A stretch of 64,000 nucleotides of DNA, from the IMG/VR virus record IMGVR_UViG_3300009694_000016, positions 27,960 through 91,959 of that record, one strand, 5' to 3'. This DNA is from a virus (taxonomy: Duplodnaviria > Caudoviricetes). The notes under the pieces were generated by a model that was given only the letters and a program-made list of their open reading frames with translations, was not told the origin of the DNA and did not search any database. The translations under genes were made by a program, and so were the position numbers. This document shows, piece by piece, positions 1 through 64,000 of the stretch. Every line of letters begins with the position of its first letter. Within the stretch, counting starts at the first letter, position 1.

Positions 1-314
1 GATTTTTTAATAGCTGCTAAATTCTGATAAAATAATGAGTTTTTACCATATCTAACTACGTGATGATCGTGTATTGAAAACACATAAGGCATTTGATGAT
101 CATTCCAAGACTCTACAGCTTGATTTGCCGCGTGAAAATGAACTATATCATATTTCATAATTCCATTTTCTATAGTTTCCCAAGGAAAAACCACATCAAC
201 AGTATGACCTAATTTTTCCAATTGAAGTTTATAATTCCATATAACTTTTTCAATGGCTCCCCAAGACTTTGGTGGAATTTCAATTGCTCCAAGATTTATT
301 TGTGCTATTCTCAT
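1..314 (-). CDS. Glycosyltransferase family 4-like protein, partial (runs off window edge)
   Basis: Manual translation from ATG at 314: MRIAQINLGAIEIPPKSWGAIEKVIW...YDIVHFH...HDHH, a typical GT4 N-terminal pattern. Confidence 0.75.
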   Translation of the reverse strand, partial: MRIAQINLGAIEIPPKSWGAIEKVIWNYKLQLEKLGHTVDVVFPWETIENGIMKYDIVHFHAANQAVESWNDHQMPYVFSIHDHHVVRYGKNSLFYQNLAAIKK

Positions 315-331
315 TTTTAATTTATTTATTT

Positions 332-961
332 TTAAAATTTATTCAATCCTAATATGTCATCAGCCACATCATTCATAGATAAATTGTGCCAATCTCTAGG
401 ATTTCTGTAAGAGCAGTACTCACGATTTTTAGTAAAAACTTTACTGTATAGAGTTTCTGTCAATCTTTTATTCCATTCGATCTCAGTATCATATTTTCCT
501 ATGTTGTATATTGCATAATAATTATCATTATTTACATTATCTACAAATTTTACAGATGGATCTATATCAGCGATATAATCTTTATGGTTTGTCTTGATAA
601 ATAAATTACATCCATGTTGTTTTTTATATTCTAATGCACTTTCATACCAAACGATAGCCTCATTTAAACGACCTGTATCTAAATTTATTAAAACATCCTT
701 TCCATCATCATCATAATCACTTTCAAAAACTTTTATCATTCCATTTATTTCATCCCACTGCCATACTTCTATACAATAATCTCCATACCATTCTCTTAGA
801 CATGTAACCCAGTTGTTTGTGTTTATAGAAAGGTCTGTTATGAATTGTTTCTCACCGTTTCTATATTCATAAATTTCTATTAAATAGAACATAGCAACAG
901 ACCCTGTTATTTCTATTTTTGGTTGCGGATTAAATGTTATTTTAAAAGAATTTGTCAGCAT
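332..961 (-). CDS. Hypothetical protein in glycosylation cluster
   Basis: 209 aa ORF, co-oriented and closely spaced with its neighbours. Confidence 0.6.
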   Translation of the reverse strand: MLTNSFKITFNPQPKIEITGSVAMFYLIEIYEYRNGEKQFITDLSINTNNWVTCLREWYGDYCIEVWQWDEINGMIKVFESDYDDDGKDVLINLDTGRLNEAIVWYESALEYKKQHGCNLFIKTNHKDYIADIDPSVKFVDNVNNDNYYAIYNIGKYDTEIEWNKRLTETLYSKVFTKNREYCSYRNPRDWHNLSMNDVADDILGLNKF

Positions 962-966
962 TTTTC

Positions 967-2559
967 TTATTCTTTATTTTTATATACATAGTTTTCCATT
1001 ACTAGCATATCAACAGTTCTATTTTTGAGATGTTCGAAAGCATGATCTGGTTTGTCAATAATAGGCTCACCATGACCGTTGAATGACGTATTAAGTAAAA
1101 CTGGAATATGTGATAACTTGTAGTACTCATTTAAAATTTCATAAAAATGTGGGCCTCTTTCTTTAAAGACTATTTGCGGCCGTGATGAAAAATCTACGTG
1201 ATGAATAACAGCGGGTATTCTATCAACCCACTCGGGGCGAGTCGTATAACATAAAGTCATAAACTCTGCTGTATATTGAGATTTATTAGCATAGAATATT
1301 TCATTTGCATGTTCACTCATTACTATTGGAGCGAAAGGCATAACCTCATCTCTTTTCAATCTGTTGTTTAACATTTCGTGTGTGCCCTTATCAGTCGGTC
1401 TAACCAAAATAGATCTAGCACCGAGAGCTCTTGGTCCGTGTTCAAATCTTCCTTTGAAGAATCCAACTATTTTACCATCGTTTAATTCTTTCGCAATTTC
1501 ACTTGAAATATAACGCTCGCGAGTAAAATTATATTTTTTTGATGCTATTTCTATTTCATCGTCAGAATATTCTCTTCCAAGAAAAACATCATTAAAACGT
1601 TTTACTTCTCTTTCGCCAAGTTCAACAGCCTTCAAAAGAGCACATCCTATTGCAAGACCGTTATCACCCATAGGTGGGACTACATAAATTTCATCAACCC
1701 ACGCGAGTTCGTTTATTTTCTGGTTTAATTTAACATTGGCGAATAATCCACCAGCTAAACATATTTTACGATAATCTGGATATTGAGAGTGAAGAAAATT
1801 GAAAAATTTTATCAATTCATTCTCAACTAATAATTGGACGTTATATGCAACATCGGCCATTCCTTCCTTTGTATATAATCCAGCATTTTTTAATCTTTCA
1901 GTTAAAAACTTTGTCTTACCTTCGGGATTCGGAGGAAGAAACCCATATTCTCCATCGTGATGAAATATTTTATGAAAATATTTATATAATTTTTCGTCAT
2001 ATTTTCCATTACCAGCTAATCCTACAGTTTTTCCTTCATCTTTATTTATTTTCCAACCCAAAGATACAGTAACATATCCATACATAGTAGCAGCTGAAGA
2101 ATAAAGATATACTGGCAGATTTTTTACCAATTTCATTTTTCCATTTTCTGCTAAAAATATTTTACCGTAAGAATAATCACCTTCACCGTCAATACTTACT
2201 ATTAAAACTTTATCATCTTTTTTATATGCAGATGTATAATACGCCGATGCTGCGTGAGAGTAGTGATGATCATATTTTTTAATATTCAGATCTTTTAGCG
2301 GACTAAACGTACCTATTCCTGGAGTTTCAAAGATATAATCTGGAATAGCACTTACAATATAATCAGCGCTTTTCAAATCCACTCCAGTTTTATCCAATAT
2401 AACTTTGTAAGATAATTCGGGATATCCCCAGAGGCGATCATCACCCGATTTTATCCTATTCATTCTTTCTTCTTCAATGGCATATTTTATTTCACCATCT
2501 TCTACATAAGCAATAACTTTATCGTGATCTCCAGCATTAAACCCAAATATTTTACTCAT
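967..2559 (-). CDS. Carbamoyltransferase (NodU/CmcH/TobZ family)
   Basis: EEER..RIK, HHYSHAASAYY, DGEGD, EGKTVGLA, GGLFANVKLN, GDNGLAIG, EHGPRALGARS, PFAP, LNTSFNGHGEPI motifs. Confidence 0.92.
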   Translation of the reverse strand: MSKIFGFNAGDHDKVIAYVEDGEIKYAIEEERMNRIKSGDDRLWGYPELSYKVILDKTGVDLKSADYIVSAIPDYIFETPGIGTFSPLKDLNIKKYDHHYSHAASAYYTSAYKKDDKVLIVSIDGEGDYSYGKIFLAENGKMKLVKNLPVYLYSSAATMYGYVTVSLGWKINKDEGKTVGLAGNGKYDEKLYKYFHKIFHHDGEYGFLPPNPEGKTKFLTERLKNAGLYTKEGMADVAYNVQLLVENELIKFFNFLHSQYPDYRKICLAGGLFANVKLNQKINELAWVDEIYVVPPMGDNGLAIGCALLKAVELGEREVKRFNDVFLGREYSDDEIEIASKKYNFTRERYISSEIAKELNDGKIVGFFKGRFEHGPRALGARSILVRPTDKGTHEMLNNRLKRDEVMPFAPIVMSEHANEIFYANKSQYTAEFMTLCYTTRPEWVDRIPAVIHHVDFSSRPQIVFKERGPHFYEILNEYYKLSHIPVLLNTSFNGHGEPIIDKPDHAFEHLKNRTVDMLVMENYVYKNKE

Positions 2560-2576
2560 TCATTTTTTCTTTTATT

Positions 2577-5500
2577 TTATCTGTAGAAAATTACAGTTCC
2601 CATTCCAAGACCTTCGTTTATATTTATATCTTTATTATTCAAAAATTTTGATCTCATTTTATAAACGTCGTGTTTAAATCCATTCTTCGTCATTTTATCT
2701 ATAACTTTATCCAATCTATTATCAGTATTCATATGAAATTCTAATAGAATTCTATCTATTTTTGATAAAGTAAATTCACTTATCTTATCAAATAATTCGT
2801 ATTCTCCGCCTTCTATATCTATTTTCATGGCGTTTATCTTACTTATATTATACATTCTGATAATATCATCAATAGTTATAGTTTTTACTTTTTTAGTAAT
2901 AATATTTCCAGCATCGTGTTCATTTTTAATCCAATCTTCTATTAATGTTCCGGCGTATGTTGTATTTTCAGTAGCCCAAAAATGGAATGTCAATTCTTTG
3001 TTACTTTCAGAATAAATAGCTTTATTTATAAAAGATACATTGGTATTATTTTTAAAAGTATTTAAAGTGGATTTATAACATTTATCATCTACCTCTACTC
3101 CAATTACATTTCTACAACCTTTCTTTAATGCGTAAGCTACAAAAGTTCCAACGCCAGAACCTAAGTCGACAACACAAGTATCTTTATCATTTAGATTTAA
3201 ATCTCGCCATACTTCATCATAGAAAGCTTCAAAATAATTACGAAATTCCAAACACGGAGTCTCGAATTCAAATTTGGTTGGACATATAGGCGGATTCTCT
3301 CTTAATTTTATATCTTTTTCAAACAATGTCCTTTTTGTTTCTACATCTTTAAACAATATTTTATAACCATTGAATTGATCATACATCTTATACAAAGGCT
3401 CGCCTGCAAATATCCAATAATTTCTATTATATTCGGAAAATTCTATATTAGAACTAAATATTGGAAAATAAGAATCTATATCAACTACCCAAATGTCATA
3501 AGATACAGCATCTTTTCCTTTATAAGTAAAATAAATTTTATTTTCTTCTATATTAAATGTGATATCTACACTATCATTTTGTGATGTTATTGGAAGAATT
3601 ATATCGCTATCTTTTACTTTAATTTCTTCAATTTCTATTTCTTTAATTTCATTTCTTTCTGTAAACAATCCATTTTCTAAAATATCTTGATAATTACCAA
3701 TATTAATATTAAATGTTTGTTTATCAACTTCTTGTTGTGAAGCGGAATCTATAAAAGATGCTGTTATATTATAATTATCACCATCTTTTAAAGATATTTT
3801 CTTTGAATAAAAAGTTCTATTTTTTATAAAATGAGTTGATTTCTCGATGTTTCCATTATTATCATATGTAAATTCTATTCTTCTATCATCTTTATTATTT
3901 GAAGAATTAAACCATACCATAAAACTAGCGGGTTGATCTTTAATTGGCAGTATCGCTAGATATTCAACTCCAGAGAAAATATTTATGTTTGGATTTTTAA
4001 ATAATTTTTCTTCATCTGTATCTTCAATTATGAGATCGTTAGTATAAGGTGAAAGTTTATTATAAAAATAATTCTCCAAGAAATTATGAGCTCCAACACG
4101 TTGACATTCTGCATTATATTCCTCGGGAGTACGAGTTTTCTTATCGAAAACTTTCGTATAGAAATCAACATTAACCATAAAGAATACAGATTTATATAAA
4201 GTCATATCGCCTTCTTTATACCTCATGAAATATCCTTTTTTATTTTCTTCTTTCATCTTATTTAGGATATTGTTAATCAATTCTATATTACTATTATTTA
4301 ATATAAAATCATAACTAACACTTACAATATTGTCATAACCAGCGGTTTTTGCAAACTTTATGGCATTTTCTATGTTAGTTAATACGGTTAATGATTGATT
4401 TAAATTGGATTTCTTTTGAAGTTTGTCTAGTCTTATCTCAACTTTACCGTTTTGCATCTCTGACCAATAAAAATTATATAAAGTATGAGATATCAAAGGA
4501 TTATAAGAATCATATAAATAATAATCTGCTTTTTCTTGCAAATTCTTAGAGACAGGATAATGTGAAGCCAATAAAATTCTTAAATTTGATTCTCTTAAAT
4601 TATTTAAACATTTATCAGTTGTAAATTCTTTTATTTTTGTATCTGGATATGTAAGAACAACAAATAAGTTTTTGGTATCCTTAGTAGAATCAATTTTTTT
4701 GAATTCTAAAGGTTTTGGTTCCTCTATTTTTTCATTTTTATTTCTTAATCTAAGTTGATGTGTAAATAAAATTTTATCATCTCTTAAATAATCCACTTCA
4801 AATCCACAGAAAGTAGGATCGCTCAAATAAAGATTTTGTCCGGGTTGTATCCAATTGATGTATTCATTATTGTTAAAACGCAAACCATCAACTGTAAAAA
4901 CATTGTCTTTTGTTTCAATATTTTTAACTCTTATGTCTAAGAAAACATCTTTAAGATTTCCTTTATATGGAAGATATAGTTTATTTTCTCCAATCTTAAA
5001 ATCTAATTCAAAATCATCTTTCGATGGAATTTCATCAACTTTAATATTTTTCATTCTATCTGTTTCTTTTTCCACTATTTCATGTAGTTCTTTTCTAACA
5101 TTTTCAGAATCAGGAGTCAAATTTATAGTTAATTTCTTGTTGAATAAATATTCTTGATTATGATAGAAATCAAAAGAAAATTCGTTGTATTTTTGATGTC
5201 CATATATTTGAATCCATGTAGGACTCATCGGAGAAAGTTTGGTTTTGACTGTATATATGTTTTTATTATTATCAGCATTTACGACTATAGATATATCATC
5301 AATATCATTTTGATAAAAATCACTCAAACAAAAATGAAATTTCTGATCTTCTTTATTAAATTCTACAATAATATCGTTTGGATTTTTATCTTTTAATAGA
5401 TTAGATAAATTTTTCAATAAAAAATGTTCTATACTTTCACCTTGAATAGCGGAATATCCTTCTTTTTGTGTAGTTAAACGCGGGGCGATTCCTTTTGCTT

Positions 5501-7073
5501 TATATCTGAATATATTATTGAAATATAGATCTCCAACGTCCCACAATTCTGTTTCAAAAGATCTTAACATAAAATCTCTACCGAATTTTGGAAACATAAC
5601 ACATTGAGTAGCAATGATCTTATTTGTAATATACATCCATTCGTTTATTTGTCCGTGATTATCTGATACCATTTCACCAGTTCTTAGATTTCTATTATCT
5701 CCAAAAGAAAAATAATAAATTCTACGAGCATTCATTTCATCACAAACTTGCATTATTTTATCAACAAACTCATCCATAGGTATAGTGAGTTTGCAATCAG
5801 CTTCCATCACCATAAGAAAATCTACATCGTCTGTAAATTCATTAAAAATAGCTTTTCTGAAAGATGTATAGTGACCGTAATGTGGGCCGCGTAAAGCGTA
5901 TGCTCCAATTCTTCCAACATCTTGTGGTCTAGAACACATCTCACGTGGCGGAGTTCCAGTGAATCTTTTATTGATATGTTGAACATAATCAATTCCATAT
6001 TCTTTGAGTTTCTCCATTCCTTTTATCGGATCGGCTTTTCTATCGTCTTCTTCCAATAAAAGATGAACAATTCTTATCTTATATTTTTTATCAGTTTTTA
6101 TATCACTTGGAAATAAGAAATTTCTAACTAATCCAGCATCTATTTCAACATCACCGTGTAAATAATGAACAGTATCTTCTGTATCATATTTTCTATTGTA
6201 AACGTCTAATGGAAAAATAAACTGTGGAAGTTGATGCTCGAGAGCTTCTTTTATAACCAATGGATTCAATTCTTTATTCCAACGAAATCCTCTTGATGTA
6301 AATAAAAATAGATCGCACGCATCTAGAAAATCATCAACATCGTCTCTTTCATTCCATAATATACAATTCTTTGGTTTTATCTTTAAAAGTGGACGCCAAT
6401 AATCTTGAAAATTATCAGCCTGATTTCCAATAAAATGAAATTTAACAGGACAATCTTTTAAAAGTCTAGCTATCTCAAAAGCGTGAGCCTGATTTTTTCT
6501 TGGAGTAAATAAGCCAACATTAACAACGTGTTTGAAGTTAGGATCAAGACCTATTTTCTTCATAGCTTCTTCTTTTCTTTTGGGGTCTCTTTTCTTTTTC
6601 TCGACAGGATATTCTATAACTTCAGTTGGTATTCCAAACTTATTAAATTTAAAGCAATTGTATTGTGATACAAACAAGAATTTATCTGGAAAGAAAATTT
6701 TATCATCCACATTATAATCAGAAGAATGTGTGGTTTCAAATATTTTATATTTTCTATCTTTCTTATAGATCTGTTTGGCTAGATTGAAATCTATATTAAA
6801 AAGTTCTGGAATTTCTTCAAAATGAACAAAATCTGGTTGTACTTTATTTATAATGTCAAGTATTTCGCTTTTGTTATCACCCAATGTAAAAAAATGATCT
6901 GGTTTTAAAAGTTTTTTTAATCTATTTTTCTGGATAACAAAATCATTTGAATAATTGTTAAATTCTACAACATAAATATCTAGGTCGTCTTTAACTAATT
7001 CCACTCTTTTTACAAGTACTTGGGGTTGTCCTCCCGTGCTGAGATGTGGCGTAATAGACAGAAGTTTTTTCAT
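2577..7073 (-). CDS. Multidomain glycosyltransferase with C-terminal FkbM-family methyltransferase
   Basis: N-terminal GT-B/GT4 (PHLSTGG, VGLFTPRKNQ, ELNPLVIKEAL), central GT-A-like segments, C-terminal VVDLGSGVG...KIDIEGGE. Confidence 0.8.
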   Translation of the reverse strand: MKKLLSITPHLSTGGQPQVLVKRVELVKDDLDIYVVEFNNYSNDFVIQKNRLKKLLKPDHFFTLGDNKSEILDIINKVQPDFVHFEEIPELFNIDFNLAKQIYKKDRKYKIFETTHSSDYNVDDKIFFPDKFLFVSQYNCFKFNKFGIPTEVIEYPVEKKKRDPKRKEEAMKKIGLDPNFKHVVNVGLFTPRKNQAHAFEIARLLKDCPVKFHFIGNQADNFQDYWRPLLKIKPKNCILWNERDDVDDFLDACDLFLFTSRGFRWNKELNPLVIKEALEHQLPQFIFPLDVYNRKYDTEDTVHYLHGDVEIDAGLVRNFLFPSDIKTDKKYKIRIVHLLLEEDDRKADPIKGMEKLKEYGIDYVQHINKRFTGTPPREMCSRPQDVGRIGAYALRGPHYGHYTSFRKAIFNEFTDDVDFLMVMEADCKLTIPMDEFVDKIMQVCDEMNARRIYYFSFGDNRNLRTGEMVSDNHGQINEWMYITNKIIATQCVMFPKFGRDFMLRSFETELWDVGDLYFNNIFRYKAKGIAPRLTTQKEGYSAIQGESIEHFLLKNLSNLLKDKNPNDIIVEFNKEDQKFHFCLSDFYQNDIDDISIVVNADNNKNIYTVKTKLSPMSPTWIQIYGHQKYNEFSFDFYHNQEYLFNKKLTINLTPDSENVRKELHEIVEKETDRMKNIKVDEIPSKDDFELDFKIGENKLYLPYKGNLKDVFLDIRVKNIETKDNVFTVDGLRFNNNEYINWIQPGQNLYLSDPTFCGFEVDYLRDDKILFTHQLRLRNKNEKIEEPKPLEFKKIDSTKDTKNLFVVLTYPDTKIKEFTTDKCLNNLRESNLRILLASHYPVSKNLQEKADYYLYDSYNPLISHTLYNFYWSEMQNGKVEIRLDKLQKKSNLNQSLTVLTNIENAIKFAKTAGYDNIVSVSYDFILNNSNIELINNILNKMKEENKKGYFMRYKEGDMTLYKSVFFMVNVDFYTKVFDKKTRTPEEYNAECQRVGAHNFLENYFYNKLSPYTNDLIIEDTDEEKLFKNPNINIFSGVEYLAILPIKDQPASFMVWFNSSNNKDDRRIEFTYDNNGNIEKSTHFIKNRTFYSKKISLKDGDNYNITASFIDSASQQEVDKQTFNINIGNYQDILENGLFTERNEIKEIEIEEIKVKDSDIILPITSQNDSVDITFNIEENKIYFTYKGKDAVSYDIWVVDIDSYFPIFSSNIEFSEYNRNYWIFAGEPLYKMYDQFNGYKILFKDVETKRTLFEKDIKLRENPPICPTKFEFETPCLEFRNYFEAFYDEVWRDLNLNDKDTCVVDLGSGVGTFVAYALKKGCRNVIGVEVDDKCYKSTLNTFKNNTNVSFINKAIYSESNKELTFHFWATENTTYAGTLIEDWIKNEHDAGNIITKKVKTITIDDIIRMYNISKINAMKIDIEGGEYELFDKISEFTLSKIDRILLEFHMNTDNRLDKVIDKMTKNGFKHDVYKMRSKFLNNKDININEGLGMGTVIFYR

Positions 7074-7176
7074 ATAATGATGGCTTAATTTTTAAATATA
7101 TAGTAATTGTTGTGAATTATGTTTAATTTTTTCCATATCAATTTTTAATATATAGGTTTATAAAATAAAACACACG

Positions 7177-8349
7177 ATGAGTTTTAGAAAATTTCAAACA
7201 ATCGATCCATATACAATAAGTAGTCCAGAACCAGGATATGTTTATTTTGGTTTTGACACATCCGGTTTGATGTGGCAAAAAGATGATCAAGGTCAGGTGG
7301 GGCATATTGTAAGTGGTTCTACTTTAAGTGGCACTGCTGGAACTAGTGGATCTTCTGGTAAAGATGGATTGGATGGTTCGTTCTTTGGATCTTCGGGAAC
7401 AGCTGGAACTAGCGGAAGTGGAAGTAGTGGTATTAGTGGAAGTTCTGGTGTAGATGGAACTAGTGGCACATCAGGAATAAATGGTAGTAGTGGTACGAGC
7501 GGATCGAGTGGCACAAGTGGTAGAAGTGGCACTAGTGGCACTAGTGGTATCACTGGCACTTCGGGTAGTAGCGGTTTAACTGGCACGAGTGGTTCGTCTG
7601 GAGTAGACGGCACTTTTTACGGTACTTCTGGTAGCAGTGGATTTAGTGGCGGATATGGTGGATCAACAAGAAGATGGTTGGCTTCAACATCAGCGACACC
7701 CGGCACATCAGGATTTTATGCAACTGGATCTGGTGGTTATGAATTTAGTTTATTAAATAAGGTTACTATAAATAAAAAAGACGCTGATGGTGGAATATTA
7801 GGATCTACAAGTCCTCCTGGTTGGCTAGATAGTTGGCAACAAGGACTTTTAAAAATTGAAAATAGATATGATGCTTCTTTATTTGGAATATATTCTGTAT
7901 TATCTGGAGCTACTGTTTCAGTAAATTTATATACTTTCAGTGGAATAACTTGTTTAGCAGCTAGTACTGGAAGTATTTCCAATAATGAAGAATATTTAAT
8001 ATCTTTTATACCTAACGGAGTTGGAGGATTGGTCGTCATCGAACCCAGTGGGTTTTATGACTTATCTGGAATAACAATATCATCGTCTGGTTATACAACT
8101 ACATCGGGAGATACGTATGTCAGGGTTATATATAGTGGAACAACAATCACGTTACACGAGGCTGTTGGTGATTTTAGAGAAATGAAAATTAAAAACGCAT
8201 CTGATGGAGATATTTCAGTTCAAAGATTATCAACTAGTACAATAGATGGAGTAACAGGCACAACACTATCCACGATGAAATGTTTAACCGTCAAAGATGC
8301 TTCCACGAATATATGGGATGCTATATCTTTATTTGACGGCGTGTTGTAA
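7177..8349 (+). CDS. Collagen-like Gly-Ser/Thr repeat protein, probable virion fibre or decoration
   Basis: G-T-S-G-S-S triplets over about aa 52-160; C-terminal fibre-like domain; TAATATATA motif upstream. Confidence 0.7.
   Translation: MSFRKFQTIDPYTISSPEPGYVYFGFDTSGLMWQKDDQGQVGHIVSGSTLSGTAGTSGSSGKDGLDGSFFGSSGTAGTSGSGSSGISGSSGVDGTSGTSGINGSSGTSGSSGTSGRSGTSGTSGITGTSGSSGLTGTSGSSGVDGTFYGTSGSSGFSGGYGGSTRRWLASTSATPGTSGFYATGSGGYEFSLLNKVTINKKDADGGILGSTSPPGWLDSWQQGLLKIENRYDASLFGIYSVLSGATVSVNLYTFSGITCLAASTGSISNNEEYLISFIPNGVGGLVVIEPSGFYDLSGITISSSGYTTTSGDTYVRVIYSGTTITLHEAVGDFREMKIKNASDGDISVQRLSTSTIDGVTGTTLSTMKCLTVKDASTNIWDAISLFDGVL
7330..7660 (+). repeat. Coding Gly-X-Y (GTSGSS) repeat
   Basis: Repeated ggaactagtgg/ggcac.agtgg units with Gly at nearly every third residue. 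Confidence 0.8.
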
Positions 8350-8351
8350 TT

Positions 8352-10571
8352 TTAATCCATTAGATTATTATTTCCAGCCGAATTTGCCTGTGTGTTAATA
8401 TTAGATATAATATTAGATTTTATTACAGTTCCAAATTGATCGAAATTGATGTTATTGTTTGTTTTGGTCCAACCAAAGTCTAATCCAAGCGCTTTTACAT
8501 TAACAACATTTGTCACCGCTTGAACCTTAACGATTTTTTCTATTCCCAATCTTTCTAAGATGATAACTGTATTGCCTATACTCTGCGGTGTTTGATAGGC
8601 GTAGAATATATTAACACCAATATTATTTAAATTAGACACGACTTCATCTATTTGAGCGTTTGTAATCCCAGCTTTAACCCACACTATTACATTTTTATAT
8701 TGATCGAGTGTTCCGCGGGAGTCGGAATCAAGAAGAGGTAATCCGTCAGCGTCAAATTGTGGGGGTATAATATCGTTTACACCAGCGCTCGTCGATGAAG
8801 CTACTTGAGCTGATGCTTTGGCGTCAGATGTTGTAACTCCTCCTGTTGCATTTGGAATATCCTTCAAAGCTAGATCCACTGTTGTCAAACCGGTTGCGGA
8901 TGAAGTTGTGGATGTTTTAACATCCAAGAATTTTAGATTCTCAAATATTTTAAATTTGCCAGAATATAATAGAGTTTTTGTTTTATTAGAATTTAGAATT
9001 ATGTAGAAATTATCAGATTTTTCTTTATTCATTTGCTTTAGAACAGGTATATCTTCCTGATTAACTTTAAAAACTACTACACCAACATCAAATCTATTTT
9101 CATCTGTTTGATAATAAATGTCTTTTTCAACTGTTTTTGAGTCTGATTTAAAAACTAAATTCAATTTAGAATTGAGCATAAGTTCGCTCAAATTATATGG
9201 TGTTATCGGACCATCTGGAGTTTTTTGTATAGCTATTTGAAATTTCATAATATTATCAAAAGGAGTTAGAATTATATTCAACAATCCCATCCCTTTGTAT
9301 TCATTATCTGTTCCTGGATTGTAGTTATTAGCCAATATTTTATAATTGTTTATTAATATAGGAAAAGGAACTTTAACAATATTGACATCAACAACATTAG
9401 ATGTAGTTTTAAATTCATATACTTTATCATATTTATAATTATAAATTTTAGGTTTAGATAGATTAGAAACTTCCAATTTTGATAAAGTCTTTCCATATTT
9501 TAAAAGATTACTAGTCAAACCTATTGATGCAAATTTACTAAACGAACTATTATCAACCAAGTCTATTATTTTCATTTCAACATCAATTGCTGCTGTAGTA
9601 TTTGAATATTTTATAATTGGGCGATATTCTATTTTCTGAGCAAAATTTTCTGTTACTAAGAAAGTGATAGGAAAACCACTTATTAGATTTTCTTCATATA
9701 AAGTTACAACATATTCTATATTTATACTTCTTCCTTGAGATTCCAACTTATCAACAAAATCATCCATATTCTCATTAGAATTGTCATACACTCCATATAT
9801 TTCAAAAAAGTCTCCTTGAGTTGATTCTTCTATAACAACTCCAAGAGTTTGATATTCGGGTTGTAATGTTATAGTAGTTTTATATGTATCACCAAGATAA
9901 TAATAAGGAATTGTAAAAACGGTTTGTTTTGATGATATAAAAGAAAATTCCATATAAATAGGACTATTCAAATTTAAACCAGTTCCGTTTGTTAAATGAT
10001 CATTAACACTATCTGGAGTAACAACATTGGTGGAAGGATTTACCAATCTTTGATTTGATGTGTCGTAGGCACTAGGAACGTAATAAGTTAAATATTTGCT
10101 CCATTCTTTACCGTTATAAATGAAGGGGGTTGAAAGATCCATCAATGCGTCGGCAAACACCCCGTCTTGAACTTCTGATTTATCAAAATAGAAATTTGAA
10201 AGAGGATATTGGTTCTTACCAATATAATCGTAAGCTTGAATTTTTAAATAGAAACCGTAATAGACACCAAAATTATAATTACTCGGAAAATATAAAGTGA
10301 TTTTATCATAAACCATTGGGGCAGTATTGTACTGCTGGACTTTTAAAAAATTAAATTTTGTTGGATCTATTTTTGAATATTTTTTAGATACTGTATCTAT
10401 AACAAATAAGTTGTGATCTATATCATTTAAATTTGTTGTAGATAGAAAATTTCTAGTGTTTTTTGATAAATCAGACCAAATAGTATAATCTTCTGTAATG
10501 TTTGTGCTATTATATTCATATTCTAATAATACATTTGTATCTAGATTCAAATATTTTTTTGATGCCGTCAT
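8352..10571 (-). CDS. Hypothetical, probable virion structural protein
   Basis: 739 aa beta-rich ORF with TATATA motif upstream; no catalytic motif recognised. Confidence 0.55.
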   Translation of the reverse strand: MTASKKYLNLDTNVLLEYEYNSTNITEDYTIWSDLSKNTRNFLSTTNLNDIDHNLFVIDTVSKKYSKIDPTKFNFLKVQQYNTAPMVYDKITLYFPSNYNFGVYYGFYLKIQAYDYIGKNQYPLSNFYFDKSEVQDGVFADALMDLSTPFIYNGKEWSKYLTYYVPSAYDTSNQRLVNPSTNVVTPDSVNDHLTNGTGLNLNSPIYMEFSFISSKQTVFTIPYYYLGDTYKTTITLQPEYQTLGVVIEESTQGDFFEIYGVYDNSNENMDDFVDKLESQGRSINIEYVVTLYEENLISGFPITFLVTENFAQKIEYRPIIKYSNTTAAIDVEMKIIDLVDNSSFSKFASIGLTSNLLKYGKTLSKLEVSNLSKPKIYNYKYDKVYEFKTTSNVVDVNIVKVPFPILINNYKILANNYNPGTDNEYKGMGLLNIILTPFDNIMKFQIAIQKTPDGPITPYNLSELMLNSKLNLVFKSDSKTVEKDIYYQTDENRFDVGVVVFKVNQEDIPVLKQMNKEKSDNFYIILNSNKTKTLLYSGKFKIFENLKFLDVKTSTTSSATGLTTVDLALKDIPNATGGVTTSDAKASAQVASSTSAGVNDIIPPQFDADGLPLLDSDSRGTLDQYKNVIVWVKAGITNAQIDEVVSNLNNIGVNIFYAYQTPQSIGNTVIILERLGIEKIVKVQAVTNVVNVKALGLDFGWTKTNNNINFDQFGTVIKSNIISNINTQANSAGNNNLMD

Positions 10572-10625
10572 TTTATGATGTGATTCTTTTTCTCATATAT
10601 ATAAAAAACGACAACACACAAAATA

Positions 10626-10655
10626 AAAAACCCCTCATTTTTTATGAGGGGTTAA
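10626..10655 (-). terminator. Intrinsic terminator
   Basis: aacccctcat-ttttt-atgaggggtt hairpin with a U-tract on the minus strand, after the lipoprotein gene. Confidence 0.75.
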
Positions 10656-10667
10656 AATCAATGGTTT

Positions 10668-11780
10668 TTATTTTCTACCACCACTTGAACGACCTCCGCC
10701 GCCACCAGATCTGCTTGGAGAACTTGGTGAGCTGCTTCTAGATGGGCTTGAATAACTGCTTCTAGATGGGCTTGAGCTTCTCTGCGGAGTAGAGTAACTT
10801 TTTTGCGGAGTAGAACTTCTCTGGTAACTATTGTTAGTTCTCTGCGGAGTAGAGTAGCTTTTCTGCGGAGTAGAGTAGTTTTTCTGTTGAGTAGGTTGAG
10901 TTCTCTGTGGTGTAGAGTAGTTTTTCTGGGGAGTAGAACTTCTCTGATAACCATTGTTAGGTTGAGTTCTCTGTGGTGTAGAGTAGTTTTTCTGGGGAGT
11001 AGAACTTCTCTGATAACTATTATTAGAAGTACTTCTAGGAGAAGGACTTCTAGGAATTAAATATTCTCTACTGCTTTTTGCTTGACGATACATAGGCGAA
11101 GAATAACTGGAAGTACCACCTCTTGAATATTTTGGAGGAGGAGTGGATTTGTTATATTCTGTTTTGTATGCACCAGTGTGTCTTGTGCTTTTATATTGAT
11201 ACCTTTGTTGAGAAACATCAGATCTAGATTTACTATAAGTAGAAACCCTATTGTTGTAATAACTCCCACCAGCACTAAAAGTTCTGTGTCCGTAATATCC
11301 ATTATTGTAAGGTCTTACACCGTGATGATGACTGTCATACCAATGATGATCCCAGTGAGGATATCCTCCCCAATGAGGATATGGATGATATGGATACCAT
11401 TCGTGATATGGGTAATATGGTCCATACCCACAATAATAAGGATAATAATAAGAATAATAATATGGATAATATGGATAACACCATCCATAAGAAACTCCCC
11501 AATTAAAATACAAATAAGGGCTATAAGGAGGCGTGTAGAAAGGATCTGGATCTACTATATTAATATAAATATTAGTATATGGTTCTGACTCATCAGATAA
11601 ATAGTTGCTATAATTGTCATAATAAGATTGACTTCTTATAGTAGTGTCTGGTATTACATTATCTGGAACAGTTATACTATAATCATAATCCTTGCTACTT
11701 TGTGCTGTAGTTTGTTTTGTAGAAGAACATCCAAACAAAAAAACTACCACTAATGGAATTAAAAAAATGAGTTTTTTCAT
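10668..11780 (-). CDS. Bacteroidota-type lipoprotein with Tyr-rich and Ser/Arg/Pro-rich low-complexity regions
   Basis: Signal peptide with lipobox MKKLIFLIPLVVVFLFG-C; YYPYY region; STPQR repeats; GGGGRSSGGRK end. Confidence 0.8.
   Translation of the reverse strand: MKKLIFLIPLVVVFLFGCSSTKQTTAQSSKDYDYSITVPDNVIPDTTIRSQSYYDNYSNYLSDESEPYTNIYINIVDPDPFYTPPYSPYLYFNWGVSYGWCYPYYPYYYSYYYPYYCGYGPYYPYHEWYPYHPYPHWGGYPHWDHHWYDSHHHGVRPYNNGYYGHRTFSAGGSYYNNRVSTYSKSRSDVSQQRYQYKSTRHTGAYKTEYNKSTPPPKYSRGGTSSYSSPMYRQAKSSREYLIPRSPSPRSTSNNSYQRSSTPQKNYSTPQRTQPNNGYQRSSTPQKNYSTPQRTQPTQQKNYSTPQKSYSTPQRTNNSYQRSSTPQKSYSTPQRSSSPSRSSYSSPSRSSSPSSPSRSGGGGGRSSGGRK
10778..11017 (-). repeat. Coding tandem repeats (YSTPQR/K)
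   Basis: About 60-bp near-identical copies at ~10892-10951 and ~10958-11017 plus shorter tctgcggagtaga units. Confidence 0.8.
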
Positions 11781-11810
11781 GATTTATATTTTTATTTTAG
11801 TAATATGACA

Positions 11811-11826
11811 ACAAATTCTATGCCAA
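11811..11826 (-). promoter_or_regulatory. Sigma54-like -24/-12 promoter
   Basis: Minus strand TTGGCAT-AGAAT-TTGT matches TGGCAC-N5-TTGC spacing, 30 nt upstream of the lipoprotein start. Confidence 0.5.
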
Positions 11827-12057
11827 ACTAAAAAAATTGAGATTTATTTTAAAGGTTTTAATTCGTTTGGAACTATTTTTTGAAATATCCAATGATCATC
11901 CGTAGCAAATCATCGACGTGATTAATAATCTCAATTTTCATTGAACACTTTTCCTATTTATCTATTCTAAAAAGATTTATTTTTCAAACATGAAAACAAA
12001 TGTGATATATAACGTAAGAACTTGCCAGTTCTTCAATTAAAAATTTAATATAAAACA

Positions 12058-12768
12058 ATGACGAATCAACCAAGAAAATGTTCAATATGTGGAGAATTAA
12101 CTAAAATGACAAAAGAACATTGGCCTCCAAGATCTTGTTACAACAACACTCCCATATTTAAAATAGATTTATATAAAAAAGTAAAATTAGTTGACGGTTT
12201 TTATGAATACACATTATGTAGAAAATGCAATAATGATACTGGAAATTATTATATTAATAATGGTTTTAAAGATTTCATTCATCAGGCAATGGACTTTATG
12301 AATAAAGAAAAAATGACAGGGAATGAAATTTATAGTAATTCTTATACATTTAAACCTCTTAATACTTTAAAAGAAATTATTGTGGGATTTTTTTCTTCTG
12401 AAAAAACAGATTTATTGAAAAATGATAGAGAATTGGTCGATTTCATTAAAAATAAAGAAAATCAATTTTTACCTGAAAAATATAGAATTTTTATTTATTA
12501 TACAAATAAAAAAGGCAGGCAAAACGGGTACTCCACGATATTTGATATGAAATCTTCAAATCATACTACTATATTAGAAAGAGTTTTTCTACCATTTGGA
12601 TACGTGATGATTATAGAGGATGATGAATTGAATATGAATATAAATTATTTTGAAATATCAAATTTCAAAAATTATAAATACGATTATGAAACAACAATAA
12701 ATTTAGATATACCATTTTTAATACCATCTGGTGTTCTTTCCGGTAGATATGAAAATCTTTCTTTTTAA
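12058..12768 (+). CDS. HNH-like endonuclease
   Basis: CSICG...TKEHWPP...TLCRKCNN zinc/HNH pattern. Confidence 0.6.
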   Translation: MTNQPRKCSICGELTKMTKEHWPPRSCYNNTPIFKIDLYKKVKLVDGFYEYTLCRKCNNDTGNYYINNGFKDFIHQAMDFMNKEKMTGNEIYSNSYTFKPLNTLKEIIVGFFSSEKTDLLKNDRELVDFIKNKENQFLPEKYRIFIYYTNKKGRQNGYSTIFDMKSSNHTTILERVFLPFGYVMIIEDDELNMNINYFEISNFKNYKYDYETTINLDIPFLIPSGVLSGRYENLSF

Positions 12769-12816
12769 ATTTTAATTCTAATATTATTATTTCAATTTAG
12801 ATTTTAATTCTTCAGA

Positions 12817-13740
12817 TTATAATAAAATAATAGTTATATAATTTATCATTTCATCATCATTCAAATCCTTTATGTCAGATTCCCAAATACAGACGACTTT
12901 ATAACCATAAGATTCTGCTAATTCTCTTTTGGATTTATCTTTTTCCCATATATTTTTGGCTTTAACTTTTTTAAATGGAAATTTAAGTTTATCATTTTCT
13001 TTATATATTTTTGGATTGGCGTGCCACAAATCGCCATTAACATCTATCAATATGTTATTAATCTTTATATCAAAATATTTTCTTCCTATCATAAATCTTC
13101 TCGTATAAGTCATGTTCAATTTATCCAAACAATTTGTTACTTTGGATTCAACGGAAGAGTATATTTTGTCCATTAAGAAATCTTTTTGTTCGTCCGATAG
13201 ATTCAACCAATAGTCATAACATATCTTATAAAGATATTGAATATCCTTTTTTATATTTTCATCTATGCTATTATTGTCTTTTATATTTATCGAGCTAGAT
13301 AGAATAACATCACGAAGACTTATGAAATTCTCTACATTCTTTTCCAAGTCTAATTTTCTATGTCTTTTCTTATCTTTTACAAATTGAAGTTTTGATACAT
13401 TATCCACGCCGTATTTTGTCAAACATGTCCTCTTATATTTTTTTGAAGATATTTGTTTGGAACTTACTTTCATCGATCTTCTCTTTATTCCATGATAATC
13501 CAATAAAAAAACTATATTGTTGTAACTTATGTTGTAATCGCGTTTTATCTCGGGGAGACTTTTTAATTTCACGACGTATTCATCGAAGAGAGTATTTTTC
13601 GAACTTATCAATGGAAAATTATAAGATAGAAATTCGAACTTTATACCTTCCTTAGTCCATATCTTCATGTTCTTTTTACATCTATAGATATGGCGTCCGT
13701 CATAGCGGTTTATCCTATTTTTACAAAAAGGGCAATGCAT
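12817..13740 (-). CDS. Free-standing homing endonuclease-like protein (PD-(D/E)XK, Vsr-like)
   Basis: TCLTKYGVDNVS repeat; FDIKI...IDVNGDLWHANP...WEKDKSKRELAESYGYKVVCIWESD. Confidence 0.7.
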   Translation of the reverse strand: MHCPFCKNRINRYDGRHIYRCKKNMKIWTKEGIKFEFLSYNFPLISSKNTLFDEYVVKLKSLPEIKRDYNISYNNIVFLLDYHGIKRRSMKVSSKQISSKKYKRTCLTKYGVDNVSKLQFVKDKKRHRKLDLEKNVENFISLRDVILSSSINIKDNNSIDENIKKDIQYLYKICYDYWLNLSDEQKDFLMDKIYSSVESKVTNCLDKLNMTYTRRFMIGRKYFDIKINNILIDVNGDLWHANPKIYKENDKLKFPFKKVKAKNIWEKDKSKRELAESYGYKVVCIWESDIKDLNDDEMINYITIILL

Positions 13741-13891
13741 GTTCTTAACACTATATATAATTAGTAAGAAGTTGGATCATTCCATATTTTTGAGTTATAT
13801 TTTTATCAAAAAATGAGAAATTTTATACAATATATAGTATAAAAAGAATTAAATAATATGTGTTTAACATATTAAAAAATAATTTAAAAAC

Positions 13892-16800
13892 ATGCCAATA
13901 GATAATAAAGATTTAGGAAAGTACAAACGCCCAGGTATATTTATTGAAGAAAAAGATTTATCAATGATAGAACGTCCAGTTCAAGAGGTTTTGATCAATC
14001 TTGTACCTGGCTTCTCGAAAAAAGGTCCTTTTAACAAACCAGTCAGAGTAGATGACCCTGGTGTATTTGAGGATATATTCGGACCGATCGACAAGAATCT
14101 AGAAAACAAAGGCTCATATTTCCACAGAACAGTCGAAGATATGTTAAACGCCGGTCCAATTTGGGCTCTCAACTTATTAAAGACAGATCCAGTGAGAGAT
14201 ACTCTCGAGTGGGAAGCTATTTCTGTGTCTGCTCAATATGACAACAGCGATAAAGAAACAGCTCCATATGAAAGATTTTTCAATCGTCAAGATTTCTGGG
14301 AAAGAGATGTAGAATCTTTTAGTGATGTTGTTTACGAACAATTCTCATCAACTGGTTCACCAAATCCAGCTCAAAATTTGTTTAGTATAACAAATATGGG
14401 AGACAAAAAAGTTACTGTTTGGATGTTCAAATCATCTATAACAGGTTTTGATGTTTCTGCTGAGCAATGGTACGGTGGAGTTGATAAAGTTCCCCTATTC
14501 ATAAATCCGAAAGATTATATTTCTGATTATATGGTCAGTTTACTATCAGTTGTAGGTGATTATACGGATTACTCTACATTGAGCGCCGATTCATATTGGG
14601 GATCTTATTTTAACACAAACGGTCTTATTAAAACGAAAGTTCAAGATTTCGTTAATGATAGTCTCACAACAGTAAACGCTTACTACGATGTTTCTTTAAT
14701 TCCAAATTTCAGAGACGTATCTGGTTTGGATATGTATATAAAGAACGTTGTTAACGTAAACACGGACACAACTGGATTATTCTGTTACTACAACGAAGAT
14801 GTTCTTTTAAATGCTGATTTTTATAAAGGAAACATCGATACAATCGGTCAAACTTTAGTTGTTACAGAAGACGTTATAAATAACGTTATTCCGAAGACTT
14901 CTATAGATTTTATGTCTTACAAAGCTAATATCAGTGAGAGTATAAGTTATACAGAAAAAATTTTGGATACAATCAGTAGTCCTTCAAACGCTTTTGGTAA
15001 CTTTGGATCAGATATGAGTATTTCTTTTGTAAGTGGTAGTGGTAGAACAGCTCAATATACAAACTGGTACACCAATATCTCTCCAACTGGTTCAACAGCA
15101 CTTTATACTAAGCTTATTGCGTCTGGATCTACAATATATATCACAATAACAGATACAACTGGAGTAGATGTTGATGACGTCGTTTATTTTAGTAAATCCT
15201 TTGGTCCGGTTGATAGCTCAACTCCATATTATGTAAAAAGCGTTATATCTTCAAATATTATTACAGTCTCTTTAACAAAGGGAGGAGTTGAAGTTGCTGG
15301 ATTTACAAATCCAACAAACACTTTCATTTATAGTTTAAAACAAGAATTTCATGATAGCGTAGGAGCTTTCAAATATATTCTCAACGAAGAATTAACATTA
15401 ACAGATCCTACATTATTCTTCGAACCTTTTATTATACAGAATAGTGCATCCACTTATAGTAGATATGATATAGTTTATTTGAGTGCTGATTATTCTACCA
15501 TTCATACTATAAAAGGTAATCAAATCTTAGGGACATCCCCAAGTAAACCTAATTTCTTATTGACAAATAACAACGCGATAGTTCTTGGATACATGTACAT
15601 AAAATATGATGGTAGTTCATCTCCAACTTTTACAAAGACATGGTATTCTGTGACTGTTGATGAGAATAACAGTTATGTTCCATTAGCGGACGGTGTTGAT
15701 GTCTATGGATTAAGTGGTCTTACATCAGGAGGTGTCAAATATCTTGAAATTGGTTTCTTAGGAACTTCTGGAGCTACAAACTATACAGATTATAATAAAC
15801 TAAGAAAAACCAAAATTTTCACAGAAATTTATACCAATATAATAACAAGTAAATCAGTTATTATAAATTATAAAGATGGTAGTAAATATCCTATCACATC
15901 TCCATTTATTTCCACACCTAGCACAACAACCAACGGATTCTTTAGAATTTATTTTGATTCAACTCACGAACCAATGGATTATTACAACGGTGGTAATTTC
16001 TTAATTTATTACATCGATAATGAATTAAGCTTCAACTCACTAGATTTTACTCCTGTTGGATCGGATACTTTGCTTGGATTAATCACAACCAATTACACTT
16101 TGGGTGATTCACGCATTCCAACAGACTATGGTATCGTGGCTAAATGGTCAACATTATATCAAGACTATTATAATGGTATAATAAACAACGGTGACTATAT
16201 CTATAGAAACAACGATTCTGGCGGGACAACAGAAAGAATCTATCTAAGAATGTTCTTAGATGGTGACAAGAATTTAACCGTTAGATTCTCTAGCACTCCC
16301 GAGGGTGATGATTGGGTTTATCTCGAATATGTAAGTATCAATTATTTAGATAGTGATGGTAATGTATCGCTTAGAGTTTATTCGGAAAGAGGTAACTACA
16401 AACAAACTCTCGAGATTGAAAATACTAGTTATATTACAGACTTCAATAATGTAAATTACATCTATGTAGATAAAACTAGATACTCCGAAGTAACTAAGGG
16501 TTGGTATTTAGAAGCATATTATGATAAATCATATTATGATGCGCCTGGTGAAGGTTATATTTTAGGAGCAGTTCCAAGAAAACTCGTTCGTATTATAAAT
16601 ACAGCCACAGATACCGTAGATACAACACTTAAGATCCTTTACACAGATGGACCAATTAGAATATTGAATAATCCAACTGGATCTACTTACGATTATTATA
16701 CGACAGCTTATATGTCAATAGATAATTGGGTAACTGAATATAATGGTATAACACTTAAACCATTCACAGTTCATTCAGATTCTATGCCAAATGGAACAGA

Positions 16801-17785
16801 CGCAAGACTCACTTCTATTCTTTCTGTAATAGGTAAGACTACAAATCTTGCTAAGGGTTTGGCAAACAAAAATAGAATAACTTGGAGATATTTAATCGAT
16901 TCCTTCGGACTTGGTTTAACACACGCATCAAAGCAAGAATATGTTGATCTTTGTGGTATGAAACTCAATTGTTTAGGTTTCATAAACATGCCAAGTGCAA
17001 GACAATTCAAAACATCTGTTAATCCAAGCTTTATCAATGATGATAGAACTTTGAATACAGAATACGTCAAAGAAGGTGGTAATCCAGATCTTAATCCAAG
17101 CTTCCTTTACACTTTTGGCGAGGGTGTTGGTAGAAGTTGCGTAGGTTATTTCTTCCCATATATTAAGGATACGAATGATTCTTCGAAATATATACCACCA
17201 GCAGCAAAAATAGCCAAAGCCTATATGGCTAAATTTGACGGCGGATTAGGAAACGCTTATCCATGGCAGATCATCGCAGGTCCTCAATTCTCAGTCATGA
17301 GTGACATTGCTGCAGTAGAAATGAGATTTACAGACGAAGATCTCGAAAACTTCTACTCGATGGGAGCCAATCCAATTGTTTACTCTCTAAACAGAGGATA
17401 CAATATCAACTCAGAAAATTCGGCTCAAGTTTATCCACTTTCGTCACTTAGCTATATCCATTCGAGAGAAGTTCTCATCGAACTTGAAAATCGTCTATAT
17501 GATATGTTACTTAACTATCATTGGAGATTCAATACAGCGGAAATCAGAGCTGAAATCAAATTCAGAGCCGATCAAATCTGTAAAGAAATGTTGGATACAA
17601 ATGCAATTTATGACTTCAAGAACATTTGTGACAAAACAAATAACACTGATTACATCATAGACTTACAAATGGGTGTTCTCGATACATACATCGAAATCAT
17701 CAAGGGTATGGGTATCATTGTAAACAACATCACAATTTTGAAGAAAGGAACAATTGCATCTGGCGGTTTCTTACAAACAACTTAA
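13892..17785 (+). CDS. Tail sheath protein (gp18-like) with large insertion domains
   Basis: N-terminal RPGIFIEEKDLS...GFSKKGPFNKPV; C-terminal IPPAA, ANPIV, LSYIHSREVLIELE, FNTAEIR, ICDKTNNT. Confidence 0.9.
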   Translation: MPIDNKDLGKYKRPGIFIEEKDLSMIERPVQEVLINLVPGFSKKGPFNKPVRVDDPGVFEDIFGPIDKNLENKGSYFHRTVEDMLNAGPIWALNLLKTDPVRDTLEWEAISVSAQYDNSDKETAPYERFFNRQDFWERDVESFSDVVYEQFSSTGSPNPAQNLFSITNMGDKKVTVWMFKSSITGFDVSAEQWYGGVDKVPLFINPKDYISDYMVSLLSVVGDYTDYSTLSADSYWGSYFNTNGLIKTKVQDFVNDSLTTVNAYYDVSLIPNFRDVSGLDMYIKNVVNVNTDTTGLFCYYNEDVLLNADFYKGNIDTIGQTLVVTEDVINNVIPKTSIDFMSYKANISESISYTEKILDTISSPSNAFGNFGSDMSISFVSGSGRTAQYTNWYTNISPTGSTALYTKLIASGSTIYITITDTTGVDVDDVVYFSKSFGPVDSSTPYYVKSVISSNIITVSLTKGGVEVAGFTNPTNTFIYSLKQEFHDSVGAFKYILNEELTLTDPTLFFEPFIIQNSASTYSRYDIVYLSADYSTIHTIKGNQILGTSPSKPNFLLTNNNAIVLGYMYIKYDGSSSPTFTKTWYSVTVDENNSYVPLADGVDVYGLSGLTSGGVKYLEIGFLGTSGATNYTDYNKLRKTKIFTEIYTNIITSKSVIINYKDGSKYPITSPFISTPSTTTNGFFRIYFDSTHEPMDYYNGGNFLIYYIDNELSFNSLDFTPVGSDTLLGLITTNYTLGDSRIPTDYGIVAKWSTLYQDYYNGIINNGDYIYRNNDSGGTTERIYLRMFLDGDKNLTVRFSSTPEGDDWVYLEYVSINYLDSDGNVSLRVYSERGNYKQTLEIENTSYITDFNNVNYIYVDKTRYSEVTKGWYLEAYYDKSYYDAPGEGYILGAVPRKLVRIINTATDTVDTTLKILYTDGPIRILNNPTGSTYDYYTTAYMSIDNWVTEYNGITLKPFTVHSDSMPNGTDARLTSILSVIGKTTNLAKGLANKNRITWRYLIDSFGLGLTHASKQEYVDLCGMKLNCLGFINMPSARQFKTSVNPSFINDDRTLNTEYVKEGGNPDLNPSFLYTFGEGVGRSCVGYFFPYIKDTNDSSKYIPPAAKIAKAYMAKFDGGLGNAYPWQIIAGPQFSVMSDIAAVEMRFTDEDLENFYSMGANPIVYSLNRGYNINSENSAQVYPLSSLSYIHSREVLIELENRLYDMLLNYHWRFNTAEIRAEIKFRADQICKEMLDTNAIYDFKNICDKTNNTDYIIDLQMGVLDTYIEIIKGMGIIVNNITILKKGTIASGGFLQTT

Positions 17786-17796
17786 TATTTAACTCG

Positions 17797-17827
17797 AAGG
17801 AGAGTTCCCAACGGGAACTCTCCTTTA
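17797..17827 (+). terminator. Intrinsic terminator after sheath gene
   Basis: aaggagagttccc-aac-gggaactctcctt hairpin. Confidence 0.8.
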
Positions 17828-17836
17828 TTAAAAAAA

Positions 17837-18055
17837 ATGAAAAACATGAAAAACTTAAAAACCTTTGAAGAATTTGACCCCTTTGGAATAAAAAAGAGAA
17901 AAGACAGAAAAGCTGAAGAAAAAAGAAGAGAGGAAGAGAAGGAAGCCGAGAGGGAAAGAAAAAGAGAAAAAATGATAGAAGACATGGAAGAACGTCTCGA
18001 TAGAGGTGAAATAACAAAAGATGAATGGACTACTTTTATGAGTCATATGCATTAA
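17837..18055 (+). CDS. Small charged protein with capsid-targeting-like N-terminus
   Basis: MKNLKTFEEF motif. Confidence 0.65.
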   Translation: MKNMKNLKTFEEFDPFGIKKRKDRKAEEKRREEEKEAERERKREKMIEDMEERLDRGEITKDEWTTFMSHMH

Positions 18056-18070
18056 AAAAAAATTAAAAAC

Positions 18071-18367
18071 ATGAAAAATCTAAAGACGTTTGAGAAATAT
18101 TCAGAAGAATTAAAGAATCCGATAGAGATGAAAGTTGAAACTGAAATAGTGAATAATAATGAAGATTTGATTTTTGGTTATCTAAATGGTAAGATTTCTA
18201 AAGGAACTTTTGAAAAGAAGTTAAAAGCAATCTTAAATAAAGAATATGGAAATGTTCTTTTAGATTTAGACATAGATAAATTAATAGCGAAAATAGAAAG
18301 ACACTACTCACCAGCATGGACGAGTAGAGAAGAAGAAGAAATTGACGATGTTGAGTGGATTTTATAG
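18071..18367 (+). CDS. Small protein with capsid-targeting-like N-terminus
   Basis: MKNLKTFEKYSEE motif. Confidence 0.65.
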   Translation: MKNLKTFEKYSEELKNPIEMKVETEIVNNNEDLIFGYLNGKISKGTFEKKLKAILNKEYGNVLLDLDIDKLIAKIERHYSPAWTSREEEEIDDVEWIL

Positions 18368-18482
18368 ATTTTCCTTTACTAAATTTTGACAATAAAATAA
18401 AAAAAATGAAAAATATATACCTAGGAACAATAGCAAAATAAATATATACTAGTAAATATATAAAAAATAATATAAAAAAAAC

Positions 18483-19082
18483 ATGGGTTTAGCACATTTT
18501 ACCAACGTAGCAACAGCCACTAATATGTGGGAGCCACTATTCAAAAGTTTATTTGAAATACAAATTGATTTACCACCGTTAGTAGCAGCAAATTTAGGAC
18601 CTGATATAAAGGCGCTTTTATTGGAAAACGCAACAAGCGTCCCACTACCAGCTTATCCAAAAATTGAAGTAAAACCTCAAAGATTTAAATATTCTACCCG
18701 TATTTATCCAACAATGCCAGCTCAAACACACTTAACAGAGCAGACTATTAAGTTTAACTTAAACGAATCTGTTGGTGTAAGACAAAACGTGAGTGGTGTT
18801 GTGAACGGTAGAGTTCCAATCTTTAGAGCCATTAAAGACTGGTACGATCTTATCTGGAATAATGAAACTGGTCAGTTAAACTACAAAGGAAACCTAGTCG
18901 CGACGGTAACAATTGACCAACACGATAAGGAAGGACTTGTAGTGAGACGTGTTATTTGGCATAACGCCTTTATAACTGGTTTCTCCGGGTGGGATGAAGG
19001 TCTAAACTGGGAATCAGTAACAGAAATCCACGATCTAACTGCTTCATTTGCATTAGATTATTATGAGGATTTTTATTACTGA
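18483..19082 (+). CDS. Tail tube protein (gp19-like)
   Basis: 199 aa downstream of sheath; EPLFKSLFEI, KDWYDLIWNNETG, LNWES...LTASFALDY pattern. Confidence 0.85.
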   Translation: MGLAHFTNVATATNMWEPLFKSLFEIQIDLPPLVAANLGPDIKALLLENATSVPLPAYPKIEVKPQRFKYSTRIYPTMPAQTHLTEQTIKFNLNESVGVRQNVSGVVNGRVPIFRAIKDWYDLIWNNETGQLNYKGNLVATVTIDQHDKEGLVVRRVIWHNAFITGFSGWDEGLNWESVTEIHDLTASFALDYYEDFYY

Positions 19083-19097
19083 AAATCAAGTAGTTAC

Positions 19098-19129
19098 AAA
19101 AAATATAGAACAATAGTTCTATATTTTTT
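19098..19129 (+). terminator. Intrinsic terminator after tube gene
   Basis: aaaaaatatagaac-aata-gttctatatttttt hairpin. Confidence 0.6.
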
Positions 19130-19137
19130 GCTCAAAA

Positions 19138-20034
19138 ATGGCTCAGATTACTGAGAAGAAAAAAAAGAATACATCTATGGAACAAAAATTGTGTAGAATA
19201 TGTGGCAAATTAAAATATATCGATAATTTCGATAAAAATGATAAAATGAAGGACGGACATAGAAATGAATGTAAGGATTGTAAAAATAAATTGTATAATG
19301 ATAAAGATAAAATAAGAAATCGTAATTTAAAAAAAGAGATTAAAACTGAAGGCAATAAGGTTTGTTGTGTTTGTGGAAAATTTAAGCCCTTATTAGAATA
19401 TCACATAAAAAGAGGCACTTCAGACGGGCGTCGACGTGAATGTAAAGAATGTGTCAAAGAAATTCAAAAGAAATATAAAGAGACTCCTGGATTTAAAGAT
19501 AGAGAAAAAGAATACGATAAACAAAGATACGAAGAAAAGAAAGATAAAATATTAGAAAGAAAAAGGGAATATCATGTAGAAAATAGAGAAGAAATATTAA
19601 AAAAGAAAAAAGAATATAGAAAAACTGAAGAATATAAAAATTTAAATAAAATATGGAGAGAAAATAATAGAGATAGAATAAATAAATTGATGATGGATTA
19701 TAAGGAAAGAAATCCTCATAGTGTTATGTGGAGACACATTCTCATTTCGACTTTAAAAAGATTAGGCACACCTAGACAAGATCATACCATAAGTATGCTT
19801 GGATATTCAGCCATAGATTTAAAAAAACATTTAGAAAAATTATTTACTCCGGGTATGTCTTGGGATAATTACGGCGAATGGCATGTGGATCATATTATTC
19901 AAGTAATAAAATTTGATGAAGATTCAGACATATCAGAAGTATGTTCTTTAGAAAATTTGAGACCTTTATGGAAAACAACAAGAGAAATAGATGGTGTTAT
20001 CTATGAAGGTAATCTAAACAGATCCAAATATTAA
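19138..20034 (+). CDS. HNH homing endonuclease-like protein
   Basis: Two CxxC...CxxC zinc modules; GMSWDNYGEWHVDHI...ENLRPLW. Confidence 0.8.
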   Translation: MAQITEKKKKNTSMEQKLCRICGKLKYIDNFDKNDKMKDGHRNECKDCKNKLYNDKDKIRNRNLKKEIKTEGNKVCCVCGKFKPLLEYHIKRGTSDGRRRECKECVKEIQKKYKETPGFKDREKEYDKQRYEEKKDKILERKREYHVENREEILKKKKEYRKTEEYKNLNKIWRENNRDRINKLMMDYKERNPHSVMWRHILISTLKRLGTPRQDHTISMLGYSAIDLKKHLEKLFTPGMSWDNYGEWHVDHIIQVIKFDEDSDISEVCSLENLRPLWKTTREIDGVIYEGNLNRSKY

Positions 20035-20058
20035 TTTCTCTTTTTAATATATAGTTTT

Positions 20059-20553
20059 ATGATAAAAACTTTTGAAAATTTCGATCAACTCCAATCATTT
20101 GTCACTAGAAAAGGATATGTTGACACGCAGGCGTTGTATGATATGTCAGCAAAACAATATCATTTAGCAAATAGATTAAGTATCGAAAGAATGACTACAT
20201 TTGAAAATTATCTTAAAGAACTTTTAATTGGAAAAGATGTTGTTTTTGATGGATGGAATGTTCAGGGAGTAGATACGCCAAATATCGGAGAAGAAAAAAC
20301 TTTTTTCATAAAAGTTAAAAACGTTCACATTACAAAAACTGGAAATAATATAAGTGCTATATATTTTATAGATGATGAAGATAATGTTTATCGTTCGCGT
20401 TGTTCGGGCACAAGAATAATTGATAAAGAAAAAGAAGAAGAAATTAGAAGAAAAAAAGAAGAAATAAGATTAAAAAATTTAGAATTCGATCCTTATGATG
20501 AGGAAAATTGGGGAGAAGAGTATGAAAGTAAAAATTATATACAAAGGCAGTAA
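20059..20553 (+). CDS. Hypothetical; CTS-like N-terminus and DPYDEENW tag
   Basis: MIKTFENF start; TAATATATA 5 nt upstream. Confidence 0.65.
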   Translation: MIKTFENFDQLQSFVTRKGYVDTQALYDMSAKQYHLANRLSIERMTTFENYLKELLIGKDVVFDGWNVQGVDTPNIGEEKTFFIKVKNVHITKTGNNISAIYFIDDEDNVYRSRCSGTRIIDKEKEEEIRRKKEEIRLKNLEFDPYDEENWGEEYESKNYIQRQ

Positions 20554-20635
20554 CGTGCAAGTTGATGATGGAGAATGTTATATAGATAGGGAAGATGAGT
20601 AGACGAATAAAGATAAAATATTAATATATAGTCTT

Positions 20636-21079
20636 ATGATTAAAACTTTTGAACAATATCGAGATGATCCTTATAGTGAGGAGATATGGGACAATGATTT
20701 CATCATTGTAATATATTTATCTAGGAACATATCCATATTTGGTTTTTCTGTACGCAAAGCTAGAATGGAAAATCAAGGAAGAGCTACTTGGTTCTACGAT
20801 AAGAATGGTAAATTGTTGTTAGAATCTTGGCGTGTAATAAGAATAAATAATGTAGATGAAGAAATAGAATTATCTGATCAAATGAAGAATAGTACTGATG
20901 CTATAGTTCTTCCAATAGGAACAAATAAAGAAGATATAGATAAAATTATCTCTAGGGTTTATGAAAGAATATATCCTCAATATAAAAAAGATTATGAAGA
21001 TACAATAAAAAGCAGAGAAAGATATCTAAAGAAAATATCTAATGTGGAAAATTTAACTATATGGGATGAAGACTTTTGA
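20636..21079 (+). CDS. Hypothetical; CTS-like N-terminus and DPYSEEIW tag
   Basis: MIKTFEQYRDDPYSEEIW; TAATATATA 5 nt upstream. Confidence 0.65.
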   Translation: MIKTFEQYRDDPYSEEIWDNDFIIVIYLSRNISIFGFSVRKARMENQGRATWFYDKNGKLLLESWRVIRINNVDEEIELSDQMKNSTDAIVLPIGTNKEDIDKIISRVYERIYPQYKKDYEDTIKSRERYLKKISNVENLTIWDEDF

Positions 21080-21100
21080 AAAATTTATGGAACAAGATCT

Positions 21101-21994
21101 ATGATAATAAAGAATTTTAAAATATTTGAAAAAACTTACGTTACTCACGGAAATGGAGGTAAGCCATATGCTATTGAATTCGATGATAAACATAATTATG
21201 TTGATATTTTAAAGAATAAATATAATAGATATTCTAATGTTAAGAAAGTGTGGACAGGAGATAAAGAAGATGATAATAGTAGTGTTTTAATTGAATTTCC
21301 ACATAAAAAATATATCTTTGTTGGAACTGAAGTTTATGAATTTGAAACAGATGAATTTATAACAGATTATTATTCAAAAATAGGAAATAATGATGTTCCA
21401 TATCCAGTAGCTCTTAGTGATAACTATGTCTATTTAATGTTAGAAAAAGTTTATATAGATAAAAAAGTCTTTCCATATAAAACTGACTGGAAAGTTTGTT
21501 ATGATTTTTATTACGAACACGAAAGCTCACTTCCAATTAAGAAATTCAAAAATCTTCAAATTATAGAAGAAGTCAATGAAAAATTAAATGAAGGATTCTC
21601 TGATGAAGTTTTGAAAAATGAAAAATCTTTTATAGTTAAAGATGTGTTAGATTATTGTAGAAAAAATGGAATTGATGATGTAAATGGATTAGAAGATTTA
21701 ATTCTCGATAAAAGAATAAGAATAGAAGAATTTAATAAGAAAACAAAAGAATATACTAATGTCAATAATGCTTTTGATACGATTGATGAATGGGATGAAC
21801 ATGGAGAAGTTCATTCTGTAGGTTGTATTGATGTTGGTGAATTTGAGTTAAATAACTATTTTGAAATTTTAAAAACAGATAGAATAACTATATTAGATTC
21901 TGATGATGAAAAAAAGAAAGCAAAAGCGGAAATAAAAGCTTCAATGAAAGCTTCTCCCGGAGATAGATGGTGGGAAAGAGGAATTCCATCGTAA
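21101..21994 (+). CDS. Hypothetical; CTS-like N-terminus
   Basis: MIIKNFKIFE; THGNGGKPY...IGNNDVPYPVA domain. Confidence 0.6.
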   Translation: MIIKNFKIFEKTYVTHGNGGKPYAIEFDDKHNYVDILKNKYNRYSNVKKVWTGDKEDDNSSVLIEFPHKKYIFVGTEVYEFETDEFITDYYSKIGNNDVPYPVALSDNYVYLMLEKVYIDKKVFPYKTDWKVCYDFYYEHESSLPIKKFKNLQIIEEVNEKLNEGFSDEVLKNEKSFIVKDVLDYCRKNGIDDVNGLEDLILDKRIRIEEFNKKTKEYTNVNNAFDTIDEWDEHGEVHSVGCIDVGEFELNNYFEILKTDRITILDSDDEKKKAKAEIKASMKASPGDRWWERGIPS

Positions 21995-22035
21995 ATTCAA
22001 TAAAAACTTTATTAAACTTTTTGAATATAAAGCAT

Positions 22036-22176
22036 ATGAAAAGAATATCGCGCTTTATATTATTAATCTTGATATCAATATTTGTATATTCTTGTGCCCA
22101 ATCTATAACGTGTTCGGGCGATCTGGAAAAATACAGATATCAACGCACAGAAAAATATTGGCATTATAAACATTAA
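22036..22176 (+). CDS. Small putative lipoprotein
   Basis: MKRISRFILLILISIFVYS-C signal with lipobox-like Cys. Confidence 0.5.
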   Translation: MKRISRFILLILISIFVYSCAQSITCSGDLEKYRYQRTEKYWHYKH

Positions 22177-22248
22177 TTTTATGCCAGGCCGCCGCTCCTT
22201 TAATATATAATATTGAAAAGGACAACCTATAAAAAATAAGTAAATAAA

Positions 22249-23193
22249 ATGGAAGATAAAAAAGATGAAAAAAAGGACGCATTAGAGAGATTCATCTCAG
22301 AGTCAACAACAAGTAAAAAACAACCAGTCGTGGATGAGCCAATAGTCGGGGGTGGAAATACATTAAATTATATTACAGTTGATTTAAGTGTATTGCCAGC
22401 TGGCGTTTTTTATAAACCAGGTACTGTTATTATGATTAGAGCGGCTTCTGTAGCGGAAGTTCAAGCCTATTCAGCGATCGACGACAATAATTTTTTGGAT
22501 GTCACTGAAAAGATGAATGAAATGCTCGGGCGTTGTGTTAAAGTAAAACATCCGGGTGGACTTGTGGGAACATATAAGGATTTAAAAGATAATGATAGAT
22601 TATTTTTAATATTTATGATTCGTGAGCTTACATTTCAAAAGAATAGCAATTTAGCAAAAGATGTTACTTGCTCAAATTGTCATCACGAATTTAAAATTCA
22701 ATTCCGTTCGACTCCAGCTCCAGATAGTCCAAAAACATTCATTAATTATGAAATGGATCCAGAGATTGAACCATTTTTCAATAAACAAGATAGAACATTT
22801 GATTTTGTAATTGGAGATAAATTATGGAAACTGGCTCCACCTTGTATTAGTTTACAAGAAATATTCTTTAAAAATATTAAAGAAAAAGTACAAGGCGATA
22901 AAACTCCAAACGTATCTTTTTTGAAAATTATACCATTCACACTTTGGGATAGAAAAACCATTTCAGAAGATGGAATCAAAGCAAAAGAAGAAGAATTCAA
23001 AAATCAAATGGATATGGACACCTTCTTATTCTTGGATGAAGTGGTCAGTAAGATGATGTTTGGTATTAAAGAACTTCGTCAAAATTGCCCTGTGTGTGGC
23101 GAGGAGGTCCACACAGATATGACGTTTCCCAAAGGGGCCTCAAGTATCTTTAAACCAGGTATCAAACTTTTGGACAGACTCACAAAGAAGTAA
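22249..23193 (+). CDS. Baseplate hub / tail assembly chaperone (T4 gp26-like)
   Basis: LPAGVFY, DLKDNDRLFLIFMIRELTF, two CxxC pairs (CSNC, CPVC). Confidence 0.65.
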   Translation: MEDKKDEKKDALERFISESTTSKKQPVVDEPIVGGGNTLNYITVDLSVLPAGVFYKPGTVIMIRAASVAEVQAYSAIDDNNFLDVTEKMNEMLGRCVKVKHPGGLVGTYKDLKDNDRLFLIFMIRELTFQKNSNLAKDVTCSNCHHEFKIQFRSTPAPDSPKTFINYEMDPEIEPFFNKQDRTFDFVIGDKLWKLAPPCISLQEIFFKNIKEKVQGDKTPNVSFLKIIPFTLWDRKTISEDGIKAKEEEFKNQMDMDTFLFLDEVVSKMMFGIKELRQNCPVCGEEVHTDMTFPKGASSIFKPGIKLLDRLTKK

Positions 23194-23272
23194 ACTGGAA
23201 AGTTTTGAGAAAACTGTTTTTACTGTTTTTACTGTTTCTTGGGAGAATCTAACCAGCAATAAATTTGAATTT

Positions 23273-23500
23273 ATGAGTCAGTTAAGGACTCCAACGTCTG
23301 TCGTTGATAATTGGCCTTATTATGAATTTGAAAGATATATAAAGCTGTTAAATGAAAAGAATGAGAACGAAAAGAAGCGACACGATGAGCAAGATAAACA
23401 ACAAAATCAAAATATGCCAAACATCAACGGTATATCAAATCTAGCCAAAAGCTTTAATCCATCACAGTATAGATTACCCGACTTCAAATCCCCATTTTAA
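23273..23500 (+). CDS. Small baseplate/tail assembly chaperone partner, possibly expressed as a frameshift fusion
   Basis: VDNWPYYEFERYIKLLNE pattern; frame is open from 23123, overlapping the upstream gene. Confidence 0.55.
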   Translation: MSQLRTPTSVVDNWPYYEFERYIKLLNEKNENEKKRHDEQDKQQNQNMPNINGISNLAKSFNPSQYRLPDFKSPF

Positions 23501-23515
23501 AAATGGGGATTTTTT
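23487..23515 (+). terminator. Intrinsic terminator
   Basis: aaatccccatttt-aaaaatggggattt hairpin followed by a T-tract. Confidence 0.7.
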
Positions 23516-23564
23516 ATTTTATATATAGCATCATATAAAAAACAAATATCCGATTCTAATAAAA

Positions 23565-23999
23565 ATGAAAAAAAAAATTAAAATGGACAATCTAAAAACT
23601 TTTGAAGAATGGATCTTTGGAAAGAAGGAGCTGACTCCAGATGAAGAGCGTGAAATAAAGGTTGGTGATACAGTACGTTACCATAAACTTGATAGAAACG
23701 GCGCGTTAAGTGATTTCTTCGATAATCAAATAGGAATAGTTAAAGAATTATTTGATGTTGAAGAACACGACACTCATAGCCCCAGCAAAAGGTTTCCGCG
23801 AGGTGACGCTAAAGTCATGTTTGATAAATTTTTTACATTTGAATTTGGCAATGGTACTACCAAATGGTTCATAACCCCACTTGAACATTTAGAAAAAGTA
23901 AGCAAAGAAGAATATAACGATTATTTAGAAGAAGAAAAAAGAAGAAAAGAAGAAATGAAATTCGTTGATCCGTATGGTGAGGAAGAATGGAAATCATAA
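23565..23999 (+). CDS. Hypothetical; CTS-like N-terminus, KOW/SH3-like domain, DPYGEEEW tag
   Basis: MDNLKTFEEW (alternative start 23583); IKVGDTVRY; VDPYGEEEW. Confidence 0.65.
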   Translation: MKKKIKMDNLKTFEEWIFGKKELTPDEEREIKVGDTVRYHKLDRNGALSDFFDNQIGIVKELFDVEEHDTHSPSKRFPRGDAKVMFDKFFTFEFGNGTTKWFITPLEHLEKVSKEEYNDYLEEEKRRKEEMKFVDPYGEEEWKS

Positions 24000-24008
24000 T
24001 ATAAAAAT

Positions 24009-24875
24009 ATGAATAAAGAAATAGTGTTCTACGATTTAGACGGAACTCTTTGGAATATAAAGAACGAAGATGTGTGGATTATTGATAAAGATAAACCATA
24101 TAAACCTGTCATTGTTCTCGATAATATTGAGTTTTCTTTAATCGAGGCAGGTAAATTCAGAAATGATGAGTTAAAACTTGATTATAATGGTCATGTTTAT
24201 TATATAAGTAAAAATTTATTTGAAAGAATCAAGAAGAAAAGTGGAAGCGAAAATCTCGAAAGATTTGGAATATCTTACATTCCACTAGTTAGAAAAGAAA
24301 TATTGGATAAACGCGAACTTGATATTTTATCAAGTAACATCGAACATTTAAGATATAATAAATTTATAGACATTGGATTACTAACAGCCAGATCCAATCA
24401 AAGAAATCACTCCGAACTGATTAATAAATTAAGATTAGAACTTAAAAAAATAGGAATAGAAATCTCGAAAATTTTCTTCGTTGGTGAAGGAAGTCATACT
24501 CAAAATTATAGATTAAAGAAAGTTTATGTTTTATTAGAGCATCTTATCGGTCTTAAAATAAAAGATGGACGTTTTGTTTCAATAAAACAGGATTGGTACA
24601 AGAAAGTAGATTTTTATGACGATGATAATAAGAATATAGATTATGCAAATAGTTGTCAGAAGTTTTTTGAAGAATTATTAAGAAACACTGAAGATGAATT
24701 ATTTAGAATTATAATAGATAGATTAACTACAAATGAATTGACACTAGAAACTAATTTAGTTACTGATAATGAATTGAATAGATTTAGAAAAAAGATTATA
24801 ATTTTAAAAGAACCTTTAAGATATCCCATACAAGAATCCTTTATGAGTTATCAAGAGTGGTTGAAAAAAAAATAA
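24009..24875 (+). CDS. HAD-superfamily hydrolase
   Basis: Motif I FYDLDGTL, motif II LLTAR, motif IV FYDDD. Confidence 0.7.
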   Translation: MNKEIVFYDLDGTLWNIKNEDVWIIDKDKPYKPVIVLDNIEFSLIEAGKFRNDELKLDYNGHVYYISKNLFERIKKKSGSENLERFGISYIPLVRKEILDKRELDILSSNIEHLRYNKFIDIGLLTARSNQRNHSELINKLRLELKKIGIEISKIFFVGEGSHTQNYRLKKVYVLLEHLIGLKIKDGRFVSIKQDWYKKVDFYDDDNKNIDYANSCQKFFEELLRNTEDELFRIIIDRLTTNELTLETNLVTDNELNRFRKKIIILKEPLRYPIQESFMSYQEWLKKK

Positions 24876-24883
24876 ATAATAAT

Positions 24884-25066
24884 ATGAAAATTAAGAGATT
24901 CAATGAAAGTAAGTACACCGCTGAAGAGCACATTAATACTATTTGTACTTATTGTGACGAAATAAAAAATAATATAAATAGAATTCAAGATGAAGATATT
25001 CTTGAAAATATAGAATTTGACCTTTCAAATATATTACATCAGTATGATCTTCTAGACGAAGAATAA
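24884..25066 (+). CDS. Small protein with CTS-like N-terminus
   Basis: MKIKRFNES. Confidence 0.55.
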   Translation: MKIKRFNESKYTAEEHINTICTYCDEIKNNINRIQDEDILENIEFDLSNILHQYDLLDEE

Positions 25067-25082
25067 AAATGGACAATCACAA

Positions 25083-25727
25083 GTGAATAATCTAAAAACA
25101 TACGAGGAATTTAATTGGAAAAAAGGAGCAGCGACATTATCTATAGCTGGTGCTTTATCTGGCGGATTTTCTTCATGCGAACCTTCGGCTGATGTAGATT
25201 ATAAGGATCCAATTGAAGTAAATATTAATAAAGATAATATAGAATTAAAAGAATTATTAAAAATAAATAATATAAAACTTCCTTGTGTTATTGAGCTTTC
25301 AAATATTAATTGTGGAGTATGTCGAAAATATTACGTTAATCTAAAAAAAGTTTCAAAAAAATATAATGATATTAATTTTTATTATATTTTAACAGGTGAA
25401 GGTCACAACGATGATTATAATCTTAGAAGAAGGGGAGTGAATGCTTTTTTTACTAATAATAAAGCTTTCGATTTAAAAGATTTACCTGGTAATCAAGCTC
25501 CTTTACACGATGATAAAAATTTGGATAAGATAAGTATATCTACATCAGAAAATATTGAAAAACTTAGAAAAAATATAATGATGACTTATGATTTTAATGC
25601 TTTTCCAAGGACATTAATTATAGATAAAAACGGTAAATGTACTATTTTAAAATATGGATACATGGAAGAAGAAAGATTAGAAAGGTATGTTAAAAAATAT
25701 ATACCGAAAGAATTAAACTCCCGATGA
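25083..25727 (+). CDS. Thioredoxin-fold (TlpA-like) protein with CTS-like N-terminus
   Basis: CGVC active site, FPRTLIIDKNG cis-Pro motif; MNNLKTYEEF. Confidence 0.7.
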   Translation: MNNLKTYEEFNWKKGAATLSIAGALSGGFSSCEPSADVDYKDPIEVNINKDNIELKELLKINNIKLPCVIELSNINCGVCRKYYVNLKKVSKKYNDINFYYILTGEGHNDDYNLRRRGVNAFFTNNKAFDLKDLPGNQAPLHDDKNLDKISISTSENIEKLRKNIMMTYDFNAFPRTLIIDKNGKCTILKYGYMEEERLERYVKKYIPKELNSR

Positions 25728-26221
25728 ATAAAATAAAAATGTATAGAGAATACATTAAAGAGGATGCCGCTATTAAATGGTATGATAAGGGAAAATTTAG
25801 TGAAGATGATTCTGACGTTCCAGATGAACTTCCCGAACCAGATAAAGAAGGTGTAGGAATGCTACTTGGAAAAACTCTAAAATCTGTAGAGGTTGATGGC
25901 GATAGATATATTAGATTTCTAACAACAGAAGATGAAGAATTTATTATGTACCACGAGCAAGAGTGTTGTGAACATGTTCATATAGAAGATATAGTCGGAG
26001 ATACAGAAGATTTGGTCGGCTCACCAATACTTGTAGCGAGAGAAGATACAGGCCGCGACATTCCTTTAAGAGATTACGAAGAAAGTTGGACGTGGACATT
26101 TTATAATATAGGAACTTTTAAAGGACACGTAACTATACGTTGGTATGGATCTTCAAATGGATATTATTCTGAAAAAGCAGAGTTTAGAAAAATAGAAAAT
26201 GGTCAACCAGTATACTGGTAA
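25724..26221 (+). CDS. Conserved phage hypothetical protein with CTS-like N-terminus
   Basis: MYHEQECCEHVHIEDIVGD...WTWTFY...RWYGSSNGYYSE. Confidence 0.65.
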   Translation: MNKIKMYREYIKEDAAIKWYDKGKFSEDDSDVPDELPEPDKEGVGMLLGKTLKSVEVDGDRYIRFLTTEDEEFIMYHEQECCEHVHIEDIVGDTEDLVGSPILVAREDTGRDIPLRDYEESWTWTFYNIGTFKGHVTIRWYGSSNGYYSEKAEFRKIENGQPVYW

Positions 26222-26224
26222 GCA

Positions 26225-26258
26225 TAAAAAAACCAGACTCATCGAGTCTGGTTTTTTT
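26225..26258. terminator. Bidirectional intrinsic terminator
   Basis: aaaaaaaccagactc-atc-gagtctggttttttt. Confidence 0.85.
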
Positions 26259-26801
26259 GTGTCCTCTACCTCCACCTGTCTTCCTCCAGGTCGACGTTTC
26301 GTCTTATCGGATCCATTAAAAGGGCTGGTTAGAGGTTAACTTTGTAACATAACCTTCGTGTCGTTACCAACACAAGATAGAGAACGATGCTCTTAAATTG
26401 ATTTCTTTATGTCCGTCTATTTCATCTTTCTGAAGGATTACTTATGTCCGAAACATTAAAGAAAATGAAATAAAAATAATTTGATGAGATTCCTGACTAC
26501 TCATAATCCTCGGATTTCGTCAATCATTATTCGCCCACATCCCACAGAAATGATCGGTTTCAGTGTTTTACCCTTTCGGGTGGATGGGAGGTTTGGTATT
26601 CCTCCAACCAGATACAGCCATCATCGTGTTTTCTTACGATTTGTCTGGTTCTTACGTCACTCACGGTTGGCCAACCGTGGCTATTTCAGGTTTATGACAC
26701 AAAATCTGTAACACCCGCTCCCACGCTTTTCAGCGATGGGCTACAGTGCGTTGGGGGCTGGCTACCCCTCTATTCCGCCACAAATTATTTTAATTTCAAT
26801 C

Positions 26802-26813
26802 TTTCAAAGAACT
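26802..26813 (-). promoter_or_regulatory. boxA-like element AGTTCTTTGAAA (copy 3)
   Basis: Exact 12-mer repeat resembling rRNA-operon boxA. Confidence 0.6.
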
Positions 26814-26971
26814 TTTACTTTACTGGAAATGAAGTGTGGGCTGCTTCATTCCGATACTAGTCCAAAGGACTATCGGTTTTACTCTTCGAGGACTTCTGCC
26901 CGCTCTTCGTCTGTTTCCCCTGCGGCTCCTCAAGCATCCACAGACTATTCCCCTTCCTTACTTCCAGTTTT

Positions 26972-26983
26972 TTTCAAAGAACT
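26972..26983 (-). promoter_or_regulatory. boxA-like element AGTTCTTTGAAA (copy 2)
   Basis: Exact 12-mer repeat. Confidence 0.6.
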
Positions 26984-27179
26984 CGGATTGCTAAAAGGGA
27001 CAGAATTAACTGTATTGAGCTTAAAAGCGCCTTTTCGCAATCAAGAGCATTTAAATGAAAGTGAGTGCCCTATTCTCACAAGCGATAAAGATAAAGTCTA
27101 TTATATAGAGATATCTCAATCACCCAGCCATTCAGATCAATATTCCTTATAGGAACTCCTTGAATTTACAGCTTTTCAT

Positions 27180-27191
27180 TTTCAAAGAACT
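27180..27191 (-). promoter_or_regulatory. boxA-like element AGTTCTTTGAAA (copy 1)
   Basis: Exact 12-mer repeat. Confidence 0.6.
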
Positions 27192-27318
27192 TATTTGATA
27201 AGTACTGAGATTCAATTTATCAAATTTTTAATCCCTACTATTGGGTTGAAAGGTTATCTCGCCGTTCAGGATTCAGTCATTCTGTGGACTGATAATTTGA
27301 TTATCTCAAATTGATATA

Positions 27319-27326
27319 CAAAGATA
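27319..27326 (-). promoter_or_regulatory. Bacteroidota-type -7 promoter element
   Basis: TATCTTTG matches TAnnTTTG directly upstream of the ncRNA region; -33 TTTG not clearly present. Confidence 0.6.
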
Positions 27327-27617
27327 CATCAATTATGCGAGATAAAAAAACTTTTCTCAAAATTTTTTGAAAAAAGTTCTAATGTTTATTTCTCAATATT
27401 ATCTAAGAACTTTACTAAATCGTCAATAATAACAGATTTTATATTATATATATACCGGAGAATTTTTTTTGTTTTAGAAAAATTAAAAAATTTTTGAAAT
27501 TGGCAGATAGCTCAAAAAATCATTCAATTAGTATCATTGTCGTTTGCCCGGAGTGTGACGGTAGAGGATATATGGGGAAAAAACAATGTCCTATCTGTAA
27601 AGGAAGAGGAGAAATTA

Positions 27618-29888
27618 TCACCACTTACGCTCAAAGGGATTTCGAATATCTCCAGGTTTCTGATTAAATGGACTCAAAAAAGGAATAGGTTTTACATCAG
27701 GCTTAATTTTTGGATAAAATCTTTTATAAGCTTTTCCATAGGAGTTATAATCAATCATACTTCCATCATCTTTGTTTCCTAAGAATTTTAATAATAATTG
27801 TTTTTCTCTATCTGTTAAAACATAGTCAACATAAGAATCTACTAGATTCTTAAAATCTGTATGATCGAATAAACTTGCCAAATTGATCATCGACATAACA
27901 CAATCATCATTACCACTAGAAGATTTGAAAGTTATTTCACCACTCGGCGTTTCTTTTTTAGAGAAAGATTTCAATTCTATAACAGTACTATCATTATGTA
28001 AAACCATACTGTCTTTTTTAATAGCATCTTGAAAATCTTTCAATAACAATTTTTTGTTTTGACCTATTAAAAGACCCAGTTTTGGTCTTTGATCTGATTC
28101 TCTATGTTTATATCTTGTAAATATAGCATCCATGAAATCATTGTTATCATTGAAAACGTGACGCATATTGTTGATCAAATCATTGCCAAGATTCTTATTC
28201 ATTTCAACAACTATTTTTACTTTCTCGGGATCAAAGATTTCAAATACTAATAAATATAATATGTGTGCTATTTCGTTTATAGAATAAACATTATTTCTAA
28301 ACATACCTATTTGTTCAAGTTTGAAAAGATCGTACTTATTGCTGTAAATATCTTTTTTTCTTTCTATTGTCTTCTCGTCTTTCATCATTAATCTAAACAT
28401 ATTAAAGACTGAATAATCTAATCCTAGACCTTCAGCTAAATCAATTCCTATGGTTATATAATAATCTTTCGCTCTTGCTAAATCAAATAAATCTGGTCTA
28501 TCTTTTATGAACTTTAAACTGGTATAAGGAAGACTAAATTTCTTATCAAATATTTCAAGTTGTGGAGTTTCAAATTCTACTTGATCGCTTTGGAAACTTT
28601 CAAACATTACACTATCGAAGAGCAATTTATCATCTGTAATAAATTGAATTTCAAACTCTTGTTTGAACATACTAGGACCTCCAATAACTCCGGTCTGCTC
28701 TTCCTGCCAGTTTGTTATTCTACAAATCTCTGGAAGTGGAATAATATCATTAATTCTCACTTGTCTTATATCATCTATTCCACATTTATCTCGTGGAGTT
28801 TTTTCATCCTTCTCAAAAAACTTTATTAAATACCAATCTTCACCATCTATCTTTTTATAATATGTTTCATATCCTATTTCCTTTAGTTTTTCTATAACTT
28901 CTTCTTTTGTTAAATTATATTGGCGAAGGCGCGATTCTATAAAATAAAGTTTTGTATCACGTCTACCTTTAACTTGATACCAATAGACTCTCATGGGTTG
29001 ATATTTATTCCATCGTGGATCTTCGCGCGGACGCTCGGCGTCTGTTAATAACTCCCAGAATAAGTTATAACCATCTGGGGTGGAAGTAATGATAATTTTA
29101 GAGTTTTCGATTGAAGATACAGTAGGTACAACAGATCCGTAGTAAGCACGAATGATATTATCTGGAACTTTCGCGAACTCATCCAAATACAGTAAATCAA
29201 TAGCAAAACCGATAGCTGGTTCTTTAGATCTAGATTGACTTTGAACTCTACTGTTATTTTCAAAGGCTATTTGTTTCTCGTTCCAGTTTGTTACACCTGT
29301 TTTTAAGAAAAATGGGAGTAACTTATATATGTCTTTTATTTTATGTATAATTTCTTTTACGGTTTCTGATTTGTTAGCAACAATCATAACACCCTTATCA
29401 TCGTTGAACAAAACCAGATGAAGAATAACAATGGATGCTGATATTGTATTTAAACTGAGTATGTCGTTTGTGTAATAACTATGTTCGTTAGTAGCAATGG
29501 ACAGGTCGAACATAGAAACTTTATGTTTGAATTTCTCGATAGATTTGACTTTACTAGGTCCTCTTTTAGTCAAAACAATGTCTCCGATTGTTAAATTTTT
29601 AATATACTTTATAATATGACCTTCACAAAAAATTCCATGAACATCCGCACACTCTAGTTCTAAATCATTTTCCAATTTTAACCTATATATGTCATATGGT
29701 TGAGTTAGATTTATTTCTTCAATAGGAACAAACCCGTAATCAGTCTCAACAGACAAATTATTTATTTGAAAAAAGTTAATAACCTTTTTTAACGGATCTT
29801 CTTGATCGAATGAATAATTTTTATACTCAATTTTTTCTATCAATTCTATTAAAAAATAAATTATATTTTTTATTAAATTTTTAATCAT
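27618..29888 (-). CDS. terL: Terminase large subunit, C-terminal part, preceded by the C-half of a split intein
   Basis: aa 1-147 intein blocks B/F/G ending ILSLN; then T, Walker B LLYLDEFA, ITSTPDG coupling motif, FKQEFE, nuclease IGIDLAEGLGLDYS and GNDDCVM. Confidence 0.92.
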   Translation of the reverse strand: MIKNLIKNIIYFLIELIEKIEYKNYSFDQEDPLKKVINFFQINNLSVETDYGFVPIEEINLTQPYDIYRLKLENDLELECADVHGIFCEGHIIKYIKNLTIGDIVLTKRGPSKVKSIEKFKHKVSMFDLSIATNEHSYYTNDILSLNTISASIVILHLVLFNDDKGVMIVANKSETVKEIIHKIKDIYKLLPFFLKTGVTNWNEKQIAFENNSRVQSQSRSKEPAIGFAIDLLYLDEFAKVPDNIIRAYYGSVVPTVSSIENSKIIITSTPDGYNLFWELLTDAERPREDPRWNKYQPMRVYWYQVKGRRDTKLYFIESRLRQYNLTKEEVIEKLKEIGYETYYKKIDGEDWYLIKFFEKDEKTPRDKCGIDDIRQVRINDIIPLPEICRITNWQEEQTGVIGGPSMFKQEFEIQFITDDKLLFDSVMFESFQSDQVEFETPQLEIFDKKFSLPYTSLKFIKDRPDLFDLARAKDYYITIGIDLAEGLGLDYSVFNMFRLMMKDEKTIERKKDIYSNKYDLFKLEQIGMFRNNVYSINEIAHILYLLVFEIFDPEKVKIVVEMNKNLGNDLINNMRHVFNDNNDFMDAIFTRYKHRESDQRPKLGLLIGQNKKLLLKDFQDAIKKDSMVLHNDSTVIELKSFSKKETPSGEITFKSSSGNDDCVMSMINLASLFDHTDFKNLVDSYVDYVLTDREKQLLLKFLGNKDDGSMIDYNSYGKAYKRFYPKIKPDVKPIPFLSPFNQKPGDIRNPFERKW
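29448..29888 (-). mobile_element. Split intein, C-fragment (147 aa)
   Basis: LECADVH (block B), MFDLSI..HSYYTNDILSLN|T (blocks F, G); lacks block A. Confidence 0.85.
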
Positions 29889-31332
29889 TTATAAATTTAT
29901 ATTTTAAGTGACCTGCGTCATATATCCTATATATATTTTTATCTATCATCGTTTCGTGCTCAGTTTTATTCGGATCCGCCCCTTCTTTTATCAATCTATC
30001 TTTTCTAAAACCAAATCTATGTTTCCTTATACCGTTTATAACATAATAATAATTTGGTCGTGTTTTGTGTTCCAAAACAAATTTTAATTTTTCGTACAGA
30101 TTCCCTTGACTCCAAGATCTATCGGCGTAACTTATAATTTCTTTTGGATTATATTTATCAACAAAATATTTAAACAAACGACTAGCTCCTCCACTAACAT
30201 TAGTGTTCAATTTATTACAAAATCTAAGCATTTCATATGATCCTTCAGTTGATCTTTGACCCAATGATTTTCTCAAATTTCCGAATGTCATTAATGATAC
30301 TAATTCATCATTATAAAATAATCCTACATTCATTTTAGAATTAACATATCCCTGAATATGATTATTATATAAAAATATTTTTAAAATTTCTTTATCTTCT
30401 ATCTCTTTTATAACACATTTTCTGGCCATTATTTTATTGGATTTATTTAGAAGATTTAAAATTCTAGATTTTACTATATTTTGCTTATAAGTCCAATCGT
30501 CCTCAAATATATGTATAAGTTGAATATTTTTTTCCTCGCACATCTCCGTCTTATTTAAATGATAGTTGTTGGGGACGTTCAATTCGTTGTGCCAATACAC
30601 TCCATTAAATTCTAAGGCTAATTTTAAACTCGGTAAATATATATCTAATTCTGTTCCAATAATTGTTTTGTTGTTTGTTAGAATTTCACCGTCATAATTG
30701 GACGATATAAATTCTAATAATTGTTTTTCTTTACCGCTTTTTGAGTATGAATTTATAGGATTGCATATAGGACATATTATTGTTTTATATTTTATTCTAT
30801 TGCCGAGTAAAGCAAAATCAATATCGAATGTATGATCTTTTCCGTTATCGCAATTAAAATTAGCAATATGATCTTTTACATAATTGATATTTAAATATTT
30901 ATATTTATCCAATAATCTTTGAATATATTTTATCTTATTTTTATTTATAACATCTTCGTTTTTTGAGGAAACCCCGAAACCATATTTATCTATACAGGTG
31001 CTTTCCAATTTTTTTCTTATGTCTTTATTTTGAATTGGACGACTACATCCATACCTTTCTTTATTTGTCATATTTATTTTTTCTTGACAACATTTCTGAG
31101 AGCAAGCGTAGAGATTGTATTTTTTATAATTTTTATAATAAACAAAATATTTTATTTCTTTTTCTCTTCCACAAATATCACATGATACTTTTACTAATTC
31201 TCTGGAATAATCCGGAAGATCTTCAGTGGGTATGATTATTTCATCATTGAATTTTACAGCATATCCTTTGTTTAAATAATAATTTAAATTTGGTTGCTTT
31301 ATTTTTATTTTAATTTCTTTTGATAATAGCAT
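29881..31332 (-). CDS. Hef-like homing endonuclease with C-terminal GNAT/Mom-like domain
   Basis: CDICG, KERYG/DKYG repeats, ELDIYLPSLKLALEFNGVYWH; C-terminal EMLRFC...GGASRL...ISYADRSWSQGNLY. Confidence 0.75.
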   Translation of the reverse strand: MLLSKEIKIKIKQPNLNYYLNKGYAVKFNDEIIIPTEDLPDYSRELVKVSCDICGREKEIKYFVYYKNYKKYNLYACSQKCCQEKINMTNKERYGCSRPIQNKDIRKKLESTCIDKYGFGVSSKNEDVINKNKIKYIQRLLDKYKYLNINYVKDHIANFNCDNGKDHTFDIDFALLGNRIKYKTIICPICNPINSYSKSGKEKQLLEFISSNYDGEILTNNKTIIGTELDIYLPSLKLALEFNGVYWHNELNVPNNYHLNKTEMCEEKNIQLIHIFEDDWTYKQNIVKSRILNLLNKSNKIMARKCVIKEIEDKEILKIFLYNNHIQGYVNSKMNVGLFYNDELVSLMTFGNLRKSLGQRSTEGSYEMLRFCNKLNTNVSGGASRLFKYFVDKYNPKEIISYADRSWSQGNLYEKLKFVLEHKTRPNYYYVINGIRKHRFGFRKDRLIKEGADPNKTEHETMIDKNIYRIYDAGHLKYKFIND

Positions 31333-31380
31333 TTAAAAAAAACAATTTTTATGATAGTAGCTAATAATATATATAAAATA

Positions 31381-31403
31381 AAAAAAGTCACTTTCGGGTG
31401 ACT
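31381..31403 (-). terminator. Probable intrinsic terminator
   Basis: agtcac..gtgact hairpin with GAAA-containing loop and U-tract on the minus strand. Confidence 0.55.
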
Positions 31404-31427
31404 AAATTTATTCATTTCATTATCAAA

Positions 31428-32141
31428 TTATAATTTGGATTGGTTTTCATCATATATAGTGAAGATTTCTTTCAACTCATCCTTCAGTTCTTCTTCAACA
31501 TTATTAACAAGAATGTTTCTTATATTTATATTTTTACTATCTAATACTACTTTTTCTTCTTCCTTTTTCTTTTCTGTGTAGAAAACATTATTAAATGTAT
31601 GATTGGAAAGATAAATATCTATTTTGTTCTTATATTCAGCTTTATTTAATAATTCACTATCTATCTCTACATCAATGAAATCTTTTGTTATCTCTAAAGA
31701 TTCTAATTCCTCTATGGATTTTATTTTATATTCCAAGAATCTTGGAGTATAAGTATTTTCAACAAATTTTTTTTCATCCTCAAATGTATAAAAACCTATT
31801 TTACATTTATTTTCTTTCGACAGTTGAAAAAGAGAAGCATCTTTTACTTTTGATATTAAATCATATGGATTGTAATCCAATGTGCTATTCAAAAATTCTT
31901 CAAACAATTCATGACAATATTCATTACCAATCAATTCTATTTTACTACAATTTAAATTTTTTATTATATCTCTTACTTTTGAAATAATAGGAAATGTAGT
32001 ATGTTTTGTATTATAAAATAAATCACCAATGATGATAATTTTATCCGCTTTCTTTCCTATTAAATATTCATCGAAGAATTCAAATTGATATTTGTAGAGT
32101 TTTGGATGTCCAAATTTTATATTATTTAAAACGAAAATCAT
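31428..32141 (-). CDS. Degenerate metallophosphoesterase (gp47/SbcD-like)
   Basis: IIIIGDLF retained; DxH motif replaced by NNIKFG and GNHD by GNEY. Confidence 0.5.
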   Translation of the reverse strand: MIFVLNNIKFGHPKLYKYQFEFFDEYLIGKKADKIIIIGDLFYNTKHTTFPIISKVRDIIKNLNCSKIELIGNEYCHELFEEFLNSTLDYNPYDLISKVKDASLFQLSKENKCKIGFYTFEDEKKFVENTYTPRFLEYKIKSIEELESLEITKDFIDVEIDSELLNKAEYKNKIDIYLSNHTFNNVFYTEKKKEEEKVVLDSKNINIRNILVNNVEEELKDELKEIFTIYDENQSKL

Positions 32142-32177
32142 AAAATATTTATATAATAAGTGAATGAAAGTTTAAAT

Positions 32178-32205
32178 AAAAAAGGGAGCTTTTTATGCTC
32201 CCTTT
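32178..32205 (-). terminator. Intrinsic terminator
   Basis: aaagggagc-tttttat-gctcccttt hairpin. Confidence 0.7.
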
Positions 32206-32226
32206 CCAAATCATTATGATAGATTT

Positions 32227-33036
32227 TTACACTCTTCTATCCATTTTTACTCCGGATAACAACGCAATTAAACTATTCAACATAGGTTTTTGCATGTTTG
32301 GTGGTATATTGGATACTACAGAGAATTCATTGTTGCCAGATATTTTTATCTGACGAGCACTTTCATTTAAAGATTTACTCTTTAAAAAATGACCAACTAA
32401 AGCGTGAACAAAAGGCTGAATTTCAAATCCTTTTTCATTATTTCTAATGACATGAATTTCATTTTGTTTTTCTGTTAGAAGATACCAATATTCTTCTTTT
32501 GATAAAAGTTTCTTTTCGAACATGTCAGTAATTTCAGAATATTTTATATCTTTGTAATAAACTAACTTGCCAATAGTTTTAATTCCATCAAAATTAGTAT
32601 TTTCTATTGTTAAATCTACTTGATTGTCTGGCGAATTTTGTTCTTCGCGTTGTTCGACTTCATCAATTATTTTCTTCTTCTTTTGTTGAACTCTTTCAAC
32701 TGGTTTTTCATTTTCATCCACTGTGGGTGATGGGGCTACATTTTCTTTTATTTCTGAAAATTTTCTAACATTTTTTTCAAATGTTCTGTTTTTTGGATAG
32801 TGTTCGGTTATATCATCCATAGTTACTTTGATAGAAGCATTATTTTTGCCTTTTAAAACATAATAGTTTTCGTAGACAGCGGACACTTCGCCTCTTATCT
32901 CTTTTTTATTATAGATGGCAACAAGTATATCTCCAACTCTTATGGAGCTATTACTCTCATATATAGACGGAGTATCATCCGTTTTTATATTTGATCGATA
33001 TATGTTGTATAACAAGTTTAAATCGTCTCTATCCAT
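32227..33036 (-). CDS. Hypothetical protein
   Basis: 269 aa; KOW-like IRVGDILV segment. Confidence 0.55.
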   Translation of the reverse strand: MDRDDLNLLYNIYRSNIKTDDTPSIYESNSSIRVGDILVAIYNKKEIRGEVSAVYENYYVLKGKNNASIKVTMDDITEHYPKNRTFEKNVRKFSEIKENVAPSPTVDENEKPVERVQQKKKKIIDEVEQREEQNSPDNQVDLTIENTNFDGIKTIGKLVYYKDIKYSEITDMFEKKLLSKEEYWYLLTEKQNEIHVIRNNEKGFEIQPFVHALVGHFLKSKSLNESARQIKISGNNEFSVVSNIPPNMQKPMLNSLIALLSGVKMDRRV

Positions 33037-33104
33037 TTCTTTTCAAAAATAAAGGTCTATCATTTTTTGATATTTAAATAGACCTTATATTTTATATTAT
33101 TTTT

Positions 33105-33611
33105 TTATATAGCCTGTCCTCCTTGTGCTGGAGGAATTTGAGCTGCTGTTTTTTGTGCTCCCTGTGCTGGAGGAGCGCCTTGAACTGGTTGTGCTCCCGG
33201 TTGAGCTTGAGCTCCTGGTTGAGCAGGTGGTTGAGCTTGAGGTTGACCCTGAATTGGTTGAGTTTCATCTAAACCTTCAGTATCTGGTTGTCCTTGAGCT
33301 TGAGCTTGACCTTGAGCTTTTGAATATTGATCACCCAAAATTAAGTTAACAGGAAGATTTTCAATGCTAACATAAGATGTGATGATATAATCCGCAATCT
33401 CCTCAGATAATTCTACATCTGAATAGAATTGACTAATATTCTTACCACTTTCATCTTTTACTTTCTTCTTAAAAGCATTAACAAGTGACATTGGAATATC
33501 AATTCTTTTTCTAACTCTGTAGATATCATCAACAGCTTGAACGTTCTCTGTCAAATGGCTGATATTTCTTTTGCCTTGAAATTCGCCAAATTCGTATAAA
33601 TTCTTTGTCAT
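33105..33611 (-). CDS. Hypothetical with Gln/Pro/Ala-rich tail; CTS-like N-terminus
   Basis: MTKNLYEFGEF; AQPGAQ repeats; TAATATATA upstream. Confidence 0.6.
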   Translation of the reverse strand: MTKNLYEFGEFQGKRNISHLTENVQAVDDIYRVRKRIDIPMSLVNAFKKKVKDESGKNISQFYSDVELSEEIADYIITSYVSIENLPVNLILGDQYSKAQGQAQAQGQPDTEGLDETQPIQGQPQAQPPAQPGAQAQPGAQPVQGAPPAQGAQKTAAQIPPAQGGQAI

Positions 33612-33667
33612 ATGATTTGTATTATTTTTTTAGTATATATTAAATTTTTTTTCTTGTTTTTTATATA

Positions 33668-35800
33668 TTAAATTGCAATGTTCTGTTGTGGTGGTTTTAA
33701 TGAAAGTTCTCCATATTTTTTCGAAATTGTCCATTTATTAGTTCTTGTACTGACCAATTTTGATGTTATTATATCAGTTCTATTGCATGCTGTATTGAAT
33801 ATACCATTTACCCATACTCCTCCAAATAAAGTACCTTCAAAAGTTCCATCGTGGAAAGTGCCTCCATAAAAACCTCCTCTATCATCAGCGGGGTTACACC
33901 CAGCCCCTCTTCCATTTATGAAAGTTCCTCCATAAAAATTTCCATTCCACCAGTTAGTATAATTTGTTGAGTTGTTTCTTCCAAATATTCCACTGTTGAA
34001 TGTTCCTCCACTCCAATTAATAGTAGGTTCATCTAAATATATTTTAACTCCTATATTACCGCTATTCCATACACCATTATACCAATCTACGTTATGGAAA
34101 TATGAATTTGTAACAGTACCATTTATAAATATACCATTTAACCAACTACTATTTGTAAAGTTTCCATATCTGAATGTTCCACCACTCCACAAACTACTGT
34201 CTGTAAATGTTCCATTATTGAAAGTGCCTCCACTCCAAACACTATTTGTAAATGTTCCCCCGTTGAATGTTCCATCTCTCCAATATTTAGATTCGTTTGA
34301 AAAATATACTGTTTCTCCAGAAATAGAAATAGCGTTATTTTGTGAATTGAAAGTGCCTCCATTAAATGTACCTCCACTCCAGAATGTATTTGTAATATTA
34401 CCACCGTTGAATGTTCCATCATACCAATTTCCAGTAGAAAATGTACCGTTGTTGAAAGTTCCTCTTATCCAGTTTGTATTTAAAATATTTCCACCATTAG
34501 AAGTACCTCCATACCAGTTACATTGAGTCATATTTCCACCATTGAATGTTCCATCAGCCCACTCTGTATTATAAATATTTCCACCGTTGAATGTTCCGCC
34601 ACTCCAAATGCTATTATACATATTACCACCTTGGAATGTTCCAGTTCGCCACGTAGAGCCCGAGAAAGTTCCGCTATTGAAAACTCCATTTCTCCATTCT
34701 TTTCCTATAAACTCACCGCCATTCCAAACACCATCATACCAAACATCTTGATTAAATGTTCCGCCGCTCCATATAGCATAATACCAATAAGAATCAGCGC
34801 TAATATGAGTATTTGAGAAAATTCCTCCATAAATAAATGCTCCGCTAATATTACAATTTGTAAATATGCCACCATTTATTGTACAATCTGATAATTCACA
34901 TAAATCGTACCAGCCGTTGTCTATCTGACAATTGTGAAGATGGTTCTTATATATATGATTATATCCATAACCGTTGTTGTTGTTAGTATAATAAGAAGAT
35001 ACAGGAGTTGGATCTTGGTTTAAACTATCAGCTCCTTTATATATGTATGGCTTATAAAATGATGTTGTAAATCCAGTATCAATTGTTGAATTCGTAGATA
35101 TGTAAATTTCATCATATTTGTCTTTATATCTTATATAATATGATTCGCCACTAAAAACTAAAGCTTGAATTAAATTTATATCTATAGACGTGCTCACTTC
35201 ATTGTTAAATTTGCAGTTTCTTATTTCAACACCGTCTATTTCACCGCCTCTTATCTCGAGATTATTTATGTATATCTCTCCTATATAATGCTCATATATT
35301 TTTTTATTAACAAATCTCGAATCATAATAACGATCTATTGTTATTTCATTATTACTGCCATTTATTTCTAAAACTTCATATCCTTGCAATTGTGGAAGAT
35401 ATATGTAATTCGTACATCCAGAAAATTCTATAAAATTATCCAATATTATAGCATCTGTGTATCCACTTGTTGTTCCACTATTATAAAAATTATACATTAA
35501 AAACACTCTATCTCCAACTTTTATATTCGAATTTATTTCAGTATATAATTTAATTTTACCATTATTATTTGTTATTACAGGTAATAATTTTACAGCGTTT
35601 GGAGATGTTGAATATATTGTATCATTATAAATATTAACTTTTTCTTGTTGAGTTACAACTTCTTCTTGAGCCACTTGCACATCTTGTGCAGCTTGAGTTA
35701 CGGTCAATCCTGTTATTGGAATTGGAGTATTTCCAACAAACTTTATAACCGGTGTTGGATATACAATAGTCTTCTTTTTTGTGGCTAGCGTTCTCTGCAT
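33668..35800 (-). CDS. Beta-solenoid repeat protein, probably structural
   Basis: Many W-x-x-G-T-F-N-x-G repeats with about 15-aa period in the C-terminal half. Confidence 0.7.
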   Translation of the reverse strand: MQRTLATKKKTIVYPTPVIKFVGNTPIPITGLTVTQAAQDVQVAQEEVVTQQEKVNIYNDTIYSTSPNAVKLLPVITNNNGKIKLYTEINSNIKVGDRVFLMYNFYNSGTTSGYTDAIILDNFIEFSGCTNYIYLPQLQGYEVLEINGSNNEITIDRYYDSRFVNKKIYEHYIGEIYINNLEIRGGEIDGVEIRNCKFNNEVSTSIDINLIQALVFSGESYYIRYKDKYDEIYISTNSTIDTGFTTSFYKPYIYKGADSLNQDPTPVSSYYTNNNNGYGYNHIYKNHLHNCQIDNGWYDLCELSDCTINGGIFTNCNISGAFIYGGIFSNTHISADSYWYYAIWSGGTFNQDVWYDGVWNGGEFIGKEWRNGVFNSGTFSGSTWRTGTFQGGNMYNSIWSGGTFNGGNIYNTEWADGTFNGGNMTQCNWYGGTSNGGNILNTNWIRGTFNNGTFSTGNWYDGTFNGGNITNTFWSGGTFNGGTFNSQNNAISISGETVYFSNESKYWRDGTFNGGTFTNSVWSGGTFNNGTFTDSSLWSGGTFRYGNFTNSSWLNGIFINGTVTNSYFHNVDWYNGVWNSGNIGVKIYLDEPTINWSGGTFNSGIFGRNNSTNYTNWWNGNFYGGTFINGRGAGCNPADDRGGFYGGTFHDGTFEGTLFGGVWVNGIFNTACNRTDIITSKLVSTRTNKWTISKKYGELSLKPPQQNIAI

Positions 35801-35872
35801 TTAGAAATATCTTTTGTCCTATATATTAAATTTTGAAAACTAAATAGTAAAAAAATAATATAAATTTAAAAT

Positions 35873-36229
35873 ATGTACTGTTTTATGAATGAAGAATTGG
35901 AAAAGAAGAAAACTGATCTTCGCGAGAGACTCGAAAGCGAACTCTATGTTGAGAGATATGACACTTTTAAAGAATCTGTAGATTTAATAAATAAGGCTCT
36001 TGAGTTTTTTAAGATAGATCATAAATACACATACGATGAGTTTTGTCAAGATTTTACAACAGAGTGTATGAAATATATGGATGAAAATCCAAAAACAGAC
36101 ATGAACGATCCTCGTCAAATGGCGATATCCATATTTCCAATTGTGATGTCAATAGTAGATAGGACAAAAGATAAATACGGATTTAAAAATGATAAACTGG
36201 ATAGCAAAAATACTGAACAAGAAGTATAA
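35873..36229 (+). CDS. Hypothetical protein
   Basis: 118 aa ORF. Confidence 0.55.
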   Translation: MYCFMNEELEKKKTDLRERLESELYVERYDTFKESVDLINKALEFFKIDHKYTYDEFCQDFTTECMKYMDENPKTDMNDPRQMAISIFPIVMSIVDRTKDKYGFKNDKLDSKNTEQEV

Positions 36230-36995
36230 AGAAGAATTGGAAAATGATGAAATAGATCGATTTTTCGCGATAGAAGAAAAAATAGATGAAGAATCTTCTC
36301 TTTCGCCTAAAAAGATTCTACCCCATAACAGCGGATCCACTTCGAAAGATGATAAAAGTTTTCCAAAATTTCTATCTTCTAGTGGTGTCACTTTCATGTC
36401 TGAAGATGATAAAAAAGAAGAAGAAAAAGAAAATCCAAAAGAATGGTCTTCTGGAAATTTTTCTATAAAGGAAGAGAAAAAAGAAGAATTTCAAAATCCA
36501 TATGGATTACCGTTACAGCAATGTAGTAATAAAGCTGTTGTTAGAAAAAATGGTGTTTCTGGAACATCCGGTCCAAGTAGGTATTGTGGGCCAAGTGGAA
36601 CATCTGGTCAATATGGTAGAATAAGTGGAGGAAGATCTGTTTGTAGTATATCTCCAATGTCTTTTTCTGAATATATCGCAGAGAATCTAGATAAAAATAT
36701 TGATTGCTCACAATATATTGCTGATAATCTAGATAAAAATATTAGTTACACGGAATACACGGCTGAGAATGGAGCACTTACTACAAAGGCGACATCTATT
36801 GTTAACGCCGACGTGAATGCCTCTGCTGCGATCGCATACACTAAACTTGCACTTGCTAACTCAATCCTGAACTCGGATATTAACCCAGCCGCACCACAGC
36901 TTATTCAAGAAGCGAAATATCTAGCTAAGAAAGAAGAATCAAAAAGAATTTACTCACCCGAAGATCCTTATGGTGAGGAAGATTGGAATGAATAA
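36189..36995 (+). CDS. Mosaic hypothetical protein with DPYGEEDW tag
   Basis: GTSG fragment, EYIAENLDKNI repeats, fibre-like IVNADVNASAAIA segment, C-terminal tag. Confidence 0.6.
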   Translation: MINWIAKILNKKYKEELENDEIDRFFAIEEKIDEESSLSPKKILPHNSGSTSKDDKSFPKFLSSSGVTFMSEDDKKEEEKENPKEWSSGNFSIKEEKKEEFQNPYGLPLQQCSNKAVVRKNGVSGTSGPSRYCGPSGTSGQYGRISGGRSVCSISPMSFSEYIAENLDKNIDCSQYIADNLDKNISYTEYTAENGALTTKATSIVNADVNASAAIAYTKLALANSILNSDINPAAPQLIQEAKYLAKKEESKRIYSPEDPYGEEDWNE

Positions 36996-37306
36996 TGAAG
37001 ATAAGAAAAATTATTGAGAATGATATAGTAGAAGATATATCAACCTACAAGGATATTTTTAATTCTTTTATCGAATTTATTAGAGAAGTAGAACCAGATT
37101 ACGAACCCAGTTTTACTTTCAACGAGTTTTGTGTTAAATTCTTGAACAATTTTAAAGGAGTAGATGATGAACTTTCTTCTTATAGTGAGGAAATTCCATT
37201 AACAGATAATCTTATGAACTCTATTATGGACATTGCTTTAGAAGAATTTAAAGATGATGAAGAAAAATGTGAAAAAATTAAAAATATTATTAAGGATATA
37301 CAGTAA
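36995..37306 (+). CDS. Hypothetical protein
   Basis: 103 aa, TAATG overlap with the upstream stop. Confidence 0.55.
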   Translation: MKIRKIIENDIVEDISTYKDIFNSFIEFIREVEPDYEPSFTFNEFCVKFLNNFKGVDDELSSYSEEIPLTDNLMNSIMDIALEEFKDDEEKCEKIKNIIKDIQ

Positions 37307-37481
37307 ATACAATGTTTGGACTATATATTTTTAATATATAAAATGTCGAATTTTTAAACTTTATTAGAAGTTCGATATAGAATAAACGAGGTGCTTTTAG
37401 CACACCCAAGGCTTTTTCAGGCTTAAATGAAATTAATGGAAGAATAAAGGCTTTCATTTACAAAAAAAAATCGTATGCATT

Positions 37482-38519
37482 ATGGCAGAGTACAAAGACA
37501 AAGATGAAAATTTCTTGTTTGAATCATCAGATGAGACTCAAAATGAGGAATTAGCGTTTCTAAACAAAGAAACAAAAAATCAAGACGGTATCTATCGTCC
37601 AAACGTGAAAGACGCAGCCGACCCAAAGGGAGCTGGTTACAAAGCAACAATTAGATTTCTAAGAAATGTTTATTTAGATGGATCGGGCACAGGCCCAGCC
37701 GCTATTACTAAGCATGTTCACTACGTAAAACCCGAGGGAGTTTTAGAAGATTATCCAGACTTAGCTGGTTATTATGATTGTGAAAAGAATATTTCACAAC
37801 AAACACCTTGCCCATTATGCCAAACTTATTGGAAACTTTACAAATCCAATAATCAGGCTGATGTTATCAAAAGTGGTTTGATTAAAAGAGCTACTAAATT
37901 TTATTCCTATATTATGGTAATAGAAGATGAGCAACATCCAGAGTTGGTTGGTAAGATTTTAGTTTATCCTTATGGAGCTAAGATTAAGGGCAAAATCAAC
38001 GCTGAAATTAATGGCGAAGTTAGTGGTGAGAAATGTAATATTTTCGATTTCGTAACGGGCAAGGATTTTAGACTTATTATTAAAGTTGTTAAAACTCCTA
38101 ATCCAAATGGAAGTGGCACCGTCGATATGCCAAATTATGACACCAGCACATTTTTACCATCTTCGCCTATTAAGATTTGGAACGACAAAGCACAAAAATT
38201 TGTCACTCCTCCAACAATAGAAGATGAAAATGGCAAAATCATGATCGCTGATAAGAAATGGCAGGCTAAGATAAGAGAAATCATTTTGAGCCGTCCATCT
38301 AACGTCAATCTTGATGATCACATGCCTAACAAAGAAGGTTGGGACGATGTAAAAAGATCAAACGTTGATAAAATCGTTCAGGTTCTCAATGGAAGCGCAG
38401 TAGCGTATGCTGAATCGTCAATAAAGAAAACTGGTCAAAAGACACCAGCAGCTGAAATAATTGAGGAAGAATCTTTCGAAGATTTATTTGCGGATTTTGA
38501 CGACGATGAAAAGAAGTAA
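37482..38519 (+). CDS. Single-stranded DNA-binding protein (T4 gp32-like)
   Basis: ATIRFL, C...PCPLC zinc site, YSYIMVIEDEQHPELVGKILVYPYG.KI, IFDFVTGKDFRL, NYDTSTF, acidic tail. Confidence 0.9.
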   Translation: MAEYKDKDENFLFESSDETQNEELAFLNKETKNQDGIYRPNVKDAADPKGAGYKATIRFLRNVYLDGSGTGPAAITKHVHYVKPEGVLEDYPDLAGYYDCEKNISQQTPCPLCQTYWKLYKSNNQADVIKSGLIKRATKFYSYIMVIEDEQHPELVGKILVYPYGAKIKGKINAEINGEVSGEKCNIFDFVTGKDFRLIIKVVKTPNPNGSGTVDMPNYDTSTFLPSSPIKIWNDKAQKFVTPPTIEDENGKIMIADKKWQAKIREIILSRPSNVNLDDHMPNKEGWDDVKRSNVDKIVQVLNGSAVAYAESSIKKTGQKTPAAEIIEEESFEDLFADFDDDEKK

Positions 38520-38532
38520 TTTTCATTAAAAG

Positions 38533-38562
38533 AAAAAAGCCCACATTTCTGTGGGCTTTTTT
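38533..38562. terminator. Bidirectional intrinsic terminator
   Basis: aaaaaagcccaca-tttc-tgtgggctttttt between convergent genes. Confidence 0.85.
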
Positions 38563-38563
38563 A

Positions 38564-38782
38564 TTACCATCTTTCTCCCCCGAAATACGAAGGTTCTTTA
38601 TGTGTGAAAAGTTCTATATTAGTTCTACCACAATTTGGACACTTTTTTCCTTTTTTATCAGATTCTTTGGCCATGAATTTGTGTTTACAATCCCAACAGT
38701 AATATTCTTTTTTGCTTTCTTTTGGACTTTTAAAAATTTTAAATTCTTCGAATGTTTTCATATTTTTAAGTTTTTTCTCCAT
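38564..38782 (-). CDS. Small zinc-ribbon protein with CTS-like N-terminus
   Basis: MKTFEEF; CWDC...CPNC. Confidence 0.65.
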   Translation of the reverse strand: MEKKLKNMKTFEEFKIFKSPKESKKEYYCWDCKHKFMAKESDKKGKKCPNCGRTNIELFTHKEPSYFGGERW

Positions 38783-38800
38783 TGTTATTTTAATTTTTTT

Positions 38801-39187
38801 TTAATGAAATCCAAAAATTCTTCCAACCTTGTCTACGTGATCATATAAATATTCTCGCTCTCTATCTGTTAATAATTCTCTTATTCTTCTTTGTACTTCT
38901 CTGTCATTATCAATATTACCATGAAAATTCATTATCATTTCATCTTCAGATAATTTATCTATAATATTTTTCAGATATTTATGTTTTTTATACATTTCTT
39001 TTAAATAATCAATACCATTCTCTGCTAATATACTTGTCCCTAAAGTTGGAATAGCGCAAAGAATTCTACCAAAAGCGTTGTACCATCCAACTAAAGAGTC
39101 TCCTTTAATTAAAAGATCTTCTCCTTTTTCGGGTTTTTCAAATTTAAATTCCTCGAATGTTTTAATATTTTCAAATTTTTTTTCCAT
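38801..39187 (-). CDS. Hypothetical with CTS-like N-terminus
   Basis: ENIKTFEEF. Confidence 0.6.
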   Translation of the reverse strand: MEKKFENIKTFEEFKFEKPEKGEDLLIKGDSLVGWYNAFGRILCAIPTLGTSILAENGIDYLKEMYKKHKYLKNIIDKLSEDEMIMNFHGNIDNDREVQRRIRELLTDREREYLYDHVDKVGRIFGFH

Positions 39188-39194
39188 TGTTATC

Positions 39195-39632
39195 TTATTT
39201 TTTCATTTTGTCTTTCATTAAATTTTTCATGAAAGCCTTGCGTTTCTTTTCGTGTTCGGGATCCTTGTATCTGCTTCTTTTGGCTTTTCCTTTCATTAGT
39301 TCTGCATACTGCTTATCATCGGGAGCTGTCATGCAAGCTTTACAAAACTCTTCAAACACCATTAGATTTTTCATTTTATATTGTTTATTTTTTTCGAATG
39401 ACTGTTCCCCGTAAAAATCTCTAGCGTTCCCACCGTGTTTCTCCCATTCTTCTACTTCAGCTCTATCCTTTTCATTTTTTATTCTTTGCCTGCGTGCAAC
39501 CTCGGCGTTATCATCTTCCGATGGTTGTCTGTCGATATTATCTCTTTCGTAATTTGTGTATTCTTCTTCGCCCATTTCGCAATTTAGGTAGCGAACCATA
39601 TCTTCGTCGTATTCTTCATATATTCTTTTCAT
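39195..39632 (-). CDS. Hypothetical charged protein with CTS-like motifs
   Basis: MKRIYEEY start and internal MKNLMVFEEF. Confidence 0.6.
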   Translation of the reverse strand: MKRIYEEYDEDMVRYLNCEMGEEEYTNYERDNIDRQPSEDDNAEVARRQRIKNEKDRAEVEEWEKHGGNARDFYGEQSFEKNKQYKMKNLMVFEEFCKACMTAPDDKQYAELMKGKAKRSRYKDPEHEKKRKAFMKNLMKDKMKK

Positions 39633-39648
39633 ATCATTGGATTATTTT

Positions 39649-40125
39649 TTAAAATTGTGGTAATTGAGTTGATCTAATTTCTTTTCCCAACAAGCGACTC
39701 ATCTCACTCGCAATCCATCTTGATCCTTTACGATCGATATAACATTTTTTAGGAAAATTGTTGACATCGTAAATATCCATTGAACATCCAGGTCGACCAA
39801 CATCTCCCACCGAAATAAATCGTATACGCGAACTATTTGCAAAATCCAAGTGATTTTGAATATTAAACTTGATATATCTATCTTTATCCGTCGGAAGTGC
39901 TGCCATAACAATCCCAGGTTGAAGAAGAACATCATAAACTTCATCAGATCCTTCCAACTTGACTTTTATATTATTACCGTAGACTTTATTCTTACGTTCT
40001 CCTGCTAATGTAGCGAGACGTTTGCCACGCGGATCGTTGCGTTCATGACCATATTTTTTTAGTTTGTCATAAGTTTCTATATTCAATTCATTTAAGAATT
40101 CGTCAAAGTTCTTCAACGTGTTCAT
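39649..40125 (-). CDS. Hypothetical with CTS-like N-terminus
   Basis: MNTLKNFDEFLNE; TAATATATA upstream. Confidence 0.6.
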   Translation of the reverse strand: MNTLKNFDEFLNELNIETYDKLKKYGHERNDPRGKRLATLAGERKNKVYGNNIKVKLEGSDEVYDVLLQPGIVMAALPTDKDRYIKFNIQNHLDFANSSRIRFISVGDVGRPGCSMDIYDVNNFPKKCYIDRKGSRWIASEMSRLLGKEIRSTQLPQF

Positions 40126-40179
40126 CTTCTTTGATTTTATTTTTATTTATTTATATATTAAATAAATAAATTGAAATTT

Positions 40180-40872
40180 TTAAGCATTGAGAAAATCAAG
40201 ACATTCCTCATCGAAATATTCGGATTGCTTTGTTGGGTCCTCACCACCGCCCCATCCAGCGTTTTGTTTTTTGCTGAATTTATGATCAAATCTTACCAAA
40301 TACATTGGATTAAAACTTCCCCAATAATCTATAACCACTCCTTTTTTACCTACAAATTCTTTTTTGTTTACTGTTTCGTATTCGTTTCGATCTATTTGAA
40401 TTTCATAAGGGATTGCTGCTTTATCGTTAATCACAACAGAATCACCAGGCTTAAATTTATATTTTAATTTATTTCGACTTAATCCATATTTTTTATAAAC
40501 ATCCCATCTTGGATGTCTCCACGATTCTTTTTTATTTTCTTCACATTCTTCTTTTGTTTTAAACATATTTTCTTCGTCTGCATGAAGAACTATTTCTTTT
40601 GACTCGTCTGGTGTGCCCCAATCCTCTTCACCGTAAGGATCTTCTTTTGAATAAATTCTTTCGCTTGGTTTAATAGTACTACTCAAATCATAAGACCATA
40701 TGTATGGATAATTTTCTGGAGTGCGATGGACACCAAATATTTCATAATAACCACTTCGATCCGTTGACATACTCAAAGGATCATATTCATAATAAACAAT
40801 ATCACCTTTTTTATATTTAGCGTCGCTGAAATTTATATTTTCTAATATATATTCACAATATTTTTTGATCAT
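40180..40872 (-). CDS. Hypothetical; CTS-like N-terminus, two KOW/SH3-like modules, DPYGEEDW tag
   Basis: Likely start MIKKYCEYILE at 40872; YKKGDIV, FKPGDSV. Confidence 0.6.
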   Translation of the reverse strand: MIKKYCEYILENINFSDAKYKKGDIVYYEYDPLSMSTDRSGYYEIFGVHRTPENYPYIWSYDLSSTIKPSERIYSKEDPYGEEDWGTPDESKEIVLHADEENMFKTKEECEENKKESWRHPRWDVYKKYGLSRNKLKYKFKPGDSVVINDKAAIPYEIQIDRNEYETVNKKEFVGKKGVVIDYWGSFNPMYLVRFDHKFSKKQNAGWGGGEDPTKQSEYFDEECLDFLNA

Positions 40873-40889
40873 GAACTTATATATTGATT

Positions 40890-41852
40890 TTATATTTTGA
40901 GAAAGTTGAGGCATTCTTGGAGAATTTTATCGGGATGCGAACGATATTCAGAATCCCAAACTACATGAACGGAGAACCCATTTTCTTCTGCTACTTCCAA
41001 TTTTCTTTTATCTTTTTCCCAAATTTGTTCGGCCGTATATTGTTTTCTGAACGGGTGAGAAATATCGTCCTTTTCAAAATAATTTGGATTGGCATGATAT
41101 TCATCGCCGTTATACTCTATCATTTTTTTATTTTTCAAATCTGTATAATCATATATCCATATACCGCCTTCTTTTTTAGGTAAATTAAATTCTTTGTTTT
41201 TAGTGGCAAAAAATATATTTTTATGATCTTGAAAATCGTAATTTTTTAGTATGTCATAAAATAAAATTTGAGAAGATTTTGAAAATCCGTGTTTCAAATT
41301 GCCGTTATCGTTTAAGCTTTTTTGCCATTTTTTCTGCCTTTCACTAAAAATTTCTCTGCCTTTTTCTTCTCCGTATTTTTCTATACATTTCTTCAAAGTG
41401 AAGGTTTTCTGTCTATTGGCTAACATTTTTTCGGATTCTTCTTCTGTATAACCTCTAGATATATAGTATTCTATTCTCATTGGTCTTTTCTCTGGGGGTA
41501 TTTCTTTTTGAACTTTTCTAGCAAACTCTAAAGCTTCATTTTCATCTTTATATTTAATAAAATGTTTAGAGAAAGGACTTCTACTTTTTCTCTCTTCTTC
41601 TGTGGCCTTTGCTTTACTGTTTGGGTTGTTTTCACCACTAAACATTTCGGAAAACATTTTTTTATATTTTTCCTGTTTCATGTGTTTTCCAGAATTTTTA
41701 GTGGTATTTTTATTATCCGATTTATTATAAAGCGGAGCACCAGGATATAATTTTAAATATTCTTTTGATGTTAAACCGTGACTTTTGAGATGCCTACCAT
41801 AAATTCTTGTAGATTGTTTGCCACAAATTTTACAAGTAATCAAATCTTCCAT
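40890..41852 (-). CDS. Free-standing homing endonuclease-like protein (PD-(D/E)XK)
   Basis: CKICG...HLKSH zinc finger, GENNPNS NUMOD-like, YDY...IEYNGDEYHANP...VVWDSE; directly downstream of terL N-part. Confidence 0.75.
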   Translation of the reverse strand: MEDLITCKICGKQSTRIYGRHLKSHGLTSKEYLKLYPGAPLYNKSDNKNTTKNSGKHMKQEKYKKMFSEMFSGENNPNSKAKATEEERKSRSPFSKHFIKYKDENEALEFARKVQKEIPPEKRPMRIEYYISRGYTEEESEKMLANRQKTFTLKKCIEKYGEEKGREIFSERQKKWQKSLNDNGNLKHGFSKSSQILFYDILKNYDFQDHKNIFFATKNKEFNLPKKEGGIWIYDYTDLKNKKMIEYNGDEYHANPNYFEKDDISHPFRKQYTAEQIWEKDKRKLEVAEENGFSVHVVWDSEYRSHPDKILQECLNFLKI

Positions 41853-41918
41853 ACGAACTATTCTTTATTCGTATATATAAAAATAATTATGGCTTAAAGT
41901 CAAAAAAGTAAAAGTATT

Positions 41919-42467
41919 TTAAATTTTTTCTAAAATTTTGTACAAAAAAAGTTTTATTTTTTCAAGAAAAGTTAATTTGCGATTTTCTGATAACTTATCA
42001 TAATAAAGTCTCCCTATACAAATAGAAAATATATCCCCGGTTAGATCGTCTTTGCATAACAGCTTGGTATTCAATGAGATACATTTTCCAATTTGACGTG
42101 ACGCCATTAAAATACTATAACGATTTTCAGTATATAATTTAATAATATCCTTTTGATAATCTCTTAGTGTCATTTGACCTATACTACCATCCTCGAGTTT
42201 AATCTTACAATAATGTTCGGCAAAATAATAAACAGACAATTTACATCTTATGTATTCTTCTATTTCAGCTTGAGTCATGGCGAATTTTATGCCCTTTCTT
42301 CTAACACCCTCATTTGAATTGAACCATAGTCTTTCTGTTCGCTTCAAAGGAAGAGCCATGCTCTCTTTTTCTATAATTTCTTTTACTTTTTCTGTTGTGA
42401 TGATATTGGTTTCATCTGTCTTGGAATCCTTTTGTGCGTTGGCTATATTCTTTTTTGGTCTTGCCAT
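41919..42467 (-). CDS. terL: Terminase large subunit, N-terminal part, followed by the N-half of a split intein
   Basis: EYIRC...YFAEHYCKI...LRDYQ (Q motif), truncated Walker A SRQIGK, then CISLNT intein block A. Confidence 0.9.
   Translation of the reverse strand: MARPKKNIANAQKDSKTDETNIITTEKVKEIIEKESMALPLKRTERLWFNSNEGVRRKGIKFAMTQAEIEEYIRCKLSVYYFAEHYCKIKLEDGSIGQMTLRDYQKDIIKLYTENRYSILMASRQIGKCISLNTKLLCKDDLTGDIFSICIGRLYYDKLSENRKLTFLEKIKLFLYKILEKI
41922..42083 (-). mobile_element. Split intein, N-fragment (54 aa)
   Basis: CISLNTKL...SICIGRLY block A pattern immediately after GK. Confidence 0.8.
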
Positions 42468-42666
42468 AATTTTTATTTCTTTTTAAAAATCTAGAAATTT
42501 TTATTGATATATATAAAAACAATCATGACCAATTTTATGACCTATTTTTTAATACAAACATTATACCTACTATTTTTCAAAAATTATTAAACCTTATATT
42601 GAAGTTAGTATATAAACTTATCAATAAGTATATGGCTATGCTATATAAAAAAAATAAATATTAAAT

Positions 42667-43401
42667 ATGTTTGATCCAAAAGATGAAGAATTCGAAAATT
42701 TAAATAATGATGATGAAATAAAAGAAGAATTAATAGAAGAAGACCTTTTGATACAAGAGGAATTCAAAGAAGAGTTTTCAGATGAATCGGATAACGCTGA
42801 CGCGGAAGTAACAGAGGAAGATATTTCAAATACAATTGATTATGAAGAAGATTCTGAAAGCGAACTGGACACGTGGTTTAAATACGGAACTAATAATCAC
42901 AAACTTGATGGAAAACATAGTTTAAAAAGAGACACTATTTTAAATGGAAGAATAGTCGAAACTTCAAATGACGCGGATGATGAAATTTATACTAATAGCG
43001 GCGGTAATGTTTTGGAGTTAGATGTTTACGATTTTGGAGACATACCAATAGAAAAGGGGAGCGTTTTTGAAGAAGAAAGCAAAAAGGCTGATGAAGTACA
43101 TAATAAAAGAAAATTATCAGAAGACGTATATCATTTATTAAAAAAGAATACAGATCTTGATTTTAGAGCTAATAGAAGAAAACCAAATAAAACAACATTT
43201 AACAATTACTATAAAATGTTGTTAGCTAATATAGATAAACAATATACTCAGTGTGAAATATTCACAGAGTTGGCTTATTATTTCACGGATAATATTTTTA
43301 ATATGTATAAATTGCTGGACAAAAAGTATGCAACAGCAATAATTAAAGAATTGCGTGAAAAAGGATTCTTAAATAATCTAGAATCTATAAATTTTCGATA
43401 A
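42667..43401 (+). CDS. Hypothetical acidic protein
   Basis: 244 aa, E/D-rich N-terminus. Confidence 0.6.
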   Translation: MFDPKDEEFENLNNDDEIKEELIEEDLLIQEEFKEEFSDESDNADAEVTEEDISNTIDYEEDSESELDTWFKYGTNNHKLDGKHSLKRDTILNGRIVETSNDADDEIYTNSGGNVLELDVYDFGDIPIEKGSVFEEESKKADEVHNKRKLSEDVYHLLKKNTDLDFRANRRKPNKTTFNNYYKMLLANIDKQYTQCEIFTELAYYFTDNIFNMYKLLDKKYATAIIKELREKGFLNNLESINFR

Positions 43402-43454
43402 ACTTCCTTTAAGTTAAAAGTTATATAATATACTAAAAAAATTAATTGTAGAAT

Positions 43455-46400
43455 ATGAAAGGTAATCAATTTACAAATGAGCTGAGTCTTGAAATATACG
43501 AACACACGTATAAATATGGAGACGAAACTATAGAAACTACTCAAAGAAGAGTCGCTGAAGATATATCTTCAGTTGAAAAAGACAGAGAACTATGGACTAA
43601 CAAATTCCTAGAAATACTTGAAGATTTTAAGTTTGTTCCTGGTGGAAGAATAATATCAAACGCTGGTACCAAAATCAGAGGAACTACGTATATTAATTGC
43701 TTTGTCGACGGGTTTGTTGGCAAACATCAAGATTCTGTATCAGGAATACTCGAAGCGCTTCGTCGACAGGCATTCATTTTAAAATCAGAAGGAGGTTATG
43801 GTTTTTGTGCAGATGTTATGAGACCTAGGGGTGGATACATCGAAGGAATAGCCAATGATACTCCAGGGGCTGTAAAATGGCTAGATAATTGGAACACACA
43901 ATCTGATGTTATTACTGCTGGGAGTGGTAGAAGATCAGACAACAAAAAAGCAAAACAGAAGATCAGAAAGGGCGCTCAAATGGTCACAATGTCTTGCTGG
44001 CATCCAGATATTGAAGAATTTATTACAGCTAAACAAACTCCAGGAAGATTGGATAAATTTAATATGAGTGTTTTAATTGCAGATGATTTCATGAACGCAG
44101 TTATAGCCAATCAAAAATGGGATTTAATTTTTCCAGATTTTGATAAAGCTAAAGAAGTTTACAATGAAACATGGGACGGAAATCTGAAAAAGTGGGTGGA
44201 AGAAGGTCATCCAGTAAAAATTTATAAAACTTTCAAAGATGCTAATGAATTATGGGATCTTATAATGAAATCCACTTATAATAGAAATGAGCCTGGTGTT
44301 CTTTTTGTAGATACAATGAATAGATTGAATAACCTTTCATATTGCGAGTATATTAATTCCACAAATCCCTGCTTGGCTGGAGATACCATAATAGCCGTTG
44401 CTGACGGGAGGATGAATGTAAGTATAAAACAATTAGCAGAAGAAGGTAAAGATGTACCTGTTTATTGTTTAGATGAAAAAGGCAATTTATCAATAAAAAT
44501 CATGAGAAATCCAAGAATAACTGGATATGATCAACAGATTTATAAGATAAATATTGAAAATGGACATTCAATCAGAGTAACAGGAAATCATAAGTTTAGA
44601 CTTAGAAACGGGGAATATGTAGAAGCTAAGGATTTAAAACCAGGTGATAGTCTTCATTTATTAACTAAATATGAAGCATCTATAAAAGAAATATTTCCCG
44701 GTGCCAATTCTAGAAGTTCTGATTATTATTGGTTAAATAACGGAGATTTTAAAGTTAACAAGTCCGAACATAGGTTTATTTATGATAATTTGATTGGAAA
44801 AATTGGAGAGGGGAACGTTATTCATCACAAGGACTTTAATAGTTTAAATAATTCTATTGATAATTTATTAGAAATGAATAAGAAAGATCATGATGAATAT
44901 CATAGTAAAGATATGTTAGGTGAAAAAAATCCATATCACAAAATGTCAGATGAATGGAAATTAAATTTTGCCTCACATAAAGGGGAAACAAATTCTAAAT
45001 ACATTAACATTACTAATGAAGAATTGAAAAATCATGGTATAAATTTAACCAAAAAATTAAATAGAAGATTTTCGAATAAAGAATGGATGGAATATGCTAA
45101 AGAACATAATCTACCTCAACAGTTCTCTAATTTTAGAAGATCTGAATTGGGCAGTGTTATAGAATTTTCAAAAAAAATATCATCTGAGATAAAAATAGAC
45201 GAAAAATTAATATCAATGGATCCTAGACTCGTCAAAACTTATAACAAAGCTTTAGATGATGGATATAATGTTAAAATAGAAAATAATGAAGTTTATGTTG
45301 AAAAAACTTGTGAAACTTGCGGAGAAGAATTCTGGACAAAATATTTCACAAGAGAAATTTCTTTTTGTTCTATTAAATGTTCTACTCAATATTTAAACAC
45401 TAACGAAGAAATTAAAAATAAGAGAAAAATAAGCAGTGATAAATATTATAACAATAACTCAAAATTAAATAAAGTTAAACAACTAAATGTTTTTACAGAA
45501 TTGAGAATGAATTTAAAAAGAGATCCTTTTGTAAAAGAATGGGAAGATGAATGCTCTAATAAGAACATCCCCCATAGATTAAATACAAAAAGAGGATTTA
45601 AAAATTTTTCTGAATTAAAAGAAAACGCTGAAGTTTATAATCATAGGGTAATTTCAGTAGAACTAGATAACATTGAAAATGTTTATAATGGAACCGTAGA
45701 TCAATACCATAACTTCTTTTCCGGTGAATTTAAAGAATTTACAAAATCTGGAAAAAATAAATATTTGTATATCAATCAAATGCAATGCGGCGAACAAATT
45801 CTACCCATTGGTGGTGTTTGTCTTTTAGGAAATCTTAATCTTACTCAATTTATCAAAGAAGATCTATCTGGATGGGATTATGACAAATTGAAAGAAATTA
45901 TACCCACTGCTATTCGTTTTATGGATAATGTAAATGATCTTACCTATGTGCCATTGGAAGATCAGAAACAAAATCTTAAAAACAAACGTAGAATAGGTCT
46001 TGGAATTCTTGGTTATGGAAGTGCTCTTTTAATAATGAAAAAAAGATATGGTAGCCCCGAAGCTCTTAAAATTACTGAAGAATTGATGAGTTTTATAGCA
46101 AATACTGCCTATCAATCATCAGCATTGTTAGCTGAAGAAAAGGGAGCTTTCCTACTTTATGACACTGATAAATATTCAAAGAGTAATTATCTTAAAGTAT
46201 TATCAAAAGAAACAAAAGATTTGATCAAGAAACATGGAATTAGAAATTCACATTTACTTTCAATTCAACCAACGGGTAACAGCTCGATCCTCGCAAATGT
46301 TGCTTCGGGTGGATTGGAGCCAGTGTTCCTTTTTGAATATGTCAGAACAGTTATTCAACCATATGCTCCAGACGGTCTTGCTCTTCCACAAAATGTTGAT

Positions 46401-47402
46401 TGGATTAATCAGACATTCACTGGAAATCAAAATTGGAAATGGATTAAGGAAGGCGACGAAAACATGCTTAAAATAGAATTCAACGGAGATGTCTATAAAT
46501 ATGATAGAGGTCGTGGAATTTTAAAGGAATCAGTGGTTAAAGATTATGGTGTTCGTTTCTTAGAAGAAAGAGGCGAATGGGATAATTCGGCTGATTGGGC
46601 TTCAAATATAAATAATCTAAAAATAGAAGAACATATTAATACTATGAAAACCATTTCTAAGTATATAGATTCTTCTATGAGTAAAACAATAAATCTTCCT
46701 AATGATTATAAATATGAAGATTTCAAGCATGTTTATATTGATCTTTATAAAAGTGGCACTATAAAAGGTGGTACTACTTATAGAGCCGGAACAATGGCTA
46801 CAGTTATAAAGAAAAAAGAAGAAGACGCTGTTTCCATTCCACAAGAAAACAACGCTCCAAAACGTCCTAAGGTTTTAGATTGTGACGTTATTAGATTTAC
46901 TAATAAAGGCGAAAAATGGATCGGTTTTATAGGTATTAAAGATAACGAACCTTATGAAATATTTACAGGTTTTGCCGAATCTTTTGTTGTTCCTTCTTGG
47001 GTAGAAAGAGGACAAATAAGAAAAGAAAAAGTTAAAAATAAAGATGGTGTTCTTGTATCAAGATACGACTTTGTTTACGTTGATAGAGAGGGATATGAAG
47101 TAATAATGACAGGACTGAATAGAGCTTTCCAACGTGAATATTGGAATATTGGTAAAATGACAAGTGCGTTGCTTCGTCATAGAATACATCTTCCATCAGT
47201 CATTAATATCATAGAATCTTTGAATTTAGACGGTGATGTTATGGGAACTTGGAAGAAAGGTATGATAAGAATGCTTAGAAAGTATGTAAAAGAAGATAAA
47301 AATGATGGTGTAGCTACTTGCGATAATTGCGGATCGACAAATCTTCTTTTCAAAGAAAATTGTGTATCTTGTTTAGATTGCAATTGGCAAAAATGTGAAT
47401 AA
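43455..47402 (+). CDS. nrdJ: Class II (adenosylcobalamin-dependent) ribonucleotide reductase with intein
   Basis: PGGRI, NCFV, EPGVLFVD, NP|...|CGEQ, CLLGNLNL, RRIGLG, IQPTG, SKTINLP, TTYR, C-terminal CxxC...CxxC. Confidence 0.88.
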   Translation: MKGNQFTNELSLEIYEHTYKYGDETIETTQRRVAEDISSVEKDRELWTNKFLEILEDFKFVPGGRIISNAGTKIRGTTYINCFVDGFVGKHQDSVSGILEALRRQAFILKSEGGYGFCADVMRPRGGYIEGIANDTPGAVKWLDNWNTQSDVITAGSGRRSDNKKAKQKIRKGAQMVTMSCWHPDIEEFITAKQTPGRLDKFNMSVLIADDFMNAVIANQKWDLIFPDFDKAKEVYNETWDGNLKKWVEEGHPVKIYKTFKDANELWDLIMKSTYNRNEPGVLFVDTMNRLNNLSYCEYINSTNPCLAGDTIIAVADGRMNVSIKQLAEEGKDVPVYCLDEKGNLSIKIMRNPRITGYDQQIYKINIENGHSIRVTGNHKFRLRNGEYVEAKDLKPGDSLHLLTKYEASIKEIFPGANSRSSDYYWLNNGDFKVNKSEHRFIYDNLIGKIGEGNVIHHKDFNSLNNSIDNLLEMNKKDHDEYHSKDMLGEKNPYHKMSDEWKLNFASHKGETNSKYINITNEELKNHGINLTKKLNRRFSNKEWMEYAKEHNLPQQFSNFRRSELGSVIEFSKKISSEIKIDEKLISMDPRLVKTYNKALDDGYNVKIENNEVYVEKTCETCGEEFWTKYFTREISFCSIKCSTQYLNTNEEIKNKRKISSDKYYNNNSKLNKVKQLNVFTELRMNLKRDPFVKEWEDECSNKNIPHRLNTKRGFKNFSELKENAEVYNHRVISVELDNIENVYNGTVDQYHNFFSGEFKEFTKSGKNKYLYINQMQCGEQILPIGGVCLLGNLNLTQFIKEDLSGWDYDKLKEIIPTAIRFMDNVNDLTYVPLEDQKQNLKNKRRIGLGILGYGSALLIMKKRYGSPEALKITEELMSFIANTAYQSSALLAEEKGAFLLYDTDKYSKSNYLKVLSKETKDLIKKHGIRNSHLLSIQPTGNSSILANVASGGLEPVFLFEYVRTVIQPYAPDGLALPQNVDWINQTFTGNQNWKWIKEGDENMLKIEFNGDVYKYDRGRGILKESVVKDYGVRFLEERGEWDNSADWASNINNLKIEEHINTMKTISKYIDSSMSKTINLPNDYKYEDFKHVYIDLYKSGTIKGGTTYRAGTMATVIKKKEEDAVSIPQENNAPKRPKVLDCDVIRFTNKGEKWIGFIGIKDNEPYEIFTGFAESFVVPSWVERGQIRKEKVKNKDGVLVSRYDFVYVDREGYEVIMTGLNRAFQREYWNIGKMTSALLRHRIHLPSVINIIESLNLDGDVMGTWKKGMIRMLRKYVKEDKNDGVATCDNCGSTNLLFKENCVSCLDCNWQKCE
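44370..45785 (+). mobile_element. Cis intein (472 aa) with HNH homing endonuclease, ending in Gln
   Basis: CLAGDT block A, RVTGNHKF block B, IHHKDFNSLNNSIDNL HNH, VYNGTVDQYHNF block F, INQMQ|C end; removal restores NPCGE. Confidence 0.9.
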
Positions 47403-47416
47403 ATTCCTAAATCAAG

Positions 47417-47448
47417 AAAAAACCCAGTCAATTTTGACTGGGTTTTTT
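47417..47448. terminator. Bidirectional intrinsic terminator
   Basis: aaaaaacccagtcaa-tt-ttgactgggtttttt. Confidence 0.85.
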
Positions 47449-47470
47449 ATTTTTGGATTTTTAAATTCTA

Positions 47471-47698
47471 TCATGTTTTCTTTTTTACAGTTTTCTTTTT
47501 TGTAGTTTTATTTTCTTTTGTTTCGTCTTTTTCTTTCTTTTTTCTCGGTTTAACCATAGGTTCATATCGTGTATATCCTCTCTTTTCAATACAATTCATA
47601 CAATAAGAATCATAATGATTTTCTTTATATACCCAATATAAATCTTTATATTCAAAAAATTCGACACATCCTGTACAAAGACATTCTTTTACTATCAT
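47471..47698 (-). CDS. Small Cys-rich protein with basic tail
   Basis: CTGC...CMNC; Lys-rich C-terminus. Confidence 0.55.
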   Translation of the reverse strand: MIVKECLCTGCVEFFEYKDLYWVYKENHYDSYCMNCIEKRGYTRYEPMVKPRKKKEKDETKENKTTKKKTVKKKT

Positions 47699-47777
47699 CT
47701 TTTATGTTTTTATTTATGATAATTATTTATTTTTATTTTAGAATACAAAAATAATAAAATATTTCGAATAAAAAAAT

Positions 47778-47805
47778 AAAAAAAGGAGAGGTAATCCTCT
47801 CCTTT
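47778..47805 (-). terminator. Intrinsic terminator after helicase
   Basis: aaaggagagg-taat-cctctccttt hairpin with U-tract on the minus strand. Confidence 0.8.
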
Positions 47806-47808
47806 CAA

Positions 47809-49155
47809 TTATTTACTATCTTCCATTATATCATTTTCTATATTAAGAAATTTTGGATGGAAGTCAAATAATATAGTTTCTTCTTTATGATCTCCATCAC
47901 GGAGTTTAAGAATTTTTAATCTATATTTGTTATGTTTTTTCATTTCTGTATTACGAATAATTCCCCACACACTATCAGCAGTTTCCGCAACAGCTTTACT
48001 CTCTGGAATATCGTTTAATTTAATATCATTTGCTCCCCAAACTGCTCTATCTACTTGAGTGGCTGTTATTAGAGCCATATTGAATTTATCAGCTAGATAT
48101 CTAAGACCTTCAGCCAAATGCTTACCTTTCATATAAAGATTAGTTCCAATATCTTTATGCAATTTGTCAACAGACATAAGATTTATATAGTCTATTACTA
48201 TTAAATCAATATCTACAGCTTTAACTTCTTCCAATTTGGTAAGATAATTATCAATGTCTGTTATGGTACAATCACCGGTGTTAAACTTTTTAACAAAGAT
48301 TTTTCCTGGAGCTTCTGTATTAAATAAACCATTTCCTTGATTTTTAAGAAGATTGATCCTATTTTTTATGAAAGTGGAATCTTTGCTGACTTCATCATAT
48401 TCATCGACATCAATTTTTAAACGCATCGCACCAATACGTTTCATAACTTTTCTTTGTGACATTTCTACAGTTATGATAGCAACATTTTTCCCCATATTCG
48501 CCGCGTTACATGCTATATTATACAGCCACATTGATTTTCCAACATTTGTTTCTCCCATAAGGACATTAAATGTTGCTTTATCCCAACCACCATGTAAAAT
48601 TAAATCAACGTTTCCCCATCCACTTGGAATTTTATTTTTAGAAGTGTCTTGTTTATGAGCTTCGGGATCATCGAAATCTGCTCCCAGATCTTCATCGTCA
48701 TCGTCCAATAAGGAAAGTTCGTGACTCATCGAACGAAGTCTTGAAGTAACATCTGTGATGTTATCATAATCCAAATCTTTAAGATTTCTTATTAATTCTA
48801 TTCCTTCATAGATATTATTTTTAATAAGATTTGATTGTCGCCAGGCTTTAAATTTCTTCTCCAACCAATCTTGGTCGTGAACACTATTATCATTTTTAAG
48901 TATGGCTTTTATAACATTATTCGAGACTTTTTCTTCGGGGTCGCGAAGTTTTATCATTGCAACTATTTGTTGCGGCGTAGGTGTTTTTTTATTTTTAGAG
49001 ACGCTGAACTCGTCTCTAACTACTCTATAAATAAATTGAATATCCTCATTCTTAAAAAATTCGGGGTTAACTTTGTAAAACTGTGTAGGATGATCTAATA
49101 CCCATGTGAAGAAGAATTTCTCCATTTGAGCATTCATTACCTCTTTTTCATTCAT
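47809..49155 (-). CDS. DnaB-like replicative helicase (T4 gp41-like)
   Basis: GETNVGKS Walker A, ITVEMS, IVIDYINLM Walker B, TATQVDR, KLRDG. Confidence 0.92.
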   Translation of the reverse strand: MNEKEVMNAQMEKFFFTWVLDHPTQFYKVNPEFFKNEDIQFIYRVVRDEFSVSKNKKTPTPQQIVAMIKLRDPEEKVSNNVIKAILKNDNSVHDQDWLEKKFKAWRQSNLIKNNIYEGIELIRNLKDLDYDNITDVTSRLRSMSHELSLLDDDDEDLGADFDDPEAHKQDTSKNKIPSGWGNVDLILHGGWDKATFNVLMGETNVGKSMWLYNIACNAANMGKNVAIITVEMSQRKVMKRIGAMRLKIDVDEYDEVSKDSTFIKNRINLLKNQGNGLFNTEAPGKIFVKKFNTGDCTITDIDNYLTKLEEVKAVDIDLIVIDYINLMSVDKLHKDIGTNLYMKGKHLAEGLRYLADKFNMALITATQVDRAVWGANDIKLNDIPESKAVAETADSVWGIIRNTEMKKHNKYRLKILKLRDGDHKEETILFDFHPKFLNIENDIMEDSK

Positions 49156-49222
49156 TCATTCTTAATTATTTTTTCGTCTTTTGAAGACAGCTATCCCACA
49201 TCAATGCCTTTTACATTATATC
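49127..49222. repeat. 96-bp direct repeat, copy 1 (helicase leader and first codons)
   Basis: Matches 49695-49790 with one mismatch. Confidence 0.9.
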
Positions 49223-49399
49223 TAAATTATATTAAAGTGATTAAATTATTCTATAGGATTATTCTTATCAAAATCTTCTCTTAATAATTTTAAAAGTCCA
49301 TTCAATTGATTTTCACTTAAAGGTTTTCCATCTTTGGTATGAACAAAAAGTGGAAGACTATCTAAAAATTTACGTTCTCTTTCTTCTTCTGTCATATTT

Positions 49400-49723
49400 T
49401 TAATTAATAAGTTCTCTGTGAAATCTTCCTAGTTCCATCATTCTTACCATAGATTCTCCTAATATTTTTCTTTGTTCTTTCTGTTCCAAATATTCATCGT
49501 CTATGTATTTGATATCAATTATTTCCATTCTATTGTGTGGAATATATACACCACTCCAACCTCCTTCTGGAACACCAGTATAGTTCATTCCTTTTCCTTC
49601 GGCCGACCAATGGGCGAATCCGACGTGCCTATCATCCCAAAACAGTTTGAATTTTATAAAATAAAATTGATTGTTCATTTTTAATTTATCCGTCTGAGCA
49701 TTCATTACCTCTTTTTCATTCAT
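49400..49723 (-). CDS. Hypothetical sharing its first 10 aa with the helicase
   Basis: MNEKEVMNAQ start from the duplicated segment. Confidence 0.55.
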   Translation of the reverse strand: MNEKEVMNAQTDKLKMNNQFYFIKFKLFWDDRHVGFAHWSAEGKGMNYTGVPEGGWSGVYIPHNRMEIIDIKYIDDEYLEQKEQRKILGESMVRMMELGRFHRELIN

Positions 49724-49790
49724 TCATTCTTAATTATTTTTTCGTCTTTTGAAGACAGCTATCCCACATCAATGCCTTGTACATTATATC
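49695..49790. repeat. 96-bp direct repeat, copy 2
   Basis: Matches 49127-49222 with one mismatch. Confidence 0.9.
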
Positions 49791-49863
49791 AAATTATTTT
49801 TAATAAGATGAAAAAATTATCGGTCAAGACGAAAGCAATCTAACGGATTCGCATTATAATTAT

Positions 49864-50154
49864 TTAATTTTTATCGAAAGGTTTTAATCTATTATTTAGA
49901 TCAATAAAATAATCTCCTTTTTTTATCATTTCTTCTCTAACATCTTTCCAATCAATAATTTTATTTTTCTTTTGTTTAATTATTTTATCAGATACTTCTT
50001 TGAGATCCTTAAATACTTTATCCATTATTTTATTATTTTTTTTTATGTAATTATTCTCAAAATAAATTTTACCATCGTTATCGATAACTTTCTGTAAAGT
50101 TTCAATGATTTCTTCTCTTTGTTTTAAAATATTTTTATTTTTGATTAATCTCAT
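49864..50154 (-). CDS. Hypothetical protein
   Basis: 96 aa ORF between uvsX and helicase. Confidence 0.45.
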   Translation of the reverse strand: MRLIKNKNILKQREEIIETLQKVIDNDGKIYFENNYIKKNNKIMDKVFKDLKEVSDKIIKQKKNKIIDWKDVREEMIKKGDYFIDLNNRLKPFDKN

Positions 50155-50255
50155 ATCTTTTTATTTTCATTTGAAATTTTACTTTTTCTCTATCATTCAA
50201 TTCTTCAAATAATTTATAAATTTCATCAGTTTTCATTTTATTCATTTTTATTTTT

Positions 50256-51530
50256 TTATCCAAATAATTTTTCGTCTCCTTCTTCGCTATCTATTTCAAA
50301 ATCAACATCTTGTTCGAATTCAGCGTATTGCTCATCGAGTGCTTCCATTTCTTTTTGATACTCTTCATATGATGCATATCTGAAATATTCATAAATGATT
50401 GGATCTAGAGCTTCTAATACATCTTTTGTAAATACCTTACTGTTGTATAATTGACTATCGAATAATGTTTTGTCGAGATGTTTTACATACCATTTTGATC
50501 CTGGTTCGTAAGTTATTTCTCCCGTTTTCTTGTCAACAACTGGTTTTACTTTAGCTATTCCTACTTTTTCGAAGTTCTCTGGTGTGCAAAAATAATCCAA
50601 TCCCTTAAATTCATTACATCCTTTTGAATGGTCGATTTCAAATTTAACTTTCTTTGGTTTTGCCAATCTGTTCTTTCTAGCCATTGCTGTTATTATTGAC
50701 CCTGTTGATCCTGTTGACAATTCGTCCTTATCCTTATCTTCGAGTTTGGCTTTTGATAATAAGATTATAATAGATGCTAAATAATTGAGACCCTCACCGC
50801 CAGTTTGAACCGTTTGTGGAAAGAGATCTTGTGTTAAATATGTATGATTTGTCGCAACTAATGGAATGTTAAGATATCCTAGGTCGTCTATAATAATTCT
50901 AAGCATTGATTTGGTAGCTTTTGCTCTACTCATATCTTGTTTATCATTACCCTTTATCGCGTCTTCAATTTCTTTCTTTGAAGCCAATGCCCCCAAACTA
51001 TCTATAATGAACATAGTTTTGGAAACATCTTCGCCTTTTTCTTTTTGTTTTTTAAGTTCATCCAATAATTGTGCTAAGAATATTTTAAGATTCTCAACCT
51101 TGTTGCTTCTGATAAGCATAAATTTGTTTGGATCGGATGTGTCTATACCAAACATATCAAAATCACTATTTTCAATAGCGAATTCTGTATCTATATAAAT
51201 TACATTATAATTTTCTTTTTGAGCGTTTCTAACAATATTTAAACATATATAAGATTTTCCTGTTTGATAAGGTCCTGCAAATATTGTAAATCGATTTGCT
51301 GGAATTCCACCGCGAAGAATGCTTTTAGATAAAAGAGCATTTAAAATGTATATTCCCGTGCCAATATATTTTCTTTCTTTCTTTAGATTATCTATTGTAA
51401 TCATTGATTTCTTTGATAGATTCTCTATAACGCTGGATATTTTTCCTAGATTGAATCCACTATCCTTTGGTTTTCCTGTGGTTTTAGCCATATTAATAAT
51501 ATTCTTTTTTGGAATGCCATATTGCGACAT
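50256..51530 (-). CDS. uvsX: RecA-like recombinase (UvsX)
   Basis: GPYQTGKS Walker A, YIDTE, IIDSLGAL, TNHTY, GGEGLNY; start may be at 51491. Confidence 0.9.
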   Translation of the reverse strand: MSQYGIPKKNIINMAKTTGKPKDSGFNLGKISSVIENLSKKSMITIDNLKKERKYIGTGIYILNALLSKSILRGGIPANRFTIFAGPYQTGKSYICLNIVRNAQKENYNVIYIDTEFAIENSDFDMFGIDTSDPNKFMLIRSNKVENLKIFLAQLLDELKKQKEKGEDVSKTMFIIDSLGALASKKEIEDAIKGNDKQDMSRAKATKSMLRIIIDDLGYLNIPLVATNHTYLTQDLFPQTVQTGGEGLNYLASIIILLSKAKLEDKDKDELSTGSTGSIITAMARKNRLAKPKKVKFEIDHSKGCNEFKGLDYFCTPENFEKVGIAKVKPVVDKKTGEITYEPGSKWYVKHLDKTLFDSQLYNSKVFTKDVLEALDPIIYEYFRYASYEEYQKEMEALDEQYAEFEQDVDFEIDSEEGDEKLFG

Positions 51531-51626
51531 TATTGACTTTTTTACGCCGATAATATCAAAAAGTTTAATTTTATTTGTTTCGGATCGTTTATAAAATATA
51601 TATATTAAAAAATAAAAACCAAGACA

Positions 51627-52028
51627 ATGGCAAATAGTTTCTATCTAACCTTATGTAAATCCAGGAAAAAATTTGACAAATATTGTAAAGTTAATAGATT
51701 GAAGAACAAAGTTATAGTTGATATAAAATTAGCACTCGAAGAAAATGAAATCTACGATGACAGATATAACGATTATTTTAATTTGATGATTTACACACGT
51801 ATAGTTCAATCTCTAAACAAAGGTAAAGACATATATTATATTCCAAATTTTCAAAACGAAAAGCTTGATATAAATGAAATATTGAAAATTAAAAAAATCT
51901 TAAAAGATGGCACAATGTTCAATATACTTATGTTCTTCGATGAATTTAGAGATGATACAAGAATTCAAAATGATGTTCTAACAAACTTATCAGTATTTGA
52001 TAATTCACAATTATTAAAAGATTATTGA
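51627..52028 (+). CDS. Hypothetical protein
   Basis: 133 aa ORF with TATATA motif upstream. Confidence 0.6.
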   Translation: MANSFYLTLCKSRKKFDKYCKVNRLKNKVIVDIKLALEENEIYDDRYNDYFNLMIYTRIVQSLNKGKDIYYIPNFQNEKLDINEILKIKKILKDGTMFNILMFFDEFRDDTRIQNDVLTNLSVFDNSQLLKDY

Positions 52029-52029
52029 A

Positions 52030-52302
52030 ATGAAAAGAATTATTTTAGTCATATTAATGTTTCTTTTCTCTACTGCGGTATTAGGTCAAAACAAATGCAT
52101 GAATAGTAGAGAGTTTATACTTCCAAAAGATGTTGGTATAAACTATTTTTGCAATAATGGATTAAAATCAAATTATTATATTGGAGATAATTATTGGACT
52201 AATATCAAAATATTAACTAAAGTAGATACTCCAAAGATAAAATATCCAGATTTAAATATTAAAAAGAAATCTTATTTGAAAAAGAAATATTTGCTTAAAT
52301 AA
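52030..52302 (+). CDS. Hypothetical secreted protein
   Basis: MKRIILVILMFLFSTAVLG-Q signal peptide. Confidence 0.5.
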   Translation: MKRIILVILMFLFSTAVLGQNKCMNSREFILPKDVGINYFCNNGLKSNYYIGDNYWTNIKILTKVDTPKIKYPDLNIKKKSYLKKKYLLK

Positions 52303-52690
52303 GTTTTTTTATTAATGTAAAATATGGCTCATCATCTTCAACATCGTCAAAATCTTTATATACTTCAAAACCATTTTTAAAATATAAATTTAACGCTTTT
52401 TGATTATCTTTATAAACATTCAAAAGTATATAATCAATTTTAAGATCATTTTTCACATAATTAAATATCTGATCTAATAGATACCTCATAAAACCTTTTC
52501 CTCGTGATTCCTTGATGGTTTTTAATCTAAAAAGACCTACATATTTTTGATTAAATAAATTGTCTGATTGCGCGATAACAAAATATGACTCTGCTACACA
52601 AACATCTTCTGAGAATAATTGAAATCTACTTGCATCAACTACAAATCTTTTTGCTGGTTCTAGAAATTCATATAATTTTTTTATTTTCAT
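52295..52690 (-). CDS. GNAT family acetyltransferase with CTS-like N-terminus
   Basis: ESRGKGFMR acetyl-CoA motif, VYKDNQKALNLYFKNGF; MKIKKLYEFLE. Confidence 0.85.
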   Translation of the reverse strand: MKIKKLYEFLEPAKRFVVDASRFQLFSEDVCVAESYFVIAQSDNLFNQKYVGLFRLKTIKESRGKGFMRYLLDQIFNYVKNDLKIDYILLNVYKDNQKALNLYFKNGFEVYKDFDDVEDDEPYFTLIKKLI

Positions 52691-53475
52691 CTTTCAAAAT
52701 AGGGTGGTAATTTTCTTTTATGTTCGCTTCTATGATATAGGTTTTCAATTTTTCTTACAACTTCTTCTGTAACAGGGCAATCACCAGTTTTAGCTATTTT
52801 CCAATTCCAATATTTTTCAAAATCGTCATAAGAAAATCCCAATTCATCTTCGTCCACAACGCCTTTAATTAATCCTGCGCTTGGTATGCGATTTACTAAA
52901 TCATCAGGCAAACCAAAATATTTTACAAATTGTTTTATTTCAGATTTATAATAATTTGCAAGTGGCTCTATATCAACACCATGACCTCCATCACCAGCCT
53001 TGGTAAAATATCCAACCATATCTTCTGATTTATTGGTAGTACCTAAAACCAAATAACCGTTTATTTCTGCATACATTCTAAGAATTGTCATTCTTATTCT
53101 GGCTTGAATATTTCCAAGAGCAAACGGTTTTATTTCACCATCATGTTCTTTTATTATAGCTTCGACAGTTCCTCTTATTGGATGAACAACATGTTTTATT
53201 CCAAAATGTTTGACTACTCTCATTCCATCACCAACATCATCTTTATATTCAACTATAGAAGGAAGTAAAACTCCGAGTACATTTTCTTTTCCAACGGCCA
53301 TAACAGCTAAACCGCACGATGCAGTTGAATCAATTCCACCAGATATACCAACAACAAAACCTTTTGATCCAGAATTTTTTATATAATTTCTAAGCCATTC
53401 TGATATTCTTTCGGCGTCACTTTCTATATTTTCTACACTTTCTCTTAAATATTGTGTGAAATTTATTATTTTCAT
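52687..53475 (-). CDS. nadE: NH3-dependent NAD+ synthetase with CTS-like N-terminus
   Basis: GISGGIDS, GNIQARIRM, GTTNKSE, GYFTKAGDG, PSAGL...DEDELG, SEHKR. Confidence 0.93.
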   Translation of the reverse strand: MKIINFTQYLRESVENIESDAERISEWLRNYIKNSGSKGFVVGISGGIDSTASCGLAVMAVGKENVLGVLLPSIVEYKDDVGDGMRVVKHFGIKHVVHPIRGTVEAIIKEHDGEIKPFALGNIQARIRMTILRMYAEINGYLVLGTTNKSEDMVGYFTKAGDGGHGVDIEPLANYYKSEIKQFVKYFGLPDDLVNRIPSAGLIKGVVDEDELGFSYDDFEKYWNWKIAKTGDCPVTEEVVRKIENLYHRSEHKRKLPPYFER

Positions 53476-53491
53476 ATTTTATCTTTTTATT

Positions 53492-54022
53492 TTAGTATAA
53501 TTCGAAATCTTCATATGGATATCCTCCCCATCCATTAGGAGTATCCGTAAACCATATATACTGCGTCACTGCTCCTTCTACTGTTTTTATCTCTCCAGCT
53601 TTTATTTCTCTTTTATATTTTTTATTTTCAGCAGCCTTAGTATTTATACTATTTTTAATACATATAACTCTATCTCCAGTATGCAAGTTATACATATCTA
53701 ACTTTTTGTCAGTTGGCATCCTATATTCACTCATTTCACTTTGCCATTTGTTATGTAAAGAAACCCAAAAATCGCCTCTTTCGGTAGTGCGCCACCAACT
53801 AAACGCTCTATTTATATATTCATGTTTTGGACAACGTGAAAAAACAAAATCCGGTTTACAATTTGCTAAATAAGATTCATAAGCATCGTTATCAATCAAA
53901 AATTGACGAAAACCATCATCTGTAATTTTATCATTATATTCAATTGGTATTTCTTCCTCCCATTTTCCTTTGGAGTACCATTTAATAGCTTCAAATATTT
54001 TAAATGTTTTTATCATAATCAT
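53492..54022 (-). CDS. Hypothetical with CTS-like N-terminus; paralogue of 63270..63611
   Basis: MIKTFKIFE; shared FL....YI..F.W.....FW..LH.KWQ domain. Confidence 0.6.
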   Translation of the reverse strand: MIMIKTFKIFEAIKWYSKGKWEEEIPIEYNDKITDDGFRQFLIDNDAYESYLANCKPDFVFSRCPKHEYINRAFSWWRTTERGDFWVSLHNKWQSEMSEYRMPTDKKLDMYNLHTGDRVICIKNSINTKAAENKKYKREIKAGEIKTVEGAVTQYIWFTDTPNGWGGYPYEDFELY

Positions 54023-54091
54023 TCTTATATATTAATTTTTCATTTTGTAATGTCGCATTTTTAATATATAAAAGAAAAAGGACTTTTAAAA

Positions 54092-55792
54092 ATGTATTCT
54101 GAGATTAGTTTCATATTCGATAAATCTTTAAATAATTTCAATAACAAGGCTATTTTATCTGATGGCACACTAGGAGAGCCAAATACTGGAAATATTTATG
54201 GCAAGAAAATGAGAATTCGCCCAGCTCAACAAAACACTCAAACATCACAAGGCCAACAAACCACAACCAGTCAAGGAAGCAGTACTCAAAATCCATCGGG
54301 AGATCCAAATCAAAGTTTACAGGATGCGATATTAGTTTATAAAGGTAAAGATGAAAATGATACGATTCAAAATTATTATAAGGGAAGTGTTTTTTATAAA
54401 GATGATACCAATGAAGATCCTTATATATCTTTAATGCAGTGGAGTGGTGATGCATCAAGAAGATCTTTGAGATTAAGAGCTGCGGATTTCGCATATTTAA
54501 AAGATCTAGGAGTTTATCCAATAAATAGACTTTGGATATTAAGACGTTTTCCTGATAACTGTGTTGTTCCTAATAATTTGTTGGAATGGGGAAATAATGC
54601 GATTGAGCCAGTATCTACTATTGTTGGTTGGATAAAAGATAGAGAAGATGCAGAATTCCTATCTGTTTCTTTTCACGAAGTGTGGATCGATCAAAATAAT
54701 ATGATAGATAAAGTTATTGGAGAAATACTCAAAAATGAATTTGGTTTAGCTGGCGATAAGGTAATGAGCGTTCCGGGTTGGGGTCAAGGTGTGTTGTTTG
54801 GAATGTTGCAAGCGATGGGATTTACTGATGACTTCAACGCTTTTAATGTTGTTACAGGAGATCCTAACGTTCTTAGAGTTGGTAAAATGAGAGACATAAA
54901 TAATCAAGGACTGGTATCAAAAATGAATGTTGAACTCAATACTTGTTATGAGCAAAAATATATTAATGGCATTGATCCAGGAATGGCTATGATGGATATA
55001 ATTTCAAATTTAGCGAAATTGGGAACATCCGATCAAAAATTTATATTGAGCAGCACAAATGAAGTAATAAAACAATTTATAAATAATGTAAATAATACTG
55101 TTGGTCTTGGGGCCTGGATAGATTTAATGCAAAAATTAATAGACGGATTTATAGGTGGTGTTCAAAAATTTATAGATCAAATGAAAAGTAATCCTCCAGC
55201 AGAACAAGAACAACCAGCTCCATCAAATAATACTGATAATGATAGTAAATCTAAAGATGAATCTAATCCAATAACAGCCGCCGCCGTAGAAAGTAAACTT
55301 GGAGTTATGAAGAATGTTCTTTCGAATCTTACAAATTCTTTATTGGCTGGAACCGTCTATAAATATAGATGGCCCATGAAAGGTACTATAGGTTTAATGA
55401 CTGGTATATCAACAACTCCCTGGCATTTGACTGTTGGTAATCCATATTCTCCAATAATAAATATTGGAAATATTGTTGTAAATGATGTTAATATTAAATT
55501 GAGCAACGATTTGGGATTTAACGATATGCCAGCAAGAATAGATGTTAATGTTCAAATAGATTTTGGAAGGCCTCTTGGTAAACAAGAAATTGAAAAAATG
55601 TTTAATAATGGATATAAAAGATTATATTCTAAATCTAAGAATGATTCTATGTCAGAATCAGTAACGCCGACTAGTCAAGTTACTGCAAACGAGACACCGT
55701 CCACCGTCAATGTTAATAATAATCAAGGTCAACCAGTCGGCACAAAAACATTAATAAACAAGAGCGTTTATAATCCATTCGCTCCACAGTAA
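54092..55792 (+). CDS. Probable baseplate/tail structural protein
   Basis: First gene of the baseplate operon; TPWHLTVGNP...LGFNDMP C-terminal region. Confidence 0.55.
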   Translation: MYSEISFIFDKSLNNFNNKAILSDGTLGEPNTGNIYGKKMRIRPAQQNTQTSQGQQTTTSQGSSTQNPSGDPNQSLQDAILVYKGKDENDTIQNYYKGSVFYKDDTNEDPYISLMQWSGDASRRSLRLRAADFAYLKDLGVYPINRLWILRRFPDNCVVPNNLLEWGNNAIEPVSTIVGWIKDREDAEFLSVSFHEVWIDQNNMIDKVIGEILKNEFGLAGDKVMSVPGWGQGVLFGMLQAMGFTDDFNAFNVVTGDPNVLRVGKMRDINNQGLVSKMNVELNTCYEQKYINGIDPGMAMMDIISNLAKLGTSDQKFILSSTNEVIKQFINNVNNTVGLGAWIDLMQKLIDGFIGGVQKFIDQMKSNPPAEQEQPAPSNNTDNDSKSKDESNPITAAAVESKLGVMKNVLSNLTNSLLAGTVYKYRWPMKGTIGLMTGISTTPWHLTVGNPYSPIINIGNIVVNDVNIKLSNDLGFNDMPARIDVNVQIDFGRPLGKQEIEKMFNNGYKRLYSKSKNDSMSESVTPTSQVTANETPSTVNVNNNQGQPVGTKTLINKSVYNPFAPQ

Positions 55793-55806
55793 AATAATAA
55801 AATGAT

Positions 55807-56277
55807 ATGAGTTATTTATATACTTTAGAAACGGTGCAAAGAGATGAAACGATGGATGACCTTTATGATGTTGTTGATCCTGTTGTTATATGGGATGATA
55901 ACATCAGTTATTATCCTTATGTTGTTCAAGATGAAGAAGCTATGAGAATAGACCTTATTTGTTATAGCATTTATGGAAATTTTAATTACATAGATGAGCT
56001 TCTGACAATAAACAATATAATAAATCCTTGGAGTATAAAGGCCGGAGATATTATTAAATTTTGTGAAGAAGACGCTCTTATTGGATTACAATTGAAAGCT
56101 AAAACCGATCAACAAAGAATTGTTGTGGATTTAATTAATCCTAGCAAAGATACTAAAAAAGATCCTAATCGTGAAGATGGTACAGGTCTTACGCCAACAA
56201 TTCGTCCTGCTAATATCAAAGAAGTTGATATTAACTTCGATAATAAAACTATGAAAATAATGGATAGATTAACATGA
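55807..56277 (+). CDS. Baseplate wedge protein (gp53-like, LysM-like)
   Basis: MRIDLICYSIYG...LLTINNIINPWSIKAGDII. Confidence 0.75.
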   Translation: MSYLYTLETVQRDETMDDLYDVVDPVVIWDDNISYYPYVVQDEEAMRIDLICYSIYGNFNYIDELLTINNIINPWSIKAGDIIKFCEEDALIGLQLKAKTDQQRIVVDLINPSKDTKKDPNREDGTGLTPTIRPANIKEVDINFDNKTMKIMDRLT

Positions 56278-57677
56278 TTGAAGTTATAAATAGATCGAAA
56301 AAGAAATTAGTTACTCTTCAATGGGAGTATAAAGAGACTGTAAAAGATAGAGATGCATCTAGTTATGCTGATACTATAGGCACTTTGCCTTATGTAGTCG
56401 TGAACGGAATAACAATTGAAAGTAAAGATATTCATTATTTCAAATTACATAACGATAGATATTTCCCAGAGCTTGAGATGACCTTTGAAGATCCAACTAA
56501 TAGAATATGGGACTCAGGATTTCCACTTGATCAACAAATAGTTAGTATATTGATTAAATCCAATTCAGAATTATTAATGCCTATAAGAATGGATTTTTGG
56601 ATTTATGAATTTAATTCTGTAAAAAACAAAGGCGGAGAAGTCGAGGATAAGAAATATAATCTTTATGCTAAACTTAATGTTCCATTTATCATAAAGAACG
56701 CTAGTTTTAAAGGATCCAGTTATGATGTTTTAAAACAGATTGCTGAAGAAGCAGAACTTGGCTTTGCTTCAAATATAGATAGTACTAATGACAATATGAC
56801 TTGGATAAATTGTGGAATAGACTATGTTCGCGAACATATACCCGAAATTGTACAACGATCATATATAAGTGACAATACATTTGCTTGGGCGTATATTGAT
56901 TTTTGGTATAATTTAAATTATATAGATATTGAAAAACAATTAAAAGAAAGTACAGACGGTGCTAAGACCGTTGATCCAAATGCTTCTGTAACAGGTAAAG
57001 ATAATATGATACCTCTTTTATTGTCAAATCATCCTAATTATAGAGCCACTAATCTTTATATAGAAAAATTTAATTTATTAAACAACTCAACTGAAATAAA
57101 TCAAAAACTTGGATACAAACCACATATTTATTATTATTCTACAATAGAAAGAGTAATAACAGATGTGTTATTGGATACAATATCTACAAAAGGAGATAAT
57201 AGTGATAAAATAGTTTTGAAAGGTCAACCCGATAATAATAATTTCGCTTTAGATCAACAAAAAAATTATTTTCTTGGAAAAGTAGATACTAGTAATGCAC
57301 ACGAGAACTATTTATACGCAGAACAACTAAATCTTCACAATATGGAGTTTTTACAGAATATAAGTATGACTGTAATATTAAAAAACATTAACTTTCAATT
57401 ATATAGATTTCAACCAATAAAAATTGAATTATATAAATTAAGAGAGTTGGATTCTAGTTTAAATCCCGTATCTCCTGCGGATGTAAGTGATGCTAAAGAT
57501 GTTGATAAATATAAATTAAATGAGAGACTCAGTGGAGATTGGCTTATAGTTGGAATAAATTATACACACGTTAAGAAAGGATTATCTCCAGCGAGATTAG
57601 TTCAAGAAGTAACTTTAGTGAGAAGAGATTTGAGCGCTGCAAAAATAGCAAAAAATGATAATACAGTAAATGGCTGA
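56274..57677 (+). CDS. Probable baseplate hub protein (gp27-like)
   Basis: Position between gp53-like and gp5-like genes; LSGDWLIVGINY...VTLVRR C-terminal pattern. Confidence 0.55.
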   Translation: MIEVINRSKKKLVTLQWEYKETVKDRDASSYADTIGTLPYVVVNGITIESKDIHYFKLHNDRYFPELEMTFEDPTNRIWDSGFPLDQQIVSILIKSNSELLMPIRMDFWIYEFNSVKNKGGEVEDKKYNLYAKLNVPFIIKNASFKGSSYDVLKQIAEEAELGFASNIDSTNDNMTWINCGIDYVREHIPEIVQRSYISDNTFAWAYIDFWYNLNYIDIEKQLKESTDGAKTVDPNASVTGKDNMIPLLLSNHPNYRATNLYIEKFNLLNNSTEINQKLGYKPHIYYYSTIERVITDVLLDTISTKGDNSDKIVLKGQPDNNNFALDQQKNYFLGKVDTSNAHENYLYAEQLNLHNMEFLQNISMTVILKNINFQLYRFQPIKIELYKLRELDSSLNPVSPADVSDAKDVDKYKLNERLSGDWLIVGINYTHVKKGLSPARLVQEVTLVRRDLSAAKIAKNDNTVNG

Positions 57678-60600
57678 AGATATTAATATAATGACAGTTC
57701 CTAAATATGTGCCTAAAGCTCCTAATCAAAGAGAAGGAACTGGATATAACAGTGATACGCGACAATCTATCGAACCAAGTTTTATTGATGTTCAAACAAC
57801 AGTAGATCTTGATTCTGATGCTTTTAAATATGGTTATGGGTATAAAAGTGGTCCTTCGATGGAAACTATGCAAACCGATCCATTGTTCTTTTTCCAAGAT
57901 CCTTTGTTTCCTACATATGATGTTATATTAGACACCACAAGATCTCCTTTATTTATAGTGAATTCTGGCGATACATATAACAATAGTCTCGCAAAATTCT
58001 TATCTGATTATTCAGACATATATTCAATGAGATCCCGTATTAAAATACACGAACAGTTCTTAAAAACTTTATATAATTTATTTAACACAGAATTTAATCA
58101 AATAGAAAGGAATAAATCATATTATATAAATAGCATATCGGGATTAGATAATTTGACAGCAAGAATTGTAGATTTTGAAAAACAAAAAATAACAATTAAT
58201 CTTAATGAAGATATATCAATGGTAGCTACGTATTTAGCTCAATTATATAATAATTTATCTTATTCTTACAAAGATCAAAAATTAATGATACCTTATAATC
58301 TTCTAAGATTTAACATGTACATTAAAGTGCATGATGTTAGAAATATGCCATTTTATATTCCTAACGCTGATAGTGGAACAACAACATCATTTGATAAATC
58401 TTATGTTATTTATGTCCTTAGAGATTGCTCTTTTGATTTTAAGAAATCTAAGAATTTTGAAGATAGTATTACTGCTGGTGGTTTTGATGCTGGAGCTCCA
58501 ACAAAAACATCCAGCATTTCATTTGATGTTGTATATAAATCTATTGAAATTGAATCTGAATTTCCACTTATTATGGATTTGTGGGATGTTGGAAGCAGTG
58601 CCCTTAAACTTAATAATAAAGATTCTTCTCTTACTTTCGGACAAAGTGAAGATAATAAACCAACAGCTTTAGAGTACAATATCGTATTTATGAATAATTA
58701 CAAAACTCCACAAAGCTTTGCTGATGAATTAACTCAAAGTTCTACGTTTAATAACGATCAAGACTCATCAATAGCTAGAAATAGAACGCTATTGAATAGT
58801 ACTTCTGGAAGTACTGCTGAGGCTCAACGAAATTATAAATTTGGAGTCGTTTCTTCTGACACTAATAGTTCAACTAGAGAAGGTGACATTAAAGAAGTGG
58901 ATAGAAAATACGAACCAACATCAAATATTACTTTTGAAGATATGAATAATCATCGAGTAGATTCTTTAAATGATTGGCGTTTATACGACCCAGCGGTTTT
59001 CGATGGCGAGTGGAATACTGGTTTTGGTCAATCTGGTCCAGAAGTTCAAGCCTTAAAAACTAGTTTTATGAATGAAGTGGCGTTGTACGAATTCTTATTT
59101 AGTCTTCCGCAAAATATATTAACAAAATTCTTTGGTGGAATGCATGGATTGAATCCTCTAATTCCAATTTATGTACCCGATGAACCTTCTAATATTCCTC
59201 CAATGGAAGAAATATATGTTTATTCTGGTGAAACAAATGACCTTCACAAATCACCCGCTGGAGATACAGTAGATACAGAAACAAAAACAAAAAGACAACC
59301 ACTCGACGCTTTTATGCAATTCGATTTAAAACCATCTAAACATATATCTGGTAGTATAGATACACATTTCGATCCGAGAAAATATCTTGACGGTGAATTT
59401 ATACCATTTGCGTTAAGACCCAGACAACCAATCGACGCTTTTATACCATTTGCGTTAAGACCCAGACAACCACTCGACGCTTTTATACCATTTGCTTTAA
59501 GACCTCCACAGAAGTTGTCTGGAAAACTCGAATTTGTCATAAAACCAAAAGATCAGTTGGATGCTCGTATAGATACTACACCGCGTCCTTATAAACCTGT
59601 GTTGGGCGTTATAGATACTACTATAAAACCAAAAGAACCTTTAGATATTGTATTGGATATGACACCTCGAGAACGTGAGTTAGAGCTTGGAAGACTATAT
59701 GAAAACACATACGGTCAAAGAGAAATAGATCTTGGTTTATTATATTCTGCTGTAAAAAAAGAGCATCTTTTGCCTTTATTATATTTATATTCCAAAACAG
59801 ATAAATTTAATAATCTGACCGATTATAAGGTTTACAACAACGCTGAGTCAGAAATAAAACCATTGGATGCTAGAATTGATCAACAGACAAGACAAATAAA
59901 TCCATTACAAATAATTTACAAATATGACAATAATATAGATATGGAGAAAACTCTTGGCAATCTGTTGTTATATAATAATGAGATTACAAAATTGAAAAAT
60001 CTGGAGATCATAGATCTATATGGAAAAGTTGAAGCTAAAAACGAACTCACAGAAAAATATCTTTATGAAAATGAAAGAGCTGAAGTGAAGAGTTTAGATG
60101 ATCAACATATTCAAATGCAAAGAAAGAAACAGTCGCAAACAGATCTTGGAAGCATTGATACTAGTGTTGAATACATTTTAAAACCAAAACTCGGTTATAT
60201 TTATACTTTAGAAGATACAGAAAAGAAACTTTTAGAGCCTGTAAAACTATATCAACCTCCAAAGAAATCTTCGATAGAGCTTGATCTTGGTGAGATATAT
60301 GAAAAATTCAAATATAGAGGAAACATATTTGATCAGAAGATAAAACCGGAAGAAATTAAAGATGAAGAAAGAACAAATGTACTAGAACACGATAGAATAG
60401 AAGTGGCTCCATTTAAGAGGAACAAAAATATTCTCAATCCAACTGAAGAAGAAAGAAAAAAAGAAGCCTCGAAAGACTTGGAAGAAAGAAAGAGAAAGGA
60501 TGAAGAATACAAAGGTCTTCACGGAGATAAACTAGAGCATGGAAAAATTATAGAACAATCATTTGAAAGACGAAATATAACAGAAGAAGATAAAGGCGAT

Positions 60601-60699
60601 GAAAGAGAAAAAAGTTTTTTAGATGGGCAAAAACTAGACACTCGTGAGGATATGAGCACAAGAGAAAAGAATGGATTAGATCATGAAAGACTTAGATAA
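57670..60699 (+). CDS. Large hypothetical structural protein with internal 14-aa repeats
   Basis: 1009 aa in the baseplate operon. Confidence 0.6.
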   Translation: MAEDINIMTVPKYVPKAPNQREGTGYNSDTRQSIEPSFIDVQTTVDLDSDAFKYGYGYKSGPSMETMQTDPLFFFQDPLFPTYDVILDTTRSPLFIVNSGDTYNNSLAKFLSDYSDIYSMRSRIKIHEQFLKTLYNLFNTEFNQIERNKSYYINSISGLDNLTARIVDFEKQKITINLNEDISMVATYLAQLYNNLSYSYKDQKLMIPYNLLRFNMYIKVHDVRNMPFYIPNADSGTTTSFDKSYVIYVLRDCSFDFKKSKNFEDSITAGGFDAGAPTKTSSISFDVVYKSIEIESEFPLIMDLWDVGSSALKLNNKDSSLTFGQSEDNKPTALEYNIVFMNNYKTPQSFADELTQSSTFNNDQDSSIARNRTLLNSTSGSTAEAQRNYKFGVVSSDTNSSTREGDIKEVDRKYEPTSNITFEDMNNHRVDSLNDWRLYDPAVFDGEWNTGFGQSGPEVQALKTSFMNEVALYEFLFSLPQNILTKFFGGMHGLNPLIPIYVPDEPSNIPPMEEIYVYSGETNDLHKSPAGDTVDTETKTKRQPLDAFMQFDLKPSKHISGSIDTHFDPRKYLDGEFIPFALRPRQPIDAFIPFALRPRQPLDAFIPFALRPPQKLSGKLEFVIKPKDQLDARIDTTPRPYKPVLGVIDTTIKPKEPLDIVLDMTPRERELELGRLYENTYGQREIDLGLLYSAVKKEHLLPLLYLYSKTDKFNNLTDYKVYNNAESEIKPLDARIDQQTRQINPLQIIYKYDNNIDMEKTLGNLLLYNNEITKLKNLEIIDLYGKVEAKNELTEKYLYENERAEVKSLDDQHIQMQRKKQSQTDLGSIDTSVEYILKPKLGYIYTLEDTEKKLLEPVKLYQPPKKSSIELDLGEIYEKFKYRGNIFDQKIKPEEIKDEERTNVLEHDRIEVAPFKRNKNILNPTEEERKKEASKDLEERKRKDEEYKGLHGDKLEHGKIIEQSFERRNITEEDKGDEREKSFLDGQKLDTREDMSTREKNGLDHERLR
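59398..59504 (+). repeat. 42-bp coding tandem repeat (FIPFALRPRQPxDA), about 2.5 copies
   Basis: Units start at 59398, 59440, 59482; degenerate copies flank them. Confidence 0.85.
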
Positions 60700-62482
60700 A
60701 CTATGGTTCGGTTTAGTGGAAGACAATAAAGATCCTGATAGACTAGGAAGAATAAAAGCAAGAGTTCAAAGTGTATTTGATAACATACCAATCGAGGACA
60801 TACCGTGGGCCACGCCTATAAAAACTTTGAGCGCAAGATCGTATGAAGCTCCAGCTATTGGCAAAATTGTGTCCGTTTTCTTTCCAAACGATAATCTTTA
60901 TGAGCCTTACTATATGTACGCGGATCATTATAATGTAAATCTTGGAAAGAAATTATCTGATTTGAGTGATGATGAATATGCCAATTTTGTAGCTGTATTA
61001 TTTGATCACAGAACAAAAGTATATGCGGATGATAGTGCCCTTACTATGGATTATCTATATAATAAGATAACTATAACTAATGATAATATAAACTTAGAGT
61101 TAAAAGATAATAATAGAAAAGTAAATATAGGTTGTAAGACCGCTTCTCAACAAGCTGTTTTAGGAAATCACTGGTTTGATTGGTTTGATAAATTTGTTGC
61201 GTGTCTTATAAAACCAAACTCATTAATAGGAAATTTGAATTCTCCTGTTCTAAAAACCGAGCTCGAACAACTTTTGACCGAATATCAATTAAAAAGAGAG
61301 ACTTTTGTTTCAGATCACGTTTACATAGTAGATGACAACAAAGTAGATAAATTAGAAATGAAATATAACAGCCCGATTATGGATGACGGTGTTAAAATAA
61401 ATAGTAATCCTATTGCTGGAAATAATTTTGGAGATGTAAATACTCAGAATTTATCACAAAATATAAAAGATCAAAAAGATCAACAACTAGAAACTCTTAT
61501 GGAAGCTGCCCCCAGTGATCTTAAAAATCAAGAAGATGTAAAAGATTTAAGTGAGGAGCAAGCCTCTGGTGATAAATCTGGAGATACTAGTCTTCAAAAT
61601 GTTTATTCAGAAGTTGTTAATAATCAAGAAAATGAAATAACCAAAGAAGAATATGACACTAAAAGATCTAAGGAATTAGAAACTCTTATAGTTTATGAAG
61701 ATGTGGATGAGCAACAAGACGCTGATGATCTGATATATGATTTGGAAATAAGTGGTCAAGTTACAGAAGACGTCATAACAGATTATGAAGACAGTAATAT
61801 GGTTTTTCTAGCTCCAGATAATAGTAAATATATTGATAAAACTGAGCCAAAAACAACAACGCCAGATGAGCAATATACACCAGCATCAACTTCTGACTGC
61901 AAGGATATAACTTCTACAAATATAAATAAATTTATGAAATTGTCAAATAAATTCTATCTAAAAGATTTATTGGCAAATTCTACATCAGAAGCTCAAAACT
62001 TTATATACAACGGCGGTTCAAAAACACAGAATGGTTTGACGAGAGTTCAAATTGTATGTAATCTTAAAAACTTATGTGTTAATTGTTTGGATGCTATTAA
62101 AACTAAATATCCACAAATGTACATATCAAGCTCTTTTAGAACAAACGGATCGCTTGCCAGATCTAGTAATTCATCACAACATAATTTAGGTCAAGCAGTT
62201 GATTTTCAAATTAAAGGATTGAAACATAAAGAATATTATGATGTTGCTACTTATATAAAAGATTACATTAAAAATTATGATCAATTGTTATTAGAATATA
62301 GAACAAGCGGAAGACATCCTTGGATCCACATATCATATACAAACGGAAAAGATAGTAGTTACAAAAGAAATAGAAAAATGAACATCACAATGTTAAATGA
62401 TAAATCTTACAAAAGACCAGGAGATCGTGGGTTTACAAATTTGGCTGGGCAGGACGGAAAAGATCCAAATACTGTTACTTAA
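60683..62482 (+). CDS. Baseplate spike protein (gp5-like OB fold) with C-terminal M15 peptidase
   Basis: GLVEDNKDPDRLGRIKARV...IPWA...PAIGKIVSVFF; SSFRT...SQHNLGQAVDF...WIHISY. Confidence 0.85.
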   Translation: MKDLDKLWFGLVEDNKDPDRLGRIKARVQSVFDNIPIEDIPWATPIKTLSARSYEAPAIGKIVSVFFPNDNLYEPYYMYADHYNVNLGKKLSDLSDDEYANFVAVLFDHRTKVYADDSALTMDYLYNKITITNDNINLELKDNNRKVNIGCKTASQQAVLGNHWFDWFDKFVACLIKPNSLIGNLNSPVLKTELEQLLTEYQLKRETFVSDHVYIVDDNKVDKLEMKYNSPIMDDGVKINSNPIAGNNFGDVNTQNLSQNIKDQKDQQLETLMEAAPSDLKNQEDVKDLSEEQASGDKSGDTSLQNVYSEVVNNQENEITKEEYDTKRSKELETLIVYEDVDEQQDADDLIYDLEISGQVTEDVITDYEDSNMVFLAPDNSKYIDKTEPKTTTPDEQYTPASTSDCKDITSTNINKFMKLSNKFYLKDLLANSTSEAQNFIYNGGSKTQNGLTRVQIVCNLKNLCVNCLDAIKTKYPQMYISSSFRTNGSLARSSNSSQHNLGQAVDFQIKGLKHKEYYDVATYIKDYIKNYDQLLLEYRTSGRHPWIHISYTNGKDSSYKRNRKMNITMLNDKSYKRPGDRGFTNLAGQDGKDPNTVT

Positions 62483-63273
62483 TCTAAATCCCAATCTTCT
62501 TCACCATAAGGATCTTCTGGAGACGTAACTCTCATAGGTTCTCTAACATACAAAACTAAATTATCATTGACTGGAAATCCGCTGTGTAGTACTCCGTGTT
62601 TGTCTCCCAAATCAATAAACACCGTTGGACAATCTGAATAATATCCACTATCTTTTGAATAAACCGAGTTTAGCATTAAATATTCACTATCTCTAACATT
62701 ATATAATTCCTGTGGATCGCTAAACCAAATTTTTAATAAAACATAACTTCCAATATATTTAGAGAGTTCGTCTTCAATCAATTTGTGTTTATTTATATGT
62801 AGTTTATATTTATCATATAATTCATCTAATCTAACTATTTTTATAACTTTATCTAATTTAGCACCTTCATTCATTTCCCACTCTTCTTCTCCATAAGGAT
62901 CTACATCTTGATATTTTAATCTTAGTTTCTCTAATTCATCTTTTCTCTTTCTTTCAAATTCTGAATCAACTAAAGTTAAAAGATCAAATCTTATATAATA
63001 TGAACAATTAGTCGGATCATATATGCAACCGGAAAAGTCTTTCTGCCCGCTATGTAAACCATTATGAAATCTATTAGGAAATTTAACCAGCGCTGATCTT
63101 GGTTCAATGTCGATTATTTTTCCTATTTCGCCTTTAAATGTAATTTGACTTTGTTCGCCTTTGCAAATAACATAGTCACCAATTTGAAATGGGTGTGTTT
63201 TATTAGACACATCTTTTTTGTAGAATTTAGAATCGTATTCTTCTTTAATATATTCAGAATATTTTTTAATCAT
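62479..63273 (-). CDS. Hypothetical; CTS-like N-terminus, KOW-like module, two DPYGEE(E/D)W tags
   Basis: MIKKYSEYIKEE; FQIGDYVIC. Confidence 0.65.
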   Translation of the reverse strand: MIKKYSEYIKEEYDSKFYKKDVSNKTHPFQIGDYVICKGEQSQITFKGEIGKIIDIEPRSALVKFPNRFHNGLHSGQKDFSGCIYDPTNCSYYIRFDLLTLVDSEFERKRKDELEKLRLKYQDVDPYGEEEWEMNEGAKLDKVIKIVRLDELYDKYKLHINKHKLIEDELSKYIGSYVLLKIWFSDPQELYNVRDSEYLMLNSVYSKDSGYYSDCPTVFIDLGDKHGVLHSGFPVNDNLVLYVREPMRVTSPEDPYGEEDWDLD

Positions 63274-63611
63274 CTTCTTCTAATATTTTCTTTTTCTATA
63301 ATCTTTTGCCATTTCCAATGAAGATCTAACCAAAATTTTTGTCCTTGCGGGCTAGCGTCCCAATTAAATGGTCCTGAAATATAATTCATTGGATCTTGAT
63401 TATCAAAAGTATCGGGATAATTTACACGAGTAATATCGAGAGCTTTATTTTCACTATTCTTTATGTATTCTTCGAGACAATCATGTTTTATTAAAAATTC
63501 TCTAAGTCTACGATTGGATATAAAATCGTCCGGCTCTTCTTCAATTTCCATTCCTTCATCTTCGTCAAAATCGATAGACTCTTTTAAATATTCAGAATAT
63601 TTTTTAATCAT
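63270..63611 (-). CDS. Hypothetical with CTS-like N-terminus
   Basis: MIKKYSEYLKES; TAATATATA 5 nt upstream. Confidence 0.65.
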   Translation of the reverse strand: MIKKYSEYLKESIDFDEDEGMEIEEEPDDFISNRRLREFLIKHDCLEEYIKNSENKALDITRVNYPDTFDNQDPMNYISGPFNWDASPQGQKFWLDLHWKWQKIIEKENIRRR

Positions 63612-63674
63612 AAAACTATATATTAAAAACTCTTACTAAAATTTTGACTAAATATAGAAAAACAATACTAAACA

Positions 63675-64000
63675 ATGGCTGTTAAAAATCAATTATGGTG
63701 GAGAAAATATAGACCAAAGAACTTGGGCACCATTATACTTCTCCCAAGAATTAAAAAAGTTATAGAAAATGGAATTCAACAAGACATGATATTTCATGGA
63801 CATCCCGGAACAGGAAAATCCACATTAATAGAAATATTGTTAAAAGATAAAAATTCCTTGAAGATCAACGCTTCAATGGAAAATGGAATTGATACTCTAA
63901 GAGATAAGATAACAGATTTCTGTGAATCAATGCCCAGCCCTTTTGTCAAGACTGACGACAAAATGAAATATGTTTATCTGGAAGAATTTGACAGAACCAC
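63675..64000 (+). CDS. Clamp loader large subunit (T4 gp44/RFC-like), partial
   Basis: Manual translation MAVKNQLWWRKYRP...GHPGTGKST...INASMENGIDTLR...YLEEFD. Confidence 0.88.
   Translation, partial: MAVKNQLWWRKYRPKNLGTIILLPRIKKVIENGIQQDMIFHGHPGTGKSTLIEILLKDKNSLKINASMENGIDTLRDKITDFCESMPSPFVKTDDKMKYVYLEEFDRT

Follow-up and report, generated by a model that had tools for sequence, protein, structure and literature searches.

Between 13 and 18% of the open reading frames (ORFs) of an uncultivated huge phage and its nearest public relative begin with one short peptide, a helix-prone add-on that stands before many unrelated, mostly soluble accessory proteins and is conserved as a peptide, not as DNA. 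This tag resembles the capsid targeting sequence (CTS) of phage T4, and the unrelated proteins that carry it are probably capsid cargo. The window analysed here (64,000 nt) belongs to a 92-kb fragment from activated sludge, hereafter the contig. Its nearest public relative is LR756501, a 735-kb genome of the Mahaphage clade with a predicted Bacteroidetes host, and the tail sheaths of the two are 74% identical. RNA contigs from three activated-sludge metatranscriptomes show that the phage is transcribed there; they span tail genes but reach just two of the tagged genes, each in part, and their gaps over other tagged genes are uninformative.

A shared peptide at the N-termini of huge phage proteins

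We scored N-termini with a position matrix that was built from those of the contig and LR756501, seeded from a pattern and stripped of its Met column; the cutoff score was 9. By this measure, 20 of 112 contig ORFs and 131 of 1,008 LR756501 ORFs are tagged, whereas equal-size internal windows gave only 0–4 matches per ~800–980 ORFs (≤0.5%). This enrichment is far beyond chance and bears out an earlier note on this DNA, which had claimed that about 20 proteins share an N-terminal peptide. With the same matrix, tag frequency proved clade-specific: 6% in LR756504, 3.6% in LR756500 and ≤1% in Lak-A1, MaF61 and PTm1, three phages as AT-rich as the tag-bearing genomes. An artefact of AT bias was rejected on the basis of the internal windows and these three control phages. 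Ten carriers, searched over their first 35 residues, gave no meaningful Pfam match to the tag (E up to 1).

The consensus, ~10 residues long, reads Met, 0–5 residues, [I/L]-K-x-[F/Y]-x-x-[F/Y/W], often followed by [I/L/V]-x-Glu, with the first aromatic at residue 5 in 69 cases and at residue 7 in 26. Its two aromatic positions are F/Y in 149 of 151 tags and F/Y/W in 146 of 151, partly by construction of the seed pattern. Position +1 after the second aromatic is I/L/V in 44% of tags, and position +3, which lies outside the matrix, is Glu in 38% against a background of 7%. An [ILVM]-x-E site occurs inside 46% of tags versus 11–15% in controls, a clear enrichment that still leaves over half of the tags without one; a cleavage-type ending present in only 38–46% of tags weighs against a role in packaging. 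Residue exchanges within the peptide are conservative (F/Y/W, I/L/V, E/Q/D/N). The tag codons are very A/U-rich, with the same synonymous usage as elsewhere in the genome, and tags vary freely in their nucleotide sequence; on the latter two grounds a DNA-level cassette or recombination linker was rejected.

All 19 N-termini quoted in the earlier note were found at or beside the ORF starts given there (Table 1). Fifteen of them score between 10 and 18.7, while those of NadE, the GNAT protein, MKIKRFNES and MTKNLYEFGEF are weak or natural N-termini. In NadE, position 3 of the NAD_synthase profile falls on residue 22, so that there is no extra length, and the LR756501 homologue is untagged; by this alignment, the NadE start is probably the natural N-terminus of the enzyme and not an appended tag. 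Several long ORFs (23565, 38564 and 40180) probably begin at an internal Met shortly before the tag.

Table 1. Tags and tag-like N-termini in the window (window coordinates; TAATATATA, promoter-like element)
Peptide	Position	Strand	ORF	Score	Remarks
NLKTFEEFDPF	17852..17884	+	17837-18055	15.4	72 aa; likely start second Met, 17846; gene absent from LR756501, replaced in riverine relative
NLKTFEKYSEE	18077..18109	+	18071-18367	14.0	
MIKTFENFDQL	20059..20091	+	20059-20553	16.8	TAATATATA at 20045-20053, ending 5 nt upstream of ATG; DPYDEENW close to C-terminus
MIKTFEQYRDD	20636..20668	+	20636-21079	15.5	TAATATATA at 20622-20630; DPYSEEIW directly after tag
IIKNFKIFEKT	21104..21136	+	21101-21994	17.6	
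NLKTFEEWIFG	23589..23621	+	23565-23999	16.0	Likely start MDNLK at 23583; C-terminal end DPYGEEEWKS
KIKRFNESKYT	24887..24919	+	24884-25066	3.8	Weak, without second aromatic
NLKTYEEFNWK	25089..25121	+	25083-25727	11.4	GTG start; quoted as MNNLKTYEEF; tag followed by lipoprotein-like signal, then CxxC thioredoxin-like body
KIKMYREYIKE	25730..25762	+	25724-26221	16.0	DUF7448 protein; tag followed by IKWYDKGKF and acidic linker
NLYEFGEFQGK	33570..33602	-	33105-33611	3.5	Weak variant; kept in LR756501 orthologue, start MNKNLYEFGEF
NMKTFEEFKIF	38732..38764	-	38564-38782	13.8	Zinc ribbon
NIKTFEEFKFE	39137..39169	-	38801-39187	18.7	
TLKNFDEFLNE	40087..40119	-	39649-40125	18.4	FLNE fits I/L-x-Glu; TAATATATA at 40152-40160
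MIKKYCEYILE	40840..40872	-	40180-40914	10.1	Likely true start 40872; internal DPYGEEDW
KIKKLYEFLEP	52655..52687	-		4.6	GNAT domain; weak, other register
KIINFTQYLRE	53440..53472	-	52687-53475	9.2	NadE; borderline
MIKTFKIFEAI	53984..54016	-	53492-54022	17.0	TAATATATA at 54026-54034; IKWYSKGKW after tag
MIKKYSEYIKE	63241..63273	-	62479-63273	16.4	Two DPYGEE-W motifs in product
MIKKYSEYLKE	63579..63611	-	63270-63611	16.1	TAATATATA at 63617-63625, ending 5 nt upstream of ATG

The carriers are unrelated, fast-changing and mostly soluble

The carriers had been called unrelated, and this holds once the tag is trimmed: all-against-all BLAST of the 151 carriers from the contig and LR756501 yielded 131 components, 121 of them singletons, and a single paralogous family was rejected on this comparison. 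Most are ORFans (~90% without a family in Pfam and PHROGs), and the same search gave no structural-category assignment among them. Tagged genes are clustered (45 adjacent pairs versus 17), are swapped out in relatives, and have a homologue in LR756501 in 40% of cases at 38% identity, compared to 68% at 65% for untagged genes. Membrane helices are depleted (7 of 151 carriers versus 137 of 969). As a gene class (unrelated, clustered, poorly conserved, swapped out, poor in membrane helices) they resemble the T4 internal proteins, which we count in favour of the cargo reading. A lipoprotein-like signal follows the tag in one carrier of the window (Table 1), a feature at odds with packaging. With a median pI of 5.4, the carriers are also slightly acidic, unlike the basic internal proteins of T4, another point against that reading.

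Those of LR756501 include GluRS, PPK2, CoaE, a CoaD-like enzyme, DeoC aldolase, methyltransferases, GNAT and radical-SAM enzymes; of these, GluRS, PPK2, CoaE, the methyltransferases and the radical-SAM enzymes are not obvious capsid cargo, which likewise weighs against it. In LR756501, domain profiles start behind the tag (at residue 27 in GluRS, 14 in CoaE, 20 in the CoaD-like enzyme and 22 in the radical-SAM enzyme). The DUF7448 protein of the window has a ~45-residue extension missing from most of 33 aligned homologues, which start at the domain, and its AlphaFold model shows a flexible N-terminus at low confidence (pLDDT 46–60 over residues 1–30) with a short helix at 7–13, whereas the domain is modelled confidently from residue ~40 onwards. 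By these profile boundaries and alignments, the tag is appended before complete domains of independent origin (DUF7448, GluRS, CoaE, CoaD-like, radical-SAM). A second portable motif, DPYGEE-W, co-occurs with the tag (odds ratio 5.3, p = 1.6e-12) and is also present on untagged membrane proteins; we found no mention of DPYGEE in this sense in the literature.

The tag matches the T4 capsid targeting sequence

T4 internal proteins carry the N-terminal sequence MKTYQEFIAE for packaging and are cut after Glu by the prohead protease. Mutagenesis of this CTS assigned targeting to residues 4 and 7 and processing to residues 8 and 10 (PMC9026906). The two aromatics of the huge-phage tag, three residues apart, correspond to positions 4 and 7, and its positions +1 and +3 to 8 and 10. 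Applied to 260 T4 ORFs, the matrix derived from huge-phage N-termini alone placed ipIII (15.1), ipII (15.1) and ipI (10.1) in the top five. The top score went to gp61.1, which the T4 record does not list among virion proteins; this weighs against the cargo reading. The likeness to a T4 targeting peptide proposed in the earlier note is upheld by the ranking and by the matching conserved positions, while about four of its 19 examples are unconvincing.

In LR756501, genes for a T4-type portal, an 807-aa protein and a gp23-like capsid protein follow one another in this order. Over its first 180 residues, the 807-aa protein is similar to the Lak S77 protease (E 1e-33) and to T4 gp21 (E 3e-5). The C-terminal region of this protease-scaffold protein is conserved between LR756501 and LR756504, both tag-bearing, but does not align with Lak, where the tag is absent. 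That Lak phages have a protease of the family found in LR756501 and no tag again speaks against a packaging role. Head genes were not found in the window, and portal and protease are absent from the 92-kb contig as well, where an 89-aa ORF gave the only, marginal, Gp23 match; that the protease link comes from the relative LR756501 and not from the contig also counts against packaging.

We consider it an even proposition that the peptide acts as a portable N-terminal address in the manner of the T4 CTS, with its carriers staying in the head and entering the host with the DNA. While the head is being assembled, the two aromatics would dock a carrier on the scaffolding core inside the prohead; in LR756501, this core probably corresponds to the long C-terminal portion of the protease-scaffold protein. 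Tags ending in [I/L/V]-x-Glu would then be cut off by the gp21-family prohead protease, and the carriers would remain in the head until they reach the host along with the DNA. Taken further, and as a tentative suggestion, this lineage might load more than 100 different proteins into its capsid by a T4-like peptide, including GluRS, CoA-pathway enzymes, PPK2, methyltransferases and radical-SAM enzymes, so that a large, fast-evolving enzyme and counter-defence kit would be injected at each infection.

The tag could also be a docking helix for a partner or destination other than the capsid, such as a phage-made compartment or enzyme hub, a chaperone, or an adaptor by which accessory enzymes are brought together. 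Bacterial microcompartments receive enzymes through short amphipathic helices at the N-terminus, and a role of this kind would suit the enzymes among the LR756501 carriers, their acidic rather than basic character, and Lak phages with the protease family and not the tag; the co-occurrence of DPYGEE-W and its presence on untagged membrane proteins would suggest a wider peptide-docking network. We nevertheless regard it as rather unlikely: the agreement with the T4 CTS at each position, down to an I/L/V-x-Glu site for a head protease specific for Glu, would be coincidence, and the association of the tag with promoter-like TAATATATA, which also drives head and baseplate genes, fits head-assembly timing.

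An upstream element and the expression of tagged genes

The window holds 15 copies of TAATATATA, compared to 4.4 expected. The earlier observation that it lies just upstream of many tagged genes was confirmed: 28% of tagged versus 11% of untagged genes have a copy in the 80 nt before them (2.6-fold, p = 1.6e-7). It also precedes the protease-capsid operon and baseplate genes of LR756501. The Bacteroidetes host-type promoter TAnnTTTG showed no association with tagged genes. Because TAATATATA ends 3–8 nt before the ATG in 42 genes, 25 of them tagged, their leaders would be very short. This arrangement, together with the A/U-rich tag codons, would agree with a conserved start that serves expression, either in the translation of (near-)leaderless late mRNAs or by protecting the N-terminus from degradation. 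Such an explanation appears improbable, given that more than 100 tagged genes have no close TAATATATA promoter, other genes of the leaderless class have ordinary N-termini, and equally AT-rich Bacteroidota phages have no tag; synonymous codon usage in the tag is as elsewhere, and its substitutions are conservative at the peptide level. That the similarity has no shared function and stems from AT-rich composition or one large paralogous family is very hard to credit: Lys, Ile and Asn are common at the N-termini that AT-rich genomes encode, and NadE, GNAT and MKIKRFNES are of this trivial kind, but internal windows and three AT-rich control phages stay at ≤1%, 121 of the 151 trimmed carriers have no BLAST relative among the rest, and the tag precedes domains of independent origin.

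Implications

We found no published description of the tag, which is unmentioned in Al-Shayeb et al. 2020, and no paper linking huge phages with capsid targeting. Huge phages have hundreds of ORFan genes, and a recognisable address tag on 13–18% of them would place a large share of these proteins in one functional class. If the cargo reading is true, this class would probably comprise proteins delivered with the DNA, and the virion cargo of uncultivated phages could be predicted by a simple sequence rule. Such a finding would further point to an old T4 targeting mechanism, common to very distant T4-type heads. Being short and portable, the tag lends itself to direct testing with the CTS reporter system available for T4.

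Comparison with known targeting systems

The cargo-loading peptides of encapsulins and the encapsulation peptides of microcompartments are likewise short, portable and helix-prone, and address unrelated enzymes into a protein shell. Those of encapsulins are usually C-terminal, and neither kind is removed by a Glu-specific protease. Neither has sequence similarity to the tag described here. The giant phages phiKZ, 201phi2-1 and SPN3US, which belong to another lineage, contain ~50 different head proteins and a gp21-related protease that cuts after Glu, and their propeptides have been proposed to target head and ejection proteins into the prohead (PMC5694885). Unlike the tag, these propeptides mostly exceed 100 residues and have no single short consensus, and their cleavage motif is A/S/G-x-Glu instead of I/L/V-x-Glu (PMC5694885).

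From the T4 CTS, the huge-phage tag differs in scale (13–18% of ORFs versus three or four proteins), in the distance from Met to the first aromatic (residue 5 or 7 versus 4), in the frequent lack of a cleavage-type ending (more than half of the tags), and in its acidic carriers, which include metabolic and translation enzymes, whereas T4 internal proteins are basic. In both systems, a ~10-residue N-terminal peptide stands on unrelated, poorly conserved proteins and presents two aromatics three residues apart, followed, in part of the huge-phage tags, by I/L/V-x-Glu, and T4, like the relative LR756501, combines a gp21-family protease with a T4-type head module.

An N-terminal peptide shared across a huge-phage lineage

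The window covers bases 27960-91959 of a 92-kb viral contig (~30% GC) and encodes a tail sheath, tail tube, baseplate hub and wedge proteins, a split terminase, a gp32-like protein and glycosyltransferases. Its tail sheath shares 74% identity with that of LR756501, a 735-kb uncultivated phage of the Mahaphage clade with Bacteroidetes as predicted host (Al-Shayeb et al. 2020, PMC7162821), and the sequence is present in public runs from activated sludge, wastewater and river water. One non-coding stretch appears to give rise to a highly abundant phage RNA, because RNA contigs from three activated-sludge metatranscriptomes cover it at a word depth of 600-1365, compared with ≤20 for the adjoining tail genes.

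To score the N-terminal tag (Met, 0-5 residues, [I/L]-K-x-[F/Y]-x-x-[F/Y/W], often then [I/L/V]-x-Glu), we took the N-termini encoded by the contig and LR756501, seeded a position matrix on them with a loose pattern and refined it iteratively, with the Met column removed and a threshold of 9. The tag was found on 20 of 112 contig ORFs and 131 of 1008 LR756501 ORFs, compared with 0 of about 100 and 2-4 per 800-980 ORFs, respectively, in internal windows of the same size. Its first aromatic is mostly residue 5 (M-I-K-K-F) or residue 7 (M-x-N-L-K-T-F). All 19 N-termini quoted in the earlier note exist in the window, and 15 score 10-18.7 as tags. The other four are unconvincing: MKIKRFNES, MTKNLYEFGEF and a GNAT start score below 5, and NadE (9.2) resembles an ordinary NadE start and has an untagged LR756501 homologue.

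A compositional artefact was excluded as the source of the tag. Control phages of Bacteroidota as AT-rich as the contig carried it on 1/189 (Lak-A1), 2/292 (PTm1) and 2/188 (MaF61) ORFs. The huge phages LR756504 (636 kb) and LR756500 (462 kb) had 36/589 and 11/305 tagged ORFs, in the variant MKY[I/L]K-x-[F/Y]-E-x-F. Scanning IMG/VR with a pattern yielded further contigs with several adjacent tagged ORFs, some at 34-39% GC (loci L130, L134, L137, L145 and L146, where neighbouring ORFs begin MIKKFEEFINE or similar). Since these five loci lack both the companion motif DPYGEE and the upstream element TAATATATA, the tag extends outside the lineage of the contig and LR756501. We found no published description of it in the searchable literature.

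Tagged proteins are diverse and poorly conserved

After trimming of the tag, the 151 carriers from the contig and LR756501 formed 131 BLAST components, 121 of them singletons, so the earlier description of the proteins as unrelated holds. About 90% fell into no family of Pfam or PHROGs, and no carrier matched a structural or replication core family; an SbcC match on one carrier was rejected as a false positive. Annotated LR756501 carriers include GluRS, PPK2, CoaE, a DeoC aldolase, methyltransferases, GNAT and two radical-SAM proteins. Judging from alignments, the tag is an add-on ahead of complete domains, with profile position 1-2 falling at residue 27 in GluRS, 14 in CoaE, 20 in a CoaD-like enzyme and 22 in a radical-SAM protein. 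In a DUF7448 protein, a 45-residue extension (tag, IKWYDKGKF and acidic linker, in that order) is missing from most of 33 aligned homologues of bacterial, archaeal and other phage origin. AlphaFold gives it low confidence and places a short helix at residues 7-13, whereas the domain behind it is modelled confidently.

Carriers are slightly acidic, have fewer membrane helices (7/151 vs 137/969) and are encoded in clusters (45 adjacent pairs observed vs 17 ± 3.6 expected). Conservation of tagged genes is low: LR756501 has homologues of 8 of the 20 (median identity 38%), against 63 of the 92 untagged genes (65%). Two tagged genes lie between sheath and tube, where LR756501 has no genes and a riverine relative (sequencing run X3) carries 2121 other bases; this stretch is a hyperplastic slot. 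One GTG-start ORF combines the tag, a lipoprotein-like signal (GAATLSIAGALSGGFSSC) and a CxxC thioredoxin-like body, an unusual arrangement for something carried in a capsid.

Another portable motif, DP[Y/F][G/S/D/N]EE-x-W, is encoded by 108 of the 1120 ORFs in the contig plus LR756501; often it forms the very C-terminus of the protein ([K/R][I/V][F/Y][S/T]-x-x-DPYGEE-x-W-x-x-stop). Of tagged proteins 28% have this motif, of untagged ones 7% (odds ratio 5.3, p = 1.6e-12), and some of the untagged proteins that bear it open with a hydrophobic segment resembling a membrane helix. The third module, IKWY-x-KGK[F/W], is small; it lies directly behind the tag or behind DPYGEE-W and was modelled, at low confidence, as a beta hairpin.

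Coordinates of features in the window and in related genomes
Feature	Sequence	Position
Stretch between sheath and tube with two tagged genes	window	17775-18475
TAATATATA(G) close to ATG	window	20045-20053, 20622-20630, 54026-54034, 63617-63625
DPYGEE-W motif (span)	window	20488-62901
GTG-start ORF	window	25083-25727
DUF7448 protein	window	25724-26221
IKWY-x-KGK[F/W]	window	25763-25795, 53951-53983
IKWY-x-KGK[F/W] (protein)	contig	G000:C1:16003-16869
Non-coding stretch with RNA	window	26251-27398
T4-type portal	LR756501	71969-73795
807-aa protein (within locus L009)	LR756501	73913-76336
gp23-like capsid protein	LR756501	76415-78166
gp61.1 (locus L118)	T4, NC_000866	18966-19130

Head module and upstream element

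LR756501 encodes, in T4 gene order, a portal, an 807-aa protein and a capsid protein; no head genes were found on the 92-kb contig. In the 807-aa protein, residues 1-180 form the prohead protease domain: they match S77 protease of Lak (E 1e-33) and T4 gp21 (E 3e-5), with a weak Pfam S77 match. The other 600 residues, conserved in tag-bearing LR756504 and not alignable to tag-free Lak-A1, are a candidate scaffold and tag receptor.

Because it lies ahead of the protease-capsid unit and baseplate genes of LR756501, we read TAATATATA as a putative late-type promoter. The earlier note had reported it just upstream of many tagged genes; before tagged genes it is 2.6-fold enriched. In 42 genes of the contig and LR756501, 25 of them tagged, TAATATATA(G) ends 3-8 nt from the ATG; if TAATATATA is a -10-like element, their mRNAs would have little or no leader.

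A proposed capsid address tag and its alternatives

The best-supported reading is that the tag is a capsid or prohead address of the kind of the T4 capsid targeting sequence (CTS). A tagged carrier would dock to the scaffold, be cleaved after Glu, be retained in the head and be ejected. So large a cargo would not be absurd in a giant phage, since SPN3US has ~50 head proteins with a 240-kb genome (PMC7411985, PMC5694885). Several observations count against a capsid tag: housekeeping-type enzymes among the carriers, carrier acidity where T4 internal proteins are basic, a cleavage-type ending on fewer than half of the tags, the export-type signal behind one tag in the window, Lak phages with the protease and no tag, and a contig devoid of head genes. 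These points make docking to a partner other than the capsid a serious rival. Action at the level of expression is possible but poorly supported; codon usage in the tag equals that of the rest of the genome, so the peptide is what selection acts on.

The likeness to the CTS proposed in the earlier note was borne out when we ran the huge-phage matrix over all 260 T4 ORFs. The five best scores went to gp61.1 (17.7), ipIII (15.1), ipII (15.1), one unrelated ORF (10.9) and ipI (10.1); we calculate a probability of ~3.5e-6 that the three internal proteins would all rank this high by chance. A CTS may have gone unrecognised in T4 on gp61.1, a 54-residue hypothetical protein whose gene adjoins that of the primase, since its start, MKTFKEFIKE, outscores ipII and ipIII. 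In the T4 CTS, genetics assigns residues 4 and 7 to capsid targeting and residues 8 and 10 to processing (PMC9026906). As in T4, the near-invariant positions of the huge-phage tag are two aromatics three residues apart. At the position of processing residue 8, the tag has I/L/V in 44% of cases, and at that of residue 10 (+3, outside the matrix) Glu in 38%, against a 7% background. Compared with the T4 CTS, the tag is spread over many more proteins, of more varied kinds.

Follow-up and report, generated by a model that had tools for sequence, protein, structure and literature searches.

The DNA analysed here, a window of 64,000 nucleotides, is part of a 92-kb virus-record fragment with an estimated completeness of about 13% (CheckV). 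On its minus strand, positions 26223-27398 hold an ORF-free operon of about 1.1 kb with five folded RNA domains (M1 to M5). The GC content inside the operon is 0.42-0.475, compared with 0.18-0.30 in the flanks, a difference that the first-pass annotation of this DNA had already pointed out. The neighbouring genes are late structural genes, encoding a tail sheath, a tail tube and the C-terminal part of a large terminase. At the DNA level, the closest relative of the operon is in LR756501, an uncultured phage of 735 kb (63% covered, 77% identity), and a core of 50-60 nt is also present across all Prevotella Lak megaphages. These relatives, together with the sequence motifs described below, suggest that the host belongs to the phylum Bacteroidota.

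Does the operon encode RNAs of a known kind? ARAGORN detected no tRNA or tmRNA in it at default or relaxed thresholds, and no Rfam family reached its gathering score. Searches with 1.8 kb and with 343 nt at E<10 returned only terminator look-alikes and weak matches to the manA motif. No Rfam covariance-model match was obtained for RNase P RNA, SRP RNA, 6S RNA, rRNA or group I and group II introns, or in the operon for GOLLD, ROOL, OLE and HEARO. No known RNA family matched M1, M2, M3 or M5, and scans of IMG/VR with motifs from M1 and M5, including a 17-mer from M5, recovered only the operon clade and chance matches in coding sequence. When the operon was compared by BLAST with Lak and three other megaphage records, M4 was the sole match. 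Moreover, literature searches on the noncoding RNAs of Lak phages and megaphages, and on boxA-led noncoding RNA operons of phages, found no description of such a locus. The first-pass annotation had regarded all of these RNAs as unknown. No strong Rfam match exists, but M4 turned out to have a distant known relative in manA.

Four variants of the operon were available: that of the window, that of L004, L008 and L185, that of L001 (which is LR756501), and that of the 152-kb contig L184. Common to all four are an upstream block, the GTATCTTTGTATA box, M1, copies of boxA, and M5 with a covarying terminator. The cargo between these shared elements varies. M3, present in the window and in L004, is swapped in L001 and L184 for a cassette that cannot be aligned with it; L184 carries an extra small cassette and lacks M4, and keeps the boxA and the beginning of the M4 closing arm. 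The operon contains three boxA-bracketed modules, or as many as four, with lengths of 150-330 nt. Within the window, only 1-4 nt separate each boxA from the 5' arm of the helix that closes the next module, and this succession of boxA, 5' arm, folded domain and 3' arm is like that of pre-16S and pre-23S rRNA.

Covariation lends strong support to the structure of M4, moderate support to that of M2 and weak support to those of M1 and M5, and it is not available for M3. M1, a leader domain of about 80 nt (27221-27299, minus strand), has three small hairpins in addition to its closing helix. RNAalifold on the four variants gives it 20 pairs, 2 of which show compensatory changes, and the single sequence folds into the same structure (z -1.58). 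The M2 domain of about 157 nt (27022-27178, minus strand) covaries more clearly, with compensatory changes over two lineages in 13 of 33 predicted pairs (z -1.78). M3 (147 nt, 26822-26968, minus strand) has an unverified structure with a closing helix of 9-12 bp; it folds with this helix at z -1.88, and its opposite strand reaches z -2.96. The two carriers of M3 are nearly identical and the cassette in L001 and L184 does not align, and therefore no covariation test of this module is possible. M5, the 3' domain of about 165 nt (26274-26436, minus strand), was folded with RNAalifold on four variants and has an invariant 7-bp closure in which CCUUCAG (26430-26436) pairs with CUGGAGG (26283-26289). 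It contains the conserved elements AUCCGAUAAGAC and CCUGGAGGAAGACAGGU and a GUAA hairpin (26358-26373) that covaries in three lineages. Single modules have only modest folding z-scores, from -1.0 to -1.9. Since these scores are weak and not strand-specific, we do not use them as evidence, and the case for structure rests on covariation.

The operon ends at a strong intrinsic terminator (26223-26261), whose 18-nt arms (26223-26240 and 26244-26261) are 94% complementary, with an A-run on one side and a U-run on the other. The terminator can act in either direction and stops the convergent gene 25724-26221 as well as the operon. A covarying terminator occupies the homologous position in L001, L004 and L184. 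Much of this layout had been proposed from the sequence alone. The terminator and the GNRA hairpins (GAAA and GUAA) are present as described, and of the modules said to be closed by their own stems M4 and M2 are borne out by covariation, whereas the last two small ones are better read as the single domain M5.

M4 is a multi-helix RNA of 333 nt (26466-26798, minus strand). Its closing helix pairs 26466-26483 with 26781-26798 over 18 nt at 94% complementarity, and so extends the perfect 11-bp stem (26473-26483/26781-26791) recognised earlier. Exact-word scans of IMG/VR and of gut, rumen and other metagenomes yielded 34 distinct sequences, which form 19 clusters below 97% identity. The family, with at least 19 distinct members of 315-355 nt, occurs in megaphages including Lak phages and LR756501, and its habitats are gut, rumen and sludge. 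We modelled M4 as 12 helices with 75 pairs on an alignment of 19 sequences (A6). In this alignment 93.7% of cells form standard pairs, compared with 35-44% when the partners are slid by 1-3 columns. Both sides have changed in 45 of the 75 pairs, a level reached by none of 500 shuffles, and the covariation score of 0.533 compares with about 0.1 for slid and 0.185 for shuffled partners. Several G-U pairs are invariant, which fixes the strand, and many junction nucleotides are invariant across at least 19 divergent phages. Additionally, 15 of the 19 representatives sit in tRNA/tmRNA arrays, whose tRNA and tmRNA genes all share the strand of M4 without exception. In Lak phages tRNAs lie 11-15 nt from M4 on both sides, and in L033 a tmRNA is 18 nt away. 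Compared by eye with the cores of RNase P, SRP, tmRNA, 6S and group I RNAs, M4 could not be mapped onto any; we do not count this comparison as evidence.

Among Rfam families, manA (RF01745) is the only one apart from tRNA that recurred, in 6 of 7 M4-bearing loci tested, at 15-24.7 bits. The best score in the M4 family is 24.7 bits (E 1.6e-4 on 381 nt), the gathering score is 55.2, and the window copy scores 9.8 bits. In the best alignment the two RNAs correspond in the closing helix, the UGACUGAAUAA junction and the hairpin that follows it, in UAAGG, in a GNRA hairpin and in the loop of the 3' hairpin (GGUAGUCAGGAGUCC versus GGUAuacAguAAUCC), and about 163 nt of M4 appear as an insertion within a single manA hairpin. 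For the M4 copy in L055, the cmscan alignment contains the closing helix, the UGACUGAAUAA junction, the GNRA hairpin and a GGUAnnCAGnAAUCC loop, without a direct comparison with manA seed sequences. Elements of the manA core are also visible across A6, and the window copy carries the variants UGGCGGAAUAGA and GGGCGAAUAAUG. These matches are weak but consistent, and suggest that M4 is a distant, enlarged relative of manA. We do not call it a member because the scores fall far below gathering and the window copy has diverged in the shared junctions.

The manA motif was reported by Weinberg et al. (2010, PMC2864571), and manA is reported to form RNA-only cages of 8, 10 and 60 subunits through kissing loops (preprint 10.64898/2026.07.01.735769). 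Both M4 and manA are phage-borne, the core elements listed above correspond in the cmscan alignment, and the self-complementary loop of M4 fits the kissing-loop assembly reported for manA. This loop belongs to an invariant hairpin and has GGCC, GGCU or GGUC at its centre, each self-complementary if G-U pairs are allowed. Such a loop is compatible with self-association. However, loop variants that preserve self-complementarity are rare and consist of C-to-U transitions, which makes them weak support for dimerisation, and multimers of M4 are no more than inferred. The two RNAs also differ. M4 is much longer than the approximately 190 nt of manA and has a conserved inserted domain of about 160 nt. 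It occurs in Bacteroidota megaphages, within tRNA arrays or the operon, whereas manA occurs in the 5' UTRs of T4-like cyanophages.

Is the operon transcribed? Three activated-sludge metatranscriptomes contain it, each as a single contig: 26251-27398 with a k-mer depth of 1012 in run X3, 26348-27381 with 1365 in X4, and 26260-27275 with 768 in X7. Contigs from flanking genes of the same phage (200-1400 nt, 0-1 differences) have depths of 2-20, flanking genes taken together reach 0-20, and the operon contigs are 50-90 times as deep as those of neighbouring late genes in the same RNA libraries. The presence of the flanking contigs indicates that the phage is in these runs, and the depth ratio speaks against DNA carry-over. 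High abundance of the operon RNA is therefore supported at the level of contigs. Depth is a single figure per contig, and the runs were chosen for containing the operon; bins of the 20-kb stretch without RNA-contig cover were left uninterpreted. The contigs do not directly reveal strand, ends or processing. Adapter remnants at their ends have one orientation (read-1 side at 26251 and 26260, read-2 side at 27381), which fits minus-strand RNA under the usual stranded protocols, though only as a weak hint. Four features point to the minus strand: the G-U pairs, the co-orientation of tRNAs in relatives, the terminator and the adapter orientation. Run X18 contained only a 232-nt piece of M4, at depth 2.3.

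The start of the transcript is less clear. The box TATCTTTG (27319-27326, minus strand) is of the Bacteroidota -7 type (TAnnTTTG). The longer GTATCTTTGTATA is invariant among the operon variants and is doubled in L001 and L184 along with its upstream TTTTTTTATCTC. As a bare 8-mer TATCTTTG is not enriched in the window (8 copies versus 6.3 expected), so the weight of the box comes from its conservation and context. Upstream of it lies a conserved block (27398-27470, minus strand), with a TATATATAATATAAAAT stretch and a degenerate boxA-like AGTTCTTAGA. This block is kept in the window, L001, L004 and L184, and may be an upstream promoter or a leader. A sigma-70-like match (TTGACG-17-GATAAT, 27426-27398) is not kept in the relatives. 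Two of the RNA contigs reach 55-72 nt beyond the TATCTTTG box on its upstream side, to 27381-27398, and the transcription start is therefore not settled. Either it lies further up, in the conserved block, or the contigs reflect read-through from an upstream promoter. The promoter element listed by the first-pass annotation is thus present, conserved and rRNA-like, but the transcript may begin upstream of it.

Three exact copies of the 12-mer AGTTCTTTGAAA, all on the minus strand, punctuate the operon at 27180-27191, 26972-26983 and 26802-26813. There are no others in the 64 kb, and from base composition we estimate that about 0.03 would be expected by chance. Copy 1 lies 1-2 nt ahead of the closing helix of M2, copy 2 lies 3-4 nt ahead of that of M3, and copy 3 lies 3 nt ahead of the 5' arm of that of M4. 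The long-range helix that follows has 18 nt in M4 and is backed by compensatory changes in M2; in M3 it is predicted from a single sequence only. Copy 2 is also present in L004, and another cassette fills this slot in L001 and L184. All three copies lie within the RNA-library contigs, without a conserved ORF and downstream of the conserved promoter box.

The resemblance of the 12-mer to the boxA of rRNA operons, already noted by the first-pass annotation, could be placed on a quantitative footing. We collected 120 loci at Bacteroidota 16S 5' ends, of which 102 include a leader of 300 nt or more. In these, the 500 nt that precede 16S are most strongly enriched in the 9-mer GTTCTTTGA, which is contained exactly in AGTTCTTTGAAA. 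This 9-mer occurs in 46 of the 102 leaders, at a median position 129 nt before 16S, and also in 15 of 46 16S-23S spacers. The 1.48 Mb of rrn loci contain it 75 times in all, 47 times in a 16S leader. The next-enriched words, TACCTTTGC and TATCTTTGC, are the -7 promoter box (TAYCTTTG), with TAYCTTTGC the second most enriched 9-mer. Moreover, a Prevotella rrn leader reads GTTCTTTGAAAGATT, the same context as boxA copy 3. For comparison, the gamma-proteobacterial boxA consensus is GYTCTTTAANA (PMC5725501). These matches indicate that the phage has the promoter box and the boxA of the rRNA leaders of its likely host phylum.

The same elements accompany stable-RNA genes elsewhere in this phage group. 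In LR756501, AGTTCTTTGAA shares the strand of the tRNAs and occurs both at the head of their arrays and within them. A tRNA array of Lak-B2 also contains it, about 20 nt past a TATCTTTG, and in the unrelated, higher-GC contig L059 it directly precedes a stand-alone M4. The positions of AGTTCTTTGAA and TATCTTTG indicate that these phages use an rrn-type promoter-plus-boxA cassette for their stable RNAs. The phage record and LR756501 each have one further copy of AGTTCTTTGAA that falls in apparent coding sequence.

We think it probable, without being certain, that the locus is a stable-RNA operon of a huge Bacteroidota phage of the Lak/LR756501 type, built like the rRNA operon of its host. The first-pass annotation had likewise inferred an antiterminated, host-polymerase-driven transcript that is processed into several stable RNAs. 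A lack of transcription from the minus strand, a lack of covariation or translated plus-strand frames would have refuted that inference. None of these was found, and the earlier interpretation is supported wherever it could be tested.

How might such an operon work? Host RNA polymerase would start at a Bacteroidota-type promoter, at the TATCTTTG box or slightly further upstream. The nascent, untranslated RNA would then expose three copies of the boxA of the host phylum (AGUUCUUUGAAA), which may load NusB/NusE with NusA, NusG and SuhB, as in rrn operons. Polymerase carrying these factors would be expected to resist Rho, and the Nus complex could keep the 5' arm of a module by the exit channel until the 3' arm emerges. 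The transcript would stop at the strong terminator, and RNase III or a similar enzyme would cut the closing helices, such as the 18-nt helix of M4, to release several stable RNAs. Least certain of all, M4 may self-associate through its UGGCCA hairpin loop into an RNA-only multimer, as reported for manA. No experiment stands behind the Nus binding, Rho resistance, RNase III cutting or function of the RNAs, all of which are inferred. In particular, binding of Nus factors to the phage boxA is presumed without binding data, on the strength of the established Nus biology of rrn operons (PMC4807359, PMC10250234, PMC8632103). The background on Nus, boxA and leader-trailer helices comes from PMC5725501, which also mentions the role of boxA in lambdoid phages, and from PMC4807359 and PMC10250234.

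A bolder version of this proposal is that the operon serves as a phage 'RNA factory', in which the transcription and chaperone machinery of host rRNA mass-produces several different self-assembling RNAs. The products would be an enlarged manA-type subunit and at least three unclassified domains. In the infected cell, these RNAs would assemble into cages or scaffolds made of RNA alone, and related megaphages would exchange the cassettes that encode them. We regard this version as possible but rather unlikely.

It is also conceivable, though we find it doubtful, that the RNAs of the operon counter host defences as decoys or antidotes, for example as anti-CRISPR RNAs, mimics of RNA antitoxins or sponges for RNA-binding proteins, instead of self-assembling or being connected with translation. 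An arms-race role would suit both the high contig depth and the turnover of cassettes among close relatives, and the tRNA arrays of the relatives do hold mimics, namely a 23S L1-stalk look-alike and YrlA-like elements. However, M4 is strongly conserved in at least 19 divergent phages, unlike fast-evolving counter-defence elements, and no repeat units of the ToxI or CRISPR-mimic type were found in the operon.

A further question is whether the 12-mer is a Nus-loading boxA at all. The 12-mer could instead be recognised or processed by a nuclease or phage protein, or be a conserved cassette linker spread by recombination. The identity of the 12-mers at every cassette junction would suit recombination-based exchange too, binding data for the 12-mer are lacking, and copies of AGTTCTTTGAA do exist in apparent coding sequence. 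Yet the motif coincides with the top-enriched word of Bacteroidota 16S leaders and recurs in 16S-23S spacers. It precedes tRNA arrays and stand-alone M4 in unrelated megaphage lineages. As in rrn operons, it is always found on the transcribed strand, with a long-range helix starting just downstream. We therefore consider these alternatives for the 12-mer distinctly unlikely.

Could the locus be a captured host rRNA operon in decay, or a cis-regulatory array of leaders or riboswitches for a downstream gene? The rrn-like promoter box and boxA would speak for these readings. However, no similarity to 16S or 23S rRNA was found beyond these two elements: BLAST matches of the operon to Bacteroidota rrn loci are confined to the promoter and boxA regions, and an M4 profile (nhmmer) searched against the 120 loci found nothing outside these regions. 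In 401 sampled Bacteroidota genomes the 23-nt M4 core, with up to 3 mismatches, was not above chance (3 matches versus 4 for a control pattern). Moreover, the operon ends in a terminator that faces a convergent gene, so there is no downstream gene to regulate. Both possibilities are highly improbable. Finally, we reject a protein-coding reading, which is next to impossible: the plus strand might encode proteins (for example ORF 26736-27152, 138 aa), perhaps in an alternative code as in Lak phages, and the window does have open plus-strand frames of 146 and 117 codons, but they are broken in all relatives (longest frame 81 codons in L004, 66 in L001, none of at least 60 in L184), no frame is conserved under codes 11, 15 or 4, read-through of TAG or TGA does not rescue them, the ORFs have no Pfam match, and covariation with G-U pairs fits an RNA on the opposite strand.

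If the locus is indeed a stable-RNA operon modelled on that of the host, it suggests that Bacteroidota megaphages hijack the rRNA-specific promoter and boxA (Nus) system for stable RNAs of their own beyond tRNAs. What is new is a tRNA-free operon bracketed module by module, with a direct match to Bacteroidota rrn leaders and evidence from RNA libraries. Several of its RNA domains are apparently abundant and constrained, and their function is unknown. They may represent new RNA architectures or act in steps of phage takeover that are still unknown. Three boxA-plus-helix units within 1.1 kb also make a compact test bed for the antitermination complex as a chaperone in the folding of long-range helices. 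In addition, M4 links the cage-forming manA of cyanophages to a much wider RNA family in megaphages from gut, rumen and wastewater.

How does the operon compare with known systems? It shares with bacterial rrn operons the Bacteroidota boxA word, the -7 promoter box, an untranslated transcript, and a boxA that is followed after 1-4 nt by the 5' arm of a long-range closing helix and is repeated before successive RNAs (16S and 23S in rrn operons). Unlike them, it is phage-encoded and lacks rRNA and tRNA, its cargo RNAs have no known function, and its dependence on Nus factors is inferred. GOLLD (RF01998) and ROOL (RF03087) are large, ornate RNAs associated with phages or prophages that often lie beside tRNA genes and form RNA-only multimers. 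M4 is much smaller and has no Rfam match, and we know of no description of a boxA or a processing-helix bracket for GOLLD or ROOL. In lambdoid phages, nut sites (boxA and boxB, with N protein) and the put RNAs of HK022 are signals in the transcript that make polymerase resistant to termination, and the boxA of lambda likewise works through NusB/NusE. The boxA of the phage operon, in contrast, is the Bacteroidota rrn-leader word, is repeated, and serves noncoding cargo rather than downstream protein genes; for the operon, neither an N-like gene nor a boxB partner was identified.

The tRNA cluster of T4 also encodes stable RNAs of unknown function, species 1 and 2, which are co-transcribed with or near tRNAs. 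They resemble M4 as it occurs in the tRNA arrays of Lak-type phages. The window clade differs from the T4 cluster in having no tRNAs, and its punctuation consists of boxA and closing helices rather than tRNA processing. Within the M4 family, flanking tRNAs are absent only from the window clade and L059, and in both boxA and longer closing helices are found instead.

The makeup of the operon is not fixed. In one variant, L184 (contig IMGVR_UViG_3300028283_000002, positions 8300-8640, minus strand), M4, the largest RNA of the operon in the window, is missing, and what remains at its place is the boxA together with the initial bases of the closing arm of M4. The same variant has an additional small cassette of ~90 nt between two boxA copies. 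This arrangement looks like the loss and gain of cassettes at boxA junctions. A block upstream of the operon (window 27398-27470) is kept in all operon variants. Within it, TATATATAATATAAAATCTGTTATTAYTGACGATTTAGTAAA precedes a degenerate word that resembles boxA, AGTTCTTAGA, whose counterpart in L001 (LR756501) is AGCTCTTTG. One possibility is that this block is the actual promoter or leader; another is that it is a promoter specific to the phage.

What other RNAs are found near M4? Two M4-bearing loci encode phage tmRNAs that adjoin it, both on the minus strand: a standard tmRNA with the tag GNYNPVYALA (L033:2620-2962), located 18 nt downstream of M4, and a permuted two-piece tmRNA (L060:1342-1606). 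A megaphage tRNA array that also contains M4 carries an 86-nt 23S rRNA-like element on the minus strand (L062:3034-3119), which matches positions 2128-2213 of the bacterial 23S rRNA model (53.8 bits, E 7e-13). Since we take these positions to be the L1-stalk region, the phage may here encode a mimic of the site to which ribosomal protein L1 binds. Two further M4-carrying tRNA arrays contain matches to YrlA (Y RNA-like, RF02553) at L037:2080-2203 (45.7 bits) and L027:2619-2731 (38.8 bits), both below the gathering score of 69. Finally, a tRNA with a CUA anticodon, labelled 'tRNA-Pyl' by ARAGORN, lies ~1.8 kb from M4 in L035 and is, judging from its sequence, a predicted amber suppressor. TAG recoding has been reported in Lak-type phages, and such a suppressor would fit it.

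Immediately upstream of the operon, also on the minus strand, is a 756-aa ORF (window 27618-29888). Residues 151-297 form a T4-type terminase large-subunit domain, and the N-terminal part has a weak intein-splicing match. This domain content fits the split terminase that had been proposed from sequence alone.

Follow-up and report, generated by a model that had tools for sequence, protein, structure and literature searches.

A large terminase encoded by two unlinked genes and probably rejoined by split-intein trans-splicing in a huge T4-like phage

The question raised by this locus was how one large terminase (TerL) would be obtained from two genes lying apart in a phage genome. The window, i.e., the whole 64,000-nt stretch of DNA analysed, was part of the genome of a huge T4-like phage akin to LR756501.1 (735 kb), and only one large terminase was recognisable in it, encoded by two unlinked minus-strand genes: the N-half ORF 41919-42467 (182 aa) and the C-half ORF 27618-29888 (756 aa). 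The TerL portion of the N-half stopped at ...SRQIGK (K128) and was followed by CISLNT... (54 aa up to the stop codon), and residues 1-147 of the C-half finished in ILSLN, with TISAS... coming next; the joined TerL had a length of 128 + 609 = 737 aa. Both ORFs, their ends, and their division into intein and TerL portions had been proposed in the initial annotation and agreed with the translations; the strand, absent from that annotation, is added here. The whole reading, in which TerL comes from these two genes and is rejoined by split-intein trans-splicing, together with the dispersal origin set out below, was considered highly probable, the trans-splicing itself being predicted from the sequences of the halves (Table 1).

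Table 1. Features of the terminase locus, with positions counted from the first letter of the window
Feature	Position (nt)	Strand	Basis
TerL N-extein, N-half aa 1-128, to Walker A ...SRQIGK	42084..42467	-	translation, PHROG TerL families, T4 gp17 alignment
Intein N-piece, 54 aa plus stop	41919..42083	-	alignment to VAP7 mini-intein, Cys1 conservation, dN/dS
Intein C-piece, 147 aa	29448..29888	-	alignment, AlphaFold2 model + Foldseek, dN/dS
TerL C-extein, 609 aa plus stop, from Thr+1	27618..29447	-	Pfam Terminase_6N, T4 gp17 alignment
Vsr-like free-standing homing endonuclease gene immediately following N-half, 320 aa	40890..41852	-	homology, fold comparison
Second free-standing endonuclease gene, 483 aa	29881..31332	-	PHROG 3339, PHROG 559
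Conserved core block, nine ORFs, 237-aa ORF at 31428 to gp32 SSB	31428..38519	.	tblastn synteny
gp32 SSB	37482-38519	+	Pfam gp32, E 1.6e-13
Five small ORFs downstream of the Vsr-like endonuclease gene	38564..40914	-	ORF map
Bidirectional terminator-like hairpin	38533..38562	.	13-pair stem, A-run + T-run flanks
Terminator-like hairpin just before the 483-aa endonuclease/C-half unit	31386..31403	-	hairpin scan
Promoter-like TATATATA box, 48 nt upstream of N-half ATG	42508..42515	-	consensus match
Promoter-like TATATATA box, 47 nt upstream of C-half ATG	29928-29935	-	consensus match

In the profile search, N-half residues 44-130 matched positions 86-171 and C-half residues 148-273 matched positions 170-288 of the same TerL family, PHROG 5989. 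In the alignment to gp17 structures, N-half K128 fell on T4 gp17 chain position 191 and C-half T148 on position 192; because these positions are consecutive, the join neither loses nor duplicates residues. Intact-gene relatives read GKT at Walker A, and GK/T was restored here after the halves were joined, so that the proposed joining of SRQIGK+T into a 737-aa T4 gp17-type terminase was upheld by PHROG complementarity and the exact gp17 junction. The C-extein contained the remainder of the ATPase domain plus the nuclease region: (i) Pfam Terminase_6N was found in the C-half at E 1.6e-8 and (ii) NDDCVMS corresponded to the HDD-type nuclease motif region in a weak alignment to T4 gp17 (domain E 0.49). 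No match to Pfam Terminase_6C was obtained in the C-half, and the nuclease domain rests on this weak gp17 alignment plus conservation.

The N-piece was composed of Cys1/block A, one further strand region, and a conserved amphipathic tail of ~22 aa, while the C-piece displayed an extra conserved amphipathic segment of ~25 aa at its head. A helix (aa 2-21) opened the C-piece and was followed by block B (CADVH), block F, and block G (ILSLN). That the two fragments should cover complementary parts of one Hint domain had been set as a test beforehand and was borne out, the N- and C-piece aligning to complementary parts of the contiguous 179-aa TerL mini-intein of Vibrio phage VAP7. Conservation of the catalytic residues was compared across 11 N-halves and 14 C-halves: Cys1 (N-half Cys129, directly after GK) was invariant in the 11 relatives' N-halves, and block-B His, terminal Asn, and Thr+1 were invariant in 12 aligned C-pieces; the one exception in the whole comparison was the more distant relative LR756500, in which the intein terminal residue was Gln rather than Asn. 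Block G had no penultimate His: this residue was Leu in most of the clade and also here, as initially annotated and as confirmed in the translation, and the His was present in L029, VAP7, and PhiW-14 in the alignment. A penultimate His is not universal among active inteins, and inteins lacking it can splice.

The AlphaFold2 model of the C-piece (pLDDT 71) had only inteins as top Foldseek matches, with E 1e-5 against 6vgv and the highest identity among structural matches (26%) against 6dsl_B; 18 PDB matches reached E <= 0.001, and all among the matches listed were inteins. The Pfam Intein_splicing matches, with E 0.0063 for this intein and 9e-6 for that of the 735-kb relative, both fell short of the curated cut-off, and the profile was sub-threshold for the contiguous VAP7 intein as well; Pfam alone was thus insufficient, and identification of the intein rested on alignment, conservation, and fold. 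Values of dN/dS were 0.06-0.19 for the C-piece, 0.09-0.39 for the N-piece, and 0.01-0.24 for the exteins, and they rest on the closer pairs because dS was near saturation in many pairs; both intein pieces were under purifying selection. The pair displayed several properties of a class 1 intein (position-1 Cys, block-B His, terminal Asn then Thr+1, a predicted Hint fold, and exact host restoration) and of a naturally split intein (pieces in separate ORFs, a stop closing the N-piece and an ATG opening the C-piece, one extein each, both under selection). The N-piece tail and C-piece head were also considered as a duplicated segment, and this was rejected: 71 to 759 of 2000 composition-preserving protein shuffles scored as high in five genomes, a likeness no greater than composition gives, and the tail/head DNA match (5 of 1000 shuffles in the duplication test) was an A/T-rich stretch.

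In the proposed mechanism, the two proteins would be made separately and the intein pieces would dock into one Hint fold, whereupon Cys1 and Thr+1 would carry out trans-splicing and the terminal Asn would cyclise; splicing would restore the GK/T P-loop and yield a 737-aa active terminase. Because an unspliced ATPase site would carry a 201-aa insert, packaging should depend on splicing. The strongest rival, still improbable, was a non-covalent two-chain terminase assembled via the intein pieces, the intein being inactive, e.g., for want of the penultimate His. The Leu at that position fits such an enzyme, and intein-free two-chain phage enzymes exist, as with NrdA, which is split in phage Aeh1 (cited in PMC2677866), but the break here lay between K and T inside Walker A, which would burden the ATP site of an unspliced complex with those 201 residues; moreover, the invariance of Cys1, block-B His, terminal Asn, and Thr+1 over long divergence would be unexpected for docking alone, and the penultimate Leu was itself conserved in most of the clade.

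A second rival, very improbable, held that the halves are decaying remnants and that another terminase gene does the packaging. The record held only ~13% of this genome, so that the lack of another TerL is established for the 735-kb relative alone, and that relative did contain a second TerL-like gene. This gene, however, was a 390-aa ATPase-only paralogue with GIT replacing GKT and without a nuclease domain; no further match and no other complete TerL were found in the curated 735-kb LR756501.1 genome searched, and an intact terL elsewhere, one of the findings that would have told against the initial annotation, was accordingly absent from this relative's genome. Both halves were, in addition, intact ORFs in every relative, with the low extein dN/dS given above, which speaks against decay. 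Split-intein trans-splicing remained the preferred reading.

The gap between the halves was 12,030 nt (41919 - 29888 - 1) with 15 intervening ORFs, four of them on the plus strand (35873-38519), and the ORF map agreed in all these respects with the spacing initially annotated. The 320-aa endonuclease shared 30% identity (E 4e-29) with the gene between the adjacent halves of LR756500.1; 7/8 members of its family displayed weak matches to MTES_1575 and 2/8 matched DUF559, and the C-domain of its model matched Vsr (1vsr) and I-Bth0305I (3r3p) at probability 0.98-0.99 with weak E-values, while the sequence-profile search against PDB gave nothing useful. The 483-aa endonuclease matched PHROG 3339 'homing endonuclease' at E 2.5e-109 and also PHROG 559, and the stop of its gene overlapped the C-half start codon by 8 nt; this gene was present or absent at the C-half among relatives, and it was multi-copy in several loci. 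The core block lay between the halves here, but it immediately preceded terL in those relatives whose terL is intact or has adjacent halves (tblastn), and the five small ORFs were mostly absent from the 735-kb relative.

The bidirectional terminator claimed for this interval corresponded to the hairpin at 38533-38562, the strongest terminator-like hairpin of the region, located where the N-half unit and the plus-strand genes converge. Further TATATATA boxes were found by consensus match at 41872-41879 and 31368-31375, and the box was kept among relatives, six having it before the N-half and three before the C-half. The convergent genes, the terminator-like hairpin, and a TATATATA box for each half suggest that the halves are separate expression units. 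A sigma-70 promoter scan was uninformative in this AT-rich DNA (113 sites versus 96 expected).

The sequence comparison was also applied to related phages, and the dispersed layout recurred in separate assemblies, with the halves 12.4 kb apart in LR756501.1, 12.3 kb apart in IMG/VR 3300045006_000141, and 9.0 kb apart, without endonuclease genes, in IMG/VR 3300042261_000671; the halves were adjacent with the endonuclease gene between them in L040, L044, and LR756500.1, and Delftia phage PhiW-14 had the same split with adjacent halves. Two further contigs carried a single half each, the C-half on IMG/VR 3300010429_001696 (194 kb) and the N-half on IMG/VR 3300010352_001405 (163 kb). VAP7 TerL (NC_048765.1) shared 35% identity over C-half residues 34-320 (tblastn). 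An assembly error placing truly adjacent halves 12 kb apart, conceivable for a short-read metagenome contig, had a negligible probability, because this gene order was common to at least four independently assembled records, LR756501.1 (735,411 bp) has the size of the manually curated, circularised genome in PMC7162821, and spacer lengths and endonuclease content differed among records, which speaks for genuine divergence and not for an error common to all; the mis-assembly that the initial annotation had named as its own possible undoing was thereby set aside.

Split inteins are well known; for the dispersed layout of the present one in a phage, no published description was found in the literature searched. 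In fractured genes (Dassa et al. 2009, PMC2677866), a split intein is combined with a free-standing Vsr-like or GIY-YIG endonuclease gene between the halves, and a gp17-like terminase from Lake Gatun, with an unusual break point and a 122-aa C-piece, is among them. The present locus resembled these genes in two respects: (i) a T4-type terminase broken by a split intein, with a long C-piece holding all motifs but the first and (ii) a Vsr-like endonuclease gene, right after the N-half here and between the adjacent halves in relatives. It differed in that the halves were 12 kb and 15 ORFs apart, including gp32 and four opposite-strand genes, and in that relative 3300042261_000671 had lost both endonuclease genes with its halves still 9 kb apart.

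Among the atypically split terminase inteins, AceL-TerL, GOS-TerL, and the Cat consensus are described as having a C-piece of ~104-122 aa with block B (Thiel 2014; Bachmann and Mootz 2015; Stevens 2018; PDB 6DSL; as far as summarised in PMC11766414). The likeness to AceL-TerL asserted initially held for the atypical split point, i.e., a short N-piece without block B (54 aa here) and a long C-piece with B, F, and G (147 aa here), and 6DSL chain B was the structural match of highest identity to the C-piece model; it failed for the +1 nucleophile, the Cat junction being ...SHA then C and the present one ...SLN then Thr+1. The conserved amphipathic segments (~22-aa N-piece tail and ~25-aa C-piece head) and the absence of a penultimate His were further differences, and the sequence relation was weak (profile versus 6dsl_B, E 0.036); given this E-value and Thr versus Cys at +1, the intein is predicted to work like the AceL/GOS/Cat family without being a close member. 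It would add a new Cys1/Thr+1 pair to the atypically split inteins, one whose terminal helices are conserved and which may be of use in protein ligation.

The cyanobacterial DnaE split intein is encoded by two genes at distant chromosomal sites (see also the introduction of PMC2677866), and it likewise concerns an essential enzyme from two unlinked genes, the rejoining by trans-splicing being predicted here. DnaE, however, is cellular, has the canonical split (long N-piece and short C-piece), and involves a different host protein, while the present case concerned the packaging motor of a phage, its asymmetry is the opposite one, and intermediate stages survive in relatives. In the literature searched, unlinked-gene trans-splicing was found for cellular DnaE and for no phage structural or packaging gene. 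The VAP7 TerL mini-intein shared the insertion point GK/T and homologous splicing blocks, but it is a single ORF with cis splicing. If the reading is true, the packaging motor of a huge-phage clade that contains the 735-kb genome, in 2020 described as the largest known for any phage at that time, depends on trans-splicing between products of unlinked genes. Where TerL halves are left unjoined, huge-phage terminase annotation and phylogeny miss or truncate TerL.

Relatives displayed three states: the gene was intact, or its halves adjoined a Vsr-like endonuclease gene lying between them, or the halves were dispersed. Every dispersed allele fell into one clade of the tree with support 100/100; dispersal appears to have arisen once, at the base of this well-supported clade. 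An ancestral mini-intein at the P-loop site would have been broken when a gene for a Vsr-like homing endonuclease inserted into it, which would have produced the 'fractured gene' state that relatives retain, and the N-half plus endonuclease cassette would then have relocated ~9-12 kb upstream across the conserved gp32 block. The path from intact through fractured to dispersed, as preserved in relatives, would provide a natural test case for split-intein fixation. With dispersed halves, neither homing nor a precise deletion could bring back an intein-free allele, which would render the intein obligatory; it was accordingly proposed, only tentatively and with more doubt than belief, that dispersal acted as a ratchet making the intein fixed and obligatory for terminase maturation and that the terminal amphipathic helices serve as a docking module. 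If so, docking helices would let the products of unlinked genes meet, and packaging could depend on both loci being expressed. As to the relocation itself, shifting the 1.6-kb cassette or shifting the 9-kb block led to the identical final gene order.

The split terminase described in the initial annotation was confirmed by ORF listing and translation, and all its factual statements (ORFs, borders, gap, and hairpin) held. In the 182-aa N-half (TerL N-extein plus intein N-piece), the TerL part stopped at SRQIGK (K128) and 54 aa beginning with CISLNT ran up to the stop; in the 756-aa C-half (intein C-piece plus TerL C-extein), the first 147 residues closed with ILSLN and were followed by TISAS. 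The halves were 12,030 nt apart, with 15 intervening ORFs (four on the plus strand). PHROG 5989 (TerL) covered both halves (N-half residues 44–130 at profile positions 86–171; C-half residues 148–273 at 170–288), Pfam Terminase_6N matched C-half residues 151–297, and alignment with T4 gp17 structures placed K128 at chain position 191 and T148 at 192. The joined exteins had 737 aa and a rebuilt GKT Walker A with zero residues lost or duplicated, in agreement with the gp17-type motif proposed earlier; the exteins are two parts of a single T4-type terminase.

Coordinates of terminase-related features in the window and in loci (L-numbers) from related IMG/VR contigs and named phage genomes
Feature	Location	Strand	Details
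N-half	window 41919-42467	-	
C-half	window 27618-29888	-	
N-piece tail	window 41922-41990	-	
C-piece head	window 29826-29888	-	
Opposite-strand genes	window 35873-38519	+	four ORFs
Hairpin	window 38533-38562		terminator-like
483-aa endonuclease gene	window 29881-31332	-	PHROG 3339
Ribonucleotide reductase large subunit	window 43455-47402	+	1315 aa
DnaB-like helicase homologue	window 47809-49155		
TAATATATA example ORFs	window 7146, 20045, 20622, 22201, 33642, 35828, 40160, 54034, 54062, 63625		
TerL paralogue	L016 664-1836 (LR756501.1, about 699.9-701.0 kb)	-	390 aa, Walker A GIT
TerL paralogue	L003 3333-4145	-	270 aa, Walker A GIS
PhiW-14 halves	L005 2000-2467 and 2516-4273		
Three further broken genes	L038 183-3148; L055 186-2332; L056 2-3993		IMG/VR 3300010352_001405, 3300025867_000010
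Different split TerL intein	L052 1630-3718		IMG/VR 3300023112_000199

The N-piece and C-piece are two parts of one intein, as had been suggested. Vibrio phage VAP7 TerL harbored a contiguous 179-aa insert at the identical point between GK and T, and its start and remainder aligned with the N-piece and the C-piece, respectively, including blocks A (Cys1), B (CADVH vs CADDH in VAP7), F, and G. Matches to the Pfam Intein_splicing model were only sub-threshold, and thus the fold was tested instead: the C-piece, modelled with AlphaFold2 from an alignment of 12 sequences (pLDDT 71), displayed an N-terminal helix and then a beta-rich body, and the best PDB matches of the model were inteins throughout (VidaL 6vgv at E 1e-5, GyrA, RadA, and gp41-1), with the highest identity (26%) to 6DSL chain B (Cat consensus, atypically split). 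Cys1, block-B His, terminal Asn, and Thr+1 were kept across relatives (11 N-halves and 14 C-halves), the sole exception being Gln in a distant 462-kb phage (LR756500.1). The penultimate Leu, previously noted in place of His, is a conserved clade feature and not a recent lesion. Pairwise dN/dS was 0.06–0.19 for the C-piece, 0.09–0.39 for the N-piece, and 0.01–0.24 for the exteins, with dS near saturation in many pairs and agreement from the closer pairs LR756501/L037 and L040/L044. The split-intein interpretation is supported, and trans-splicing of the halves is predicted. Outside the Hint core, the N-piece tail and C-piece head were conserved amphipathic helices (head: aa 2–21 in the model; I10, Y11, I14, E18, E21, and N24 invariant in 12 C-pieces) with a possible docking role; a duplication origin of the two was dropped, their mutual similarity not exceeding composition.

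The hairpin, bordered by an A-run at one end and a T-run at the opposite end, was the strongest terminator-like one in the region and lay at the exact meeting point of the N-half minus-strand unit and the plus-strand genes. Because this hairpin and four opposite-strand genes intervene, the halves would be unable to share one transcript, in line with the bidirectional terminator and separate transcripts of the initial annotation. Of the 12 copies of the palindromic octamer TATATATA in the window, nine were intergenic. Each terminase half had a copy ahead of its ATG, at a distance of 48 nt for the N-half and 47 nt for the C-half (the latter copy falling within the 3′-terminal part of the 483-aa endonuclease gene), and both endonuclease genes were likewise preceded by the octamer. 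Six relatives had kept it before the N-half and three before the C-half, and it is tentatively regarded as a shared promoter-like element. Across the window, many ORFs had TAATATATA in the correct orientation 12–48 nt ahead of their start codons, probably as a phage promoter class akin to the TATATATA boxes before the terminase halves.

An intact terL elsewhere in the genome was considered. CheckV put the completeness of the 92-kb IMG/VR record, of which the window makes up 64 kb, at 13%, which fits a genome of ~700 kb. Its closest annotated relative, LR756501.1 (735,411 bp; 76% and 71% identities for the two halves), had TerL halves with a 12.4-kb spacing and the orientation seen in the window, and three other matches were located in genomes of 634,780, 636,363, and 642,428 bp. 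Manually curated circular genomes were reported by Al-Shayeb et al. 2020 (PMC7162821), where inteins were not mentioned. Across the whole 735-kb genome, no other TerL-like sequence was found except one ATPase-only paralogue, with GIT for GKT and without the nuclease domain; the 462-kb phage had a comparable one with GIS. Such paralogues cannot replace TerL and may be putative regulatory or scaffold subunits in the huge-phage relatives. The absence of a second TerL thus holds for the 735-kb relative, the window's own genome being too incomplete for direct exclusion. The 12-kb gap is not a misassembly: besides LR756501.1, two IMG/VR contigs from separate samples had the same gene order, with 12.3 kb (3300045006_000141) and 9.0 kb (3300042261_000671) between the halves.

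Gene order in related phages fell into three states: (a) intact terL without intein in L046–L049, LR745206.1, and LR756504.1; (b) fractured and adjacent (N-half, Vsr-like endonuclease gene, and C-half) in L040, L044, and LR756500.1, plus a second endonuclease gene in L041 and L042; and (c) dispersed in the window, LR756501.1, L036/L020, L045/L028, and L038/L039. States (a) and (b) had a block from gp32 to the ORF 31428 homologue immediately upstream of terL, and the ORF 42667 homologue abutted gp32 in L041; in state (c), the N-half (with the endonuclease gene if present) lay between the 42667 homologue and gp32, so that the gp32–31428 block now separates the halves. In the maximum-likelihood tree of C-exteins, all dispersed alleles fell into a single clade of nine with 100/100 support, and thus relocation was one event, persisting through substantial divergence. 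The sister clade, where gain or loss of the element is ongoing, mixed fractured and intact alleles (fractured L044 and intact L046 were almost identical). Both endonuclease genes were lost in dispersed L045. Two contigs carried only one half (C-half alone on 194 kb; N-half and gp32 block without C-half on 163 kb), and in some relatives a far greater distance may therefore separate the halves.

Dassa et al. 2009 (PMC2677866) described fractured genes, including a gp17-like terminase with an unusual break point and a 122-aa C-piece, and AceL-TerL, GOS-TerL, and Cat are characterised atypically split terminase inteins (PMC11766414). The likeness to AceL-TerL noted earlier stood for the short N-piece and long C-piece, but the window intein had Thr at +1 (Cys in Cat) and a profile match to Cat of only E 0.036, and thus is not a close member of the AceL/GOS/Cat group. 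Cultured Delftia phage PhiW-14 (NC_013697.1) was split as in the window, but its TerL halves were only 49 nt apart; its record annotated the C-half alone ('terminase large subunit'), leaving unannotated a 155-aa N-half ORF with the intein N-piece at its end. The different TerL intein of L052, also atypically split, occupied another site after the ATPase domain, and by its N-piece of 34 aa, its +1 Cys, and its adjacent ORFs, which overlap, looks nearer the characterised AceL/GOS type. The classic case of unlinked halves rejoined by trans-splicing is cyanobacterial DnaE. Literature on split intein plus terminase and huge phage plus intein yielded no dispersed phage terminase halves. Fractured genes, atypically split terminase inteins, and unlinked halves in DnaE are thus already known; new here is a fractured, atypically split TerL intein with halves unlinked and fixed in a huge-phage clade.

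The 320-aa gene next to the window N-half was homologous to that between the adjacent halves of relatives (identity 30% with the LR756500 copy and 49–58% with L040, L041, and L044 copies); the modelled C-domain of its product matched Vsr and homing endonuclease I-Bth0305I, and it belongs to the family of endonucleases reported by Dassa et al. 2009 (PMC2677866). The E-F-N-G-x-Y-W-H motif of the 483-aa endonuclease was similar to the Vsr-like one encoded by the 320-aa gene. The 483-aa endonuclease gene was multi-copy in related contigs L026, L030, L031, and L054, the last of which held three within 5 kb. The window ribonucleotide reductase harbored a complete, contiguous intein that included an HNH endonuclease domain (Intein_splicing aa 314–756; HNH_3 aa 439–479), and the copy in the 735-kb relative was shorter (1160 aa). 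In a relative, three further genes (DnaB-like helicase, ABC-type ATPase, and ClpB-like AAA+ protein) were broken by the same pairing of atypically split intein with Vsr-like endonuclease as in TerL; since every break lay in Walker A between GK and T/S, the element seems to be mobile among P-loops. An additional LAGLIDADG intein was present in the ClpB-like gene.
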